Source: Salinivirgaceae bacterium (GTDB taxonomy: Bacteria; Bacteroidota; Bacteroidia; Bacteroidales; SZUA-534). From it: 64,000 nt of DNA. The position numbers were made by a program, and so were the translations under genes. Below the pieces are notes generated by a model. That model was not told where the DNA came from, made no database searches, and saw nothing but the letters and a program-made list of their open reading frames with translations. This document shows, piece by piece, positions 1 through 64,000 of this stretch (positions are counted from its first letter, which is position 1; every line of letters begins with the position of its first letter). The stretch is taken from the NCBI GenBank assembly GCA_017645945.1, contig JAGCNL010000018.1:64249-128248 (forward strand). Direction: 5' to 3'.

Positions 1-447
1 ACGGCAATCTTCGCTCCTAACCTCTACAAGATTGTTGCAACCGCCAAAGACGCCTCGATGGGCAGTGTTTCGGCACCTGATTCGGCAGCATTCAACTCCA
101 CCATCACGCTTACTGCAAAAGCAGCCAGCGGCTACAATTTTGTCAAGTGGAGCGACGGCAACACCAGCAACCCGCGCAGTGTGACCGTGAATGGCGATAT
201 GAAGTTTGAAGCCATATTTGAAAAAGCCACCGCAGTGGAAGAATCAGCGGCAGGCAGCGTAAACATCTACGCTTACCAAAATGTGATAGTTGTTGAAAAT
301 GCCGAGGCCCAGATTAGCGTTTACAATGCCATGGGCAACCTTGTGGCAACATCAAACGACACTAATGCCGAAATCAAAATCCAAGGCACTGGCATCTATA
401 TTGTGAAAGTTGGCAATATTGTCGAACGCGTAATGATTAATGATTAA
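1..447 (+). CDS. 3' end of a large T9SS-secreted surface protein (5'-partial): B-type repeat plus C-terminal sorting domain
   Basis: Frame 1 is open from base 1. GYNFVKWSDGNTSNPRSVTV matches the B-repeat units of the giant genes. The tail IYIVKVGNIVERVMIND is paralogous to their C-termini. Confidence 0.8.
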   Translation, partial: TAIFAPNLYKIVATAKDASMGSVSAPDSAAFNSTITLTAKAASGYNFVKWSDGNTSNPRSVTVNGDMKFEAIFEKATAVEESAAGSVNIYAYQNVIVVENAEAQISVYNAMGNLVATSNDTNAEIKIQGTGIYIVKVGNIVERVMIND

Positions 448-473
448 CAGGCAATAAAAACCTGATATAAACG

Positions 474-502
474 AAAGGGGCGGGATTTTTCCCGCCCTTT
501 TG
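474..502 (+). terminator. Rho-independent terminator of the 1..447 gene
   Basis: GGGCGGGA-TTTT-TCCCGCCC stem-loop at 478-497, followed by TTTT. Confidence 0.75.
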
Positions 503-507
503 ATTTA

Positions 508-575
508 TCTCTAGCCAAACGAATCCAAAACTAACCAAAATATGTTTGGATTAAATTCGGATAAGTTTGGTTAGA
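508..575. repeat. Short inverted-repeat element of the CTCTAACC...GGTTAGAG family
   Basis: TCTCTAGCCAAACGAATCC (508-526) faces GGATAAGTTTGGTTAGA (559-575). Related arms occur at 11531-11596, 16536-16678, 27848-27873, 28051-28069 and 43198-43378. Confidence 0.6.
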
Positions 576-587
576 ACATCTAAGCAT

Positions 588-680
588 ACAAAAACAAAAA
601 AGGTCGACTCTCATCGACCTTCTTGCTCCCCTTCTTGTCCCGATAGCTATCGGGATTGAACCAAGGACCCCCTGATTAAC
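588..680 (-). repeat. Pseudo-copy A of the tRNA-Asn 3' half plus its terminator hairpin
   Basis: It aligns with 1086-1160 (terminator GGTCGACTCTCATCGACC, acceptor 3' strand, T-arm, up to the anticodon-loop remnant CCTGATTAAC). The T-loop is replaced by TCCCGATAGCTATCGGGA (638-655). Confidence 0.8.
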
Positions 681-978
681 CATGTGAAGTGTTATATCTT
701 GAAAGGAGTTTTTCCTGTAGTTCTGGATATTTTTTCAGATTCTGAATGTATGTTTTGCTTTTCATCTTTTTTATATGTGACTCGACTAGGCGTGCTTGTG
801 TTCTTGATTGACATTCCAACACAAGAAAAATCTCCCAATCAACCGACCGTGTAGTAAATGAACCACTAAATTTATGGGAAATATGTTCCTCAAATCTATT
901 GTCAAGATCTACGGTCTCTCCAATATAATATTTATCAATCGTTTGACTATAAATAATATATACAAAATAATGTTCCAC
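676..978 (-). CDS. GIY-YIG nuclease family protein (about 100 aa, stand-alone)
   Basis: The N-terminus is YFVYIIYS...KYYIGET.DL..R..EH, the GIY-YIG signature. The stop codon lies inside the tRNA anticodon-loop remnant of copy A. Confidence 0.85.
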   Translation of the reverse strand: MEHYFVYIIYSQTIDKYYIGETVDLDNRFEEHISHKFSGSFTTRSVDWEIFLVLECQSRTQARLVESHIKKMKSKTYIQNLKKYPELQEKLLSRYNTSHG

Positions 979-987
979 AGGAATAAG

Positions 988-1072
988 TACAAAAACAAAA
1001 AAAGGCCGACTCTCATCGACCTTCTTGCTCCCCCTTCTTGTCCCGATAGCTATCGGGATTGAACCAAGGACC
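988..1072 (-). repeat. Pseudo-copy B of the tRNA-Asn 3' end plus a decayed terminator
   Basis: It has the same architecture as copy A, including the palindrome (1041-1058). It is truncated after GAACCAAGGACC, and the hairpin carries one mismatch (GGCCGAC). Confidence 0.8.
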
Positions 1073-1085
1073 AGGCCGATATAAA

Positions 1086-1111
1086 TTAAAAAAGGTCGAC
1101 TCTCATCGACC
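1086..1111 (-). terminator. Terminator of tRNA-Asn
   Basis: On the minus strand, GGTCGA-TGAGAG-TCGACC is followed by TTTTTT immediately after the tRNA 3' end. Confidence 0.7.
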
Positions 1112-1117
1112 TTCTTG

Positions 1118-1191
1118 CTCCCCTTCTTGGACTTGAACCAAGGACCCCCTGATTAACAGTCAGGTGCTCTAACCAACTGAGCTAAAGAGGA
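1118..1191 (-). tRNA. tRNA-Asn (anticodon GTT), 74 nt, CCA not encoded
   Basis: I folded it by hand. Acceptor TCCTCTT/AAGGGGA (one G-U), D-arm GCTC-AGTTGGTTA-GAGC, anticodon arm CCTGA-CTGTTAA-TCAGG, T-arm CTTGG-TTCAAGT-CCAAG, discriminator G. Confidence 0.93.
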
Positions 1192-1229
1192 ATTTTCCAA
1201 CAACCTTGGTTGTCCCTCAATTGCGGGTG

Positions 1230-1260
1230 CAAAAATAGACGCGCGTTTTTAATTTGCAAA
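1230..1260 (-). promoter_or_regulatory. Bacteroidota-type promoter for tRNA-Asn (-7 TATTTTTG, -33 TTTG)
   Basis: On the minus strand, TTTG (1257-1260) is followed after 19 nt by TATTTTTG (1230-1237). The tRNA 5' end lies about 39 nt downstream. Confidence 0.5.
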
Positions 1261-1343
1261 ACTTTTTTGCAAAAAAAATCAAAAACCCCCACCGCGCTCT
1301 CTCTTGCTGCACGGCAGGGGTTTTGTTAAATGCTCTCGCTATG

Positions 1344-1877
1344 TTAGAAATCTATATCTCTGATAAGGCGTACTGAACATGGAGCTTCCCGAGGGTTAGT
1401 TTGGATATAAAAATTGCCGCTGCCCTGACTACTAAAAGGAATCATAACATATATATAATAACCAGCAGAGGTCGATGTCCAATACAAAGTATTAGAGTAC
1501 AATTTGAAATCACTTTGCGGATAGTTGGAATTGCTTTCATGGCCATCACCCATTATTCCACGTCCGAAGTAACTCGGCAAGAAAACAACACCATATTTCT
1601 TCTCAAGATACTGTAATTGTGAAGAGCCAAGAGCGGTAACATTGTTTGTTCCGATATTGCTTAACAACTTGGTAATATATGATTTACCCGAATTTTCACT
1701 TTCGACAACATTGGCATCCCAATTATCTGGCATAAGCAACATGCCAGGCAGCCCTGATGATGGCTCAAAGTATTTTCCATTAGTATTTTCTGCTATTGTT
1801 ATTGATACCAGACAGCGTTTGCTTGCGGCACCTGTGCGTTCGTTAAACAGGTACTCCCATTCAGATTCTGTTGGCAA
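1344..1877 (-). CDS. Orphan FISUMP/DUF1566-like lectin-fold domain protein (no signal peptide, non-ATG start; possibly a gene remnant)
   Basis: It carries LPTESEWEYL...YWTSTS...CSVRLIRD motifs typical of the Fibrobacter-succinogenes-major-paralogous / DUF1566 type domain. The ORF opens with TTG. It lies in the same frame as the upstream 702-aa ORF. Confidence 0.6.
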   Translation of the reverse strand: MPTESEWEYLFNERTGAASKRCLVSITIAENTNGKYFEPSSGLPGMLLMPDNWDANVVESENSGKSYITKLLSNIGTNNVTALGSSQLQYLEKKYGVVFLPSYFGRGIMGDGHESNSNYPQSDFKLYSNTLYWTSTSAGYYIYVMIPFSSQGSGNFYIQTNPREAPCSVRLIRDIDF

Positions 1878-1937
1878 ACCCCTCCCCCAGCCGCAAGGCC
1901 GAGAGAGGGGTTCTGATTACTGGTATGATACAATCTT

Positions 1938-4046
1938 TTAATTAGTGTCACTTCGCCCTGTTGTGATTTCAATTGTGCAATCCTCGCCAGGAAGACCGAA
2001 AATCCACTTTTCAGCATAGCCGTCTGTTATATTTCTACCTTCATAACTATCATAATGTTTAAATTCGCGCTGAAAACGCAGGAACGTCCGAAGGTCTGCC
2101 TCTCCAGGTATTACATTGTAACTTTTATCAAAGTTGGTTTCTGTGGCGAAGCCATAATCAGCGTATGCAGACCAAATGTCACTATACCTTTCTCCATTTA
2201 CCCAAATTCCACAGTCTGGGTCGTCTGCCGCACGCCAAATGTTCAGGAAGAAAAGGCTGTAGGCGGGCAGTTTGTACACTCGCTCGATTGGGGCGGGTGT
2301 GCTGCCTTTCGCCTCAAACAATATGTCAAACAGTTTGATGGTTGTATTTTGCGAATGTACAACACTGCCGTTTCCGACTTTTTTCACTTCCGAGATTTTT
2401 ACGGTTACGTTTATTGTATTGGGCACATTCGCAGCTTGAGCGTATGCGCTCAAATCGGGTGCGGAAGGAATTGAATTTTGCAGTTGGGTGAGTTGATTTT
2501 GAAGTGCTGCAATTTGCTGTGTGAGATCCTCCAACGATTGGTGAGCGGTTAGAACAGTAGCCGAGGTGCCTTCTTTAAGAGTAATGGTTGCTTTGTCGGC
2601 ATTTTCTCCTGTTCCTGGTACAATGCTCATAGCGTTTTTGTCGGCTTTGCCTGTAATGTCTTGATGCTCGGTGAGAACACCGCTTTCCAGTTTTGTTTTC
2701 AGTTCGTTGGTGAAATCGTTGGTTGACAGGACTTTGTTACCATCTTTGTCAACTTTGCCAGCAACTTCGGTTTGGGTGGCATAAGTTTTTGCAACATCGG
2801 CTGTCTTTGCGTAAGCGTCAAGTGATTGGTGAGCGGTGAGCACTGTTTCCTGCATATCGTTTTGGAGTTTAATAACAGCAGTGCCAGAATTGGCTCCTGG
2901 GGTTATACTCATTTCGCTCTTGTTGGCTTTGCCACTAATATCCTGATGGCTCTGCAAAGCCGTTGCGCCAAGGGCTGCACCGCTGCGGATGTCGTCAAGG
3001 TCGTCGATAACATCTTGCTTGCCACTAATATCCTGGTGAGATGTCAGATAATTGACATCGTTCTGCAATTCAGACACTTTGGTTGGAACGGAGGGCATTA
3101 CAGGAATGTCAGATTTCAGTGCATAGCCGCTCAAACTTGGAATGTCAGCCTTCTTGGCGTAAGTATTCTCAACATCAGCGGTTTTGGCATAAACGGTGAG
3201 GTCAACCGATTCGGCATCGCCGCCGCTCAAAACATAGTTGTCGAAAGCCTCTTTGGTTACGTAGTTTTCTGCCACAAAATTCTTCTTCGCGTATTCCGAA
3301 CGGATTTGGTTCAGTGTATCAGAGTAATAATCCAACATACGCATTTGAACATAATTGCTCATGTTCGGCAAATCAGTTTTTTTGGCGTAAACGCTCAAGT
3401 CAACCGAATCGGGCAGTGAGCCATTGACAACATAACTTTCAAACACCTCTTGGGTTACATAATTTTTAGTCAATACATTAACGTCGGTTTTCTTGATGTA
3501 GGTGTTGCCGTAGGCAGCCAGCGAGTCGTTGATAAGTTTCCTTATCGCTTCCAAATCCTCAGCTTTCACGTAGCCTAACAGTTCCTGAACATCGCTGCTG
3601 CTCAAGGTTTTAGCCAACTTCTGATAGTCGAGTTCGCCAGCCTGCTCGGCATACATGGCAAACGGCACGCTCAAAAGTTGAGTGGTGGCTGTGCCGTACT
3701 TGGTCTCTGTGCGCATGTTGTAGATGGCACCGGGCATGCTCCATTTAATATCAGACAGTTTCTGACTGCTCTCACCCTGACCGACAACAAGTGTGAGAAG
3801 GCCGTTGGCGTTGGTGGTAACGGAGTGCTTCTCGGTGTAGGTCTGCACAGCTGTGCCGTCAACCTCGGCTGTGATGGTGATGTCAACATCAACAGTCTGG
3901 TTTGCAACTATAGCGTTCTGCGCATCGCGCACAACAGCCTGATAACTGAAGCCCTGCGGGGCCTGGGCGAATGTTGCCACTGACAATAACAGGGCGGCAA
4001 CAAGTGTTGTGATTTTTTTCATTGTTTTTGTATTTAAATTATTCAT
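1938..4046 (-). CDS. Secreted fibre-like repeat protein (conserved N-terminal domain, tail-fibre-like repeats)
   Basis: It has a signal peptide (MKKITTLVAALLLSVATFAQA; the start may be 4022). The N-domain GFSYQAVVRDAQ...TNANG...SVPFAMYA is homologous to the N-terminus of the gene at 61791. It contains repeated YAKK(T/A)D and (S/A/E)HQ(D/S)(I/L) motifs and a QNQLTQLQN coiled segment. Confidence 0.8.
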   Translation of the reverse strand: MNNLNTKTMKKITTLVAALLLSVATFAQAPQGFSYQAVVRDAQNAIVANQTVDVDITITAEVDGTAVQTYTEKHSVTTNANGLLTLVVGQGESSQKLSDIKWSMPGAIYNMRTETKYGTATTQLLSVPFAMYAEQAGELDYQKLAKTLSSSDVQELLGYVKAEDLEAIRKLINDSLAAYGNTYIKKTDVNVLTKNYVTQEVFESYVVNGSLPDSVDLSVYAKKTDLPNMSNYVQMRMLDYYSDTLNQIRSEYAKKNFVAENYVTKEAFDNYVLSGGDAESVDLTVYAKTADVENTYAKKADIPSLSGYALKSDIPVMPSVPTKVSELQNDVNYLTSHQDISGKQDVIDDLDDIRSGAALGATALQSHQDISGKANKSEMSITPGANSGTAVIKLQNDMQETVLTAHQSLDAYAKTADVAKTYATQTEVAGKVDKDGNKVLSTNDFTNELKTKLESGVLTEHQDITGKADKNAMSIVPGTGENADKATITLKEGTSATVLTAHQSLEDLTQQIAALQNQLTQLQNSIPSAPDLSAYAQAANVPNTINVTVKISEVKKVGNGSVVHSQNTTIKLFDILFEAKGSTPAPIERVYKLPAYSLFFLNIWRAADDPDCGIWVNGERYSDIWSAYADYGFATETNFDKSYNVIPGEADLRTFLRFQREFKHYDSYEGRNITDGYAEKWIFGLPGEDCTIEITTGRSDTN

Positions 4047-4059
4047 TATTAATTATTTA

Positions 4060-4542
4060 TTAATTCTTCACGATTTTAAAAGTTTTCAGCGCTGTTTCGC
4101 CGTTGTCAACGCGCAGGAAATAAACGCCTTGGGCAAAACTGCTCATTTCGATGGCGGTTTGGGCATCGGCGACGTTGTCGGCAACAATGGTGCGGCCGTT
4201 GTTGTCAGTGAGCGTGTAACGCAGGGTGGCTGCATCGGTGTTGTCAACACGCAAGGTCAGGCGGTCGACCACGGGATTGGGATAAACCTCGGCCTCAAGG
4301 GTTATCTGCGTGTTCTCAATACCATCAACAACACTGATGTCGTAAGCTTGCTGCACTCCGGCGGCAAGACTACCGGCATCAGATGTGGCTGTTTGGTAGA
4401 ATGGCTGTCCTACAGTGAAACTCACCGTACCTGCCTCGCCACCTGCCGTAGCAACGGAGGTTTGGGCTGTGGCCGCACCCGTGCATAGCAGCATTGCAGC
4501 GGCGGCCAAAATCATTTTTCTTCTTTTTTCTGTCATAAGCAA
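4060..4542 (-). CDS. Small secreted protein with a T9SS type-A C-terminal sorting domain
   Basis: It has a signal peptide (the start may be 4536 or 4515). The C-terminus reads VYPNPVVDRLTL...GVYFLRVDNGE..KTFKIVKN. Confidence 0.8.
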   Translation of the reverse strand: MLMTEKRRKMILAAAAMLLCTGAATAQTSVATAGGEAGTVSFTVGQPFYQTATSDAGSLAAGVQQAYDISVVDGIENTQITLEAEVYPNPVVDRLTLRVDNTDAATLRYTLTDNNGRTIVADNVADAQTAIEMSSFAQGVYFLRVDNGETALKTFKIVKN

Positions 4543-4667
4543 TTAATTAAATAATTTCCTAAAAAATGTGCCGCGAAGGAAGGAAAAACCCAAAAAATCG
4601 TCAATAGGTATTTATACCTATACGGGGATAATCGCCTGAAAATTAGGTGGATATTTTTGCACCTCAG

Positions 4668-5165
4668 CTACTTAATTTCTTCGATGGTCATTTGCAGTCT
4701 TACCCAAGGATGCTTCACAAGCACCTGGCTGATGCCTCCGTCGGCGTTGTAGTTTATCACAAAGACTGATTTTCCGAAGCCCGAACCGAGTTTGCGGCAC
4801 TCGGTTTCGGCAGTGAGTTTTTTAAGTTTGGCCAGATTGCGGTCGATGAGCACAACGCGCAAATCGCGTTCGAGTAATTGCAGAACTTTCGGGCGGCGCA
4901 TTGGCTCGATGCAGCTGTTCACTTTCAGCGAGTCGGCGGTGAGGGTGAAATCAAAAATGGTCAGTCCGAAATACGATGAAGCCAGCACGCGCGGACCGTC
5001 GCTGGTTGGCCTGGCGAGCATCATTCCGCTCAGATGGTTGCCGCGAGTGTCGATTTGCAGATTGTGCCGAGCCGTCTTGCCGGGAGTTATTATTGGCTGC
5101 GCCCAACCCGAATGTGCCAAAAGCAGAACGACACCTATAATTATATAACGCGAATGGCGTGTCAT
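4668..5165 (-). CDS. Hypothetical exported protein
   Basis: It has an N-terminal hydrophobic signal. Its ATG shares one nt with the stop of the upstream LolA-like gene (TGATG). Confidence 0.6.
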   Translation of the reverse strand: MTRHSRYIIIGVVLLLAHSGWAQPIITPGKTARHNLQIDTRGNHLSGMMLARPTSDGPRVLASSYFGLTIFDFTLTADSLKVNSCIEPMRRPKVLQLLERDLRVVLIDRNLAKLKKLTAETECRKLGSGFGKSVFVINYNADGGISQVLVKHPWVRLQMTIEEIK

Positions 5166-5794
5166 CAGTCAATTGCGAAGCGGCTTTCGTCCTTCAGTTG
5201 GTTGAAGCGTTTGTTGCTGAATTTGTAATCGGTGTAGTCAGCCTCGTTCTCATACATCCGCAACTGGTCAACCGACATGTCAGCCTTGCTCAGCCTAATC
5301 TCAATGGCCGACACATAATCCTTAACCTGCTTGCTGCGAGGTGTTATGCTGATAATATACTGATTATTATCTTCTTGATATTTAAGATTGTAGTTGTCAT
5401 TCATGCGGTTCAGGTCGCCCACCATACAGGCAGTTATCATATCCTGCATTTCGTTCATCATTTTGTTTGTATTGAGCTGCATAACGTTCTTTTTGCCATC
5501 GGCCACAATCTTCAGCCGGCTACCGTTTATTACAATCAGATAACTCAGTGGTTGCGAATAATCAAGGCTTATCTTATTGTCTTTCAAATAGTAGAATTTT
5601 CCTTTCGAAGTCACATCCTCATCAAACATGTCGAGATGCTTAACTTGCAGAAAATCGCTTTCAATCGATGTCAGCTTGTCGGATGTCTCTTTCAGTCTCG
5701 ACTCGAACTTCTGCATATCGGCAATGCCACTGACCTGCGCAGCCGCCGCAAGAGCCGTCATGATGACTATCAGGAGTGTTAACAGATGTTTCAT
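5165..5794 (-). CDS. LolA-like outer-membrane lipoprotein carrier family protein
   Basis: It has a signal peptide. Its size (about 209 aa) and pattern (KGKFYYLKDNKISLDY...) are typical of LolA-like proteins. Confidence 0.65.
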   Translation of the reverse strand: MKHLLTLLIVIMTALAAAAQVSGIADMQKFESRLKETSDKLTSIESDFLQVKHLDMFDEDVTSKGKFYYLKDNKISLDYSQPLSYLIVINGSRLKIVADGKKNVMQLNTNKMMNEMQDMITACMVGDLNRMNDNYNLKYQEDNNQYIISITPRSKQVKDYVSAIEIRLSKADMSVDQLRMYENEADYTDYKFSNKRFNQLKDESRFAID

Positions 5795-5824
5795 TATCCG
5801 TTTTTTTCGGGTTCAACTCAGTGC

Positions 5825-7981
5825 TTATTCCACAAACTTCATCTCGCCAATCAGATTCTGCGCATCGAAATACTTGTCGAGAATGAGCAATACGTAGCGG
5901 ATGTCAACAACAATGCACTTTTGCAGCTCAGGCTCAAAGATGATGTCGCCGCTCATCGACTCCCAGTTGCCGTCGAAGGCCAAGCCGATAAGTTCGCCGC
6001 GGGCATTCATGACGGGGCTGCCCGAGTTGCCGCCCGTGATGTCGTTGTTGGTTGTGAAGCAGACATTCAACGTGCCGTCAGGGTTGCCGTAGCGGCCGTA
6101 ATCCTTCTTCTGCCAAATCTCTTTTAGCTTGGCCGGAACATTGAACTCGCGCACTGTCGGGTCCTCCTTCTCCATCACACCGTCGAGCGTTGTTTTATAA
6201 TCGTAAGTGACAGCATCGGCTGGATGGTAGCCAGAGATGGTGCCATAGGTCAGACGCATGGTGCTGTTGGCATCGGGGCTGAAGAGTTTGTCGGGCTGCA
6301 TTTCCATCAGTCCGGCCACAAACAGGCGCATTCCTTCTGACAGTTTCTCCTCGCCGTTGTAACGGAGACTGGCCACAAAACCGTATTTATCATAGATTTC
6401 GGTTCCTGCCTGCAGAATCGGGTCGCTTTTCAGCACTTTCTCACTCGGCTTGCTCAGAAAAGCATCAAGTTTAGCCTTGTCGCAGAACATTGATTTAGCA
6501 AAGGCATCATCAACAAACTTATCAATGTCACCTTTGTATTTGCCTAAGACAGTTTTGTTTATGTATTCGGGATAGAACTCAGGTTGCACTTTTTTAATGA
6601 ACAGACGAATCATCTCTTTGGTTGTCTGACGGTCAACCTCCTTGTTATAGTCCTTAAAGAAATCTTCGGCTCTTTTCACAACCGCTTCCTTAACCTCTGC
6701 GACATTTTCGGCTTTTGGGTCCGTGAGTTTTTTCAAACTCGACATCTGCCTTACGGCGAAATATGCCGATTCGAACCCATACAACTGAGATTCAACCAGA
6801 TACGTTACAGCCATATTGTATGCGTGATTCTGCATGACGCCATCCTCAATCAAGTCGAGCGCTTTGCCGTATTTCGCCTTGCGGGCAGCGTCGGCATTCA
6901 CCCATTTTGTGAAATCAGCCTCCAACTCACGCTTCTTGTCAACCACATGCAGGCGTTTCAAGCTGCGGTTCTGACCAATGGAATATTTCCAGTAGTTCGA
7001 CGACCTTGCATATTTCGACGCATATTGAATGCGGATTTTCTCATCGTTGTCCATGAATTCTCCCCACACATCCTGCTTGGTTCCACGCACCAAAGCACGC
7101 ACTTCGTTCACAGCCGTCATCTCCGACTCGGTCTCCCACGATGAGAAATAGCGGTCGGTTGAGCCAGGATAACCCATCACAAAGGCAAAATCGTTCTCCT
7201 TGTATCCGCCAAGCGATATGGGCAGAAAATGCTTCGGATGGTAGGGAATGTTCTCCTCGGCATAATCAGCTGATGGTGCGCTGTCGGGGGCGCAATAAAC
7301 GCGGAACATTGAAAAATCGCCCGTATGGCGCGGCCACATCCAGTTGTCGGTGTCGGCGCCATATTTGCCAACCGACTCAGGCGGGGCGGCAACAAGGCGG
7401 ACATCGCCATAAATCTCATACACAAACAGATAGTAGAAATTCCCATGCAGCATATCATCCACCTGTGCCGAGTAGAGCGTGCCGGCAGTGGCGAGGTTGA
7501 TGATTGAATCGCACACAACATCGATGATGGAGTCGCGGGCGTTTTCGCTTGTGCCGTCGGGTATCTGGCTCACAATCTTTTCAGTAACATCCTCAACTCT
7601 GACCAGCAGCCATGCCGACTTGCCAGGATTGGGAAGCTCCTCAGCTTTGGTTCGCGCCACAAAACCGTTGGTCAGCAGGTCGTTTTCGACTGTGCTGTGG
7701 CTCTGAATCTCGCTATAACCGCAGTGGTGGTTGGTCATCAGCAAACCATCGGCCGAGACAAACGAGGCAGTGCAGCTTCCGCCGTCGAGCGCCACAATGG
7801 CGTCTTTCACGCAAGCGCGGTTGATGTTGTAGATGTCATCGGCAGTGAGCTGGAAGCCCAAATCGGTCATTGTGGCCATGTTTTTCTCAAGAAGAATGGG
7901 CAGCCACATTCCTTCGTCGGCTCGCGACACAAACGGGCTCGCCATCAGCGCTGAAACCAGCAGTAAAGTTATTTTACGCAT
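5825..7981 (-). CDS. S46 family dipeptidyl-peptidase (DPP7/DPP11 family)
   Basis: Motifs are ADEGMWLP after the signal peptide, NHHCGY (catalytic His region) and GGNSGSPV (catalytic Ser). FDGNWE has Gly at the position that I recall being Arg in the Asp/Glu-specific DPP11, which suggests DPP7-like specificity. Confidence 0.92.
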   Translation of the reverse strand: MRKITLLLVSALMASPFVSRADEGMWLPILLEKNMATMTDLGFQLTADDIYNINRACVKDAIVALDGGSCTASFVSADGLLMTNHHCGYSEIQSHSTVENDLLTNGFVARTKAEELPNPGKSAWLLVRVEDVTEKIVSQIPDGTSENARDSIIDVVCDSIINLATAGTLYSAQVDDMLHGNFYYLFVYEIYGDVRLVAAPPESVGKYGADTDNWMWPRHTGDFSMFRVYCAPDSAPSADYAEENIPYHPKHFLPISLGGYKENDFAFVMGYPGSTDRYFSSWETESEMTAVNEVRALVRGTKQDVWGEFMDNDEKIRIQYASKYARSSNYWKYSIGQNRSLKRLHVVDKKRELEADFTKWVNADAARKAKYGKALDLIEDGVMQNHAYNMAVTYLVESQLYGFESAYFAVRQMSSLKKLTDPKAENVAEVKEAVVKRAEDFFKDYNKEVDRQTTKEMIRLFIKKVQPEFYPEYINKTVLGKYKGDIDKFVDDAFAKSMFCDKAKLDAFLSKPSEKVLKSDPILQAGTEIYDKYGFVASLRYNGEEKLSEGMRLFVAGLMEMQPDKLFSPDANSTMRLTYGTISGYHPADAVTYDYKTTLDGVMEKEDPTVREFNVPAKLKEIWQKKDYGRYGNPDGTLNVCFTTNNDITGGNSGSPVMNARGELIGLAFDGNWESMSGDIIFEPELQKCIVVDIRYVLLILDKYFDAQNLIGEMKFVE

Positions 7982-8001
7982 ATCAGTATTTAAATTTTCG
8001 C

Positions 8002-8009
8002 CAAATGTA
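8002..8009 (-). promoter_or_regulatory. -7 box TACATTTG for the S46 peptidase operon
   Basis: It matches TAnnTTTG, 20 nt upstream of the ATG at 7981. Confidence 0.45.
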
Positions 8010-8107
8010 AAGATTTTTTTGGCGCAGAATGTAGGTTTTTGCGGGGATGATTGCGGATGTCCGGAACGAAAATAGCGCGAAGTGGTGTTGTAAATCGCAT
8101 AAAAGAT

Positions 8108-8115
8108 TATCTTTG
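8108..8115 (+). promoter_or_regulatory. -7 box TATCTTTG for the bactofilin gene
   Basis: It matches TAnnTTTG, about 40 nt upstream of the ATG at 8155. Confidence 0.45.
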
Positions 8116-8154
8116 GGCGCTCCGCAAAGGCGGATTTGAAAAAAACAATTTACT

Positions 8155-8523
8155 ATGGCTAAAGACTCAGAATCGCTCCGCGACCAAATTAACATAATTG
8201 GCGGAGGAACAACCATCAATGGCGACATCGACTGCAATGGCGATATGCGCATCGACGGAAAAGTTAAGGGAAACATCAACGTGTCTGGCAAGATTGTAAT
8301 TGGCGGCACGGGTGTCATCAATGGACAAATTACTTGCAAAAACTCGGAAATAGAAGGCAAAGTTGACGGCAAACTATTTGTGGATGAGCTGCTTGTACTG
8401 AAAAGCACAGCCGCCATTCTGGGCGATATCACAACCACAAAACTTGCCATTGAGCCAGGCGCAACCTTCACCGGCAACTGCAAGATGGACGGCAAAGCTC
8501 AAGCCAATGCCGCAGCAAAATGA
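8155..8523 (+). CDS. Bactofilin (polymer-forming cytoskeletal protein, DUF583)
   Basis: It shows the repetitive beta-helix pattern I.G...I.G.I...G...IDGKVKGNI. Confidence 0.85.
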   Translation: MAKDSESLRDQINIIGGGTTINGDIDCNGDMRIDGKVKGNINVSGKIVIGGTGVINGQITCKNSEIEGKVDGKLFVDELLVLKSTAAILGDITTTKLAIEPGATFTGNCKMDGKAQANAAAK

Positions 8524-8722
8524 CGATTTGAAAAACAATCTTAACAATTATGCCAAGTATTCGGGCCTTGCGTTCGAAATGCTTGGCATTATTGTTTTGG
8601 GCGTGTGGGGCGGAATCAAACTCGATGCCTGCCTCAACTCCAAGCCTCTGCTCACAATCGTGCTGTCGCTCGGCGCCGTGGCGGCGGCAATGTATCTGGT
8701 TGTGGTCAAAACCCGTGAATAG
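8507..8722 (+). CDS. AtpZ/AtpI-like small membrane protein
   Basis: YAKYSGLAFEMLGIIVLGVWGGIKLD is followed by a second TM helix. I chose the ATG at 8507, which overlaps the bactofilin 3' end. Confidence 0.6.
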   Translation: MPQQNDDLKNNLNNYAKYSGLAFEMLGIIVLGVWGGIKLDACLNSKPLLTIVLSLGAVAAAMYLVVVKTRE

Positions 8723-8804
8723 CCGCGGAACTTACGCCGCATCAGCCACAAAAAAAGGATTGCCGTTTCCGACAATCCCTCTCTATTTCACTTTAACTAA
8801 TTAA

Positions 8805-9557
8805 TCAAAGTTCGGCAAGACCTGAGTCAACCAGGATACGACCGCAGTACTCGCAAACAATGATGCGTTTGCGTGAGCGGATATCCACTTGACGCTGAGG
8901 TGGAATCTTGTTGAAGCAGCCGCCGCAGGCATCACGCTGTACGGTAACCACAGCCAAGCCGTTGCGAACATTTCCGCTGATGCGGTTGAAGGCTGTCAGG
9001 TAGCGCTCGTCGATAAGCTTCTCAATTTCAGCTTTTTTGGCGTTCAATTCGTCTTCCTTCTTCTGAGTTTCAGAAACGATGCTGTCCAACTCGCTGCGTT
9101 TCTGTGTCAGGTCGCCATTGCGCTCCTCGTATGTTGTTTCCGATTTCTCGATAATCTCTTTCTTGTGCTCAACCTCAGCAGTGTACTCGCGGATGTGCTT
9201 CTCGCTCAGTTCGATTTCAAGGTTTTGGAACTCAATTTCCTTCGACAGTGAATCGTACTCACGGTTATTGCGGACATTGTCCTGCTGCGATTGGTATTTC
9301 TTTATATCTTCTTGGCACTGAACGATTTTGTGCTTTTCGTTCACGATTTTCTGCTCGTTATCCTTAACTTCAGCCTTCAGGTTGGCGATACGGGTCTGCA
9401 AACCAGCCAGTTCGTCTTCAAGGTCCTGGACTTCAAGCGGAAGTTCGCCGCGCAAACTCTTGATTTTGTTGATTTCTGTCTGAATCTGCTGCAAATCGTA
9501 CAGATTCTTCAGTTTTTGTTCCATTGGAACATCCACCTTTTGATTTTTGTCATCCAT
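8805..9557 (-). CDS. Coiled-coil protein with C4 zinc ribbon (COG1579/DUF164 type)
   Basis: A long coiled coil is followed by CGGC...17 aa...CEYCGRIL. It is the conserved downstream partner of the Nif3 gene. Confidence 0.8.
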   Translation of the reverse strand: MDDKNQKVDVPMEQKLKNLYDLQQIQTEINKIKSLRGELPLEVQDLEDELAGLQTRIANLKAEVKDNEQKIVNEKHKIVQCQEDIKKYQSQQDNVRNNREYDSLSKEIEFQNLEIELSEKHIREYTAEVEHKKEIIEKSETTYEERNGDLTQKRSELDSIVSETQKKEDELNAKKAEIEKLIDERYLTAFNRISGNVRNGLAVVTVQRDACGGCFNKIPPQRQVDIRSRKRIIVCEYCGRILVDSGLAEL

Positions 9558-9560
9558 GCG

Positions 9561-10658
9561 TTATACGTATTTTATCGGATTTGTATTTACCTTCGTCAAT
9601 CGGACTGCAAAATTAGAAAATTTTCCAGTAACTAATTCATAAAAAAGTTCTTTTGTGAATTGCTCACTTTCATAATGCCCGATGTCGGCTAAAACAAACG
9701 GATAGCGGGCGTCGAAGAACTGATGGTACTTGATGTCGGCGGTGAGCAGAATGTCAGCACCAGCTCTCATGGCGTCGCAAATCAGGAAACTGCCAGCGCC
9801 TCCGCACACGGCAACCTTCTTTATCGGCGTTTCGGGCAGACGGGTATGACGGATGCAACCGCAGCCGAAAATCTGTTTCACCCTTTGCAGGAATTCCGCC
9901 GCGTTTTCGGGCTTTGGCAGCGTGCCAATGATGCCGCTCCCAGCCATTGCAAAACTGTTGTCGAGCGGATAGATGTCGAATGCCGGCTCCTCATAAGGAT
10001 GGACGCTCAGCATTGCACTCACCACTTTGGAAACCAGATGTTTAGGTGCGATGGTCTCGATGCGAGTCTCAGGTTCAAAATGCGTCTGCCCAATTTCGCC
10101 CACGTAAGGATTGCAGCCTTCCTCAGCCTTGAACGAGCCTTCGCCCTGAAGGTTGTAGCTGCAACTATTGTAATTACCGATACTGCCTGCTCCTGCCTCA
10201 AACATGGCGTTGCGCACCGCTTCGGCGTTAGCCGTCGGCACAAAAACCACAATCTTGCGCAGATTGCCGCCCATCGGGGAAAGAATCCGAGTGTCAGCCA
10301 GTCCTAACTTGCTGGCAATTTTGCTGTTAACACCGTTCAGCAGCATATTGTCGAGGTTGGTGTGCGCGGCATAAACAGCCACATCGTTTTTAATGGCCTT
10401 GACAAGCGTGCGCTCAACATCACTGCCGCCGCTGAATTTCTTCAGTCCGCCAAAAACAAACGGATGATGAGCGATTATCAGATTGAATCCCAAACTGATA
10501 GCCTCATCAACCACCTCCTCGGTCACATCGAGGCAGATGAGCGCTCCTGTGGCCTCAACCTTGCGGTCTCCAACAATCAGCCCGGCATTGTCATACGATT
10601 CCTGCATGGCCAGCGGCGCCACACTTTCGATAAAATCGGTTATTTCAGCAATTTTCAT
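9561..10658 (-). CDS. Nif3-like dinuclear metal centre protein (YbgI/YqfO family)
   Basis: [11 protein letters not shown]...DNAGL.VG ... IIAHHP ... HTNLD motifs. I trimmed the start to the ATG at 10658. Confidence 0.88.
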
Positions 10659-10811
10659 TCCCAAAGTTTTTGTCGTGAACTTAAAAAAGCCTTTCAGAAA
10701 CGCGCTGAAAGGCTTTAGCAAGAAATCTTATTTTTTACCCATTAAATACATTGCCAATAATAGACAAAAAATCCGTAACCAGCAACTTTTTTATGTTTTT
10801 TTTGAAATATC

Positions 10812-10819
10812 TATCTTTG
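10812..10819 (+). promoter_or_regulatory. -7 box TATCTTTG for trmD
   Basis: It matches TAnnTTTG, 24 nt upstream of the ATG at 10843. Confidence 0.45.
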
Positions 10820-10842
10820 CCACCGAACAAAACCGAAACGCC

Positions 10843-11520
10843 ATGCGCATCGACATCATCACCGTTGTGCCCGAAATTCTCGACGGGCCGTTCAGCCAGA
10901 GCATCATCGGGCGAGCTCAGAAGAAAGGCATTGCCGAAATCCACATTCACAATCTGCGCGACTACTCGACTGACAAGCACCGCCGCTGCGATGACTATGC
11001 CTTCAGCGGAAGCGCCGGAATGGTGATGACTATCCAGCCCATTGAGGCGTGCATTGAGCACCTGAAGAGCGAGCGCGACTACGATGAAACCATCTACACA
11101 TCACCCGACGGCGAGATGTTCAACCAGCCGATGGCCAACCAAATGTCGCAATTGCAGAACATCATCATCCTTTGCGGACACTACAAAGGCATCGACCAGC
11201 GCGTGCGTGACCATTTGATTACCAAAGAGATATCGATCGGCGACTATGTGCTCACGGGCGGCGAACTGGCGGCTGCTGTCATTGCTGATGCTGTGGTGCG
11301 TCTCATTCCGGGCGCCATCAGCGATGAGACTTCGGCCCTCTCCGACTCGTTTCAGGACAACCTGCTGTCGGCACCTGTCTACACCCGCCCGGCTGACTAC
11401 AAAGGCTGGAAAGTGCCCGAGGTACTGCTGTCGGGCAACGAGCGCCTTATCGAGGACTGGAAATACGAGCAGGCACTTGAACGCACCCGCCGTCTGCGAC
11501 CGGACTTGCTTGGCGAATGA
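10843..11520 (+). CDS. trmD: tRNA (guanine37-N1)-methyltransferase
   Basis: [11 protein letters not shown]..., HNLRDY..DKHR..DD..(F)GG..GMV, GHY(K)[17 protein letters not shown]. Confidence 0.93.
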
Positions 11521-11530
11521 GTTTTAAGCT

Positions 11531-11596
11531 TCTAACCGATTCACTCCGTTTTTTCCCGATAATATTTTCGGCTCGAATCTGATAAAATCGGTTAGA
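11531..11596. repeat. Inverted-repeat element (TCTAACCGATT ... AATCGGTTAGA)
   Basis: Perfect 11-bp arms are separated by 44 nt, between trmD and trxA. The arm core is the same as the CTCTAACC family. Confidence 0.6.
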
Positions 11597-11643
11597 GATA
11601 AAACAATAAATTCTACATTTACCGACAACAAAAAAACACGAAT

Positions 11644-11961
11644 ATGGCACAAAGAATAACCGACGCTGATTTCGAGGCTGAAGTTCTGAAATCGGCAATT
11701 CCAGTAGTAGTTGACTTTTGGGCAGAATGGTGCGGACCTTGCAAAATGCTGCTTCCGATTGTCGAAGAGCTTGCCGCCGAATACGAGGGCAAAGTGAAGA
11801 TTGTTAAGATGAACGTTGACGAGGCAGAGAACACTCCGGCTCAGTTCGGCATCCGCAACATCCCCACTCTGCTGTTCTTCAAGAACGGCGAGGTGGTCGA
11901 CAAGCAGGTTGGCGCAGCTGCAAAACCGGCTCTGACCGCAAAAATCGACGCTCTGCTGTAA
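11644..11961 (+). CDS. trxA: Thioredoxin
   Basis: 105 aa with the WCGPCK active site. Confidence 0.95.
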
Positions 11962-11982
11962 TTTGATTTAACAGATGCTAAA

Positions 11983-12020
11983 CCGCTGCAATCTGACTAT
12001 CGGGTTGCGGCGTTTTTTTT
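11983..12020 (+). terminator. Rho-independent terminator of trxA
   Basis: CCGCTGCAA...TTGCGGCG stem followed by T8. Confidence 0.7.
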
Positions 12021-12125
12021 GCGTATGTGGATTGAAAAAGAAATCAAACAACCAGATACAATATTTAGATTTGGGTCTCGTTCTAACTTTACTTTTAATA
12101 AACAACAATCTCTAAATTCTGTTTT

Positions 12126-12506
12126 ATGAAAAAAATTGTTTGTGCATTGCTGATACTTACTGCATTTGCAAGCTGCAAAAAAGACAAGGAATCATCTTCT
12201 GACTCAACAAAAGTATTTTTCTACACCAACGCTCAAATGATTGTGAATTGCGGGGCTTTCGGTGTCGATGTTTATGTGGATGACAAACTTTGCGGCACAT
12301 TGGAGAATCCTTATTCCGACAAAAAATTATCAATTCCTTGCGACACAAAAGACACCGATGGCGCCATTCTTGCCGTTGATATTGAACAAGGAAATCATAA
12401 ATTCAAAGCTACGGGCGATTGCAGCAATATGGTTTGCTCAGGCGAATTTAATGTCACTAATGACGATTGCCAATCTGTATTCATTGATTTTACCGCCAAA
12501 GATTAA
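12126..12506 (+). CDS. Small Cys-rich lipoprotein (hypothetical)
   Basis: Lipobox LTAFASC follows a basic, hydrophobic N-terminus. Confidence 0.7.
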   Translation: MKKIVCALLILTAFASCKKDKESSSDSTKVFFYTNAQMIVNCGAFGVDVYVDDKLCGTLENPYSDKKLSIPCDTKDTDGAILAVDIEQGNHKFKATGDCSNMVCSGEFNVTNDDCQSVFIDFTAKD

Positions 12507-12533
12507 TAATTAAAACCATCACCTTGTCGATGG

Positions 12534-12578
12534 AAAAAAAACGCCGCAATCCTGCATTTGGGTTGCGGCGGTTTTTTG
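12534..12578. terminator. Bidirectional terminator between the lipoprotein gene and comM
   Basis: A7-CGCCGCAA...TTGCGGCG-GT6 lies between convergent genes. Confidence 0.7.
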
Positions 12579-12648
12579 TTTGGCAATCGTTAACGGACGC
12601 GGCACGCCACGTCCCTACATTCAATCCTTCAATCCTTCACACATTCAA

Positions 12649-14196
12649 TCATTGTCCCCAATTATCTCTGTCGAGGCTGCGGTATTGGATGGCTTCGGCA
12701 AGGTGTTCTGGTTTGATTTCTGACTCTCCGGCAAGGTCAGCAATGGTGCGCGAAACCTTTAGAATGCGGTCGTAAGCGCGGGCCGAGAGACCGATTTTCT
12801 CCATTGCGTGTTTAATCATATCGCTGCACTCGGTGCTCAAAGCGCAGTATTTGCGGATGAGCCGCGTCGACATCTGCGCGTTGCAGTGCACACCCTGAAA
12901 ATCGGCAAAGCGCTCCTGCTGAATGGCGCGGGCTTTTGTCACACGCTCACGGATTTGTGCGCTTGTCTCGAGTTGTTCCTTGCCTGACAGTTTATCGAAA
13001 GGCACAGGTACCACCTCAATGTGAATATCGATGCGGTCGAGCAGCGGACCTGAGATGCGGCTCATATACTTCTGGCGCATCATCGGCGTGCAGGTGCAAT
13101 CCTTCTCGGGATGGTTGTAGTAGCCGCACGGACACGGGTTCATGCTGGCCACAAGCATAAAACTGGCTGGATATTCAACGGTGAACTTGGCACGCGATAT
13201 GGTTATCACGCGGTCCTCGAGCGGTTGCCGCATAACTTCGAGCACTGTGCGCTGGAATTCAGGCAGTTCGTCGAGGAAGAGCACACCGTTGTGAGCAAGC
13301 GAAATCTCGCCCGGCTGCGGGAATGTGCCGCCACCCACAAGCGCCACATCGCTGATGGTGTGGTGCGGCGAGCGGAACGGCCGTTTTGTCATCAAGCTGG
13401 TCTCACGGTCGATTTTGCCAGCTACCGAATGTATCTTGGTGGTTTCCAGCGCTTCGTGCAGTGTGAACGGCGGCAGAATTGATGGCAGACGTTTTGCCAG
13501 CATCGTCTTTCCTGCTCCCGGAGGGCCAATCATTATAATGTTGTGACCGCCGGCAGCGGCAATCTCCATAGCGCGCTTCACATTTTCCTGTCCGCGCACA
13601 TCGGCAAAATCTGAATCCCAATGGTTTACACTGTTTGCGAACTCCTCACGGGTGTTCACAACGGTTGGTTCGAGTTGGGCATCACCATTCAAGAAATCCA
13701 CCACCTCGCGGATATTTTCAACGCCGTAAACTTCCAAATTGTTGACCACGGCGGCCTCGCGGGCGTTCTGCTTTGGCAGGATGAACCCTTTAAAACCCTC
13801 CTCGCGTGCCTTGATGGCGATGGGCAGAGCGCCTTTTATTGGTTGCAGGCTGCCGTCGAGCGAGAGTTCGCCCATGATTATGTAATCCTCAACCGCGCTC
13901 GGCTGAATCTGCCCCGAAGCAGCCATAATGCCCACGGCCAGTGTCAAGTCGTAAGCCGAGCCCTCCTTGCGGATATCGGCGGGCGCCATGTTGATGACAA
14001 TTGTCTTGCCAGGCATCTGATAACCATTGTTTTTCAGCGCGGCATAAATACGCTGCTGGCTCTCCTTTACGGCATTATCAGGCAATCCGACAAGGAAAAA
14101 AGCCATTCCCGGGCTGATATCAACCTCAACGGTGATGGTTATGGCGTCGATTCCGAAAACAGCCGAGCCGTATGTTTTCACAAGACAATTTTCCAT
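12649..14196 (-). CDS. comM: YifB/ComM family Mg-chelatase-like AAA+ ATPase
   Basis: It has an N-terminal Lon-like domain, Walker A GPPGAGKT, LFLDELPEF, and C-terminal ARAYDRILKVSRTIADL. Confidence 0.93.
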   Translation of the reverse strand: MENCLVKTYGSAVFGIDAITITVEVDISPGMAFFLVGLPDNAVKESQQRIYAALKNNGYQMPGKTIVINMAPADIRKEGSAYDLTLAVGIMAASGQIQPSAVEDYIIMGELSLDGSLQPIKGALPIAIKAREEGFKGFILPKQNAREAAVVNNLEVYGVENIREVVDFLNGDAQLEPTVVNTREEFANSVNHWDSDFADVRGQENVKRAMEIAAAGGHNIIMIGPPGAGKTMLAKRLPSILPPFTLHEALETTKIHSVAGKIDRETSLMTKRPFRSPHHTISDVALVGGGTFPQPGEISLAHNGVLFLDELPEFQRTVLEVMRQPLEDRVITISRAKFTVEYPASFMLVASMNPCPCGYYNHPEKDCTCTPMMRQKYMSRISGPLLDRIDIHIEVVPVPFDKLSGKEQLETSAQIRERVTKARAIQQERFADFQGVHCNAQMSTRLIRKYCALSTECSDMIKHAMEKIGLSARAYDRILKVSRTIADLAGESEIKPEHLAEAIQYRSLDRDNWGQ

Positions 14197-14202
14197 TTCA
14201 CG

Positions 14203-14826
14203 TCAATTAATGGTTGCAGGGCGCTCTGTCCGGTCAGTCAGTTCAAAATCGCCGAGCCGACGGTGACAATATTTTATAATGCCCTCGTTTTGAGCAATAT
14301 AAATTTTATGAACTATGGTTCCTGGCATCGTTGCGGTATCCAATTCGGCAACAATCACATGGTCATAGGTTTTTCCACCCACTTTCACCCCATCGGCATA
14401 CGTTGCCGACTCAATGCCGCCATTGTCTTTTATGCAAAACCTGAAACTGTCGTATTTTTCTGGGTAATAGAAAACGCCGTTATAATAGCCATAGTGCTGG
14501 AATTTGTACTCGAAATCGGTGCGGCGGTTCAACTTGTTAGCATAGCAAATCAGCTGAATATTGTTGGTTGAGTCGATATTCGTTTTGCTGCGAGCGCTCG
14601 ACTCACATTCACAAGCCTCAGTCCGCCCCACAGTGTAATACTTCGACGAATTTGACTCAACAATAGTGAACGACTGGCTGCTGTGAGGTCCGGTGAATTT
14701 CACCTCCTCGCCCTGATAGTACGAAATCCAAGCCTCCATGTCGGCTGGAAACGGCGGGCAGTGCGTCTCCTTGGTGCAGCCAATGAATAAAATGACTAGC
14801 GCGGCTGGCAGTATTTTTTTTATCAT
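14203..14826 (-). CDS. Hypothetical lipoprotein
   Basis: MIKKILPAALVILFIGC lipobox. Its ATG overlaps the TGA of the upstream DUF262 gene (ATGA). Confidence 0.65.
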   Translation of the reverse strand: MIKKILPAALVILFIGCTKETHCPPFPADMEAWISYYQGEEVKFTGPHSSQSFTIVESNSSKYYTVGRTEACECESSARSKTNIDSTNNIQLICYANKLNRRTDFEYKFQHYGYYNGVFYYPEKYDSFRFCIKDNGGIESATYADGVKVGGKTYDHVIVAELDTATMPGTIVHKIYIAQNEGIIKYCHRRLGDFELTDRTERPATIN

Positions 14827-15926
14827 ATCTCGTTTTTGATTAGCGATTGAATCCACTGCACATCCTCTTTCAGGCGCGTTGCAGCCGATGCCGAATAACG
14901 TTTTGAGAATTTAGCGTCCCAGAACCATTTTTCAAGTGTTTTCTGATGACTCGGGTCGATGGTTTTGGCCTCCGACACAAAGAAATAATACTGCAGCGTC
15001 GGGATGAGGTTGTGATACATCGACAGGTCGCCCGAAAGGCGCATCTGCTTCAGAAAATCGAGCGAGCTGAGCAGCGCCGACTTGGTCCTTGGCCATATCT
15101 TCTGACAAATTTCAGGCGTCAACTTGAGCTGATAGAGACTGCGGGCATCGCCGAAAGCGTTGATTGTCAGCGAAAGTGAGAAAACCTTCTCTCCCAACCG
15201 ACCGAACTGCTTGATGCGCTGTGCGGTGTTGAAATCGTCGATGTTCTGCTTCAGGTCGAACTTCTCACTCCAGGTGGTTGCGTGAATCAAATCAAAGATT
15301 GTGAGGTGCTTGCCGCCCTGGTTGATGCGCTCGAAAATCTCAACCACGTCGTCAATCTCGGTGTTGGTGGTGAGAACAATACTCATCGGGTAATTCAGGA
15401 AAATCTCGCGGCACTCGCGCACGTTCTGCGCAGCCTTGCTGGTTTTCTTGCCATTGTCGACAGCGGCAACAACGGCCTCAAACTCCTCATCATCAATAAT
15501 CTGCCAGACGGGAATATTGTTTTTCTCACGCTGGCTGCGCGGAATCACAAACTCGCAGCGCTCAGCATTGAAGCAAATCGACGAATAGTCGCAGTCGCCC
15601 ATGGTTTTGCCCATCAGCGCCACAAAAAGCGACATGATGCGCTGCTGACCGTCCAGAATGAACTGAAAATCACCATCGGTCTTGGTATCGTTGATGCCCT
15701 CGATGTCGAACGGGCGAATGAAAAACGCATATTTGGCTGGCGCTTTCCAAAAGAACAGCGAGCCGATGGGGTACTGGTGATAGATGGAATTGAGCAGTTT
15801 CACCACCTTCGATTTCTCCCAAATATAGTCGCGCTGGAAACGCGGTATCTTGATGTTGCCGGCTTTCAGCTCGGTGAGCAGGCGGTGCAGCGTCCAGTCG
15901 TTTATAATACTGATTTTCTGGTCCAT
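14823..15926 (-). CDS. DUF262 (ParB/GmrSD N-terminal-like) domain protein without a recognisable DUF1524 nuclease domain
   Basis: IPRFQRDYIW...LLNSI...YPIGS..FW and DGQQR motifs. I saw no His-Me finger motif in the C-terminal half. Confidence 0.8.
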   Translation of the reverse strand: MDQKISIINDWTLHRLLTELKAGNIKIPRFQRDYIWEKSKVVKLLNSIYHQYPIGSLFFWKAPAKYAFFIRPFDIEGINDTKTDGDFQFILDGQQRIMSLFVALMGKTMGDCDYSSICFNAERCEFVIPRSQREKNNIPVWQIIDDEEFEAVVAAVDNGKKTSKAAQNVRECREIFLNYPMSIVLTTNTEIDDVVEIFERINQGGKHLTIFDLIHATTWSEKFDLKQNIDDFNTAQRIKQFGRLGEKVFSLSLTINAFGDARSLYQLKLTPEICQKIWPRTKSALLSSLDFLKQMRLSGDLSMYHNLIPTLQYYFFVSEAKTIDPSHQKTLEKWFWDAKFSKRYSASAATRLKEDVQWIQSLIKNEI

Positions 15927-16060
15927 ACGTTGTTGTTTAAATATTCAATCAGAGTGTTGTCAAAAACCACTATTCATCGGTTTTTCTATGGAATTTCAAA
16001 TATATAACTTTTTGCCTACAACAATACGAAAAATTCTTTTGCCGATTTTGATGAGAGGGT

Positions 16061-16530
16061 TGGAATATTTAGGAGTTAGGAGTTAGGAATTAATAATGAA
16101 CAATTAATAATTAACAATGAATCAGATGTTTAGTGGGTTGAGAAAGTTTAGAAAGTTTAGAAAACTCAACAGCGAAGCCCCCGATAGTTATCGGGATAAG
16201 CATTAGGCACTAGGCATTAGTATAAAAGTTCATTGTCAATTGTTCATTGCCTCAAGTCCAAGACTAAACACTCCCCTCTAACCCTTCACAGGCACTAGGT
16301 GTTGGGTGTTGGGTGTTGGGTGTTAGGCATTAGAATATTTAGGAGTTAGGAGTTAGGAGTTAGGAGTTAGGTATTAATAATTAACAATTTAGGGAAAGGT
16401 CGAGAAGACTTGGAAACTCTACTTTCTCAACCGCGTAGCGTCTAAACTTCTCAACCTCTAAACGATTCACCAGTTCACCGATTAAACAATTAAACAGTTC
16501 ACCGATTAAACAATTAAACGGTTTTGGGTT
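16061..16530. repeat. Mosaic of short-period tandem word repeats
   Basis: TTAGGAG x3 (16069-16089) and x5 (16339-16373); GGTGTTG x4 (16298-16325); CATTAGG/CACTAGG (16201-16220); AGAAAGTTT units (16141-16165); a 23-nt unit x2 (16470-16520); palindrome CCCGATAGTTATCGGG (16180-16195). Confidence 0.85.
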
Positions 16531-16535
16531 GTTTT

Positions 16536-16678
16536 GGATAAGTTTGGTTAGAGATTGATTTTGAACAATTTTGTTTTTAAATTTTATAAAATTTCTGCCC
16601 GTCAGGGCATGCAACATATAAAAAAACGAAGGGGCGATTTTCATCGCCCCAACGTTTTATCTCTAACCGATTTTATCC
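16536..16678. repeat. Inverted-repeat element enclosing the terminator of giant gene 1
   Basis: GGATAAGTTTGGTTAGAG (16536-16553) faces CTCTAACCGATTTTATCC (16661-16678). Confidence 0.55.
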
Positions 16679-18622
16679 GATTCAATCCGAATAATATCAA
16701 TTATTTATCATTAATCGTTTATCATTAAACGTTAATCATTAATCATCACGCGTTTGGCAGTGTTGCCTGTCTTTACTACGTAAATGCCTGAGCCATTAAC
16801 CTGAATCTCGGTGCGGCCAGCCTCAGCGGCTACACGCTCAATCAAGCGGCCCATTGCAGTGTAAACGAAGATGTCGCTGTCAGCGTTCTCAACCACGATG
16901 GTGTTACCGTAAGCGAAGATGTTCACGGCCTCGGCAGCCTCGTCGGCAACAGCAGTGTTGTCGTCTTTCTCGAAGATGGCTGTGAATTCGAAACCATTCG
17001 CAGTGACTTGCTGCAGCAGTTCAGCTGTAAGCGTTACAGTGCGTGGGTTGTCAAGTACGCTGTCGCTCCACATCACGAAGTGGTAGCCAGAATCGGCAAC
17101 GGCAGTGAGAGTGATGGTTGCACCCAACTGAAGTGTGCCTGAAGAGGCTGTGATGTTACCATTCTTGGCGTTTACAGTAACTGCATAAGAAGCTTTCTTG
17201 AACGTAGCAGTGTATGTCTTGTTGCCGGTTACAGTCACCTTGCGCGGGTTGTCGGTGTTGCCGTCGTCCCACTTAGAGAAGATGTAGCCTGCATTAGCCT
17301 CTGCAGTCAGAGTTGCCTCTGCACCATGCTCATAGGTGCCTGCGCCCTCAACTGTACCATTCTTAGCTTTGACTGTCAGCTCGTAGCTGTTGATGGCAAA
17401 CACAGCACTGAACGAAGCATTGCCGGTAACCTCAACGCTGCGGGTAGCGTTTTTCACGCTGTCGGTCCACATAACGAAGCTATAACCCTTGTTGGCTGTA
17501 GCCTTGAGAGTAGCCGTTTCACCGTAAGCGTAGTCTCCCGCGCCTGTGATGGTTCCGTTGGCCGAAGTGTCAACACTTATTGTGTAGATGTTGGCTGCAA
17601 ACTCGGCTGTGAACGACAGGTCGCTGGTAACTGTAACCTTGCGGGTTGCTGTCTCCACACCGTCGCTCCACTTGCTGAAGTGGTAGCCAGTGTTGGCAGT
17701 AGCGGTGAGTGTTGCCTCAGCGCCGTGGTTGTAGGTGCCTGCGCCCTCAACTGTACCGTTGCTGCCCGATGCACGAACAGTGTAGCTGTTGATTTCGAAC
17801 TCGGCAGTGAACGACAGATTGTCGGTTACAACAACGGTGCGCGATGCGCGGGTTTCGCCGTCGCTCCACTTAACAAAGCGGAATCCCTCGGCTGCTGTTG
17901 CGCTGATGGTTGCATTTTCACCATAGGTGTAGGTGCCTGCGCCTTCAACAGTACCGTTGGTTGCTGAAACAGTCACAGCATAGCTGTTGATTGCAAACTC
18001 AGCCTTAAACTCAAGGTCGCTTGTAACAGTAACCTTGCGGGTTGCGGTCTCAACACCGTCGGCCCACTTAACAAAGTGGTAACCATCGTTGGCAACAGCG
18101 GTGAGAGTAGCCTCTGCACCATGATTGTAAGTGCCTGCGCCCTCAACCTTACCGTTAGCGGCCGAAGCCTTAACAGCGTAAGTGTTGATTGCAAATTCTG
18201 CAGTAACCGTAGTGTTCTCGCTAACGGTGATTGTGCGCTCGGCGTTGGTGTTGCCATCGCTCCAGCTAACAAAGTGATAACCTGCATTGGCTGTTGCTGT
18301 AACCTTTGCCTGAGTGCCATAGGTGAACGTGCCGCCACCAGTTACAGTACCGTTGGCGCCTGCCAGAACCTCAAGATCATAGCTGTTGATTGCGAACTGA
18401 GCAATAACTGAAGCTGTTTTTGTAACAGTGTACTCATACGGGTTCTTGGTGCTGCCGTCATTCCACTTAACGAAACGATAACCCTGATTAGGTGTAGCTG
18501 TGAGCTTAACCTTCTCGTTGGCGATGTAGTTACCTGAACCAGTTGCGCTACCACCCTCACCTGCAGTAACAGTAAGAGTGTAAATGTTGGCATCCTCAGG
18601 AATAAACAACGGAGACAGAGTC
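16555..18622 (-). repeat. Shared 3' module, copy 1 (8 B-repeats, sorting domain, terminator, downstream region)
   Basis: It is colinear with 27950-29990 at a constant offset of 11377 nt at the stop codons. One 9-nt net indel is explained by three extra residues. Identity was roughly 85-90% in the stretches I compared by eye. Confidence 0.85.
16618..16650 (-). terminator. Rho-independent terminator of giant gene 1
   Basis: On the minus strand, GGGGCGAT-GAAA-ATCGCCCC is followed by TTCGTTTTTTT. Confidence 0.8.
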
Positions 18623-21600
18623 AGATTGCTGGTAAGAGTAACTGTGTACTGGCTGGCGGTGTTAGTAGTTGTCCAGCGGGCAAACTTGTAGAACTCGTCA
18701 GGTACAGCCTCGAATGTAAGCTCTGTACCATGATTGTACGGGTCTGAGCTTATTCCAACAGTATCGTTTCCAACTACAAGTACAACATGGCCGTGTTCGG
18801 TATTAACTGTCACATTGTAAGTGTTGATTTCGAAGCTAGCCAAATATTCGGCGTTGTTAGTCGACACAGTGAATGTGCGTTTTGCATTCGTCTCTCCGTC
18901 GCTCCATCCTGTAAAGTGGTAGCCAGTGGCCGGAACAGCAGTGAGTGTCACTTTTGAACCGAAAGCATGGCTGCCTGCGCCGTCAACTCTACCATTTCCT
19001 TCAACGTTGGCGATGATGTCGTAGTAGTTAGGCTCAAAGACTGCTGTCAGAGTGGCGTTGCCTTCAACCAGATAGCTACGAGCGCTCGATTCTGCGTCAT
19101 CGTCGGTCCAGTGCGAGAAGTGATAACCCTCGTTAGCGGCTACCGCAATATTAGCATACGAATTCCAAGCATATTGGCCTTCGCCCATAATAACTCTACC
19201 GTTCTCGGCTACAACCGAGATGTTGAATGTATCGACAGCGAATTTGGCTACGAAAGATGAATCACTCACTACAACAACATTGCGCGGGTTGTTCTTGTCG
19301 CCGTCAGTCCACTGAACAAAGTGGCAGTTTTCTTCTGCTTCGGCAGTGAGAGTAGCAGTCTCGCCCTCACTATAGACGCTTCCGCCAGATACATATCCAT
19401 ACCAGCTGTTGTTGGCCACTGCGCTAACAGTATAGAGGACATCATTCACGCCTGAGAAGATTGCCTCAAGAGTAACATCTTCATAAACGTAGTATGTGTA
19501 AGGATTCTCGGTGCTGCCATCGCTCCAACGAACAAACTGGTTGCCTTGGTCGGCTGTGGCGGTGAGAGTGATTTTGGCACCATAATTATAGAATTTTTTA
19601 TCAGCACCTTCAACTGTGCCACCGTTAGCAACAACGGTCAGTTGGTAAGTGATAGGCTCAAACTCGGCGTAGAACTCACCTCCGGATTTGTTAAGGTTGA
19701 TAGTGCGTTCCGGATTGGTGCTGTTGTTATCGTGCCAACGCACAAAGCGGAAGCCCTCAGAAGCAACAGCCTCAACCAGAATCTTACCGTTGCTGAAACT
19801 GCTACTGCATTCTACAACGCCCGATGGCTCCCAATCGATAGGCACAACAACAAGCTCAGGTGATGGCTCAACCTCTGGTGCTGGCACATATTCGCCAAAT
19901 GTTGCAACTTTGCCTTTGTAAACAATTGAACCACCTGCAAACAAGATTGTACCATCAACGGTTAAAGTAGCATTGTTGGTTATCTCCAACGATGTCTCTT
20001 CCGAAAGAATGAGAGTCATTTCTTCAGGAAGGGTCATATCAACTGCCAAAACAACATCGCCTACAGCAAACAACACTGGAGCCGAATAAGGCATTGCAAC
20101 ATAACCAGTTACAAGATTCTTGCTATTGTTGAACGTTGGCCAGTAGTCTTCAAAAATATTCTGATACCAAACGTTGTTATCGTTCTGGTTAAGCATATAA
20201 CCCACATAGCCCATTTCGAAAGCCATGCTTGAAACGCCTTCGGTTACTCCTTGATCGTCTCCCTGAGTATTACCAATACCAACTTGCGGCCCATTTCTAT
20301 GATTCAAATAGTAGCAGTTTGAAATGTGCATATTGGCTGAACCGCTTGGGCCATCTATAAAAGAAACACCAAGAATGCCGCCTATGCATTCTCCGTTAAG
20401 TTTGAGTTTGCCAATATTGTAGCAATTAGTTATAGAAGGATTTACGCCTCCTCCGCAGATACCACCAGCAAAATATCCATAAACCAAGGATGTGCTGTAA
20501 CAATTGTTTATTACACCACCATTCAATTCACCGCAAATACTTCCTGCGACTAATGCTGCGAAATAGGAATCAATAACTCCAACATTTGCAATTTCGCCAT
20601 TTTTCACTGAGCCAAACAATCCCACACCAACCTCGTCTTCGATGTAGGTAACCAGACCACTGACGGTGTGACCATTGCCGTTGAATGAGCCGCAATATGG
20701 ATTCTGGTTGTCTTCGTCTACGTATGATAATCCTATCGGTATCCACTCTTTAATGTCGTTAGCATCAAAGTCATCGCTGAGGTCGCCGTCCTCGTCAAGA
20801 ACATTTTCGTTAACAACAATGTCAGCAATCAGCTCGGCATTGGCATCGGTTCCCTCACCGCTGTTGACAAACTCGGCAAACCAATAGAGCTGACCGGCGT
20901 TGCCAATCAGGTAGGCATTTTGTGCCTCGCTCCATGTTGCTTCTTCATAAGCACCGCAGACGGTACAAATTCCGTTCTCAAACTCATGTTCCTTCACATC
21001 GTCTCTAACATTGCTGAACGAATGACAAGGCGATGTTGGATAAACCATTCCGTGGTTGCTGTCCAGGCTTGGTGTGGCATCCTCGCCAAGAGTCTGATAA
21101 TAAACAATACCCACCTCGAAGAGTTGGTTAAACATATAAGCCACATAGCCGTTTGCAAACTGCTCCTTTGTGGCCGATGTGGTTACACCTTCCTCATCGC
21201 TTAAGCTACCATCATTGGTACCAATTCCATTTTGTTGAACCCTGTCACCATCAAGGGTACTGCCTTTAAGATAGTAGCAATTTAGCATGTGTCCGTTTTC
21301 TGCGAAAGAGCCTACAATAGCTCCAACGTAGACACCATATCCATTAACAATGCCTGTATTGTAGCAATTGTATATGTAGTCTCCCTGCGATCTACCGCAT
21401 ATACCACCGCAATAAGAGACTTCGCTATAACTTTCTGAAACAATAATTGACGTGTTGTAACAGTTGGTTATATTAACTCCTCCAGAAGAATAACCCAATA
21501 TGCCACCAACATTATTGGCACCATAGATGTAAGAATCGACAAGGCCTACATTACGGATTTGAGCCCCTTCAGCGGCATAACCAAACAATCCGACACAAGC

Positions 21601-24600
21601 TCCACCCGCAGGGTAGGGATTATTGCCGTTGGAATTATCGAAAAACAAGCCGCTAATGGTGTGTCCTTGTCCGTCAAAGAAGCCTGTATAACCGCCTTCC
21701 GAAGCAATTCCTATCGGTGTCCAGACTTTAAAATCATCGCGGTTAGGAATACCATTCTCGCTAAGAACATTTTCGTTAACCACAATGTCGGCAGTCAGTA
21801 TGGCGTTGGCCGATACTCCCTCGCCGCTGTTCACAAAGTCGGCGAACCAATAGAGCTGACCGGCGTTGGCAATCAGATAGGTATCATGTTCTGAGTCATA
21901 TTCGGGTTCGTTAATCAAACCGCAGACGCATTCACCGTTAACAAACACATGTTCTGTATGGCTCTCGCCAGTGTTGTTGTACGGGCAAGGCTCCGATGTG
22001 TAAACCACTCCATGCTCGCTGTTAAGGGTTGGGTTGGCGTCAGAGCCAATTGTCTGGTACCAAACAACATCTTCCTCATTGCTTGAATAACCATTAAGAG
22101 CATAGGCAATAGCACCGACGCGGAACTCAATGGCTGTGGCCGCGGTGGTTGCATCGTCAACTGGTTCATCGCCAGCGCCAACACCACCATAAGTTGTGCC
22201 ATTCCAATTAGATGCACTGCCTTCCAAATAGAAGCAATTGCTGACAGTGCCGTAATTTTTGCCTACAATGCTGCCGGTAAAATTATAACCATGCACCTCG
22301 CCAGTGCTGAAACAGTTGGTTATTGAACCGCTGTCGTAAATATAACCGCAAATACCGCCGACAACTTCACTGGCATTAATATATGATGATGTATTGAAGC
22401 AGTTGGTTACTGTGGTTGCGCCTTCAGCCCTGCCAACAATGGCACCAACATAAGCGTCACCCATAATAGCAGAACCGATAACACCTAAATTTTGGATGGT
22501 TGCGTCGTAGGTCACTCCAAACAAACCCTTGTAGTCTTCATTCGATTGTAAATACAAACCACTGATGGTGTGTCCCATGCCATCGAATGTTCCATAATAA
22601 TCGTAGTCATCGTTTCCGATAGGTGTCCATTCTATTAACGTGCCTAATGCCGATGGATCGTAAAAGGCGCTCATCAAATTGGCGTTAACCTCAATGTCGG
22701 CTGTCAGGTAGGCGTTAGGAGCATAGTCGGGAGAGTCGTATAATTCACCACTATTCACCATATCGGCAAACCAGTAGAGCTGACCTACATTGGCAATCGC
22801 GAAGGCATTGGCCTCCTCATCCCATGCAGCAGATTCGTGTTCGCCGCAAACGCAAACACCATTTACGAATACATGCTCTTTCTCAGAAAGCGCATTGGGG
22901 TTGTTGCCGAATTCCGACGGGCAAGGCATTGAAGCATAAACCTCAGCGTGACTGCTGTTCAAGGTTGGCAATGCATCGCTTCCAATTGTCTGATAATAAA
23001 TAGTGTAATCGACGCTCATATTGATATTGCCAGCCACAAAGCCATTGCTGAACTGCTCGGCAGTGGCGGGTGTGGTTGAACCTTTGGAATCGGGGCGCGA
23101 ATAGCCGCCTGGATAACCTATGCCATTTTGTTCCTTACCACCACAGATGGCGCTTCCGGCCAAATAGTAGCAGTTGGTAATCATTCTTTCCGAGTCATTT
23201 TCTCCAACAATACCACCAATGAAGCCATAGTTGGTAAGGACAGGACCACCACCCATGCCGACATTGACATCATCGACTTCATAATTGCAAATGATTCTAC
23301 CAGTGTTGAAACAGTTGGCTATACTGCTTGAATAAGATGATGAAGAATATGCATAACCTACAATACCTCCGCCCATCGCTTGTTCAACAACAATTGTGGA
23401 AGTGTTGAAACAGTTGGCTATGGTAATGTCACTACCAATAGCCCAGCCTACAATACCACCAACCTCAAAACTTCCGTGCAGATAAGAATCGATGACACCA
23501 ACATTTACGATGGTTGCATCGTCGCCAACTACGCCGAACAATCCTATGTTAATTCCTCCATCAGGGTAGCTTTCGTCCTCTGTATTATAATAATACAAAC
23601 CGCTCACGGTATGGCCCTGGCCATCGAATATTCCATGGTAACGTGAATTGTTAGTTCCAATCGGTGTCCACTCAATAAAGTTGTTGTCGTCGAGGTCGCC
23701 ATTCAGAGAGCCATCAGCGTTGAGCACATTAGAGTTAACAACAATGTCGGCGGTCAGAATCGCGTTAGCATGGTTGTCCTCGTTGTTCACATAATCAGCA
23801 AACCAGAGAAGTTGTGTGGCATTGGCAATCTCGAAGGCATTGAGCTCCTCATTCCATTTAGCCTCTTCGGCTGCACCGCATATAGTACAATGTCCGTCGA
23901 CAAACTCATGATCTTTAAAGTCTGTTGAGTTGCTGTACGACTGGCAAGGCTCCGTCAGGTAAACAACAGCGCTGTTAGCGTTCAGCGTTGGATAGACATC
24001 TTGCTCTAATGTCTGGCGCCAGTTGGGCTGGCTGTTGTTCTGGTTGAGCAGATAGGTAACCTCACCACTTGCAAACTGGCTGAAGGTTTTGAATGAACCA
24101 CCATTGGCGTTGCCTACAGAGTTCTGCAAAACGTAGTTGTTTCCTGAGGTGCCGCCACTACCAGAATAAATGCCGCCAAAATTGGCGTTTGCAGTAACAG
24201 TTCCAGCATTGAAACAGCAGGTTATTGTGCCGTTCCCTATATAGCCGCAAATGCCACCTGCATACTTGCCAAGGCCCTCAACACTGCCTGTGTTGTAGCA
24301 GTTGGTTATCAACTTAGTGTCGAGACCGTTTATTCTACCTGAAATACCGCCTGCATAAGAGTTGTTACTTGTGCTATTAGCTGCCTTTGCATAAATTCTG
24401 CCTGCATTGTAGCAGTTTTGAATGGTACCGGCATACTGGTAGCCGCAGATGCCACCGGCATTGCTGCAGTAGGCCTCTACATAACCTGCGTTGTGGCAGT
24501 TGTCGATCAGAACAACCGACGAGCTTTCTATGTAACCGCAAATACCGCCGGCATTGGATTCACCATTGACGGTGGCAACAACAGTAGCCTCGTTGTAGCA

Positions 24601-27516
24601 GTTAGTTATTGTGGTGTAGCCTGCAACATAGCCGCAGATGCCGCCCACATGTTGTCTGGCGCTGAAATAAGAGTCGTAAACTTCAACATTCTTGATGGTT
24701 GCGTTGTTGGCAAAACCAAACAATCCCGAATACATAAAGGCTGAAGAGTACAAACCGCTGATTGAGTATCCCTGTCCGTCGAACGTTCCATAGTAGTTTT
24801 CGCCGTTATCACCAATTGGTTTCCATTCGCGGCGCACATTGGCTGAATTGAGTGTGCCATCGCTATTAAGCAAATTGGTGTGGTCAACAATGTTGGCTGT
24901 TAACACGGCGTTGGCCGATGGGTCGGTGCCAAAGAATACAAGGTCTGAGAACCAGTAGAGCTTACCGGCATTGTCAATCTCGTAGGCCGTACCATTAAAG
25001 TAAGGTTTTTCTTTATGACCGCACGAGCAGAATCCGTTGTTTTCGTAACCGTGAAAGTGAGTGTAGTAATTGCCATTACCACCGAAAACAAGACCGTGAC
25101 TCTCGTCGAACGATGGAATCGGGTCGGTACCGATATTTTGGAAATAAATATATGATTCGGCATATTCGTTAATCAAGAAAGTCACCTCGCCATTGGCAAA
25201 CTGCTCGGCTGTGGCAAATGTGCCACCCGTGGCATCTGATACGCTACCTTCCAAAACGTAGTTGTTGGTTGTTTCTACACCTAATTGGCCAACTATACCG
25301 CCAATATTAGTACTTCCAACAATCTTACCAGTGCTGAAGCAATTGGTTATAGAACATTCTCGATTAAAACCGCAAATACCACCAGCACAACCATTTACTG
25401 CAACAATGGTTGATGTGTTGAAACAGTTGGTTATGCTACTTGAACCAAGAGAATAACCCAGAATACCTCCAACATTAAAACTTCCATGCAGATATGAGTC
25501 GATAACACCCACATTCTTAATGGTTGCGCCATCGCACGCACCAATCAATCCCGAATAAACACCTCCAACGGGATAGCTGGCATCGGTAGTGTTGTAGAAA
25601 TACAAACCGCTGATGGTGTGGCCATAGCCATCGAAAGTTCCGCCATAATAGCAGTTGTCGGTTCCAATGGGAGTCCACTCCATAAAGTTGTTGTTGTCAA
25701 GGTCGCCGGTGAAGTCGCCGTTGGCGTCAATCACGCCAGTGTTGACAACAATATCAGCCGTCAGAACAGCATTGGCTGTTTGGTAGCCACTGTTGACATA
25801 CTTGGCAAACCAGTAGAGTTTTCCGCCATTGTCAATAATATATGCATTACCGTTGAAGTCAGGCTCTTCGAATACAAGGCCGCATGAGCAGAATCCGTTG
25901 CTGAAGCTGTGGTAATGTGTTTCGTACTCTCCCGACTCTGGCATCATAACAACACCATGGCTGTCGTCGAATGTTGGGATAAGGTCAGAACCAATTGACT
26001 GATAAAAAACGATGGTACCAGCGCTCTGGTTGATATTGTAGGCCACCTCGCCGCTGGCAAGCAGGTCGGATGAGGCAGAAACTGTGCCTGTTTGGTCGTC
26101 GGAGGTTGAGCCAACACTGCTACTGCCGACACCATTCTGAATCGTACTGTTGCCATCAACAGCACAACCTGCCAAATAGTAATTGCTTACAACAGTGTTG
26201 GAGCTATAGATGCTACCACAAACGCCTCCAACCTTGTTAGAAGTGCCCGTGACTGAACCATTGTTGAAGCAGCCGGTTATTATTGTATTAGCATCATTTG
26301 CATAACCGCAAATGCCGCCAACGTCATAACTTCCTGAAACACTGCCAGTATTGTAGCAGTAGTTGATTTTATTCCAACCGCCGCTTATACCACCAACCGA
26401 ATTTCCTCCCGAAACAATGCCGGTGTTGTAACTGTAATCTACCGCGCAGTCGCTTCCGCAAATACCGCCAATCTCGCGGTTACTACCTTTGATTGTACCC
26501 GTATTGAAGCAGTTGATTATATTGCCTCTGTATCCGCAAATGCCACCAACCTTTTCGTATCCATAGAAATAGGTATCGACAATGCCCACATTCTTTATTG
26601 TTGCATCTGCCATATCGGCTCTGCCAAACAATCCTATGCATTGTGTTTCAGAATTATTGAAATACAAACCGCTGATGGTGTGGCCCTGGCCATCGAATGT
26701 GCCATGGTAGGCATTATCCCATGTACCTATCGGCACCCACACCTTAAAGTTGTCTTTTTCAGCTTCATTGAGGCTGCCGTCCTCGAGGAGCACATTCTCG
26801 TTAACCACAATGTCGGCAGTCAAAACGGCGTTTGCACCTGTGTTCCCACTGTTAACAAAGTAGGCAAACCAATAGAGATTTTCGACATTGGCTATCTCGT
26901 AGGCACTAATCTTATCATTCCATTTTGCTGGTTCGATATACGAGAAAGTGGTCTTAGGAATAAAGTCTTTCTTGGTGTAAGATGAACCACTTCTGCTATA
27001 AGCAGAGCCGCCAGTAACAGCTTCGCCATACCAAATGGCTTTGCTGTAAGAACCTACCCTGGTTTCATATATACCCACAAGCAAGTTGCCACCGTTGTAA
27101 TGGTAAGGCTCATCGAAATTGATGGTTACCGTTCTCTCGCCACCAGAAGCATCAACACCACCCTGGTACACAATGGTAGCATTCTCCATGCCGATATAGC
27201 CGCTACCCATTGTGGTGTTGTCCACTTCCTTCAAAAAGACTTGGAAAGAAGCATTACCCCAAGAACTCGTAGTTTCACCCGATGTCTTATAGAAGGTAAG
27301 ACTCTTGATGTCTGAATCGGTCATGAAATACAACTCAGTGGCTGGATAAATCATCTCGCTCTTGGTAGAACCGTCATCAACCCAATAGCCCCAAAACGGG
27401 ATAAACTCGTTTGTAGCAGTACCGTCATGCACAGTCAACTCACCCGCCCTCACTTGGCCAGTACCAGCAAGCAAAAGCGCCATAAGCATTGTACAGAATA
27501 AAAATAACTTTTTCAT
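16732..27516 (-). CDS. Giant T9SS-secreted surface protein (3594 aa): N-terminal domain, 7 GLUG-type units, 14 Listeria-Bacteroides B-repeats, C-terminal sorting domain
   Basis: The ORF is uninterrupted. Signal peptide MKKLFLFCTMLMALLLAGTGQVRA. Repeated FDGQGHTISGLY and VGGICGY (GLUG-like) motifs. GYHFVKWSDG-type units of about 68 aa. CTD tail GIYVVKTGNTAKRVMIND. Confidence 0.93.
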   Translation of the reverse strand: MKKLFLFCTMLMALLLAGTGQVRAGELTVHDGTATNEFIPFWGYWVDDGSTKSEMIYPATELYFMTDSDIKSLTFYKTSGETTSSWGNASFQVFLKEVDNTTMGSGYIGMENATIVYQGGVDASGGERTVTINFDEPYHYNGGNLLVGIYETRVGSYSKAIWYGEAVTGGSAYSRSGSSYTKKDFIPKTTFSYIEPAKWNDKISAYEIANVENLYWFAYFVNSGNTGANAVLTADIVVNENVLLEDGSLNEAEKDNFKVWVPIGTWDNAYHGTFDGQGHTISGLYFNNSETQCIGLFGRADMADATIKNVGIVDTYFYGYEKVGGICGYRGNIINCFNTGTIKGSNREIGGICGSDCAVDYSYNTGIVSGGNSVGGISGGWNKINYCYNTGSVSGSYDVGGICGYANDANTIITGCFNNGSVTGTSNKVGGVCGSIYSSNTVVSNYYLAGCAVDGNSTIQNGVGSSSVGSTSDDQTGTVSASSDLLASGEVAYNINQSAGTIVFYQSIGSDLIPTFDDSHGVVMMPESGEYETHYHSFSNGFCSCGLVFEEPDFNGNAYIIDNGGKLYWFAKYVNSGYQTANAVLTADIVVNTGVIDANGDFTGDLDNNNFMEWTPIGTDNCYYGGTFDGYGHTISGLYFYNTTDASYPVGGVYSGLIGACDGATIKNVGVIDSYLHGSFNVGGILGYSLGSSSITNCFNTSTIVAVNGCAGGICGFNRECSITNCFSTGKIVGSTNIGGIVGQLGVETTNNYVLEGSVSDATGGTFATAEQFANGEVTFLINEYAESYIYFQNIGTDPIPSFDESHGLVFGGNGNYYTHFHGYENNGFCSCGHKEKPYFNGTAYEIDNAGKLYWFSDLVFFGTDPSANAVLTANIVDHTNLLNSDGTLNSANVRREWKPIGDNGENYYGTFDGQGYSISGLYSSAFMYSGLFGFANNATIKNVEVYDSYFSARQHVGGICGYVAGYTTITNCYNEATVVATVNGESNAGGICGYIESSSVVLIDNCHNAGYVEAYCSNAGGICGYQYAGTIQNCYNAGRIYAKAANSTSNNSYAGGISGRINGLDTKLITNCYNTGSVEGLGKYAGGICGYIGNGTITCCFNAGTVTANANFGGIYSGSGGTSGNNYVLQNSVGNANGGSFKTFSQFASGEVTYLLNQNNSQPNWRQTLEQDVYPTLNANSAVVYLTEPCQSYSNSTDFKDHEFVDGHCTICGAAEEAKWNEELNAFEIANATQLLWFADYVNNEDNHANAILTADIVVNSNVLNADGSLNGDLDDNNFIEWTPIGTNNSRYHGIFDGQGHTVSGLYYYNTEDESYPDGGINIGLFGVVGDDATIVNVGVIDSYLHGSFEVGGIVGWAIGSDITIANCFNTSTIVVEQAMGGGIVGYAYSSSSYSSSIANCFNTGRIICNYEVDDVNVGMGGGPVLTNYGFIGGIVGENDSERMITNCYYLAGSAICGGKEQNGIGYPGGYSRPDSKGSTTPATAEQFSNGFVAGNINMSVDYTIYYQTIGSDALPTLNSSHAEVYASMPCPSEFGNNPNALSEKEHVFVNGVCVCGEHESAAWDEEANAFAIANVGQLYWFADMVNSGELYDSPDYAPNAYLTADIEVNANLMSAFYDPSALGTLIEWTPIGNDDYDYYGTFDGMGHTISGLYLQSNEDYKGLFGVTYDATIQNLGVIGSAIMGDAYVGAIVGRAEGATTVTNCFNTSSYINASEVVGGICGYIYDSGSITNCFSTGEVHGYNFTGSIVGKNYGTVSNCFYLEGSASNWNGTTYGGVGAGDEPVDDATTAATAIEFRVGAIAYALNGYSSNEEDVVWYQTIGSDANPTLNSEHGVVYTSEPCPYNNTGESHTEHVFVNGECVCGLINEPEYDSEHDTYLIANAGQLYWFADFVNSGEGVSANAILTADIVVNENVLSENGIPNRDDFKVWTPIGIASEGGYTGFFDGQGHTISGLFFDNSNGNNPYPAGGACVGLFGYAAEGAQIRNVGLVDSYIYGANNVGGILGYSSGGVNITNCYNTSIIVSESYSEVSYCGGICGRSQGDYIYNCYNTGIVNGYGVYVGAIVGSFAENGHMLNCYYLKGSTLDGDRVQQNGIGTNDGSLSDEEGVTTSATKEQFANGYVAYMFNQLFEVGIVYYQTLGEDATPSLDSNHGMVYPTSPCHSFSNVRDDVKEHEFENGICTVCGAYEEATWSEAQNAYLIGNAGQLYWFAEFVNSGEGTDANAELIADIVVNENVLDEDGDLSDDFDANDIKEWIPIGLSYVDEDNQNPYCGSFNGNGHTVSGLVTYIEDEVGVGLFGSVKNGEIANVGVIDSYFAALVAGSICGELNGGVINNCYSTSLVYGYFAGGICGGGVNPSITNCYNIGKLKLNGECIGGILGVSFIDGPSGSANMHISNCYYLNHRNGPQVGIGNTQGDDQGVTEGVSSMAFEMGYVGYMLNQNDNNVWYQNIFEDYWPTFNNSKNLVTGYVAMPYSAPVLFAVGDVVLAVDMTLPEEMTLILSEETSLEITNNATLTVDGTILFAGGSIVYKGKVATFGEYVPAPEVEPSPELVVVPIDWEPSGVVECSSSFSNGKILVEAVASEGFRFVRWHDNNSTNPERTINLNKSGGEFYAEFEPITYQLTVVANGGTVEGADKKFYNYGAKITLTATADQGNQFVRWSDGSTENPYTYYVYEDVTLEAIFSGVNDVLYTVSAVANNSWYGYVSGGSVYSEGETATLTAEAEENCHFVQWTDGDKNNPRNVVVVSDSSFVAKFAVDTFNISVVAENGRVIMGEGQYAWNSYANIAVAANEGYHFSHWTDDDAESSARSYLVEGNATLTAVFEPNYYDIIANVEGNGRVDGAGSHAFGSKVTLTAVPATGYHFTGWSDGETNAKRTFTVSTNNAEYLASFEINTYNVTVNTEHGHVVLVVGNDTVGISSDPYNHGTELTFEAVPDEFYKFARWTTTNTASQYTVTLTSNLTLSPLFIPEDANIYTLTVTAGEGGSATGSGNYIANEKVKLTATPNQGYRFVKWNDGSTKNPYEYTVTKTASVIAQFAINSYDLEVLAGANGTVTGGGTFTYGTQAKVTATANAGYHFVSWSDGNTNAERTITVSENTTVTAEFAINTYAVKASAANGKVEGAGTYNHGAEATLTAVANDGYHFVKWADGVETATRKVTVTSDLEFKAEFAINSYAVTVSATNGTVEGAGTYTYGENATISATAAEGFRFVKWSDGETRASRTVVVTDNLSFTAEFEINSYTVRASGSNGTVEGAGTYNHGAEATLTATANTGYHFSKWSDGVETATRKVTVTSDLSFTAEFAANIYTISVDTSANGTITGAGDYAYGETATLKATANKGYSFVMWTDSVKNATRSVEVTGNASFSAVFAINSYELTVKAKNGTVEGAGTYEHGAEATLTAEANAGYIFSKWDDGNTDNPRKVTVTGNKTYTATFKKASYAVTVNAKNGNITASSGTLQLGATITLTAVADSGYHFVMWSDSVLDNPRTVTLTAELLQQVTANGFEFTAIFEKDDNTAVADEAAEAVNIFAYGNTIVVENADSDIFVYTAMGRLIERVAAEAGRTEIQVNGSGIYVVKTGNTAKRVMIND
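17000..19850 (-). repeat. Array of 14 B-type (Listeria-Bacteroides / InlB B-repeat-like) units in gene 1
   Basis: Each unit of about 66-75 aa has G.G.Y..G..(V/A)TLTA.A..GY.F..W.DG.....R...V......(A/T).F. Confidence 0.85.
20100..26935 (-). repeat. Seven tandem units of about 330 aa, GLUG-type, in gene 1
   Basis: Each unit starts near AY.I.N..QLYWFA..VNSG and contains FDGQGHT(I/V)SGL plus 4-5 (V/I)GGI.G blocks. Six unit junctions carry H.F.NG.C..CG. Confidence 0.8.
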
Positions 27517-27949
27517 TAAAAATAAAATTAAAAAGGTTTATTAAATGATTAAAAATGAAATATATATACGCTGTTTTGCAAAATTGCAAACGAGCGAAGG
27601 AAAAAGGGTATTTAAGTTGGAAGGACTACAACCAGCACAACTCCGCGCACCTTCAGGCACACAGACCGCACAACATGGCTGGGTTCTAAATTCGAATCTT
27701 TCCATTAAAGTTTATCCAGTAAATAATTGGTGTAAACAATTGACAAATGTATGAAATAATTTTATCAATGATGAAAAATGTAGTGGGGATGCATTAAAAA
27801 ATGATGGTGGTGATACGCGAAAAATATTAAGAAATTGATTTTTAGTCGCTAACCAAACGAACCCTAATTTATCCCAAAAGTTACGGTGTCGCTTACGCGA
27901 GAAATTTGAAGAAAATTAGGTTTAAAAATTAAACAAAATTTATAATTAG

Positions 27950-29990
27950 TTGATTTTGAATGATTTTCTTATAAATTTTCTAATAATTTCTGCCCGTTAG
28001 GGCATGCAATAAAAAATAGGGGCGAATATCAATTCGCCCCTAAATTTTAATCTCTAACCGATTTTATCCGATTCAATCAGAACAATATTAATCGTTTATA
28101 ATTAACCGTTAATCATTAATCATCACGCGTTTGGCTGTGTTGCCTGTCTTCACTACGTAAATGCCAGCGCCATTAATCTTAATCTCGGTGCGGCCAGCCT
28201 CAGCGGCTACACGTTCAATCAAGCGGCCCATTGCATTGTAAACGAAGATGTCGCTGGTGGCGTTCTCAACCACGATGGTGTTGCCGTAAGCGAAGATGTT
28301 CACAGCTTCGACAGCCTCATCAGCAACGTCGGTGTTAACCTCGAAGATAGCTGTGAATTCAATGCTGTCCTTGACTTGCTGCAGCAACTCGGCTGTAAGC
28401 GTTACAGTACGCGGATTCTCAGTTACGCTGTCGCTCCACATAACGAAGTGGTAGCCCTCATCGGCAATAGCGGTGAGTGTGACAGTAGCACCAAGCTCCA
28501 ACGAATCAGCTGCGCCCGTGATTTGGCCGTTTTCAGCGTTGACAGTAACAGAGTAGAGTGCCTTCTTGAACGTAGCAGTGTAGGTCTTGTTGCCAGTTAC
28601 AGTCACTGTGCGCGGGTTGTCGGTGTTGTCATCGTCCCACTTAGAGAAGATGTAACCTGCATCGGCCACTGCTGTCAGAGTTGCCTCAGTGCCATTCTCA
28701 TAGGTGCCTGCGCCCTCAACTGTACCATTCTTTGCTTTGACTGTCAGTTCGTAACTATCGCCTGCGAACACAGCCGAGAATGTTGCGTTGCCTGTAACCT
28801 CAACGGTGCGGGTAGCGGTCATAACGCTGTCAGTCCACATCACGAAGTGGTAACCCTTGTTGGCTGTTGCCTCGAGAGTTGCAGTTGCTCCGTAAGTGTA
28901 AGTACCTGCACCGGTGATGGTTCCGTTAGCAGCCGAATCAACACTGATAGTGTAGCTGTTGACTACAAACTCGGCGGTAAAGCTCAAGTCGCTCTTCACG
29001 GTAACCTTGCGGGTTGCTGTCTCCACACCATCGCTCCACTTGGTGAAGTGATAGCCTGTGTTGGCCACTGCGGTGAGAGTTGCCTCTGCGCCATAGTTGT
29101 AAGTGCCTGTGCCCTCAACTGTGCCGTTGGTGGCCGATGCGCTGACTGTGTAGCTGTTGATTTCGAACTCAGCAGTTAATGTCACGTTATCAGTTACAAC
29201 AACGGTGCGAGTTGCCTTGGTCTCGCCGTCGCTCCATTTAACAAAGTGATAGCCCTCAGCAGCTGTTACGCTGATGGTTGCACGCGAGTTGTAATCGTAG
29301 GTTCCTGCGCCAGTGACTGTACCGTTGGCAGCTGTAACCTTCACTGTGTAAGTGTTAATTGCGAACTCAGCAGTGAACGACAAGTCGCTTGTAACGGTAG
29401 CCTTGCGGGTAGCGGTCTCTACGCCGTCGCTCCATTTAACAAAGTGGTAGCCCTCAGCAGCCGTTGCAGTGAGAGTTGCCTCTGCACCATGGGTGTAAGT
29501 ACCTGCACCAGTAACCGTACCATTGGTGGCCGAAGCCTTAACAGTGTACTCGTTTATAGCAAACTCTGCTGTGAATGTAGCATCGCCGTCGACAGAGATT
29601 GTACGCTTGGCGTTTTTGTCGCCGTCGTTCCAGCTAACAAAGTGATAACCTTCGTTGGCTGTGGCTGTGATTTCTGTCTGGCCACCATAGTTGAAGGTGC
29701 CGCCGCCAGTCACACTACCATTGGCTCCGGCCACAACCTTAACCACGCAGCTGTTAAGAGCAAACTCGGCCTTGTAGGTCTTGGTGGCAGTAACGGTCAG
29801 CTCGCGCTGTGCCTCTTTGTTGCCATCGTCCCATTTAACAAAGTGGTAACCATCGTTGGCAGTTGCCGAAATGGTTGCCTTCTCGTTGGCAATGAACGTG
29901 CCTGAACCTGTTGCGGTTCCACCCTCGCCAGCTTCAACTGTAACTGTGTAAATATCAGCAGTTGCCGAAATAAACAGCGGAGTCAGAGTC
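27950..29990 (-). repeat. Shared 3' module, copy 2
   Basis: Paralogous to 16555-18622 (see that entry). Confidence 0.85.
28010..28040 (-). terminator. Rho-independent terminator of giant gene 2
   Basis: On the minus strand, GGGGCGAAT-TGAT-ATTCGCCCC is followed by TATTTTTT. Confidence 0.8.
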
Positions 29991-32900
29991 AAGTCGCTTG
30001 TAACAGTAGTCACAAACGGGTTGGCGGTGTTGGTTACGTCCCAACGAACAAACTTGTAACCAGTTTCAGGCACAGCCGTGAAGCTTGCCTCCTGGCCGTG
30101 AGTGTATTCAGCATCTGCGCCATCAACGGTACCATGCTCAGTTTCAACTGTAATAGTGTAGGTTTTGAGTGCGAATTGAGCAGAATAAGTGTAACCATGT
30201 TTTACAGTTACAGTGAGCGGATTTTCAGTATAGTAATTGCCATCATACTCACAATACCAGCGCTTGAAGTCATAACCCTCACCCGGGACGGCATTGATAG
30301 TTGCATCAGTGCCATAGGCATAATCGCCATCACCGCTAACAGTGCCATTTCCTTCAGATACCCAGAGGTAGACACTATATTGGTAAGGCTCGAAGATTGC
30401 CGTAATGGTGGTGTCGCTCTTCACTCTGACGTAGCGCTCACTTGCATCAGAGTTACTGTCATCGCTCCAGCGGGCCAGATAGTGACCTTCGTCCGGAGTG
30501 GCAGTGATTTTCACAAGCTGATTCCAATCGTAATCGCCCGTACCTGTAGTTGTTCCGTTCTCGGCCAGAACTTCCATGTGGTGCTGGTCGACTGCAAATT
30601 GGGCCTCAAAGGTCAACTCGCCCTTAACAACCTCATAACGCGGATTGTAAGTAACGCCGTCGTTCCACTGAACAAAATGGTAGTGAGCAGCAGGAGTTGC
30701 CGATAGTGTTGCAGTCTCGTCCTCGATGAACTCCGACGAGCCTTCAACTGTACCCCAGCTGTCGTTGTTGGCCGTAACAGTGACGTTGAATACTCCCTGG
30801 CTCTCCAAGCGGAAGACAGCTACATACTCAGCATCCTCACGTGCCTTGAAGGTGCGTGGGTTATCGGTGTTGCCATCGCTCCAGCGAACAAAGGCAAAGC
30901 CTGAGTTTGCGTTGGCGGTGAGCGTTACATTGCTGCCATAGGCGTAACCTCCGGCTCCCTCAATTGTTCCACGTTCGGGGTCTGTTGTTGCCATAATGTG
31001 GATAGGTGCGCCAACAGTCAATGGAATATAACCAGCACCAGCTGCATAATTGAAGAATCCAGCACTAATGTAGTAGGTTTCACCTTCTACCAAATCGTAT
31101 TCCAAACGGAACTGGTTGGTGTTGCTGTCGTAATTATCATTCGATGTGAGCAGACGCATGTTGGAATCATACAGCTCGCCGTAAGTGTCGAACGACTCGT
31201 GGTTAGCAATGAAAGCATACGGACCCGACACAGCAGGAACAAACTTACAGTTCGGATTTGGAACGCCTGTTTCGGCGGCAAATCTTCCGAATGTTGAGTA
31301 AACGTTGTTCTCGCCAACATTGAGGGTCTGAATCTCACTGAACTCTGCAGTGAACTGCTCATCCTCATCAGCATTGAACAAGTACGGGTTGTTGGTTATG
31401 CCATCGTTCCACTGAACAAAGAAGCTGCCCGCGTTGGCCGATGCGGCAACTGAGACTGCGGTGCCATAGATGTAAGTGTTGGCTCCGCTGACAGTACCAT
31501 CGCCGTTAGCAGCAACGCTGATGGTGGCAGGGTCTTTAATCATCAGCTTGGTGTTGGCGATTGTATTGCTCTGGAAGCTGACTCCAATGTAGTATTTCCG
31601 GCCTTGCTGCAAGTATTGCTGGATTTGGAAATCCAAACCACTATTATCTGCCAAAAGATTCTTGTCGGCATCAAGCAAGCATCCATACATATTATAGCCG
31701 CTGGCATCGGAGAAGATGACGTAAGTGCCCGAAACCGCAGGTGTGAACACGCAGTTATCGGTGCTTGTGCGGGTGGCCAGAATGGTGTTCTCGCCTTCAG
31801 TAACAGTCTGCACACGCTCAAACTCAGCCGTGTAGCTGGCTGCAGCCTTAACTGTGATGTTGCGCGGGTTGAGTACCACGCCATCGCTCCACTTGGTGAA
31901 GAACCAACCATCCTGAACTTCATCAACTGAGAGTTGCACAGTTGAGTTGTAAGAGTAAGCTCCGGCTCCACTGACTGTGCCGTGCTCGGCTGTCACGCTG
32001 ATAACCAAAGGCTCTTTAATCACCAGTGTTGTGTTGCCGAAATTCCAACCGTAATAGAATCCTGCGCTGATGTAGTAGGTTTCTCCCTCGGTCAGGTTGT
32101 AGATAATTTGGAATTCGTTGTCTTGGCCATAGGAATTATCATCGTATGCCAGCTGATTCATTTCAGAATCATACAGAATGCCGTAAGCATTATTGTCTGA
32201 CTCCGACGAGAAGATTGTGTACTCGCCTGTCATTGGAGCAACAAACTTGCAGTTGACTTGTTGGCCCGAAGCCACAACCTGTGTGCTGCCTGTGTTAACT
32301 GTCTGAATCTCGTGATATACGGCTGTATATTCCTTATCACCAGACATATATACCGAAGTAGAAGTGCCGCCAAATGTATTATTATTATCGTCAATCCAGT
32401 TGACGAAGAAATAACCATCGTTAGGTATGGCTACGAGGCTTGGCCAAGAACCCCAGTCGTAAGTACCAGGACCATCGCCGCCTATCTGCCCATGGTCAGA
32501 GTTGACTGTGAGCTGATGCTGGTCAACCTCGAACACAGCCGCATATTCCAATACAGCGCTGCCGTTGACAGTAAAGCTGCGCTCAGGGTTGGTGCTGTGG
32601 TTGTCGGCCCACTCCACAAAGTGATAGTGTTCATACGGTGTGGCGATGAGAGTTGCTGTCTCGTTACTTACATATTGGGTTGCGCCTGTCACGGTACCCA
32701 TTCCTCCATCGTAGCTTACGCTGACGGTGTAGATTTCGCCCGACGATGCGAATATTGCCTCAAGTGTCAGGTGGTCAGTAACGTTGAGCGAGTGGTCGGG
32801 ATTGATGCTGCCATCGCTCCAGCGAACAAACTGGTAGCCAGGGTTGGCGGTGGCAACAATCTCGGCATAATCGTTATATGTGTAGATGCCGTTGCCTGTC

Positions 32901-35900
32901 ACTGTACCCATTGTTGTGTTGTTCGATGTGATGTTCAGAACATTGTTGTTGTAGTGCCAGATGACCTGGTAGCCGTTGGTGTTCCAATATTCATTCCAAC
33001 CTGCTGGCTGCTCATCGGCCTCGCACAGCACTTTACTGTCGCTTATGCTGTTCTGGAATACTCCTTCTCCCATATACTGAACCGTGACTGGAATAGCAAC
33101 ATTAGTCAATTTGTAGACGTCTGCGAATGCATACTCATCGATATACTCAGCACCCCTCAAATCAACCGATGTGAGGTTGTAGCAGTTGTAGAATGCATAT
33201 CTATCGATGCGTTCAACACTATTCCAGACAACCGATGTGAGGTTGTAGTCGTAGCGGAATGCTTGGCTACCAATGCTCTTGAGAGTTGACGGGAACACAA
33301 CCTCAGCCAGATTGTAATAATTACCCCAACCGTTATCAAATGCAGAGCGGCCTACAAGGCTCACACCCTCGGCAAACACAACTTTTGTTATGCTGTTGCT
33401 GTTGCCGCTGTTACGCCATGGGTAATAACTGTAATCTGGCAGGTCAACATCGCGGTAGACGGTGAGTACGCCATCGTTGTCCAACTCCCAACCGCCATAG
33501 GCCCAGTTGACTTTAGTGTACCAATAATGCCAATCGTACCAGCTTTCGGGTTCAATGCCTGTCTCGCAGTTGATGGTGCCGAGGTTGTAGCAGTCATAGA
33601 ATGCACCTTGTCCCATACTTTCAACCGACAGAGGAATGAGTATCTCTGTGAGGTTGTAGCAATTGTAGAACGCATAGCCGGCAATGAATTTTGTGGCTCG
33701 GTTGATGGTGCATTCATCAATTTCCTGCGATGTTGCAGCAGTCAGAATCAGGTGCGGGTTTTCAGAGTTGCCAATGTAGTAGGCGTTGTTTTCCACAACA
33801 TCCCAATTATAGCAGTCGTCGAAAGCACCGCCCACAACCACCTTCATTCCGTCATGGACTCTGAGGCCGCTCATGTCGGTGTTGCCGTTGCTGGGGCGAA
33901 CCAAAACCCTATAGGGGTTTGTAGTGTTACCTAAATAGTCGAATCCGCCAGTTGAGTTGAATCTCAGTTTTGGACAATCGCTGAACGCATACTCACCCAC
34001 ACTTGTAACCGATTCGGGAATGGTGACGGTCATCAGTTCATCACAATTTTGGAAAGCGTAGGAATCAATGCTTGTAACCGTTCCCGGGATGGGAACCGAT
34101 GTCAGAGCGTCGCAATCGTAGAACGCACTGCTGCCAATGGTTTTGAGATTTGCTGCGCTGCTGAAATTAACAGTCGCAAGCTTATAGCAGTAAGAAAATG
34201 CCGTGCTATATATGGACTCAACGCCAGCCGGAATGGTTATCGAGGTCAGCTCACCGCAGTTTCCGAAAAGGCTGCTCTCAATAATAGAAAGTTTTGTTGC
34301 GCTGGTCAAATCCGCTGAGCTAAGAGCGTCACAACCGTAGAACGCAGAGCTGCCAATATATTCAACCGAGGCAGGAATGGTTATCGAAGTCAGAGCGTCG
34401 CACTCATAGAACGCACAGTATTCTATACGCTTGAGGTTTGTGGCACTGCTGAAGTTAACAGTTGCAAGATTGTCACAATATCCGAAAGCATAGCTTTCAA
34501 TTAGCTCAACCGAGGCGGGAATGGTTATCGAGGTCAGAGCGTCGCAATTATAGAAAGCATTGCTGCCGATGGTTTTGAGGCTTGTGGCATTGCTCAGATT
34601 GACTGTGCTCAAATTACTGCAGTCGGAGAATGTACTGCTATAGATTTTCTCAATTCCTGCCGGAATGGTAACCGAGGTCAGCGCGCAGTTATAGAAGGCT
34701 GTACTGCCGATGCTGGTGAGGCCTGTGGCGCGGCTCAGGTCGATGTTTGCAAGCTCGTTGCAATTAGAGAATGCAGAGTTGCCTATGGTTTTGAGGCCTG
34801 TAGCCTGGTTCAGGTCGACTGTGGTGAGGGCTGAACAATTGTAGAACGCATTATCGCCAATTGCCTGAACCGAAGCAGGGATGGTGACCGATGTCAGACC
34901 CTCGCATTCGTAGAAGGCATTGCTGCTGATAGTGGTAACAGTTGACGGGATTGTCACACTGCCGCCATTGCCAAAGTAGCCCACCAGATTGGTTTTTGTG
35001 GCATCGGCATAGAGGAAGTCGCCATCGGCATAGCCGTTGCGGGCCAATGCACCCCATTTGTCGGTGATGGTGCCTGCAGGGCCGTAATAGTTGACGTTCT
35101 TCACTCCGTAGAAGGCATTAGAGCCAATGCTGGTGATTTCATCCGGCACATCAACCGACACCACTCTGAAGCAATTGTAGAACTCATTACTACCTATCTG
35201 AGTTACGTTGCCGGCAAACTCAATGCCAGTTACTCTGTCGTTAATCGGATACCACGGGTAATCACCGCTGCTGTTATAGCTATAATTCTTCCTTACTGTG
35301 AGCAGCCCGGCATCGTTCAGGCTCCAGTTGTTGATGTCGAATGTTATGCGGTAATTTTCGCACCACTGTGAACTCCAACTGTTGGGATATTTGACATCGT
35401 TGTAAGTACGGACAACCAGTTGGTTGCATTCATAGAAAGCATAATCACCCACATTTTCAACACCTGCGGGGATGGTGACTGATTGAAGTGCGTCGCAATT
35501 GTAGAACGCATACTCGCCAATTTCAGTAACCGTTGAAGGTATGGTCACCGTTTCAATATTGCTGTAACGGCCCCAGCCGTTGGCATCGTAGAATGCACTT
35601 TGGCCTATAGAAGTGACACCCTCAGTGAATGTTACACCAGTGATGCCAAAGTTCTGCTCATACCACGGATAGTCGTAATAACTATCGTAGATGATATTGG
35701 CTTTGACTGTCAGCAGACCGTTCTCATCGATGTTCCAGTCGTTGCAGCGCCATTTTACAGGGCGGTAGCTATTGTTCCAGTTGCTATGCCAGCCGTCTGG
35801 TTTCGACCCCGCCTCGCAACTGATGGTGAGGTTGTCGCAGCTGTTGAATACATATTCGCCAACTGAAGTCACCGTTGCAGGAATATAAACTGATGTGATG

Positions 35901-38900
35901 TTGTCGCATCCATAGAACGCACGCGACTTGATTTCAGTAACTGTTTCGGGAATAGTCACCTGCTTCGTCTCCACTCCATTGATGTAGAGGCTTGCGCCAT
36001 TCCAGAGAGGGTTCGAATAACTATTTCCGTATGCAATTCTGCAGAGGCTCGAGATGCTTCCAAAATCAGCACATGTTATGTTATAAGAATCATCGAACGC
36101 GCTGCTGCCTACTTGGGTAACCGAGGCTGGTATTCTGACTGTTGCAAGATTATCGCAGCTACGGAACGCATCTTCACCAATGGTTGCCATGCTTGTGGCG
36201 CCGCTCATGTCGGCGGTTACAAGATTGTCGCAGTCGTAGAACGCACGGTAGCCGATTGAGCTAAGACTGGTGGCTTCGCTCATATCCACAGTTTCGAGGG
36301 CATCGCAATCGTAGAACGCACCATTGGCTATAGTTGTCAGCCCGGTGGCGTTGCTCAAGTCGATGGTTTCGAGGGCACCGCAGTAAGAGAAGGCATCACC
36401 TTGAATGCTTGTTACCGATGCCGGAATGGTGACTGATGTCAGTGCACTGTAGCCGCTAAACTCAGTGACTCCAATGCTGGTGACAGCATCAGTGAATGCT
36501 ACGGATGTTATCTGGCTTCTGAGGCCATACCACGGATAATCGTTTGCCTCGTCGAAGTTGTAGTTTTTCTTCACCGTAAGCAACCCGCTGTTGCTGAGTG
36601 TCCAGTTTTTGTAGTCCCACATCACCTGGTGGTTGTTTCGATTCCAACTGCTGTTCCAGCCGTCGGGTTTCGATTCGGCCTCACACCAGATGACGAGCTC
36701 GCTGCTGCCGTCGATGGCATAGGTGCCTATTTCAGCAACATTGCCATGAACAACAATCTTGGTGAGGTTGCTGCAGCCATACAATGCATACTGGCCAATG
36801 GCTGTCACGTTTTCAGGAACAACAATCTCTGCCGTCTCCACATCATTTATGAAAGCATTTGCACCATTGCGTAAAGGATTGGAGGATGCGTCGGCATATT
36901 GCATTTCCAAAAGGCTCTTTTCGCTTGCAAAATCAACGCGGCTGATGCGGTTGCTTTCATAGAATGCCTCGCTGCCGATGGTGGTCAGGCTTGTGGCGCC
37001 GCTCATATCAACGGTTGTGAGGTAGCTACAGCTATAGAATGTCCGATAGCCAATGGAAGTCAGGCCAGTAGCCTCACTTAAATCAACAGTTAGAAGATTG
37101 TCGTAGTCGTAGAATGCATAATTGCCAATTTCAGTAACCGCAGCTTCAAACTTAACGGCCTTTATGTCGCTCTGGAAATAATACCACGGATAGTCGCCCG
37201 AATTATCGTAGCTGAACGATTTCTTAACGGTGAGCAGACCATCGTCGCTCAGGCTCCAGTTGTTCATGTCCCATATTACTGTGCGGTCGCTTGGATTCCA
37301 ATTGCTGTGCCAGCCTTCGGGTTTTGCCCCTGCCTCGCACCAAATTGTAAGGTTATCGCAGCTGTAGAATGCATAAGTACCCACACTTTCCACCCCATCA
37401 TGAATAACAACTTTGGTGATGTTGTCGCAATTGTAGAATGCATATTGACCGATTGATGTCACTTCGGCAGGAATAGTAATCTCTGTTTTTTCCTCACCAT
37501 TGATGTAAAGTGTCGCACCATTATAGAGCGGATTGGAATCATTGTCCTTAAAATCAATGTTGCAAAGACTGTTGAGCGATGCAAAATATACGCTCGAAAT
37601 GTTCGAGCAACTGTAAAACGCATCGTTGCCAATTGTAGTAACTGTTGACGGAATGGTCACCTTTTTAATGTCGTTGTAGTAGCCCCACCCGTAGGCATCG
37701 TGGAATGCCCCTTCACCAATAGTGGTGACACCCTCGGCAAATGTTACACCCTTGATGTTACAACCATAATCATACTTATACTGACGCCATGGATACTCGT
37801 TCCAATTGCAACTGACATTGGCTTTAACTGTCAAAAGACCGTTCTCATCAATGTCCCAGGCATCGCATAGCCAGCGTGCAGGGCGGCCGTTTTGATTCCA
37901 ATAGTCGTGCCAACCATCAGGTTTGTTAGCTGCCTCACAGTTGATGGAGAGGTTGCTGCAATCAGCGAAAGCATAATAGCCCATTGAAGTCACTGTTGCA
38001 GGAATATAAATTGATGTGAGGTTGTCGCAGTTGCAGAACGCATATTGTCCAATTGACTCAAGGTTTTCAGCATTGCTGAAATCCACTGACGTGATGCTTA
38101 AGTCTTTGAACACTTCGTCGGCAATGGTGGTGACTGTCTGCGGAATAACAATGTCGGTGGCCGAGCCCATGTAGCCTATCAGCTCGGTTCTTTCGGAACC
38201 AGCGGTAAAGATGAATCCGTTTTCATCAATATCAATATCGCTACTTTTGAAATATTTTTTGGCACCCCATGGCGAATTTGTCTCGTAGCTATTGTAGTTT
38301 ATAACATTTGCAATATTGTTGAAGGCATATTGGCCAATGGAGCTTATGCTCAACGCCGACGGAATGGTAACCGTCACATCTGAGCATTTATCAAACGCAT
38401 AGGCACCAATGGTTGTAACTCCAGCGGGGATTGTGACCGAGCCGCTTTTGCTGGTATAGCCTGTAAGATTTGTCTTGGCCTCGTCGGCAAACACAAAATT
38501 GTTTTCGATGGTGCCGTTGCGGGTCAGCGCACCGAATTTTTCGGAAGCATCGCCTGCTGAGCCGTTATATATTATGTTCTTTATGCCGTAGAAAGCATCG
38601 CTGCTGATATTGGTGACGGTCGATGGTATTTCAATCGAGGATAAAAGGTTGGAACAACCACTGAACACATAATAGCCAATACTGATAAGTGATGTGGCCT
38701 GGCTGAAATCTACCTCTGTCAGCGATTCACAATTTGAGAATACGTAAGAGCCAACTGACTTGACCGACGACGGGAGGGCAATCTCAGTCAGACTGTTGCA
38801 ATATTGGAACGCATAATTGCCTATAATCACAACCGATTCTGGAATGACAACGGAGGTCAGCTTGTCGCAGTAGTAGAACGCATACTGGTCAATGGTTGCA

Positions 38901-41900
38901 AGGCTTATGGCGCTGCTGAAATCAACGCTCTCAAGCTGGTGGCACTCATAAAATGCTCCGGCTCCAATGGTTTCAACCGATGCAGGAATGGCAACCTCAG
39001 TCAGGCTGGTGTTGCAGAAGGCATATTCACCTATTTGGGTGAGCTGAGTGGCCTGACTGAAATCGACTGATGTAATACCTTTGTATTCAAACGCGTGGTT
39101 GCCAATGGTTTCAACCGATGCTGGAATGGTGACCTCAGTGTCCGAGCCTATGTATTTGACAATAGTGGTCCGCGTTGCGTCGGCATACACAAAGTTGTCG
39201 TCGATGCTGCCGTTGCGTGCTCCGGCTCCCCAAGTGTCGGTTGCGGTGCCATAGGGGCCATTGTAGTTGATGTTGCCCACATCGTTGAAAGCGTTCCGCT
39301 CAATATATGTCACTGTCGACGGGACATCAATAGTGATTAGTTTGGAGCAGCCGCCAAAAGCATTGTAGCCAATTGATGTAACCGATGCCGGAATGGTTAT
39401 CGAGCTTAAGTTGGAGCAACCGCTGAAGGCATTGGTGCCGATAACGCGTGTGTTGGCATTGATGGTGTACTGCTCGTCAGAACCAGAATTGACAGACGCC
39501 ATATATAAATATGGGTTTGCGGTGTTGCCCAAATAGCGTATCCCTTCCGACACGTTGTATTCCAAATTGCTGTAACTGTTGAAAGCATATTCTCCAATGA
39601 ATGTGACCGACGATGGTAGTTCAATTGTTTCCAAACTGCTGCAATAGTAAAACGCATATTTGCCGATGGAGGTTAGGTTTGTCGCATTACTAAGATTTAT
39701 ATCTGTCAGAGTGTTACAGTATGCGAATGCGTATTCGCCAATGGTTGTCAGGCTTGTTGCATTGTCCAGATTTATATCGGACAGAATGTCACAGCTGTAA
39801 AACGCGTATTTGTCGATGGTTGTCAGGCTTGTCGCATTACCCAGATTTAAATCAGTCAGAGCGTCACAGTCATAAAACGCATATTTTCCGATGGATGTAA
39901 GGCTTGTTGCATTGCCCAAATTTATATTTGTCAGAGCGTCACAGTTGTCAAATGCGTTATCGCCGATGGATGTAAGGCTTGTTGCATCGTCTATATTTAT
40001 ATCACTCAGATTGTAGCAGCTTTGGAATGCATAGTCACCAATGGACTCCATTGTCGAAGGTAACACTACCTCGGTCAGATTATCATATTTATTGTAGCCA
40101 TTGTAGAACGCATATTTGCCTACGCAGCTCACGTCCTCGGCAAACACAACCTTGGTAATTGATTCTGCCTTTGAATACCACGGATAATCAGTGTAATTAT
40201 TCGCATCAACACACTTGTTGATGGTGAGGACGCCATTGGCATCAATCTCGTAGCTGTCGGCACCCCAGACAACCTGACCGCCGTAAGGATTCCAATATTC
40301 GTCCCACCTGGCAGGCTGTGAGCCCTCGTTGCACTCAAAAATAGGTGCGGTACCGTCGTTGCCGCAACCAAACGCTTGATAGCCCATTAATTCTATCCCT
40401 TCAGGAATGGTTATTTTTTTGTTGGAAAGGTCGCAGCAGTTCCAAAAAGCAAAGGGGGCAATAATCTTGGTGTTGCTGTTGATGGTGCAACTGGTGATTT
40501 CGGTCGACGAAGCTTTGGCTAAAATCAGATATGAGTTGCTGCTGCTGCCCACATAGCTGGCTCCGCCCTCTGTTGTCGGGAAGTCGGTGCAGCCATCAAA
40601 AGCACCATACGCCACCGCTTTGACTCCGTTTTCAACTGAGAACGTGCTTATATTGCCAGGCGTAACGGGCTTCATCAGAACAACATACGGATTAGTGTTG
40701 TTGCCTAAATAGTAGAATCCGCCCTGCTGGGTAAAAAGCAATGAGCTGCAATTGTAGAACACATCATAATCCACACGAACTATTGATTCCGGAATACTTA
40801 CCGATGACAGTGCTGCGCAGTCGGAGAAAGCTTGGCTGCAAATATAGCGAAGGTTTGTGGCATTGCTCATATCGACAGTTTCAAGCGAACTACAGCTACT
40901 GAACGCATTGTAGCCAATGTATTCAACCGATGCAGGAAGGCTCACCGCTGTCAGAGTTGTACAATCGAAGAACGCATAGTCGTAAATATAGCGAAGGTTT
41001 GTGGCATTGCTCATATCGACAGTTGCCAGCGAGCTGCAGCCATAGAAAGCATTGTAACTAATGTATTCAACCGATGCCGGAATACTTACCGTTGTCAGGG
41101 CTGAACAATTGTAGAACGCATTATCGCCAATTGCCTGAACCGAAGCGGGGATGCTCACCGCTGTAAGGGTTGTGCAATCGGAGAACGCTCCTGTTCCAAT
41201 AGTCACAACCCCTGATGGGATGTTAATACTACCGCCATCGCCAATGTAGACTGCAAGATAAGTCTTTGTGTTGTCGCTATACACAAAGCCGTCTTCAACA
41301 TACCCGTTGCGGACCATGGCTCCCCATTTATCGGAGCTGTAGCCAGCATTGCCATAATAGTTGATGCACTTCACTCCTTGGAAGGCTTCGTAGCCAATGC
41401 TCGAAACCATCTGCGGTATGTTGAGCGTCGTTATCCCATTGTTGGAATAGAACGCATGATAACCTATCTCAACAAGGTTTGTTGCCTCGCTGAAATCAAC
41501 GCTCACAAGATTCCGATAACTACCGTAAGTGTTATCAAATGCATAACTGTCAATAGTGGTTACATCCGCACCCACCTTTACACTTTTAATTTGTGAACTC
41601 ACTCCATACCATGGGTATGTATCGTATGAGGTACATCTGTAGTCTTTGTTGAACGATAGCTCGCCGTTCTCGTCGATGCTCCAGTTGTCGTAATCCCAAA
41701 TGGTTGGGACGCGTTTCCATCCATAAAAGTAGCCGTAATTCCACTGACCATCCCAGCCGCTGGCGCTCGCATCTCCAACGCAATAGATTGTAGAAATGTT
41801 GACGCTATGAGTGAACACTCGGTAACCCATTGTGGTAACCGATGCAGGAATGGTCACGGTGGTCAAACCTTCGCAATTGCTGAATGCATAATCGCCAATC

Positions 41901-43018
41901 GTTGTAAGCCCTGTGGCCTGGCTGAAATCGACTGACGTGATGCCACTGTTCTCGAAAACATGGCTGGCAATTGCGGTCACTGTCTGTGGAATCACAATAT
42001 CACCTCTTTCGCCATAATATGCGCCGATAACTGTTCCGTTGGAACCGAGAAGGAAATCCCCTTCTCTCACACCATTTCGCACTCTCGCACCCCACGTATC
42101 GTTCGCTGTGCCGGCAGAGCCACTGTAAATCACATTCGTCAAACCAGCAAAAGCATTTTCACCAATTGATGTAACTCCAGAGGGGACATTTATTGTGGTT
42201 AAATTCGTCAAACCAGCAAAAGCATTTTCACCAATTGATGTAACTCCCGAAGGAACATTTATCGTGGTTAAATTAGAGCAATTTTTAAATGCTTCTCTTC
42301 CAATATATTTTGTATTGGAGTTGATAGTGCATTCCGTAATACCAGTTGATGTTGGTCCAACCAAAAACAAATAGGGATTTGCTGCAGTGCCTAAATAATT
42401 TAATTCATCTTCATCATCCGTGTTGTATTCCAGGTTGTTACAGCCACTGAAAGCATTGCAATCGATATTGGTTACTGCCGATGGGATTTCAACTGTTCCT
42501 CCCGCACCAACATATTTGATAAGATGGGTTTTAGCATTGTCAGCATAGACAAAGTCTCCGTCTTTAACCGCTATGGCTGCCGTCACTTCAACACCCTCAT
42601 AACATTCCCAACCATAGGTCAAAAAATGGAGTAGCATATTTGATGTACTACCCGCGACCGATACAAATTGACCGCTTGGCTCACCAAATTTGCCCAATAA
42701 ATTATCTTCGACTGTGGAACCATCGTAAATAGCAAAATATTCCACCTCATCATCATCATTCGCTTTCACCGTTCCGCTAATGTTCAAACACATACCGTTG
42801 GCGACTTTGACAAGCAAAGTACCTTCTGTATAGATATCGTAGTTTGCATCGGGCCCAGAAGCGTCATAGATTTTACAAGAGTAACCTACCGCTTTGTCCG
42901 TCAGGTCAAGTGTAGATGGTGTCGTTCCATTGTCGTTTGGAATCAGATACACATCAGTTTGTGCCCATGAGACAGCCGTTGCAGCCAAAAGGCACACCAA
43001 GAAGAGCATTTTCCTCAT
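28109..43018 (-). CDS. Giant T9SS-secreted BspA-like surface protein (about 4969 aa): CUB-like head, LRR/Trp-rich super-repeats, 3 PPC-like domains, 18 B-repeats, sorting domain
   Basis: The ORF is uninterrupted. I chose the ATG at 43018, giving MRKMLFLVCLLAATAVSWAQ (signal peptide); the track start at 43105 is a non-ATG extension. LRR_5-type units read IP..VT.IG..AF..C..LT. The C-terminal 700 aa are paralogous to gene 1. Confidence 0.93.
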   Translation of the reverse strand: MRKMLFLVCLLAATAVSWAQTDVYLIPNDNGTTPSTLDLTDKAVGYSCKIYDASGPDANYDIYTEGTLLVKVANGMCLNISGTVKANDDDEVEYFAIYDGSTVEDNLLGKFGEPSGQFVSVAGSTSNMLLHFLTYGWECYEGVEVTAAIAVKDGDFVYADNAKTHLIKYVGAGGTVEIPSAVTNIDCNAFSGCNNLEYNTDDEDELNYLGTAANPYLFLVGPTSTGITECTINSNTKYIGREAFKNCSNLTTINVPSGVTSIGENAFAGLTNLTTINVPSGVTSIGENAFAGLTNVIYSGSAGTANDTWGARVRNGVREGDFLLGSNGTVIGAYYGERGDIVIPQTVTAIASHVFENSGITSVDFSQATGLTTIGDYAFSNCEGLTTVTIPASVTTMGYRVFTHSVNISTIYCVGDASASGWDGQWNYGYFYGWKRVPTIWDYDNWSIDENGELSFNKDYRCTSYDTYPWYGVSSQIKSVKVGADVTTIDSYAFDNTYGSYRNLVSVDFSEATNLVEIGYHAFYSNNGITTLNIPQMVSSIGYEAFQGVKCINYYGNAGYSSDKWGAMVRNGYVEDGFVYSDNTKTYLAVYIGDGGSINIPSGVVTIGTGAFSDCTTLTAVSIPASVQAIGDNAFYNCSALTTVSIPASVEYISYNAFYGCSSLATVDMSNATNLRYIYDYAFFDCTTLTAVSLPASVEYIGYNAFSSCSSLETVDMSNATNLRYICSQAFSDCAALSSVSIPESIVRVDYDVFYNCSSLLFTQQGGFYYLGNNTNPYVVLMKPVTPGNISTFSVENGVKAVAYGAFDGCTDFPTTEGGASYVGSSSNSYLILAKASSTEITSCTINSNTKIIAPFAFWNCCDLSNKKITIPEGIELMGYQAFGCGNDGTAPIFECNEGSQPARWDEYWNPYGGQVVWGADSYEIDANGVLTINKCVDANNYTDYPWYSKAESITKVVFAEDVSCVGKYAFYNGYNKYDNLTEVVLPSTMESIGDYAFQSCYNLSDINIDDATSLTSIGDNAFDNCDALTNINLGNATSLTSIGKYAFYDCDALTDLNLGNATSLTTIDKYAFYSCDILSDINLDNATSLTTIGEYAFAYCNTLTDINLSNATNLTSIGKYAFYYCSSLETIELPSSVTFIGEYAFNSYSNLEYNVSEGIRYLGNTANPYLYMASVNSGSDEQYTINANTRVIGTNAFSGCSNLSSITIPASVTSIGYNAFGGCSKLITIDVPSTVTYIERNAFNDVGNINYNGPYGTATDTWGAGARNGSIDDNFVYADATRTTIVKYIGSDTEVTIPASVETIGNHAFEYKGITSVDFSQATQLTQIGEYAFCNTSLTEVAIPASVETIGAGAFYECHQLESVDFSSAISLATIDQYAFYYCDKLTSVVIPESVVIIGNYAFQYCNSLTEIALPSSVKSVGSYVFSNCESLTEVDFSQATSLISIGYYVFSGCSNLLSSIEIPSTVTNISSDAFYGIKNIIYNGSAGDASEKFGALTRNGTIENNFVFADEAKTNLTGYTSKSGSVTIPAGVTTIGAYAFDKCSDVTVTIPSALSISSIGQYAFNNIANVINYNSYETNSPWGAKKYFKSSDIDIDENGFIFTAGSERTELIGYMGSATDIVIPQTVTTIADEVFKDLSITSVDFSNAENLESIGQYAFCNCDNLTSIYIPATVTSMGYYAFADCSNLSINCEAANKPDGWHDYWNQNGRPARWLCDAWDIDENGLLTVKANVSCNWNEYPWRQYKYDYGCNIKGVTFAEGVTTIGEGAFHDAYGWGYYNDIKKVTIPSTVTTIGNDAFYSCSNISSVYFASLNSLCNIDFKDNDSNPLYNGATLYINGEEKTEITIPAEVTSIGQYAFYNCDNITKVVIHDGVESVGTYAFYSCDNLTIWCEAGAKPEGWHSNWNPSDRTVIWDMNNWSLSDDGLLTVKKSFSYDNSGDYPWYYFQSDIKAVKFEAAVTEIGNYAFYDYDNLLTVDLSEATGLTSIGYRTFYSCSYLTTVDMSGATSLTTIGSEAFYESNRISRVDFASEKSLLEMQYADASSNPLRNGANAFINDVETAEIVVPENVTAIGQYALYGCSNLTKIVVHGNVAEIGTYAIDGSSELVIWCEAESKPDGWNSSWNRNNHQVMWDYKNWTLSNSGLLTVKKNYNFDEANDYPWYGLRSQITSVAFTDAVTSIGVTEFSGYSALTSVTIPASVTSIQGDAFSYCGALETIDLSNATGLTTIANGAFYDCDALETVDMSEATSLSSIGYRAFYDCDNLVTADMSGATSMATIGEDAFRSCDNLATVRIPASVTQVGSSAFDDSYNITCADFGSISSLCRIAYGNSYSNPLWNGASLYINGVETKQVTIPETVTEIKSRAFYGCDNITSVYIPATVTSVGEYVFNSCDNLTISCEAGSKPDGWHSNWNNSYRPVKWRCNDWNIDENGLLTVKANIIYDSYYDYPWYEQNFGITGVTFTEGVTSIGQSAFYDANGWGRYSNIETVTIPSTVTEIGEYAFYNCDALQSVTIPAGVENVGDYAFYECNQLVVRTYNDVKYPNSWSSQWCENYRITFDINNWSLNDAGLLTVRKNYSYNSSGDYPWYPINDRVTGIEFAGNVTQIGSNEFYNCFRVVSVDVPDEITSIGSNAFYGVKNVNYYGPAGTITDKWGALARNGYADGDFLYADATKTNLVGYFGNGGSVTIPSTVTTISSNAFYECEGLTSVTIPASVQAIGDNAFYNCSALTTVDLNQATGLKTIGNSAFSNCNELANIDLSRATGLTSIGSTAFYNCALTSVTIPAGIEKIYSSTFSDCSNLSTVNLSNATSLKTIGSNAFYNCDALTSITIPASVELIESYAFGYCDNLATVNFSSATNLKRIEYCAFYECDALTSITIPASVEYIGSSAFYGCDALSSADLTSATKLSIIESSLFGNCGELTSITIPAGVESIYSTAFSYCYKLATVNFSSAANLKTIGSSAFYDCDALTSVPIPGTVTSIDSYAFQNCDELMTVTIPESVTSVGEYAFSDCPKLRFNSTGGFDYLGNTTNPYRVLVRPSNGNTDMSGLRVHDGMKVVVGGAFDDCYNWDVVENNAYYIGNSENPHLILTAATSQEIDECTINRATKFIAGYAFYNCYNLTEILIPLSVESMGQGAFYDCYNLGTINCETGIEPESWYDWHYWYTKVNWAYGGWELDNDGVLTVYRDVDLPDYSYYPWRNSGNSNSITKVVFAEGVSLVGRSAFDNGWGNYYNLAEVVFPSTLKSIGSQAFRYDYNLTSVVWNSVERIDRYAFYNCYNLTSVDLRGAEYIDEYAFADVYKLTNVAIPVTVQYMGEGVFQNSISDSKVLCEADEQPAGWNEYWNTNGYQVIWHYNNNVLNITSNNTTMGTVTGNGIYTYNDYAEIVATANPGYQFVRWSDGSINPDHSLNVTDHLTLEAIFASSGEIYTVSVSYDGGMGTVTGATQYVSNETATLIATPYEHYHFVEWADNHSTNPERSFTVNGSAVLEYAAVFEVDQHQLTVNSDHGQIGGDGPGTYDWGSWPSLVAIPNDGYFFVNWIDDNNNTFGGTSTSVYMSGDKEYTAVYHEIQTVNTGSTQVVASGQQVNCKFVAPMTGEYTIFSSESDNNAYGILYDSEMNQLAYDDNSYGQDNEFQIIYNLTEGETYYISAGFYYGWNFGNTTLVIKEPLVISVTAEHGTVSGAGAYSYNSTVQLSVDEVQDGWFFTKWSDGVVLNPRNITVKAAASYTAEFERVQTVTEGENTILATRTSTDNCVFTPAVSGTYVIFSDASGYNMYGCLLDADKNLLADNSGLDFQIQQYLQQGRKYYIGVSFQSNTIANTKLMIKDPATISVAANGDGTVSGANTYIYGTAVSVAASANAGSFFVQWNDGITNNPYLFNADEDEQFTAEFSEIQTLNVGENNVYSTFGRFAAETGVPNPNCKFVPAVSGPYAFIANHESFDTYGELYDSNMRLLTSNDNYDSNTNQFRLEYDLVEGETYYISAGFFNYAAGAGYIPLTVGAPIHIMATTDPERGTIEGAGGYAYGSNVTLTANANSGFAFVRWSDGNTDNPRTFKAREDAEYVAVFRLESQGVFNVTVTANNDSWGTVEGSSEFIEDETATLSATPAAHYHFVQWNDGVTYNPRYEVVKGELTFEAQFAVDQHHMEVLAENGTTTGTGDYDWNQLVKITATPDEGHYLARWSDDSNSDASERYVRVKSDTTITAIFEPYQYSVYLWVSEGNGTVSGDGDYAYGTDATINAVPGEGYDFKRWYCEYDGNYYTENPLTVTVKHGYTYSAQFALKTYTITVETEHGTVDGADAEYTHGQEASFTAVPETGYKFVRWDVTNTANPFVTTVTSDLTLTPLFISATADIYTVTVEAGEGGTATGSGTFIANEKATISATANDGYHFVKWDDGNKEAQRELTVTATKTYKAEFALNSCVVKVVAGANGSVTGGGTFNYGGQTEITATANEGYHFVSWNDGDKNAKRTISVDGDATFTAEFAINEYTVKASATNGTVTGAGTYTHGAEATLTATAAEGYHFVKWSDGVETATRKATVTSDLSFTAEFAINTYTVKVTAANGTVTGAGTYDYNSRATISVTAAEGYHFVKWSDGETKATRTVVVTDNVTLTAEFEINSYTVSASATNGTVEGTGTYNYGAEATLTAVANTGYHFTKWSDGVETATRKVTVKSDLSFTAEFVVNSYTISVDSAANGTITGAGTYTYGATATLEATANKGYHFVMWTDSVMTATRTVEVTGNATFSAVFAGDSYELTVKAKNGTVEGAGTYENGTEATLTAVADAGYIFSKWDDDNTDNPRTVTVTGNKTYTATFKKALYSVTVNAENGQITGAADSLELGATVTLTAIADEGYHFVMWSDSVTENPRTVTLTAELLQQVKDSIEFTAIFEVNTDVADEAVEAVNIFAYGNTIVVENATSDIFVYNAMGRLIERVAAEAGRTEIKINGAGIYVVKTGNTAKRVMIND
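28370..32950 (-). repeat. B-repeat array (18 units) of gene 2, interrupted by three PPC-like domains
   Basis: GY.FV.W.DG units. PPC-like inserts lie at about 32010-32310, 31535-31815 and 31005-31335. Confidence 0.8.
33000..42560 (-). repeat. BspA-type leucine-rich repeat region with 8-9 interspersed Trp-rich modules
   Basis: There are dozens of 22-24-aa units (IP.SV..IG..AF..C..L..V). Modules of about 70 aa read CEA..KP.GW...WN...W...W.(I/L)...G.LTV...YPWY. Confidence 0.85.
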
Positions 43019-43197
43019 AATTAATAATTTAAAGTTATAAAAAGTTAAATAGAATCTCCAAATCAGGCGTTCGGTCAAAATGGCCAAATTTCTAATTGCA
43101 AGCACAAAGTAGGTAAATGTTTTTCAATTTATCAACAAGCAATTGTGTAAAAAACCGCGGGCTGCTGGTTTTCAACAAGATGGTGAGGCGTTTTTTT

Positions 43198-43378
43198 TCT
43201 CTAACCAAACGAATCCTAATTTATCCTAAAAATAACGGTGTCGCTTCGCGAGAAATTTATAGAAAATTTGATTAAAAAATTTATAAAAAATTGATTTTTA
43301 ATTTTTTACATCTAACCAAACGAACCCGAATTTATCCATAAAAACAATTTTGGGTTGGTTTGGATAAGTTTGGTTAGA
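43198..43378. repeat. Cluster of CTCTAACC-family arms
   Basis: TCTCTAACCAAACGAATCCTAATTTATCC (43198-43226), TCTAACCAAACGAACCCGAATTTATCC (43311-43337), and inverted GGATAAGTTTGGTTAGA (43362-43378). The segment 43198-43258 resembles 27846-27905. Confidence 0.6.
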
Positions 43379-43412
43379 AATTGATTTTGGAAAGTTCTGT
43401 CTGTATGCGCAC

Positions 43413-43443
43413 AAAAAAAGCCGGCACCAACGTGGCACCAGCC
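43413..43443 (-). terminator. Terminator of tpiA
   Basis: On the minus strand, GCUGGUGCCA-CGU-UGGUGCCGGC (10 bp including 3 G-U pairs) is followed by U7. Confidence 0.6.
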
Positions 43444-43468
43444 TTTGCATTATATCGCGGCAAGCGGA

Positions 43469-44221
43469 TTAGAATGCCTTGATAATTCCCATAAAGTCCT
43501 CGCATTTCAGCGATGCGCCACCAATCAGGCCGCCGTCGATGTCAGGTTTTGCGAACAGCTCGGGAGCGTTCGAAGCCTTGCAAGAGCCACCATAAAGGAT
43601 TGATGTGTTCTCGGCTACTTCCTTGCCATATTTTGCGGCAATCACCGAGCGGATGTAAGCGTGAATCTCTTCAGCTTGGTCCGAAGTGGCGGTTTTGCCA
43701 GTGCCGATAGCCCAGATTGGCTCGTAGGCGATGATGATTTTCGAGAAGTCCTCAGCCGAAAGGTTGAACACCGAACCTTCGAGTTCAGCTTTCACAACCT
43801 CGTTCTGTTTGTTGGCTTCGCGCTCGGCAAGGCTTTCGCCGATGCAGAAGATAACCTTCAAACCGTTGGCCAGAGCCAGCTGTACTTTCTCTTTCAGAAT
43901 CTCGTAAGTCTCTTTGTAGTACTCGCGACGCTCAGAGTGACCCAGGATAACGTACTCTGCGCCAGTCGATTTAACCATTTCGGCCGAAACCTCGCCAGTG
44001 AAGGCGCCTTTTTCCTTGTCGGCGCAGTTCTCGGCGCCCAGACCGATAATGTTGTGATTGATAACGTCAGAAACCTTTGCAAGGTGGATAAACGGTGTGC
44101 AGATAACCACGTCGCAGTTTGGTTTTGCGCTCAAAGCGTTGTTCAACTCTGTTGCAAGAGCAATGCCTTCCTGAAGATTCTTGTTCATCTTCCAATTGCC
44201 GGCAACTATTTTCTTTCTCAT
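43469..44221 (-). CDS. tpiA: Triose-phosphate isomerase
   Basis: [13 protein letters not shown]..., [17 protein letters not shown]. Confidence 0.95.
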
Positions 44222-44251
44222 TTTTGAAATATTTAAATATTTAACAATCTG

Positions 44252-45505
44252 TTAATTACGTTTATTTTCGTTTCCGAATCTTTTGCGCGCAAGTAAGTAA
44301 ATCGACGCGATAAATGCAAGCCCTAAAATGAGCAGCCACGAGTAGAACGATGTTTGTTTCTGCATCTGATAATCAATGCATTTTGCCAGCAGATTGCCGT
44401 CGAAGAATTTGAGCGGCGGAATGTCGGTCAGATTCCATTTGCCGATAATCACGCCGTCTTTAACCACCATCAGGCCAGGATTTGAGCGGACAATGGTTTT
44501 GAGCGTTGTCTCGTCGCAGATGCAGATTTCGTAGGGCGGTTCGGCCACCTCGCGGAACGACTCAATGGCCTCGTCGGTCGAAGCGGTGAGCATACGGAAC
44601 GTGTAGCCCTGCGCCAGGCAGAAGTCGGCCAGGCGGTTCAGGCTGTCGGTGCGGCTCAGGTCCGATTTGTCGAGATTGTAGGCGATGAGCAGGAAGTTGT
44701 AGTTGTCGCTCGCCAGTACTTCGGCGGTCAGGTCCTCGCCGTCGGGGTTCACAATCGAGAAATCGTGGATTGGCGGCTCGTAGCCTTTCTTCACCAGCGT
44801 GTGCTTGGCATCGACGAAAGTCCAGGAGCTGTCGGGCAGGTTACTGATTTGGAACGTTTCCTGTTTGCCGTCCTTCTCATACACAAAGGTGCTTTCCCAA
44901 ACATCGGCGGGCGCGCCTTCGGGCCGCGACATTTTCTCGGGTATCGATGTGCCAACGCTGTAGGGGCGGAAATCAAGCACTTGCGTGTGCTTGTACGAGT
45001 ATCCGCAGAAAATCAGAATTGCAATGGCCGAAGCGCCTGTCAACGCCCATTGCTCGTTGATTGTCAGACGGTTTTTAATATCCTTGCGCCACCAGAAAAC
45101 CACAATCGCCGCCGCCAGCAGCACAACGTTCTTGAAGAATGTCTGCCAGTTGGTAATTACCAGCGCGTCGCCAAAGCAACCGCAGTCGTGCACAGGGTTT
45201 GTAATGGCGATGTAGAGTGTGAGAGGTGTGTAGAAAGCCATAAAAGCCAGCACAAACGTCGAGCAGAAGCGGATTTGCAGGTTGAAGAGCACCATCACGC
45301 CAAGTGTGAACTCAATAAGGTTCTGCAGCACCGAGAGCGCGAACGCCAAGCCGTTGGCCCAGCCCATTCCGAAGGCGTTGAAATAGTCGATGAACTTGTA
45401 GGTTGAGCCGAGCGGGTCCACCGCCTTCACAAATCCCGAGTAGATGAATGTCACGCCGATAATTATTCGGCAGATGAGCAGTAGTGTTGGTTTTAAGCGG
45501 TTCAT
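44252..45505 (-). CDS. DoxX/MauE-like integral membrane protein with a C-terminal thioredoxin-fold-like domain
   Basis: The N-terminus RIIIGVTFIYSGFVKAVDP is followed by 4-5 TM helices and HDCGCFG. There is a soluble C-terminal half and a final TM helix. Confidence 0.7.
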   Translation of the reverse strand: MNRLKPTLLLICRIIIGVTFIYSGFVKAVDPLGSTYKFIDYFNAFGMGWANGLAFALSVLQNLIEFTLGVMVLFNLQIRFCSTFVLAFMAFYTPLTLYIAITNPVHDCGCFGDALVITNWQTFFKNVVLLAAAIVVFWWRKDIKNRLTINEQWALTGASAIAILIFCGYSYKHTQVLDFRPYSVGTSIPEKMSRPEGAPADVWESTFVYEKDGKQETFQISNLPDSSWTFVDAKHTLVKKGYEPPIHDFSIVNPDGEDLTAEVLASDNYNFLLIAYNLDKSDLSRTDSLNRLADFCLAQGYTFRMLTASTDEAIESFREVAEPPYEICICDETTLKTIVRSNPGLMVVKDGVIIGKWNLTDIPPLKFFDGNLLAKCIDYQMQKQTSFYSWLLILGLAFIASIYLLARKRFGNENKRN

Positions 45506-45712
45506 AGTTGATGTTATTTTGGTGTTTGGTGTTGGGTATTAGGTGTTGGTAAAGGTTTAATGTTTAACGGGTTTAATAGGTTTAAAGTTTAGCGCTTCGC
45601 TGTTGAGAGGGTTTAGTTTCTAAACTTTCTCAACCTTCTAAACATTCTCAACGCTTTTGCCTTATGCCTTATAACTTGTCACTTATAACTTATAACTCCT
45701 AATTTCTAACTC
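45506..45712. repeat. Mosaic of 7-nt and 9-nt tandem words
   Basis: GGTGTTG-type x4 (45521-45550); GCGCTTCGCTGTTGAG (45592-45607); TCTAAACTT/TCTCAACCT nonamers (45617-45654); GCCTTAT/AACTTAT heptamers (45659-45712). Confidence 0.85.
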
Positions 45713-46399
45713 TTAAATTACCTTGTATTTCTCCAGTTCCGCAACAATCTTTTCAAACACCTCGTCGGGCGGAAGCATTTGATTGTCATTGTTGTAGCAT
45801 TTTATTAATTCGAAGTTTTTCTCGGTTGAGGCAAGGTCAAGATACTCGCGGCGCACCTGTTCCTGAAAGTTGAGGTCGGCTTCATGAATATCCTGTTTTC
45901 CTTGCAGATAGCGGCGGTCATCACCCTCACGGTGAGCGGTTAGGCTCTTGGTGGTGAAACAGAATGGCACATCGAGGAAGAGCGTCAGGTTGGGTTGCGG
46001 AATCTGGTAATAGTTGAATTCCAAGTCTTTAATCCACTGGCGCAGTTCGTTTTTCTTTGCGGCATCAGTAATTTTCGCGCCCTGATAGGCAAGGTTCGAA
46101 TAGACATAGCGGTCGATAATCACCAGTTTGCCGTCGGCAATCCACTGGTTTATAGTCTGTTTGGCATCGCTGCGGTCGCCAGCGTAGATGAGCGCCACAA
46201 GGTATGGGTTCACTTGATTGTTGGCACCCAAATCGCCCCGCAGAAACATCGACACAAGGTTGCCGAAAACACCTTCGTCAACGCGCGGAAAATGCAGATA
46301 TTCAAATGGTATCTTTTTGCTGTCCAACAGATTGCGCAGTTTGTTCAGTTGCGTCGACTTGCCTGCGCCGTCAAGTCCTTCAATAACTATGAATGCCAT
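45713..46399 (-). CDS. tmk: dTMP (thymidylate) kinase
   Basis: FIVIEGLDGAGKSTQ P-loop and DRY motif. Confidence 0.9.
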   Translation of the reverse strand: MAFIVIEGLDGAGKSTQLNKLRNLLDSKKIPFEYLHFPRVDEGVFGNLVSMFLRGDLGANNQVNPYLVALIYAGDRSDAKQTINQWIADGKLVIIDRYVYSNLAYQGAKITDAAKKNELRQWIKDLEFNYYQIPQPNLTLFLDVPFCFTTKSLTAHREGDDRRYLQGKQDIHEADLNFQEQVRREYLDLASTEKNFELIKCYNNDNQMLPPDEVFEKIVAELEKYKVI

Positions 46400-46592
46400 G
46401 TTGCATATAAAAAGGTGCGTAAAGATATATAAATGTTGAAAGGCTAAAAGTTATGGCGGCAATTTGTGGATTATTTCTGCCAACAACAGACTCTGATTGC
46501 TGTGGGTGCTTTTGTGCCCTTTATATTTTACCTCGGAAATCACACCTGCCCCTTCGGTAATATCTTTTTGATTATCAATAAACAATTGTCGC

Positions 46593-46631
46593 TTTTTGCA
46601 AATCGAAAGTCCAACTTTCGATTTGCAAAAA
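46593..46631. promoter_or_regulatory. Perfect 18-bp inverted repeat (TTTTTGCAAATCGAAAGT-CCA-ACTTTCGATTTGCAAAAA)
   Basis: I read it directly. It lies in the divergent region between tmk and the AAA ATPase gene, about 40 nt upstream of the latter's -7 box. Confidence 0.55.
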
Positions 46632-46644
46632 TATTAGGTAAATG

Positions 46645-46677
46645 TTTGGAAACTTGATAATTAATGGTATATCTTTG
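46645..46677 (+). promoter_or_regulatory. Promoter of the AAA ATPase gene (-33 TTTG, -7 TATCTTTG)
   Basis: TTTG (46645-46648) is followed after 21 nt by TATCTTTG (46670-46677). The ATG lies 13 nt downstream. Confidence 0.55.
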
Positions 46678-46689
46678 CAAAAAAAGAAT

Positions 46690-47847
46690 ATGGCGGCATT
46701 TATTGACAGAGACATACGGGATTTTGTGATTAAAAACCTTCAGGTTTTTCCTGCCGTGGTTATTCTCGGCTCGCGGCAATGTGGCAAAAGCACACTTATT
46801 AAAATGATGTCGGAGCAAATCGGCAATTATCTTTATCTCGATTTGCAAAACCGAAGCGACCTTGCAAAACTTTCGGAGCCAGAGCTGTTCTTCGCCAACA
46901 ATGTAGATAAAACTATCTGCCTCGACGAAATACAACTGCGCCCCGATCTGTTCAGCATTCTGCGCAGCACCATCGACCGCGACAGACGCAACGGCCGCTT
47001 CATTCTACTTGGTTCGGCTTCGCGAGAGCTTGTGCAGCACACAACCGAAACTCTTGCGGGACGAATCGGTCTGATTGACCTTACGCCTTTCCTGATTGGC
47101 GAAGTTTGCGACCAACCAGACTTTGATATTAAAAAATATTGGTTCAGAGGCGGTTACCCCGACAGTTACAATGCTGATTCCGATGAAGCAAGCGCTTTGT
47201 GGCGCGAGAATTTCATTCGCACCTACATTGAACGCGACATTCCGCAACTCGGCTTTCAGATTGCCGCCCCCATGCTTATGCGAATGCTCACAATGACAGC
47301 GCACGAGCACGGAGAAATCCTTAATCTGGCAAAATTTGCCTCATCGCTTGGTGTAACTGCGCCAACAGTACGCCACTATTTCGACATAATGGAGCAAACC
47401 TACATTGTCAGGACACTGCGTCCATATTTTGCCAATACAAAGAAGCGTCTTGTAAAATCGCCCAAAGTTTATATCCGCGACAGCGGCATCTTGCACCAAA
47501 TCTTGCAGTTGCAATCATTTAACGATGTTTTGGGACACACCGTATTCGGCAATTCATGGGAGGGGATGGTTATTGAAAATGTGTGCACCAAGGCCCGCAA
47601 CGCGCAATGCTGCTTCTACCGCAGCGCCACTGGCGACGAGATGGATTTGGTTCTGCTCTACCCTAACGCCACAATTGCCATTGAGTGCAAAGCGTCGGCT
47701 TCACCAACTGTTCAAGAAGGATTTTGGCGGGCAATAGAATTTTTGAAACCCACAAAAACCTTCATCGCCGCACCTGTCGACGACTCATATTATATTGCTG
47801 ACAACGTTGAGGTTTGCAACCTGCAAACGCTGCTGGAAAGGATTTAG
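46690..47847 (+). CDS. AAA-family ATPase with C-terminal DUF4143-type domain
   Basis: Walker A GSRQCGKST and Walker B CLDEIQ. The architecture is typical of the AAA_14 plus DUF4143 family. I trimmed the start to the ATG at 46690. Confidence 0.8.
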   Translation: MAAFIDRDIRDFVIKNLQVFPAVVILGSRQCGKSTLIKMMSEQIGNYLYLDLQNRSDLAKLSEPELFFANNVDKTICLDEIQLRPDLFSILRSTIDRDRRNGRFILLGSASRELVQHTTETLAGRIGLIDLTPFLIGEVCDQPDFDIKKYWFRGGYPDSYNADSDEASALWRENFIRTYIERDIPQLGFQIAAPMLMRMLTMTAHEHGEILNLAKFASSLGVTAPTVRHYFDIMEQTYIVRTLRPYFANTKKRLVKSPKVYIRDSGILHQILQLQSFNDVLGHTVFGNSWEGMVIENVCTKARNAQCCFYRSATGDEMDLVLLYPNATIAIECKASASPTVQEGFWRAIEFLKPTKTFIAAPVDDSYYIADNVEVCNLQTLLERI

Positions 47848-47888
47848 GCCGCTCTATTTTTCTGTGCCAGTTTTAAAATTATTGGCGT

Positions 47889-49241
47889 TTAAAATATTGA
47901 ATAGCAGAAACAACCTATCAGGAAGTAGATAACCATTCCCATAATATCGTTGATGGTGGTTATGAACGGACCGGTGGCCACGGCGGGGTCAATCTTCAGG
48001 CGGTTGAACGCCAGTGGCAGTGCGGTGCCCACAATGGCGGCAAACAGCACAACGGCAACCAGCGACAGGCTCACGGTGATGCTCAGCGCGAAATCGTTGG
48101 CAAAAAAGTTGTAGATGAAAGCCAAGGTGGCCACAATGGCGCCGTTGAGCATGGCTCCAAGCATCTCTTTCAGTATTTTCTTGCCAGCCGAGTCGAGACC
48201 TAAAGAGTTGTTGGCCAAGCCCTGAACAATGATTGACGACGATTGAATGGCCACGTTTCCGCCCATGGCGCCAATCATTGGAATGAAACCTGCCATGACG
48301 GGATGGAGGGCAATGTCGCTGTCGAAACCTTTCACCACAATCGAGCTCAGAATGCCGCCGCCCATGCCAATGAGCAGCCACGGAATGCGCGCTTTGGTGA
48401 GCTTGAACACCGAGTCGCTCGAATCCACATCGCCCGTGATACCTGACATTATCTGGTAGTCCTCATCGGCCTCATCCTTAATCACATCCACAACATCGTC
48501 GATGGTGATTCGGCCCTTGAGCCGCCCAATGCTGTCCACAACCGGCATCGACACCATGTCATACTTGCGCATGATGTTGGCCACCTCCTCGCAGTCGTCG
48601 TCGGTTTTCACCGAGATTATGTCCTCAACAATATTTTTGATTTTCTGATTGTCGTTTGCCAAAAGTAGGTTTTTCAATGGCAGAACGCCCTTCAGAACTT
48701 CTTGGTCATCAATCACATATACATAGAAGAACTCGCCCACATCAGGTGCCTGCTTGCGGATTTCCTCAACGCAGTTGCGCACGGTCATGTTCTCGTTCAC
48801 GCTGATAAGCTCGGTTGCCATAAGACCGCCGGCAGTGTCGGGGTCGTAGTTCAGAAGGTCGACAATGTCGCCGGCCTGCTCAATGTTGCTAATGTTCGAG
48901 AGAACCTCATCTTGCTTTTCTTCAGGAAGTTCCGAGATAATATCGGCGGCGTCGTCGGAATCCATATGGTCGATGACGGCGTGAGCGATTTCCTGTCCCG
49001 AAAGGTCCTCGAGCAGCTCCTCGCGATCGTCTTCCTCAAGTTCGATAATGGCGTCGGCGGTGAGTTCCGACGGCAGCAAATTGAAAAGATAGTGGGCGTC
49101 GTCGGGTTCAAGTTCGCCCAAAATCTCGGCAACGTCGGCGGGGTGAAGTTCCGCCACCATCGATTTTATCGACTCGTCACTGCGCTCCTGAATGGCAAGT
49201 TGCAGTTCCTCAACAAATTCTTTATTTAACTCAAAACGCAT
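47889..49241 (-). CDS. mgtE: Magnesium transporter MgtE
   Basis: Acidic N-domain, tandem CBS region, and a C-terminal 5-TM domain with the GN(V/A)..Q pattern. Confidence 0.92.
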   Translation of the reverse strand: MRFELNKEFVEELQLAIQERSDESIKSMVAELHPADVAEILGELEPDDAHYLFNLLPSELTADAIIELEEDDREELLEDLSGQEIAHAVIDHMDSDDAADIISELPEEKQDEVLSNISNIEQAGDIVDLLNYDPDTAGGLMATELISVNENMTVRNCVEEIRKQAPDVGEFFYVYVIDDQEVLKGVLPLKNLLLANDNQKIKNIVEDIISVKTDDDCEEVANIMRKYDMVSMPVVDSIGRLKGRITIDDVVDVIKDEADEDYQIMSGITGDVDSSDSVFKLTKARIPWLLIGMGGGILSSIVVKGFDSDIALHPVMAGFIPMIGAMGGNVAIQSSSIIVQGLANNSLGLDSAGKKILKEMLGAMLNGAIVATLAFIYNFFANDFALSITVSLSLVAVVLFAAIVGTALPLAFNRLKIDPAVATGPFITTINDIMGMVIYFLIGCFCYSIF

Positions 49242-49253
49242 AATTTCAATTTT

Positions 49254-50039
49254 TTAGATGTTCCTGTTCAACATTTCGCTGATGATATTTGTCAATTCAA
49301 CAAACTCATCGACACTCAATTGCTCGGGCCGTTGTCGGAAGACCGGCAAGTCGCACCGACGGTCCTGCAGGATGGGCTTCAGGCTGTTCGAAAGCGTTTT
49401 GCGCCGCTGATTGAAACTGGTTTTCACAATCTTGACAAACAGTTGCTCGTCGCACGGCAGGTGCTCCACCTTGTTGCGTGTCAGCCTGATAACGCCCGAC
49501 TTGACCTTCGGGGGCGGGTCGAACTCGCATTCGTTGACGGTGAACAGATAATCGATATTATAATATGCCTGCAGCAGAACGCTCAAAATGCCATACACCT
49601 TTGAGCCTGGTTTCGACGCCACGCGCTCGGCGACCTCTTTTTGGAACATTCCCACCATTTGCGGTACCATCTGTCTGTTTTCCAAAATCTTAAACAGTAT
49701 CTGGCTCGATATGTTGTAAGGAAAATTGCCAGCCACCGAAATGGGTTTTCCGAACAGCGCGGGAAGGTCGAGTTTCAGAAAATCGCCCTCAATGATTCGG
49801 CCATTGAGCTCGGGCATTTCAGCCATCAGGTAACACACTGATTCATGGTCGATTTCAACCACCCGCACATCGGCGTTCGGGCGACGAATCAAATGCCGCG
49901 TCAGTATGCCCATTCCCGGACCAATCTCAAGAATAACGTTTGGCGCCGACTCGGTGAACCCGTTAGCAATCCGTGCCGCAATATTTTGATTAGTAAGGAA
50001 ATGCTGCCCTAAATTCTTTTTTGCCCTGACTTTCTGCAT
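49254..50039 (-). CDS. rsmA: 16S rRNA (adenine1518/1519-N6)-dimethyltransferase
   Basis: KKNLGQHFL, EIGPGMG, GNFPYNISS. Confidence 0.93.
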   Translation of the reverse strand: MQKVRAKKNLGQHFLTNQNIAARIANGFTESAPNVILEIGPGMGILTRHLIRRPNADVRVVEIDHESVCYLMAEMPELNGRIIEGDFLKLDLPALFGKPISVAGNFPYNISSQILFKILENRQMVPQMVGMFQKEVAERVASKPGSKVYGILSVLLQAYYNIDYLFTVNECEFDPPPKVKSGVIRLTRNKVEHLPCDEQLFVKIVKTSFNQRRKTLSNSLKPILQDRRCDLPVFRQRPEQLSVDEFVELTNIISEMLNRNI

Positions 50040-50073
50040 CGCTGTCTGTTTTGCGGGTGCAAGATAGATTATT

Positions 50074-50168
50074 ATTTAGAAATTAGGAGTTAGAAATTAG
50101 GAATTAGGAGCCACGAATATGCAAATGGTTCAGGTATTAGGTGTTAGGTGTTAGGTGTTGGTGATTTG
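50074..50168. repeat. Heptamer word mosaic
   Basis: TTAGAAA/TTAGGAG units (50075-50110) and GGTATTA/GGTGTTA/GGTGTTG units (50133-50167). Confidence 0.8.
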
Positions 50169-50300
50169 TCGATTCAATGCACCTTAATTAATAAACGCTA
50201 AAACTCCGCTGCCACGCGCCATCAACAAAAAAATCTCATTTTTCATGTAACATTGCTCGTTTTTTGCAGTCTATATGTTGTTGAAAATCGAAAAACAGAA

Positions 50301-51005
50301 ATGATTGAAATTGAAAATCTGCATAAGTCGTACTTCACGGGGAGCGAGCCTCTGCACGTGCTGAAGGGCATCAATCTGAGCATTGCCGAGGGTGAGCTGG
50401 TGTCGATTATGGGCAGTTCAGGCTCGGGAAAATCAACGCTGCTGAATATTTTGGGTATTCTGGACAATTACGATGAGGGCACTTACCACCTTAACGGCGA
50501 GCTGGTGCGCAATATGAGTGAGAAACGCGCCGCTGGTTTCCGCAACCGAATGTTGGGTTTTGTCTTCCAGCAGTTCAATCTGATAACTTTCAAAAACGCG
50601 CTCGAGAATGTGGCGCTTCCTCTTTATTATCAAGGCATTAGCCGCAAAAAACGCAATCAGATTGCCTACGAGTATCTGGAGCGCGTGGGGCTGGCCACTC
50701 ACGCCGACCATATGCCCAACCAACTCTCGGGCGGACAGAAGCAGCGCATTGCCATTGCGCGGGCGCTCATTGCCAACCCCAAGGTGATTCTGGCCGACGA
50801 GCCAACCGGCGCTCTCGACACCCGCACATCATACGAGGTGATGGACCTTCTGCAGGAGGTGAACCGCGAAGGCAAGACCATAATAATTGTAACTCACGAG
50901 CGCGACATCGCCGATATGACCAATCGCACAGTCTTTCTGAAAGATGGAGTGATTGAATCCGATACCCCGAACAAGATTAAAATCGCCAAAGAATGTTTGA
51001 TTTAG
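50301..51005 (+). CDS. ABC transporter ATP-binding protein (MacB/LolD-like)
   Basis: [39 protein letters not shown] trimmed the start to [11 protein letters not shown]. Confidence 0.9.
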
Positions 51006-52258
51006 ACAAATGGCAGGAGATTTTTTCGACGATGCGCAAGAACAAACTGCGCACCGTGCTCACCGCGTTCAGCGTGGCGTGGGGTATCTTCATTCTGATT
51101 GTGCTGCTGGGTTCGGGCAACGGCCTGAAGAATGCCATAATGCAGAATTTTGAGAGAGACGCCACCAACCTTGTGATGGTTTATCCGCAGTGGACAAGTA
51201 TGGAGCACAACGGCTACGGAAAGAACCGTCGCATTCAGTTCGACAGCCGCGACACAAAGATGCTCGACAAGCAGGACGGCCTGGCCACAATGGTTCCCGT
51301 GCTGCAGATGTGGAGTTCGAGCGTGAGCCACGGCGCCAACTACGGCAGTTTCGAGACGCGCGGCGTCTACCCCGACATTGTGGTGAGCGAGAATCTGAAA
51401 ATCGAAAATGGCCGTTTCATTAACGAGGCCGACATTCGCCTGAAACGCAAGGTGGTAACCATAGGCGCCGATGTGGTCAAGACCGTCTTTCCCGACACCG
51501 ACCCCATTGGAGAGTACGTAAAAATCAACAACAGTCTGTTCCGCGTGGTGGGTGTTTACAAAGATGCCAACTGGGACAACCGCTACATCTATATGCCATA
51601 CAGCACTGCGCAGACGCTGCAAGGGGGCAAAGACCGCGTGTCGTTCTTCCAACTCACCACCGCACCCGAAGTTGGAGTTGAAGAGAGCAAAGAGATTAAA
51701 ACAGAATTGCGCAAGAAATTTGCCTCACTGCACCAGTTCAGCCCCGACGACGAGCGCGCCGTCTGGATTAGCAACGACCTTGAGGAGTACGAAACGACAA
51801 TGAAACTGTTCGATGGCATCAACATCTTCATTTGGCTGATTGGCATTGGCACATTGATTTCGGGCATTGTGGGTGTGAGCAACATTATGATGATTGTGGT
51901 TAAGGAGCGCACCCGCGAGATTGGCGTGCGCAAGGCTCTTGGCGCGCGACCGAGTTCGGTTGTCAGCCTGGTGTTGTCGGAGGCGGTGAGCATAACGCTC
52001 ATTGCAGGCTACTTTGGGATGGTGCTTGGCGTGGCAGTGATGGAGGTTGTCGATTACATCAACGACCAGATTATCGCCAACCGCCCAATAACAACCGATG
52101 CTGGCGGCGATATGAATATGTTTCTGAATCCGAACGCCGACCTTGGCATAGCCATTGGAGCCACCGTGCTGCTTGTGGTGTGCGGTGCCATTGCTGGTTT
52201 GATTCCCGCCCTGAAAGCAGCTCGCATTAAGCCGATTGAGGCGCTGAGGTACGAATAG
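50993..52258 (+). CDS. ABC transporter permease, FtsX/MacB-type
   Basis: An N-terminal TM helix, a large periplasmic domain, and a C-terminal FtsX 3-TM with KERTREIGVRKALGA. Confidence 0.88.
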   Translation: MFDLDKWQEIFSTMRKNKLRTVLTAFSVAWGIFILIVLLGSGNGLKNAIMQNFERDATNLVMVYPQWTSMEHNGYGKNRRIQFDSRDTKMLDKQDGLATMVPVLQMWSSSVSHGANYGSFETRGVYPDIVVSENLKIENGRFINEADIRLKRKVVTIGADVVKTVFPDTDPIGEYVKINNSLFRVVGVYKDANWDNRYIYMPYSTAQTLQGGKDRVSFFQLTTAPEVGVEESKEIKTELRKKFASLHQFSPDDERAVWISNDLEEYETTMKLFDGINIFIWLIGIGTLISGIVGVSNIMMIVVKERTREIGVRKALGARPSSVVSLVLSEAVSITLIAGYFGMVLGVAVMEVVDYINDQIIANRPITTDAGGDMNMFLNPNADLGIAIGATVLLVVCGAIAGLIPALKAARIKPIEALRYE

Positions 52259-52261
52259 CAG

Positions 52262-52540
52262 GGAGGAGTTAATATTTAGGAGTTAGGAGTTAGAATTTAG
52301 GAGTTAGGAATTAGAATTTAGAATGAACAAAATGGAATGGCAAAATGGATAAGAAGATGAGATATTTTAAACTAAACAGCGAAGCGCCTAAACTTCTAAA
52401 CAGCGAAGCGTCTAAACTTTTTATCAACAGCGAAGCGCTAAACCTTCTAAACTTTAAACTTAAAACTTCGAAAACTTAAAACTAAACACTAAACTTTAAA
52501 CGATTCACCAATTGACCAACTAAACGATTCAACAACAGAA
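52262..52540. repeat. Word-repeat mosaic inside the ABC transporter operon
   Basis: TTAGGAG/TTAGAAT units (52276-52325); ACAGCGAAGCG x3 (52376-52437); CTAAACTT/TAAAACTT words (52440-52530). Confidence 0.85.
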
Positions 52541-52542
52541 AA

Positions 52543-53787
52543 ATGTTCGACAGAGAGTTATATAAGGAAATTTGGCAGGCCATAGTCACCAACAAGACGC
52601 GGTCCATTCTGACGGCCTTTGGTGTCTTCTGGGGGCTTTTTATGCTGATTACGCTCTATGGCGCGGGAAACGGCTTGCAGAATGGCATTGAGGAGGAGTT
52701 CAGCGAGAATGCCAAAAACACATCGATATTGTGGACGGGCCGCACTACCATTCCTTACGGCGGCTTCAGGCGCAACCGCTGGTGGAATTTCAAAAACAGC
52801 GACGTGGAGGCGCTCAACAAGCAGTATCCCGACCTTTACATTGTGCCGCGTATCACGCCGTGGAGCAGCAATGGTGCGTCGTACAACCTTCGCACAACCG
52901 AGTGCGACGTGGTGGGCGAGTATCCTATAACGACCAAAGTTGAGTATCTGAAAATGGAAAAAGGACGATATATCAACGACATAGATATTCGCGAGCGGCG
53001 CAAGGTCTGCGTCATAGGGCCGCGTGTGCGCGACAACTTGTTTCCTAACGGCGAGGAGCCCATTGGCAAGAGTATCCGCGTTGGCGGCGCATATTACACG
53101 GTGGTGGGCACCTACAACTGCAAGGGCTCACTGAGCATCAATTTCGATCCCGAAACGGCCGTGCGCATACCGTTCACCACGGCGCAACAGACTTATAACT
53201 ACGGCGATAACGTTGGAATGCTCATCATCGGTGCGCCCGAAGAGAAGTCAATCAGCGATGTTGAGGACGAGGTTATGCGCTTCATCCGCAGCCGCCACCG
53301 CGATGTGTCACCCGACGACGAGGAGGCCTTGCGGCACGTCAATCTGTCCAAACAGTTTGCGCAGGTTATGAACCTTTTCCTTGGTGTGGACATACTCATT
53401 TGGCTTGTTGGTCTGGGCACACTGCTGGCGGGCATCATCGGCATCAGCAACATTATGCTGGTGATTGTGAAGGAGCGCACACAGGAGATTGGCATCAAGC
53501 GCGCCATCGGGGCCACACCGGCCAGCATTATCCGCCAGATTATGACGGAGGCGGTAATGATTACGGTCGTGGCCGGATATCTGGGCCTTGTGCTGGGCGT
53601 GCTGCTCAACGAGGGTCTGGGCATGGTTTTGGCCAGCAGCGACACCATCTTCTCCAACCCCGGCATCAATCTGGGCGTGGGCCTTATCTGCCTTGCCATA
53701 CTGATTGTGGCTGGCGCCGCAGCCGGTCTGCTCCCCGCCCTCCGTGCGGTGAAAATCAAGCCGATAGATGCGATAAGGGAGGAATAA
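52543..53787 (+). CDS. ABC transporter permease, FtsX/MacB-type (second paralog)
   Basis: Same architecture as the first permease, with KERTQEIGIKRAIGA. Confidence 0.88.
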   Translation: MFDRELYKEIWQAIVTNKTRSILTAFGVFWGLFMLITLYGAGNGLQNGIEEEFSENAKNTSILWTGRTTIPYGGFRRNRWWNFKNSDVEALNKQYPDLYIVPRITPWSSNGASYNLRTTECDVVGEYPITTKVEYLKMEKGRYINDIDIRERRKVCVIGPRVRDNLFPNGEEPIGKSIRVGGAYYTVVGTYNCKGSLSINFDPETAVRIPFTTAQQTYNYGDNVGMLIIGAPEEKSISDVEDEVMRFIRSRHRDVSPDDEEALRHVNLSKQFAQVMNLFLGVDILIWLVGLGTLLAGIIGISNIMLVIVKERTQEIGIKRAIGATPASIIRQIMTEAVMITVVAGYLGLVLGVLLNEGLGMVLASSDTIFSNPGINLGVGLICLAILIVAGAAAGLLPALRAVKIKPIDAIREE

Positions 53788-53790
53788 TTC

Positions 53791-53899
53791 AAAACGTAAA
53801 ACGTAATCCGGATACAGAAAACGTAATCAGAGCACGGAAAACGTGAACAATTGTTTACTTTTGCCGTTCAGTTTGCGTTCACGTTATTATTTTACGTTT
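53791..53899. repeat. AAAACGTAA word repeats, with inverted copies, around the sufC promoter
   Basis: AAAACGTAA-type words lie at 53791-53846 and the inverted TTACGTTT at 53892-53899. A 9-bp IR, AACGTGAAC (53840-53848) / GTTCACGTT (53877-53885), is also present. Confidence 0.7.
53856..53863 (+). promoter_or_regulatory. -7 box TACTTTTG for sufCD
   Basis: It matches TAnnTTTG, 42 nt upstream of the ATG at 53905. Confidence 0.45.
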
Positions 53900-53904
53900 A
53901 AAAT

Positions 53905-54660
53905 ATGCTGACAATAAAAGATTTACGGGCTTCGATTGACGGAAAGCCGATTTTGAAAGGCATCAATCTGCACATAAATGCGGGCGAGGTGCACGCCATT
54001 ATGGGGCCGAACGGCTCTGGAAAAAGCACGCTCTCGTCGGTGCTGACGGGCAACAGCCGCTTCACTGTCGATGGCGGCGAGGTGACGTTTCTGGGCCGCG
54101 ACCTGCTTGCCATGCCGCCCGAGGACCGCGCTCGGTTGGGACTTTTTATGAGTTTCCAGTATCCAGTTGAGATTCCTGGCGTCAGTATGGTTAATTTTAT
54201 GCGCGCCGCCGTCAACGAGAAGCGCAAATTCAATGGTCTGCCCGCACTTTCAGCTGCTGAATATCTGAAACTTATGCGCGAGAAAAGCCAGTTGGTCGAA
54301 ATCGATTCAAGGCTGACGTCACGCTCTGTAAACGAAGGTTTTTCGGGCGGTGAGAAGAAGCGCAACGAGATATTCCAAATGGCGATGCTCGAGCCGCGCC
54401 TGTCGATTCTTGACGAGACTGATTCGGGTCTCGACATCGATGCGCTGCGGATTGTGGCCAGCGGCGTGAACAAACTCAAAACGCCCGAAACATCGGCCAT
54501 TGTCATCACGCACTACCAGCGGCTGCTCGACTACATTGTGCCCGATGTGGTGCACGTGCTCTACAACGGACGGATTGTGAAGACCGGCGGCAAGGAACTC
54601 GCACTCGAACTCGAAGAAAAAGGCTACGATTGGGTTAAACGTGAATTCGACAACATGTAG
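53905..54660 (+). CDS. sufC: Fe-S cluster assembly ATPase SufC
   Basis: [46 protein letters not shown]. Confidence 0.93.
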
Positions 54661-54663
54661 TTT

Positions 54664-56031
54664 ATGGAAAACGTTAGCTCAGTCGGTATAAAAGACAAAC
54701 TTACAGCACTTTATCGCCAATATGCCGCGCAGATTGCTGACGGCATGCCCGATGCGATGAACCGTGTGCGCGAATCGGCCATCAGTCATTTCGATGCTGC
54801 AGGCCTGCCAAAAAAGGGGTGCGAACGGTATCGATTTACAGAAATTATGACCGCCTTCGGCCATGCTTACGGCTACTCTATCAGCCAGTTAGCTGCTACG
54901 GCCGACAGCCAGACAGTGTTCCGTTGCGCAGTACCCGACCTCGACACTTATACCATCATTATAAATAACGGCTGGATTGACCTGAAAAACAGCACCTTAC
55001 CCGCCTACATTGTGGCAACTGGACTGGCCGAGGGCGCACAAATCAAGCCTGAGCTTTTTGCAGCCAATTACAACCGTCTGGCCACACAGAAAGATGATAC
55101 TACCATCAGTCTGAACACGGCGTTCGCCCGCAGCGGACTGTTCCTGTATATTCCTGACAATGTTGTGGTTGACAAGCCGATTCAGATTGTCAATGTGCTG
55201 ACGGGCAGCAACGCGCTGATGGTGAACCAGCGCAACCTTATTGTTGCCGGACACGGCAGTCAGGCCAAAATTGTCATTTGCGACCATACGCTCTCCAATA
55301 GCCAGTTCTTGCTGAACAACGTCACTGAAACGGTGCTGGGAGCCAACTCGCAACTCGACTGCTACTGCATTCAAAACCTTAACGACCGCTCATCGCAAAT
55401 ATCAACATTGCTAATTGAACAAAACGCTGACAGCCAACTGCTTGCCAACACTCTGACGCTTCACGGCGGCTTTGTGCGCAACAACGTTGAAGTGCTGATG
55501 GCGGGCCAGAACGCCGAGGCAAATATCTACGGATTGTCGCTGCCGGCAGGGCATCAGCACATCGATAACTTTACATACATCGACCACGCTGTGCCAAAAT
55601 GCACCAGCTACGAACTCTACAAAAACGTACTCAACGACGAATCAGTGGGCGTGTTCAGCGGCTATGTTCTTGTGCGCCCCGACGCGCAAAAAACCAACGC
55701 GATGCAGTCTAACAAAAACATCTGCATATCGCCCACGGCGAAGATGTATACAAAACCGCAACTCGAGATTTACGCCGACGATGTGAAGTGCAGCCACGGC
55801 GCCACTGTAGGCCAGCTGGACGAGAGCGCATTGTTCTATATGCGCCAAAGATGCATAGGCGAAGAGGAGGCAAAAATGATGTTGATGTCGGCCTTCGCAC
55901 ATGAGGTTGTCCGCACAATACGCATACCAGTGCTTGCTGAGCGCTATGCCGAAATGATTGAAAACCGCCTCCGCGGACGTCATGCAGCATGCGGCGATTG
56001 CTTTATGAAATGCGAGAGAAATAAAGGTTGA
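54664..56031 (+). CDS. sufD: Fe-S cluster assembly protein SufD
   Basis: It immediately follows sufC. The C-terminal beta-helix region has L.I.ADDVKCSHGATVG.LDE..LFY..(Q)RG. Confidence 0.88.
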   Translation: MENVSSVGIKDKLTALYRQYAAQIADGMPDAMNRVRESAISHFDAAGLPKKGCERYRFTEIMTAFGHAYGYSISQLAATADSQTVFRCAVPDLDTYTIIINNGWIDLKNSTLPAYIVATGLAEGAQIKPELFAANYNRLATQKDDTTISLNTAFARSGLFLYIPDNVVVDKPIQIVNVLTGSNALMVNQRNLIVAGHGSQAKIVICDHTLSNSQFLLNNVTETVLGANSQLDCYCIQNLNDRSSQISTLLIEQNADSQLLANTLTLHGGFVRNNVEVLMAGQNAEANIYGLSLPAGHQHIDNFTYIDHAVPKCTSYELYKNVLNDESVGVFSGYVLVRPDAQKTNAMQSNKNICISPTAKMYTKPQLEIYADDVKCSHGATVGQLDESALFYMRQRCIGEEEAKMMLMSAFAHEVVRTIRIPVLAERYAEMIENRLRGRHAACGDCFMKCERNKG

Positions 56032-56250
56032 GTCGCTTCGCTTGGGAAAAGTTAAGGCGCTTCGCTGGGAAGAGGTTGATCCCGATAGCTATCGGGAGCT
56101 TCGCTGTTTAGATAACTAAACTTCTTAACCTCTTAACTTCTAAACTTAAAACTTGCCACTCCCCTTTTACCTCTTACCTTCTAAACTTTAAACTTCCCAC
56201 TCCCCTCTTACCTCTCCCCTTCTTAACATCTTAACCAACACCCTCTAAAA
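56032..56250. repeat. Word-repeat mosaic between convergent genes
   Basis: CGCTTCGCT x3 (56032-56111); palindrome TCCCGATAGCTATCGGGA (56080-56097); CTTCTTAAC/CTAAACTT/CCACTCCCCT words. Confidence 0.85.
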
Positions 56251-56253
56251 CAC

Positions 56254-57213
56254 CTACTCCACTGCAAACCACCTCAAACTCTTCACCACTGGGTCAAAAT
56301 CGTAGTAGCGGGCCACAACAAAGTCGCCGTTGCTCAGCAGCATATAGAAATTGTCGGGGTCGATGGACTGCGGAAAGCGGCGCTCAAATGCCTTGTACCA
56401 TACTTCGCGGTTGTCGTCGGTGGTGACTGACAGCGAGTATATGGGCTGTGTAGCTTTGATTGAGTCAATTTGAGATTGCGGAAGTTGCACATAATCAGCA
56501 TATTCCTTACGGGCAAACTGCGTCAGATAGCGTGTCACTTTTTCTTCGTCGATATTGCTCTGTTTCAGGCCGACGGGGTACGAATAAACCTCACTCTGGC
56601 GGCCTTTATGTTTGAGAACAAACGAGTTTTCAGGTTTGGCATTGCTGTTGAAGATAATCTGCCGCACGTGGTCGGGTTTGACGGCAAAAACCGTGCGGCT
56701 TTTCCAATCAGCAGGGCTCGACAGACGGAGAACAGCCATAAATCTGCTGTAGCCTGGCACTTCCACTGCAAACACGCGGTCAGAACCTGCGGCTTGGGCA
56801 TAACACTCGCCGTTGGTGGCAAACAGCAACCTGTAGTGCGCCAGCATTTTCCGTCGGCTTTTGATTTGGATTGTGTAGCCGCGGCTATCCATCTCGGCAA
56901 TCATTTTCTTGGCATCCGATTTGGCCACGGGCTTTGTAATGCTGATGTCGTGCATTGCTTTCAGCAGAACAGGCACAAGTTCGGCGCGGGCAGGTGTTTG
57001 ACCATCAACAAGCCACTGACCATCAGCGCGTTGCAACTCAACACTGCTACCTGAATTAGAGATTGAAACAAGTGCGACGGCGGTTGTATCTTTAACAATC
57101 AGTCCATCTTCGCGCCTGCCGAAAGTCGATTTCCGATTGCTCAAAACCACTGCCAGCGTTGCCGCCAGAAGCACGGCAAACGCAATCAGCAACCGAGCGT
57201 TTTTTGTAATCAT
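56254..57213 (-). CDS. DUF4340-like membrane-anchored protein (third gene of the gldFG operon)
   Basis: I trimmed the start to MITKNARLLIAFAVLLAATLAVV (ATG at 57213), which overlaps the gldG TGA as ATGA. Its position after GldG-type genes is typical. Confidence 0.7.
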   Translation of the reverse strand: MITKNARLLIAFAVLLAATLAVVLSNRKSTFGRREDGLIVKDTTAVALVSISNSGSSVELQRADGQWLVDGQTPARAELVPVLLKAMHDISITKPVAKSDAKKMIAEMDSRGYTIQIKSRRKMLAHYRLLFATNGECYAQAAGSDRVFAVEVPGYSRFMAVLRLSSPADWKSRTVFAVKPDHVRQIIFNSNAKPENSFVLKHKGRQSEVYSYPVGLKQSNIDEEKVTRYLTQFARKEYADYVQLPQSQIDSIKATQPIYSLSVTTDDNREVWYKAFERRFPQSIDPDNFYMLLSNGDFVVARYYDFDPVVKSLRWFAVE

Positions 57214-58916
57214 TGGTAGCGGCGTTTTCTTAATGCGTTGAATATGAATCCGAAAGCCACAATTATTAAAACTGGAACTACAACATTCAGCATCTGCCAG
57301 GTGGTGCGCTGTTCGGTGATTTTGGCGCGGTTCAGCATCCGCAGTTTGAACTCTTTCGAGCGGCTTTCCATCAACTCGTCGAACCCGCACAGATAGTTTA
57401 TCGCGTTAAGCAGAAATTCCTTATTACCAAACGTTTGGCGTGTGTAGCGGTCGTAGCCGAGCGGCAGCGGCTCACGCTGGTCGCCGTTCTGGCGGAACTG
57501 CTGGCGGATAATGTCGCCGTCAGAAATCACAATCATCCGCGTGGCGGCACTCTGCTTGCGGAACTGCTGACGGCTGAAGCCATCGACCTGCAGCGGACGA
57601 TTCGCGAAAGCGCTGCGGAACTCACCCTCAAGCAGCACTCCGACGGTCAGCCCCGAGTGCGTAAATGCTTCAGGTGCAATGCGTTCGCCGATAATCGACA
57701 AATCAACGCGCGCCGGAAGCGGAACCACGCGGCAGTTGTCCGACGCGGCCAGCAGAATGGTCTTCGTAAGACCCGCATCGCGCCCGACGGTGTCAATTGA
57801 ACTTGCAAAATCGATGCGAATCATATCAAGATTCTTGGTGAGCGGATGGCCGTCAGTTGGTGTAATGATGGGCGAGAAAACCCACGGCGCCGGCTGGAAC
57901 TGCGGCGGCTGCCCCACCAGTGCGGTATTGACGGGAATGACGGCGCACTGCATATCCTGAATCAGATTGGCATTGATGCGCACGCCGTAGTTGAAGAGCA
58001 GGTCGTCGAGATTAAGGTCGAGCTGCATTGCCTGCACCTCGCGCCCGTGCGACAGGCTGTCGATGCTGGCTGTGGTGTTGTCGATGAGCCAGAGCACACG
58101 GCCGCCGGCCATCACATATTGGTCAATCATGAATTTTTCAGCATCGCTGAAGCGGACAAGCGGCTGCGCAACCACAAGGGCACGATAAGTGAGCCGCCCC
58201 ACGGAATCGGTGCTGACCAGCTCGGGCGATGCGTCAACCTGGCGCAGAGTGTAGAATTTGCCCAGCGTGTAAACCATATCCTCCATCAGCTCGGGCGTGA
58301 GCTCGCCGTGGCCGCGCAGGAAGCCGATAACGGGCTCCTCAGGCGTGAGCAGCTGATTGATGGCAAACGTCAGGTCGTACTCGAGCGACTGGATGGAAGC
58401 CTGCAGATTGGCATCGGCTGTGGCCGAAACGTGATTTTTCAGAATATTGACCGCCACATCGCGCCCGGCGTACGACACAATGATGCCGGGGAAGATGAGT
58501 TTTTGCGCCGTGCTGCCATCTTTCTCCTTGATTTGCAGATTGGTAGGGTCGAGACCTTTCTCGTAAAGCTCGCGGAAGATGCGCTCGCGGGCCTGTTGGT
58601 TGGGGTGTTCGGCAGGGTCGATGAACTCATACTGGATGTTCTCGCCGCCATAGGCACGGAACTCGTCGAGAATCTCGCGCACCGAGTTCTGAAGGCGCTG
58701 GAACCCTGCTGGCAGGTCACCGTCGAGATAGACGCGGAACAGAATCTCATCGTCGAGACGCGACAGGAGCTGCTTTGTGGGTTTCGACAACGAATAGCGC
58801 TTGTCGGCTGTGAGGTCGAAGCGCGCGTTGAAATACGACGACAGAATGCCAATCATCAGCAGAATGGCAACCTTGACGGCCGTTTCGATTGTGAGTTGTT
58901 TTCGAATAGCCGTCAT
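57210..58916 (-). CDS. gldG: Gliding-motility-associated ABC transporter substrate-binding protein GldG
   Basis: N-terminus FDLTADKRYSLS...L..L.D.I.F.VYL.G.LP, a C-terminal TM helix, and adjacency to gldF. Confidence 0.88.
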   Translation of the reverse strand: MTAIRKQLTIETAVKVAILLMIGILSSYFNARFDLTADKRYSLSKPTKQLLSRLDDEILFRVYLDGDLPAGFQRLQNSVREILDEFRAYGGENIQYEFIDPAEHPNQQARERIFRELYEKGLDPTNLQIKEKDGSTAQKLIFPGIIVSYAGRDVAVNILKNHVSATADANLQASIQSLEYDLTFAINQLLTPEEPVIGFLRGHGELTPELMEDMVYTLGKFYTLRQVDASPELVSTDSVGRLTYRALVVAQPLVRFSDAEKFMIDQYVMAGGRVLWLIDNTTASIDSLSHGREVQAMQLDLNLDDLLFNYGVRINANLIQDMQCAVIPVNTALVGQPPQFQPAPWVFSPIITPTDGHPLTKNLDMIRIDFASSIDTVGRDAGLTKTILLAASDNCRVVPLPARVDLSIIGERIAPEAFTHSGLTVGVLLEGEFRSAFANRPLQVDGFSRQQFRKQSAATRMIVISDGDIIRQQFRQNGDQREPLPLGYDRYTRQTFGNKEFLLNAINYLCGFDELMESRSKEFKLRMLNRAKITEQRTTWQMLNVVVPVLIIVAFGFIFNALRKRRYQ

Positions 58917-59638
58917 TTTTTGTCGATTTTGAGTTTGTATTGCGTGAGCAGCACAAAGAACGCCGCCGTGCAGACGAAATAAACCAAATCGCGGGTGTCG
59001 GCCACTCCGCGGCTGATTGAACGGTAGTGCTCATCGATGCTCAATGCGCTCATAATCTGACCGATACCGCCAAAAGCATCGCCCACCACATCGAACCCCA
59101 TATAAAAAACGAAGGTGATGACGATGGCCAGCAGAAACGCAACCACCTGACTGTCAGTCAGCGACGAGCAGAAGCACCCGATGCTCACATACACCATGGC
59201 CAGAAGCACCAGCCCGATGTAAGAGCCCCACGTGCCGCCGGTGTCGATGTTGCCCGCAGGATTGCCCAGCAGGTAAACCGACAGAAAATATATCAGCGTT
59301 GGCGCGATGGCGATGAGCGCAATGGCCAGCGATGCCAGATTCTTGCCCAGAACCAGTTGTGTTTCAGTGAGCGGGCGTGTTTGCAGCAGGTCGAGCGTGC
59401 CCGTTTTGCGCTCTTCGGCGAAACTGCGCATTGTGATGGCCGGTATCAGGAACAGAAAAAGCCACGGCGCCAGCCCGAAAAGCCCGTCGAGCGTGGCATA
59501 GCCGCCGTCGAGCACATTGTTGCCCCCAGGAATCACCCAAAGGAACAACCCTGTGGCTATCAGGAAGATAAGAATTGCCAGATAGCCCATCACTGAACTG
59601 AAAAATCCGGCCAACTCTTTTTTGAAAACTGCAAACAT
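58913..59638 (-). CDS. gldF: Gliding-motility-associated ABC transporter permease GldF
   Basis: FKKEL..FF.S..GY......L...GLF.W, MRSFAEE(R)K.GT.(D)LL.T.P. It overlaps gldG by 4 nt. Confidence 0.88.
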   Translation of the reverse strand: MFAVFKKELAGFFSSVMGYLAILIFLIATGLFLWVIPGGNNVLDGGYATLDGLFGLAPWLFLFLIPAITMRSFAEERKTGTLDLLQTRPLTETQLVLGKNLASLAIALIAIAPTLIYFLSVYLLGNPAGNIDTGGTWGSYIGLVLLAMVYVSIGCFCSSLTDSQVVAFLLAIVITFVFYMGFDVVGDAFGGIGQIMSALSIDEHYRSISRGVADTRDLVYFVCTAAFFVLLTQYKLKIDKK

Positions 59639-59704
59639 TATTTCAGAAGTTTTGCGGCGAAGATAAAAGCTTTTGCAATGCGGTTGCCTATTCTATTTAG
59701 CCGA

Positions 59705-60016
59705 CTAAAAAACAGCAGCCATCTTTCTAATATTCTTTAAGATATTTTTTGTGGCCGTATCTTTACGAGCCGTCTGCATATTGTACTTTGTTTGAAGATA
59801 CATCAGCGAATCGGCGGGCACATCAAGCGCAGCCTCGAACATTAGGGCGGTTTTTGCCGTCAGCGGGCGACGCCCGTTCAGGATTTCATTAACCACCGAA
59901 TAGGTTAAGCCCATATTTTCAGCCAATTGGCGTTGACTGATACCGCGCTCTGCAATCTCATCTTTCAGCACCTCGCCAGGATGCGTTGGATATGCTCCAT
60001 AACCTAAATTTCCCAT
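59705..60016 (-). CDS. higA: HigA-family antitoxin (XRE-type HTH)
   Basis: HPGE.L..E.....G.SQ..LA...G.....(V)NEI.NG.R.(L)TA..AL. Confidence 0.88.
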   Translation of the reverse strand: MGNLGYGAYPTHPGEVLKDEIAERGISQRQLAENMGLTYSVVNEILNGRRPLTAKTALMFEAALDVPADSLMYLQTKYNMQTARKDTATKNILKNIRKMAAVF

Positions 60017-60022
60017 AATCTG

Positions 60023-60331
60023 CTATTTATAGTGATTCGACAATTCAATGATATTACAGATAACAATTCCTTCCTGCTCCGATGATTTGAACTCAATTCG
60101 ATATTGGTCGTTAACACGAACCGACTCCAAGCCTTCCTTATCACCCGATAATTTCTCGTAGTGCAGCGACTGGTAGCGGAACAAATCGGTGGTCTTGCCT
60201 ACCGAATCAAGAATATTTACCACCCGGATGTAACGTTTCACAATATCAGGCTGATAGCGATGATGCTTATCGTCGCTTTTGCCGTTGTAGAACAACTCGC
60301 GCAGATAGTCCTTTTCAAACGTTATCTCCAT
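60023..60331 (-). CDS. higB: HigB-like toxin (RelE/ParE superfamily, plasmid-maintenance killer type)
   Basis: LHYEKLSGDKEGLESVRVNDQYRIEF...I.ELSNHY. I chose the ATG at 60331 (MEITFEKDYL). Confidence 0.8.
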   Translation of the reverse strand: MEITFEKDYLRELFYNGKSDDKHHRYQPDIVKRYIRVVNILDSVGKTTDLFRYQSLHYEKLSGDKEGLESVRVNDQYRIEFKSSEQEGIVICNIIELSNHYK

Positions 60332-60371
60332 ATCATTTTCTATTGATACAAAGACAATACTTTTTATCGAC

Positions 60372-60390
60372 ATTCGCAAATTTTGCGAAT
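60372..60390. promoter_or_regulatory. Palindrome ATTCGCAAA-T-TTTGCGAAT, candidate HigA operator
   Basis: Perfect 9-bp arms lie 41-59 nt upstream of the higB ATG. Confidence 0.5.
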
Positions 60391-60404
60391 TTATTTTTTA
60401 GGCA

Positions 60405-60650
60405 TCAATGTTGATCATCACCATTATTGTAATTTCCTGCCGCTTCGTCTTCCAAATACGAAAAAACATACCCGGGACTCTGAAAAAAAAGCCCCGTGTT
60501 GGAATCGGATATTTTTTTGAAGGTATCCGACGCATAATAGTATCTGAAAGCCTCCTCCATTGTCATATTCTTACGCTCCATAAGCATAGCAATCAGGTCT
60601 TTAGACAATGTTTCCTTCAAATATCTGAATTGCGATTCGGTAACGTTCAT
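60405..60650 (-). CDS. DUF3791-like small protein (distal copy)
   Basis: 81 aa with Y.S.T...(I)SD..TGL...S..Y.(F)..L. Its ATG overlaps the TGA of the DUF3990 gene (ATGA). Confidence 0.7.
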   Translation of the reverse strand: MNVTESQFRYLKETLSKDLIAMLMERKNMTMEEAFRYYYASDTFKKISDSNTGLFFQSPGYVFSYLEDEAAGNYNNGDDQH

Positions 60651-61114
60651 AGTCGTTTCAATTTAGATATTGCCAATGGGGAGCAAAAGGCGTATTGGAA
60701 AGTTATGCCCTTTTTGTATTCAAGATTTTTAAGAAAGGCGTCCATTGAGATTTTCCGCTCACGCAAATCACGAATCTGCACACCAACAGTGTCGTTTGCT
60801 ATCGGGCCATAGACAATGTCGAAATCGTGCCGAAAATCAGTTCTCTCGTCGCGATTATTGAAAACAAATTCCGCCCATTCCAAAGTGTAACCATCGAAAT
60901 GTTTGATTTTTAAGCCTTCAACCGCATTATCATCGAAATCGAATACAGTGATTGTCTCTGTTCCGCCCTGCGTAAGCACCTTGAAACGAGCCATTTCAAG
61001 CGCCTGACTTTTATCGGTTGACAGATAAAACGCCTTTCCGAAATCTTTATACGGGCGCGATTTTGCAAGGTCAACCTCGCCGATTTCCATATTTGAGCCG
61101 TGGAAAAGAAGCAT
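60647..61114 (-). CDS. DUF3990 domain protein
   Basis: N-terminal LFHGS, GFYLS-type motif (KAFYLST), YGPIANDTV. The ATG at 61114 shares one nt with the TAA of the upstream gene. Confidence 0.75.
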   Translation of the reverse strand: MLLFHGSNMEIGEVDLAKSRPYKDFGKAFYLSTDKSQALEMARFKVLTQGGTETITVFDFDDNAVEGLKIKHFDGYTLEWAEFVFNNRDERTDFRHDFDIVYGPIANDTVGVQIRDLRERKISMDAFLKNLEYKKGITFQYAFCSPLAISKLKRL

Positions 61115-61335
61115 TACAAGGTACCTCCGTGCTTTCTGCAATACGATGCCATACCGTCAACGCTGTCGGCGAACGAAAGGGTGTGCATAATACCGTAGCA
61201 CTCCTCAATCAGTTTCAAACCGCTGCAACGGTCGATATAACCGAACGCCTCCGCCTCCGACAAACCGAACTTTTTAGCAAATTCGTTTATCAAGGCTATC
61301 GTATATTCAATAATATCAACTCTATCTTTCGACAT
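61114..61335 (-). CDS. DUF3791 domain protein (proximal copy)
   Basis: 73 aa: IIEYTIALINEFAKKFGLSEAEAFGYI...YGIMHTLSF...V..M...C...GG. Confidence 0.75.
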   Translation of the reverse strand: MSKDRVDIIEYTIALINEFAKKFGLSEAEAFGYIDRCSGLKLIEECYGIMHTLSFADSVDGMASYCRKHGGTL

Positions 61336-61603
61336 AGCATCTCATTTTTCGATATACAAACATACAAAATTTCAACAAATTGTGTATTGCTGTCGTTTCG
61401 CGCATAAAACCCTTTTTCCTTCAGCCTTCCCCGACTGCAGGAAGGATTTTGAAGCCACTCTCAATCCCATTAAAACACAAAAAATCAATTGCATTTTTTC
61501 CTTTTTCAAAAATTCACACTACCTTTGTTTTAATGAAACCCAAATTCATCCATATTGTACGCGCTTTGGACGGCAAACGTAATTTGCTGAATGCCAATAT
61601 TTT

Positions 61604-61614
61604 ACCCCCCCCCC
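61604..61614. repeat. Homopolymeric C11 tract
   Basis: I counted it directly: 7 C at 61604-61610 plus 4 C at 61611-61614. It lies 177 nt upstream of the collagen-like gene. Confidence 0.95.
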
Positions 61615-61700
61615 CGCATCGGGGCTAACTTCCTCATTTACACGGATTTCGACGCATTCGGTTGTGCCGGAGGGCTATTGCTGTGCGCGCGTTGCGAACT

Positions 61701-61728
61701 CGTAATTCATAATTCGTAATTCGTAATT
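61701..61728. repeat. Heptamer tandem repeat CGTAATT x4 (one CATAATT variant)
   Basis: Read directly. Confidence 0.9.
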
Positions 61729-61790
61729 AAATGAAAAATTGAGAATTAATGACATATAAATTTTAACTTAAACTAAAAGCTATTAAACAC

Positions 61791-64000
61791 ATGAAAATCA
61801 AAAATTTGATTCTAACGATTGCCACAGCGCTGGCCACCATGGCCGCCGTGGCGCAGACTGACGGCTTCAACTATCAGGCCGTGGTACGAAACGCTCAAGG
61901 CGAGCTGGTGAGCAGCTCCGATGTTCAGTTGCGGCTCACTCTCACCGCAGCCGACGGCTCAGTTCTCTATCAGGAGACACAGAAGGTAAAAACCAACGCT
62001 TACGGCGTACTGAGCGTGACTGTGGGCACGGGAACGCCCGCGCAGGGCAAGTTTGCCGATGTTGACTGGGCAAAGGCTGACATTTCAATGAAAGTGGAGA
62101 TTGACGCCAAAGGCGGCGCTGAATTCACCGACCTTGGAACCACCAAGCTCCAAGCCGTGCCGTACGCTTATTTTGCAGCCACCTCACCGAGCAGCAAGGG
62201 CGAGAAGGGCGACAAAGGTGACACTGGCGAGAAAGGTGAAAAAGGCGACAAGGGAGACACCGGCGAGAAAGGTGACCAGGGCGAGCCCGGACCGCAAGGC
62301 CCGCAGGGTGCCAAAGGTGACAAGGGAGATGCCGGAACAGGCCTCACCAACCGCGGCGCATGGGCAAGCGGAACACAATATAAGACAGGCAATTACGTGT
62401 TTGCAGCAAGTGCAACAAACGCTAACGCCAACACCATGTGGATTGCCGAGGGCGAATTCACCTCGACCAAGCAGCCGAAAGACGACGCTGCCAACTGGGT
62501 TGAGTTCACCGCACCTGCCGGCGAGGCTGGCGCAGGCATTGCCAGCGCTGTTTTTGATGGCGGCGTGCTGACCATCACCACCACCGACGGCAACAGCTAT
62601 GTGTCTGGTAATCTGAAAGGTGAGAAGGGTGACAAAGGCGATAAAGGTGACACCGGAGAAAAAGGCGAGAAAGGTGATAAAGGCGACCCTGGCCAGCAAG
62701 GCTTGCAGGGTGTCCAGGGCGAGCCCGGACCGCAAGGCCCGCAAGGTGCCAAAGGTGACAAGGGTGACGCCGGAACAGGCCTGACAAACAAAGGCAACTG
62801 GGTAAGCGGAACACAATACAAATCAGGCGATTATGTGTTTGCAGCAAGCAAGGCAAACGCTGCCGTGAACTCAATGTGGATTGCACAGAACAACTTCACA
62901 TCGGCCACCGAGCCGAAAAGCGACGCCACCAACTGGGTTGAGTTCACAGCTCCTGCAGGAGAGGCTGGCGTGGGCATTGCCAACGTAACCTTCACTGACA
63001 ATGTGATGACCGTTGCAACCACCGACGGCAACACGTATGTGTCCGGTAATCTGAAAGGCGAGCAGGGACCGCAGGGCCCCAAAGGCGATGACGGCATGCA
63101 GGTACAAGGCTCCAAGGGGCAGACTCTTGTGCACGACGGCACAACATGGGTTGCCACCGACGAGATTGCCGTGAAGAAACTCGATGTGAAAGCATCAACC
63201 GAAACCGAGGAGGCGCTCTTCGAGGTTAAGGACAAGGAAGGAAACGTTGTGTTTGCCGTATATCCGAACGCCGTGCGCGTGTATGTTGACGAGGACGCAG
63301 CAGCAAGCGGCAGTAAGCCAATCGCCACAGGTTTTGCCGTTGCAGGCCGTCGGGCTGGAGCCAAAGATGGTGCAGGCAGTGAGATTTTCGCCGTTAATGC
63401 CGAAGGAACAAAAGTCTTTATCGATGATGAGACAAAAGATGGTGGCAAACCAATGGCCACAGGTTTTGCCGTTGCTGGCCGCAGCGCTCCTGCCAAAGAC
63501 AACTCTGCCAATAACAACTATCTGGTTATCAACAGCGAAGGAACAAAAGTCTTTATTGATGATGAGACAAAGGACGGTGGCAAACCGATGGCCACAGGTT
63601 TTGCCGTTGCTGGCCGCAGTGCCCCTGCAAAAGACAACTCTGCCAACAACAACTATTTTGTTATCAATAACGAAGGAACAAAAGTATTTATCGATGATGA
63701 GACAAAAGATGGTGGCAAACCGATGGCCACTGGCTTTGCCGTTGCCGGACGCCATGGTGCTGCAAAAGATGGCGGTAACGACTATCTCTCAGTAAGCACC
63801 ACAGGCACACAAGTCTTCTTTGATAATGATGATGACAAGGTGATGGCCACTGGCTTTGCCGTTGCAGGACGCCACGGTGCTGCAAAAGATGTTACCAGCG
63901 ACTATTTCTCTGTTAACACTGATGGTACTCAGGTTTATTTTGACAACGACGGGACAAAAGACGGCGACAAGGTGATGGCAACTGGTTTTGCCGTTGCCGG
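61791..64000 (+). CDS. Collagen-triple-helix-repeat surface protein (3'-partial, runs off the window)
   Basis: Frame 3 stays open from the ATG at 61791 to 64000; I translated it by hand. It has a signal peptide, an N-domain homologous to the 702-aa protein, and three G-X-Y blocks (two long GEKGDKGDTGEKG..., the third short). A 140-aa module is duplicated. Six or more units of about 40 aa read KPMATGFAVAGR..AKD. The ORF is absent from the track because no stop is reached. Confidence 0.88.
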   Translation, partial: MKIKNLILTIATALATMAAVAQTDGFNYQAVVRNAQGELVSSSDVQLRLTLTAADGSVLYQETQKVKTNAYGVLSVTVGTGTPAQGKFADVDWAKADISMKVEIDAKGGAEFTDLGTTKLQAVPYAYFAATSPSSKGEKGDKGDTGEKGEKGDKGDTGEKGDQGEPGPQGPQGAKGDKGDAGTGLTNRGAWASGTQYKTGNYVFAASATNANANTMWIAEGEFTSTKQPKDDAANWVEFTAPAGEAGAGIASAVFDGGVLTITTTDGNSYVSGNLKGEKGDKGDKGDTGEKGEKGDKGDPGQQGLQGVQGEPGPQGPQGAKGDKGDAGTGLTNKGNWVSGTQYKSGDYVFAASKANAAVNSMWIAQNNFTSATEPKSDATNWVEFTAPAGEAGVGIANVTFTDNVMTVATTDGNTYVSGNLKGEQGPQGPKGDDGMQVQGSKGQTLVHDGTTWVATDEIAVKKLDVKASTETEEALFEVKDKEGNVVFAVYPNAVRVYVDEDAAASGSKPIATGFAVAGRRAGAKDGAGSEIFAVNAEGTKVFIDDETKDGGKPMATGFAVAGRSAPAKDNSANNNYLVINSEGTKVFIDDETKDGGKPMATGFAVAGRSAPAKDNSANNNYFVINNEGTKVFIDDETKDGGKPMATGFAVAGRHGAAKDGGNDYLSVSTTGTQVFFDNDDDKVMATGFAVAGRHGAAKDVTSDYFSVNTDGTQVYFDNDGTKDGDKVMATGFAVA

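Follow-up and report, generated by a model that had tools for sequence, protein, structure and literature searches.

How does a pair of neighbouring giant genes come to share one ending while carrying two unrelated beginnings, and what would such proteins do at the surface of a rumen bacterium? Prevotellaceae dominate the rumen and many guts, and their attachment to feed particles, host surfaces and other microbes is little known. The locus analyzed here, within a 64-kb stretch of DNA (64,000 nucleotides) referred to below as the window, holds two such genes, A and B. We consider it fairly probable that both encode independently expressed, T9SS-exported, surface-anchored fibrillar adhesins, and that they occupy a two-slot locus that diversifies by recombination and selection. 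Read in this way, the locus represents two candidate T9SS-type surface fibres whose heads vary far more than any other part of a conserved neighbourhood. Its carrier is placed as an uncultured Prevotellaceae-type bacterium, and the assemblies with the locus come from ruminant or rumen samples.

Organization of the locus

Both genes lie on the minus strand, as do all of their parts and the spacers described below. Gene A (16732..27516) begins with an ATG and encodes a giant T9SS-cargo-like protein of 3594 aa. The ORF listing of the 64-kb window gives gene B as a GTG ORF at 28109..43105; read from the ATG at 43018 (28109..43018), it encodes a second protein of this kind, of 4969 aa, and opens with a typical signal peptide, MRKMLFLVCLLAATAVSWAQ. 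By inspection only, the N-terminus of A reads as a Sec signal peptide, MKKLFLFCTMLMALLLAGTGQVRA. The two genes amount to 8563 codons, or 40% of the window, and are separated by 592 bp (27517..28108), in agreement with the original prediction of two co-oriented giant ORFs. The span given there, 16381-43018, covers both ORFs, and its low end also takes in about 350 nt of 3' flank.

The limits of the locus are tpiA on one side and a GmrSD-like gene on the other, with two cassettes between them, each composed of a leader, a head, a stalk, a C-terminal sorting domain (CTD) and a terminator. Their layouts were obtained by self-comparison and with HMMs built from the window's own modules. After its signal peptide, A comprises a tip domain, seven GLUG units, a connector, 14 B-repeats and the CTD; B comprises a CUB domain, a field of leucine-rich repeats (LRRs), a B-repeat stalk with three inserts and the CTD. 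Two defence-type neighbours are present in the window, the GmrSD-like gene and an AAA_14/DUF4143 gene, the latter absent from the related strain WILK20.

A common stalk and putative sorting domain

At the protein level, residues 2538-3594 of A align with residues 3908-4969 of B at 60% identity, and the two heads show no match to each other at 1e-5, which bears out the prediction of unrelated heads on a common B-repeat stalk. The share of sequence unique to each head is 71% for A and, for B, 66% when counted to the first B-repeat or 79% when counted to the collinear block, so the 70-85% that had been proposed is roughly right. The stalk of A (aa 2561-3510, 16987..19836) consists of 14 InlB-type B-repeats delimited by Pfam, self-comparison and module HMMs, and Pfam reports both GLUG and Flg_new_2 in this protein (489 bits, 13 stretches, above cutoff). 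The stalk of B (aa ~3358-4885, 28364..32947) holds 18 such repeats according to Pfam and module HMMs (Flg_new_2, PF18998: 582 bits, 18 stretches). The periodicity of the B-repeats is 66-70 aa in both proteins.

Behind the stalks lie the putative sorting domains, at 16735..16986 in A and at 28112..28363 in B, where the protein ends in ...KRVMIND. Taken singly, the three tails of the window (A, B and a third gene described below) score just under the curated cutoff of TIGR04183, with 20.7 bits for A, 22.8 for B and 22.9 for the third against 23, and they reach 14.6-21.4 bits against a cutoff of 27 in Pfam (PF18962). At the family level, TIGR04183 recognizes 47 of 48 related tails (E <= 0.01, best 1.2e-7), and among PDB sequences a profile of the tail family is closest to two P. 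gingivalis CTDs, those of HBP35 and RgpB. In the tails, which read ...IFVY.AMGRL...G.GIYVVKTGNTAKRVMIND, motif B (Y...G), motif D (GxY then I/V) and motif E (a basic residue near the end) are present. Because of these family-level matches, structural relatives and motifs, we accept the tails of A and B as putative divergent type-A CTDs, and the prediction that both genes are T9SS-cargo-like with the same sorting domain is upheld at that level. Motifs B, D and E were defined experimentally in Prevotella intermedia, in which short and long CTDs alike are cleaved and glycan-linked (PMC11969387). When NCBIfam was applied to the window tails (E <= 10) and to the 48 family tails, only the type A and, more weakly, the type C models responded; the SprB-like type-B CTD had no match in either set.

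Export by the T9SS and anchoring at the surface would follow from these assignments. The core genes of the system (porK/L/M/N, sov, porU/V) do not occur within the 64-kb window, and its machinery in the host is therefore assumed. The window does contain gldF, gldG, lolA and a lolB-like gene.

The head of gene B

The distal tip of B (aa 21-163, ~140 aa, 42530..42958) has no Pfam match at E <= 5 when searched as a single sequence. A profile of 12 family N-termini (A4), in contrast to the single sequence, matches the CUB domains of cubilin (E 4e-24) and neuropilin (6e-12), and also those of PCPE-1, TSG-6 and C1r/MASP. By this profile evidence the tip is classified as a genuine CUB domain, and the CUB-like head that had been proposed is confirmed. 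A word-indexed search with the first 620 aa of B returned no close relative, its list being swamped by generic LRR proteins of about 1000 aa.

Behind the tip extends an LRR_5 field (aa ~164-3357, 32948..42529) recognized by Pfam and self-comparison, with 28 Pfam stretches and 1498 bits against a cutoff of 27.7, as expected from the BspA-type LRRs first noted in B. DNA repeat analysis places an LRR_8-type tandem array of 75-nt units within this field, at 39647-40010.

Three inserts of about 100 aa, which read as PA14/PPC-like jelly-rolls, interrupt the stalk of B at aa 3571-3675 (nt 31994-32308), aa 3736-3835 (nt 31514-31813) and aa 3906-4010 (nt 30989-31303). They had been described as PPC-like domains. 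PPC (PF04151) is matched by one insert only, at a sub-threshold 17-20.8 bits against 25.9, and the top PDB match of the insert profile is the PA14 domain of RsgI3 (E 1.3e-4), so that the inserts are equally PA14-like. We regard them as weakly supported jelly-rolls of the PA14/PPC/GLEYA kind.

The head of gene A

The tip of A, here called A_N (aa 25-195, 26932..27444), is an orphan domain modelled as a jelly-roll beta-sandwich. It matches nothing in Pfam, NCBIfam or the PDB sequences, even as a profile of 21 sequences. We located A_N at 24 loci in species-representative genomes, all from ruminant-gut Bacteroidales, with MN60 and HUN156 as isolates among them. Its copy number ranges from one to three, and the proteins that bear it are varied and cargo-like; among the GLUG-head proteins fetched, it occurs only in A's own clade. 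The AlphaFold2 (AF2) model, based on a four-sequence alignment, is a beta-sandwich of moderate quality (pLDDT 65), for which reason its weak Foldseek matches, led by the lectin-like domain of Cwp84 and including phage receptor-binding modules, are taken as hints only.

Seven tandem GLUG super-repeats follow (aa 196-2440, 20197..26931), as judged from self-comparison, a match to PDB 3N6Z and AF2 modelling. By self-comparison they are 290-345 aa long and 45-69% identical to one another, and each closes with a conserved His/Cys knuckle, H-x5-8-G-x-C-x1-2-C-G. The Pfam GLUG match and the sequence homology of the unit to 3N6Z (E 2e-12) substantiate the GLUG-type units originally proposed. The structure predictions that had been suggested for the head units give, besides the moderate model of A_N, a right-handed beta-helix for the GLUG unit (pLDDT 80.5, pTM 0.81). 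A connector of about 120 aa (aa 2441-2560, 19837..20196), defined by module HMMs and also found in the chimeras described below, joins this field to the stalk.

The beta-helix raises the question of whether the heads are enzymes and the GLUG units of A attack polymers of plants or the host, be it as polysaccharide lyases, as hydrolases or as a component of a protease. Polysaccharide lyases and hydrolases do use this fold, the habitat of the organism is the rumen, and the structural neighbours of the model comprise, besides 3N6Z (E 5.7e-7), the beta-helix domain of IgA1 metalloproteases (prob 0.9-0.97) and, among weaker matches, beta-solenoid adhesins and pectate-lyase-like helices, with pectate and pectin lyases, pectin methylesterases and polygalacturonases. 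However, the matches to lyases and hydrolases have E-values of 0.02-0.7 and probabilities of at most 0.35, and the match to IgA1 proteases is confined to their non-catalytic beta-helix domain. An HExxH motif is absent from the whole of A and B. Invariant positions of the unit are occupied mainly by G, N, C, I, L and F, which by our own reading look structural and not catalytic, and seven tandem copies suit a rod better than an active site. We consider enzymatic heads unlikely, and the enzyme-like character that had been suggested for them is not borne out.

Proposed display and relation to known systems

The adhesin reading that we favour would work as follows. The Sec system would export A and B by means of their N-terminal signal peptides, the type IX secretion system would recognize the C-terminal domain of about 80 aa through motifs B, D and E, and this domain would be removed by cleavage, leaving a new C-terminus for attachment to a surface glycolipid. 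A stalk of 14-18 B-repeats would then keep the variable head distant from the cell. B would expose its CUB domain followed by an extended series of BspA-type LRR blocks, and its stalk would bear the lectin-like jelly-roll inserts; A would expose an orphan, lectin-like jelly-roll tip carried on seven units of beta-helix. Binding is the most likely role of the heads, the ligands being, for example, glycans of plant or host origin, proteins or other microbes. As defined modules that can be expressed, the CUB and orphan tips, the LRR blocks, the beta-helix units and the lectin-like inserts are candidates for ligand tests.

Several known systems resemble parts of this design. The BspA/InlJ-type proteins of Tannerella, Porphyromonas and Prevotella have a CTD and an LRR region of the BspA type and are T9SS cargo. 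B likewise combines LRR_5 repeats of the 'BspA type', a Sec signal and a type-A-like CTD, and by analogy its route and surface display may be expected to be the same. It is presumably several times longer than these proteins, and it differs from them in its N-terminal CUB domain, 18 InlB-type B-repeats and three jelly-roll inserts. Two other identifications were discarded on score: the HupY/LrrG adhesin (NF047961), for which B reaches 479.6 bits against an equivalog cutoff of 1250 and with which it has LRR repeats alone in common, and the Mycoplasma gliding protein Gli349 (NF045861), where the score is 213.5 bits against 1750.

For A, both 3N6Z (BACOVA_03286, a 'putative IgA1 protease') and the N-terminal beta-helix domain of Gram-positive M26 enzymes (6XJB, 7UVK) are homologous to its unit. 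An M26 IgA1 metalloprotease was rejected as an identification, given the missing HExxH motif and the fact that the beta-helix (GLUG) domain is all that is shared: A has seven tandem units and no M26 catalytic domain, and it carries a B-repeat stalk and a T9SS tail, whereas the M26 proteins have a Gram-positive anchor. GLUG giants are also found in Ruminococcus, Fibrobacter and other Bacteroidales, where more than 3188 proteins, many of them 2000-4000 aa long, match the head of A at E <= 1e-10; these bear other C-terminal parts, namely Big_3, PF18657, dockerin, SLH or Flg_new. The SprB-type gliding adhesins of Flavobacterium are giant repetitive T9SS surface cargo, as A and B would be, and gldF and gldG occur in the window. 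SprB uses a type-B CTD, however, in contrast to the tails of A and B, which match type A and, more weakly, type C models, and its repeats are of a kind unrelated to theirs.

Modular, variable T9SS surface proteins with LRRs and B-repeats are a familiar theme, as are modular variable giant adhesins in general, and the locus leaves the knowledge of T9SS cargo unchanged. In a full-text literature search, we found no paper on GLUG proteins in Prevotella or on this B-repeat/T9SS family. New here are the mounting of beta-helix units in tandem on this stalk, A_N as an orphan domain, the bacterial CUB tip and the swap of whole cassettes between identical flanks.

The tail family and natural chimeras

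An exhaustive search with the tail profile yielded 1323 cluster representatives, 455 of them at E <= 1e-10, in proteins of up to 5636 aa and always with the match at the extreme C-terminus. Many of the tails sit on tiny fragments at contig ends, and further members of the family are found in the genome of A and B itself. Across the family, heads, stalk lengths (0-28 units) and inserts (0-4) combine freely.

Two members from two samples (P0017 and P0018) are natural chimeras: they start with a B-type CUB domain and LRRs and continue with GLUG units and the connector of A, the junction being identical in both samples. P0018 ends in the same stalk and tail, and P0017 lacks a tail and seemingly continues in the next ORF.

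One further member reaches into the window. As originally described, a third gene with the same type of tail lies on the opposite strand and ends at 447: its 3' end (1..447, plus strand; stop codon at 445-447) encodes one B-repeat and a CTD ending in RVMIND, 55% identical over the final 105 aa, and its 5' part lies beyond the start of the window. The nearest representative is P0304, a 1616-aa CUB/LRR/B-repeat cargo protein with 67% identity.

Comparison of the locus between strains

The comparison between relatives that had been suggested was carried out on sequences that are all short-read metagenome assemblies. Three other samples, assembled with two assemblers, yield A and B again at 99.98-100% identity: B is intact in the independent assemblies L084 and L086, and A is 100% identical in L091 and L092. 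In WILK20, the order is the reverse of that in the window, with tpiA followed by a GLUG-type gene (3829 aa), an LRR-type gene (3263 aa) and the GmrSD-like gene. This order is read on two contigs with the same flanks on both sides, and the tpiA-A' junction contains about 100 nt that match neither spacer of the window. A deletion of B in WILK20 had been considered and was ruled out, as the full locus carries both genes in swapped order. The further species representative L104 keeps the order of the window, with an A-type gene of 3156 aa and six units. In another strain, L089, tpiA and a B-type gene are separated by an insertion of a toxin-antitoxin pair and an Abi_2 gene; this B-type gene has 92-93% DNA identity and is split into two ORFs. 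Order, unit numbers and heads thus differ between relatives, and the orthologs are not strictly conserved. Among 80 species-representative loci anchored on tpiA, the part in common with the window is DoxX-tpiA only and no giant gene adjoins tpiA; those species are too distant for synteny at this level to be informative.

Short-read assembly across repeats could in principle produce giant ORFs or apparent strain differences as artefacts, and the exclusive use of metagenome assemblies, the many tails on contig-end fragments, the split gene of L089 and the tailless P0017 speak for such an origin. Repeat collapse is nevertheless unlikely because the internal DNA repeats of A and B are only 68-79% alike, too diverged to merge. 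The near-identical recovery of both genes from other samples with two assemblers, the swapped order on two contigs with its own junction sequence and the recurrence of one chimera junction in two samples also count against artefacts, which we regard as a very improbable explanation of the locus. The locus is also relevant to the reading of metagenome bins, since such genes often break assemblies.

Variation is concentrated in the heads. The proteins flanking the locus in WILK20 are 92-100% (~98%) identical to those of the window, and the heads are 47% (A/A') and 32-38% (B/B') identical, with stalks at about 75%. Identity along both genes is mosaic. Relative to A, the identity of P0005 falls from 95-97% in the tip to 35-70% across the GLUG field and reaches as much as 99% in the proximal stalk, and P0004 is 58% identical in the tip and 94-100% in the tail. 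Along the stalk, the nearest relative changes every few units and is sometimes an LRR-type gene or a chimera and not the ortholog. The differences in cassette order, unit number and heads fit recombination among family members together with diversifying pressure on the exposed parts. How such proteins diversify can be seen from the natural chimeras and the swapped order, and this bears on niche differences between strains and on pressure from phages or grazers.

In another reading, the proteins are not specific adhesins but form a coat that protects the cell or acts as a decoy, for example against phages, grazing protozoa or antibodies of the host, with variability serving as escape. Exposed heads that are extremely diverged beside neighbours of ~98% identity would suit such a coat, as would the adjoining variable defence-type genes (GmrSD-like; the toxin-antitoxin pair and Abi_2 of L089; AAA_14/DUF4143, which WILK20 lacks) and the weak resemblance of the A tip to phage receptor-binding modules. 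Yet CUB, LRR and lectin-like modules are typical binding modules, and a coat is compatible with adhesion and does not exclude it. As an explanation of the locus, we hold the coat to be possible but rather unlikely, and adhesion remains the function that we favour.

Spacers, cassette borders and recombination

The original prediction gave each gene its own signal peptide, terminator and probable promoter. The signal peptides stand by inspection, and intrinsic terminators were located for A (a hairpin at 16631..16650) and for B (28017..28042, inside a post-stop element of ~165 nt), while the promoters were not established. A Bacteroidota -7 box, TACATTTG, lies at 27751-27744, 227 nt upstream of A; an exact -7 box was not found upstream of B, and the spacers do not match the combined -33/-7 pattern of Bacteroidota. 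Scans for sigma-70 promoters were set aside, their counts being no higher than in shuffled sequence and not meaningful for Bacteroidota. The ~260-nt A-type leader is conserved but shows almost no covariation, and we therefore claim no RNA element in it; Rfam found nothing in the spacers, and one tRNA in the window outside them.

The B-A spacer (27517..28108) contains the terminator element of B, a copy of a 26-nt repeat, the -7-type box and the A-type leader, and the tpiA-B spacer (43019..43468) contains two further copies of the repeat and a 114-nt stretch that is 82% identical to part of the B-A spacer. The three copies of the 26-nt repeat (27849-27874, 43201-43226 and 43312-43337) compare with none expected. 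Homology between A and B extends about 165 nt beyond the stop codons, terminators included. These border repeats could support the excision and reinsertion of whole cassettes.

At its most active, such recombination would amount to programmed variation, in which frequent exchange between the cassettes or with silent copies switches heads, as at antigenic-variation loci. The swapped order between identical flanks, the mosaic alleles and chimeras, the repeats flanking the cassettes (the 26-nt repeat in three copies, the 114-nt upstream stretch and the ~165-nt post-stop element) and the further family members in the genome would all accord with a switch. The present genome argues against it. The stalks of A and B are 77% identical at the DNA level and the two genes have 19 identical DNA tracts in common, each only 20-36 nt long, so any exchange between them is old and probably infrequent. 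Both genes read identically in three assemblies made from different samples, and neither a recombinase nor an invertible element or promoter was seen within the window. Recent gene conversion between A and B was likewise rejected, given tracts of no more than 36 nt and orthologous tails that are closer between strains than the paralogous tails of A and B. Programmed switching thus appears distinctly unlikely. As an evolutionary pattern, the interchangeable heads on a common stalk are supported by the chimeras, the swapped order and the mosaic alleles; an active switch, or ongoing swapping in this genome, is not.

A more specific version of the two-slot locus is that the tpiA-GmrSD interval acts as a 'cassette holder', whose border elements (the 26-nt repeat together with the upstream stretch and the post-stop terminator element common to both cassettes) promote the excision, reinsertion and exchange of head-stalk cassettes. 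We put this forward as an improbable idea; if true, it would represent recombination-based surface variation in rumen Prevotellaceae, drawing on at least one tip domain not described before, A_N, and on a CUB domain of a kind rare in bacteria.

The borders themselves differ in what they follow. The A leader travels with the A head in whatever slot that head occupies, at 92% identity in WILK20 and 85% in L104. The two post-stop elements are alike within each genome (81% in the window, 95% in WILK20 and 80% in L104), and those of the window and WILK20 are unrelated to each other, yet A and A' agree at 94-100% identity over their final ~200 codons.

A candidate domain family at the tip of A

The N-terminal tip domain (window 26932-27444, minus strand) of A, the 3594-aa giant gene, defines a domain family of about 175 aa that seems to be undescribed. 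No match to this domain was identified among Pfam, NCBIfam, or PDB sequences. It is present in 24 ruminant-gut Bacteroidales genomes, including isolates MN60 and HUN156, where cargo-like proteins carry one to three copies of it (loci L100-L123 in addition to the window).

Non-coding sequences around A and B

A GC-rich leader of approximately 200 nt, conserved across strains, lies upstream of A-type genes and of the chimeric members of the family, in which a B-type start is followed by A-type GLUG units. The leader of A occupies window 27517-27730 on the minus strand, and its copies in relatives are found at L097:9790-10000, L097:21675-21883, L098:560-769, L099:9790-10000, and L104:9735-9943. 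Inside the leader of A is a perfect palindrome, GTTTGCAnnnnTGCAAAC, at about 27569-27596 (minus strand). RNAalifold detected almost no covariation in the A-type leader, and no Rfam match was obtained for it; on these grounds, it may represent either an operator or a putative leader hairpin.

A 26-nt element, GGATAAATTnGGnTTCGTTTGGTTAG, is confined in the window to the spacers that precede A and B, the 4969-aa giant gene; it has three copies there (27849-27874, 43201-43226, and 43312-43337, all on the minus strand), with a chance expectation of zero. Partial reverse-complement copies are located near 43350-43390 and 16520-16560. The element may be a site bound by a regulator, or else a small repeat. 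Downstream of A, short simple repeats crowd window 15927-16731, including CTAACTC in four to five copies (twice), CCCAACA in three copies, and a 24-nt unit in 2.7 copies at 16459-16523. WILK20, a related strain with a swapped cassette order, lacks the greater part of the 15927-16731 region.

Differences between strains

In two relatives, a giant gene of the family is split (L089:6137-13421 and L099:10001-21169). The gene in L089 is divided into a 1386-aa ORF and an ORF of more than 1619 aa, and in L099 the chimera P0017 lacks its tail and is succeeded by a B-repeat ORF of 631 aa. These splits could correspond to frameshifts, pseudogenes, or assembly errors. Within B, the LRR tandem array at window 39647-40010 consists of 4.9 copies of a 75-nt (25-aa) unit and seems to differ by one unit between the L089 strain and the window. 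Throughout B and tpiA, contig L086 does not differ from the window; it accumulates 138 differences within 48500-50099 and loses synteny beyond. The pattern resembles a boundary left by recombination between strains.

Variable defence-type genes adjoin the giant-gene locus (L089:3661-5708; window 14823-15926 and 46642-47847). In the L089 strain, tpiA and the B-type gene have a nucleotidyltransferase/HepT toxin-antitoxin pair and an Abi_2 gene inserted between them. A GmrSD-like gene comes after A in the window, and an AAA_14/DUF4143 ATPase gene is present in the window and absent from WILK20.

Envelope genes and an ORF with a weak fiber-protein match

The window also carries gldG and gldF (57210-59638), equivalogs that exceed their NCBIfam cutoffs, together with a lolB2-like/lolA pair (4668-5794). 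All are on the minus strand and count as gliding or T9SS-associated envelope genes, here in a Prevotellaceae-type genome. A 702-aa ORF (1938-4046, minus strand), in which no Pfam domain was found, is flanked on one side by the third tail-family gene and a nearby tRNA (1118-1191) and on the other by the lolB-like/lolA pair. Its N-terminus weakly matches the Bdellovibrio “mosaic adhesive trimer family chimeric fiber protein” model, with a sub-threshold score of 35 bits (cutoff 60).
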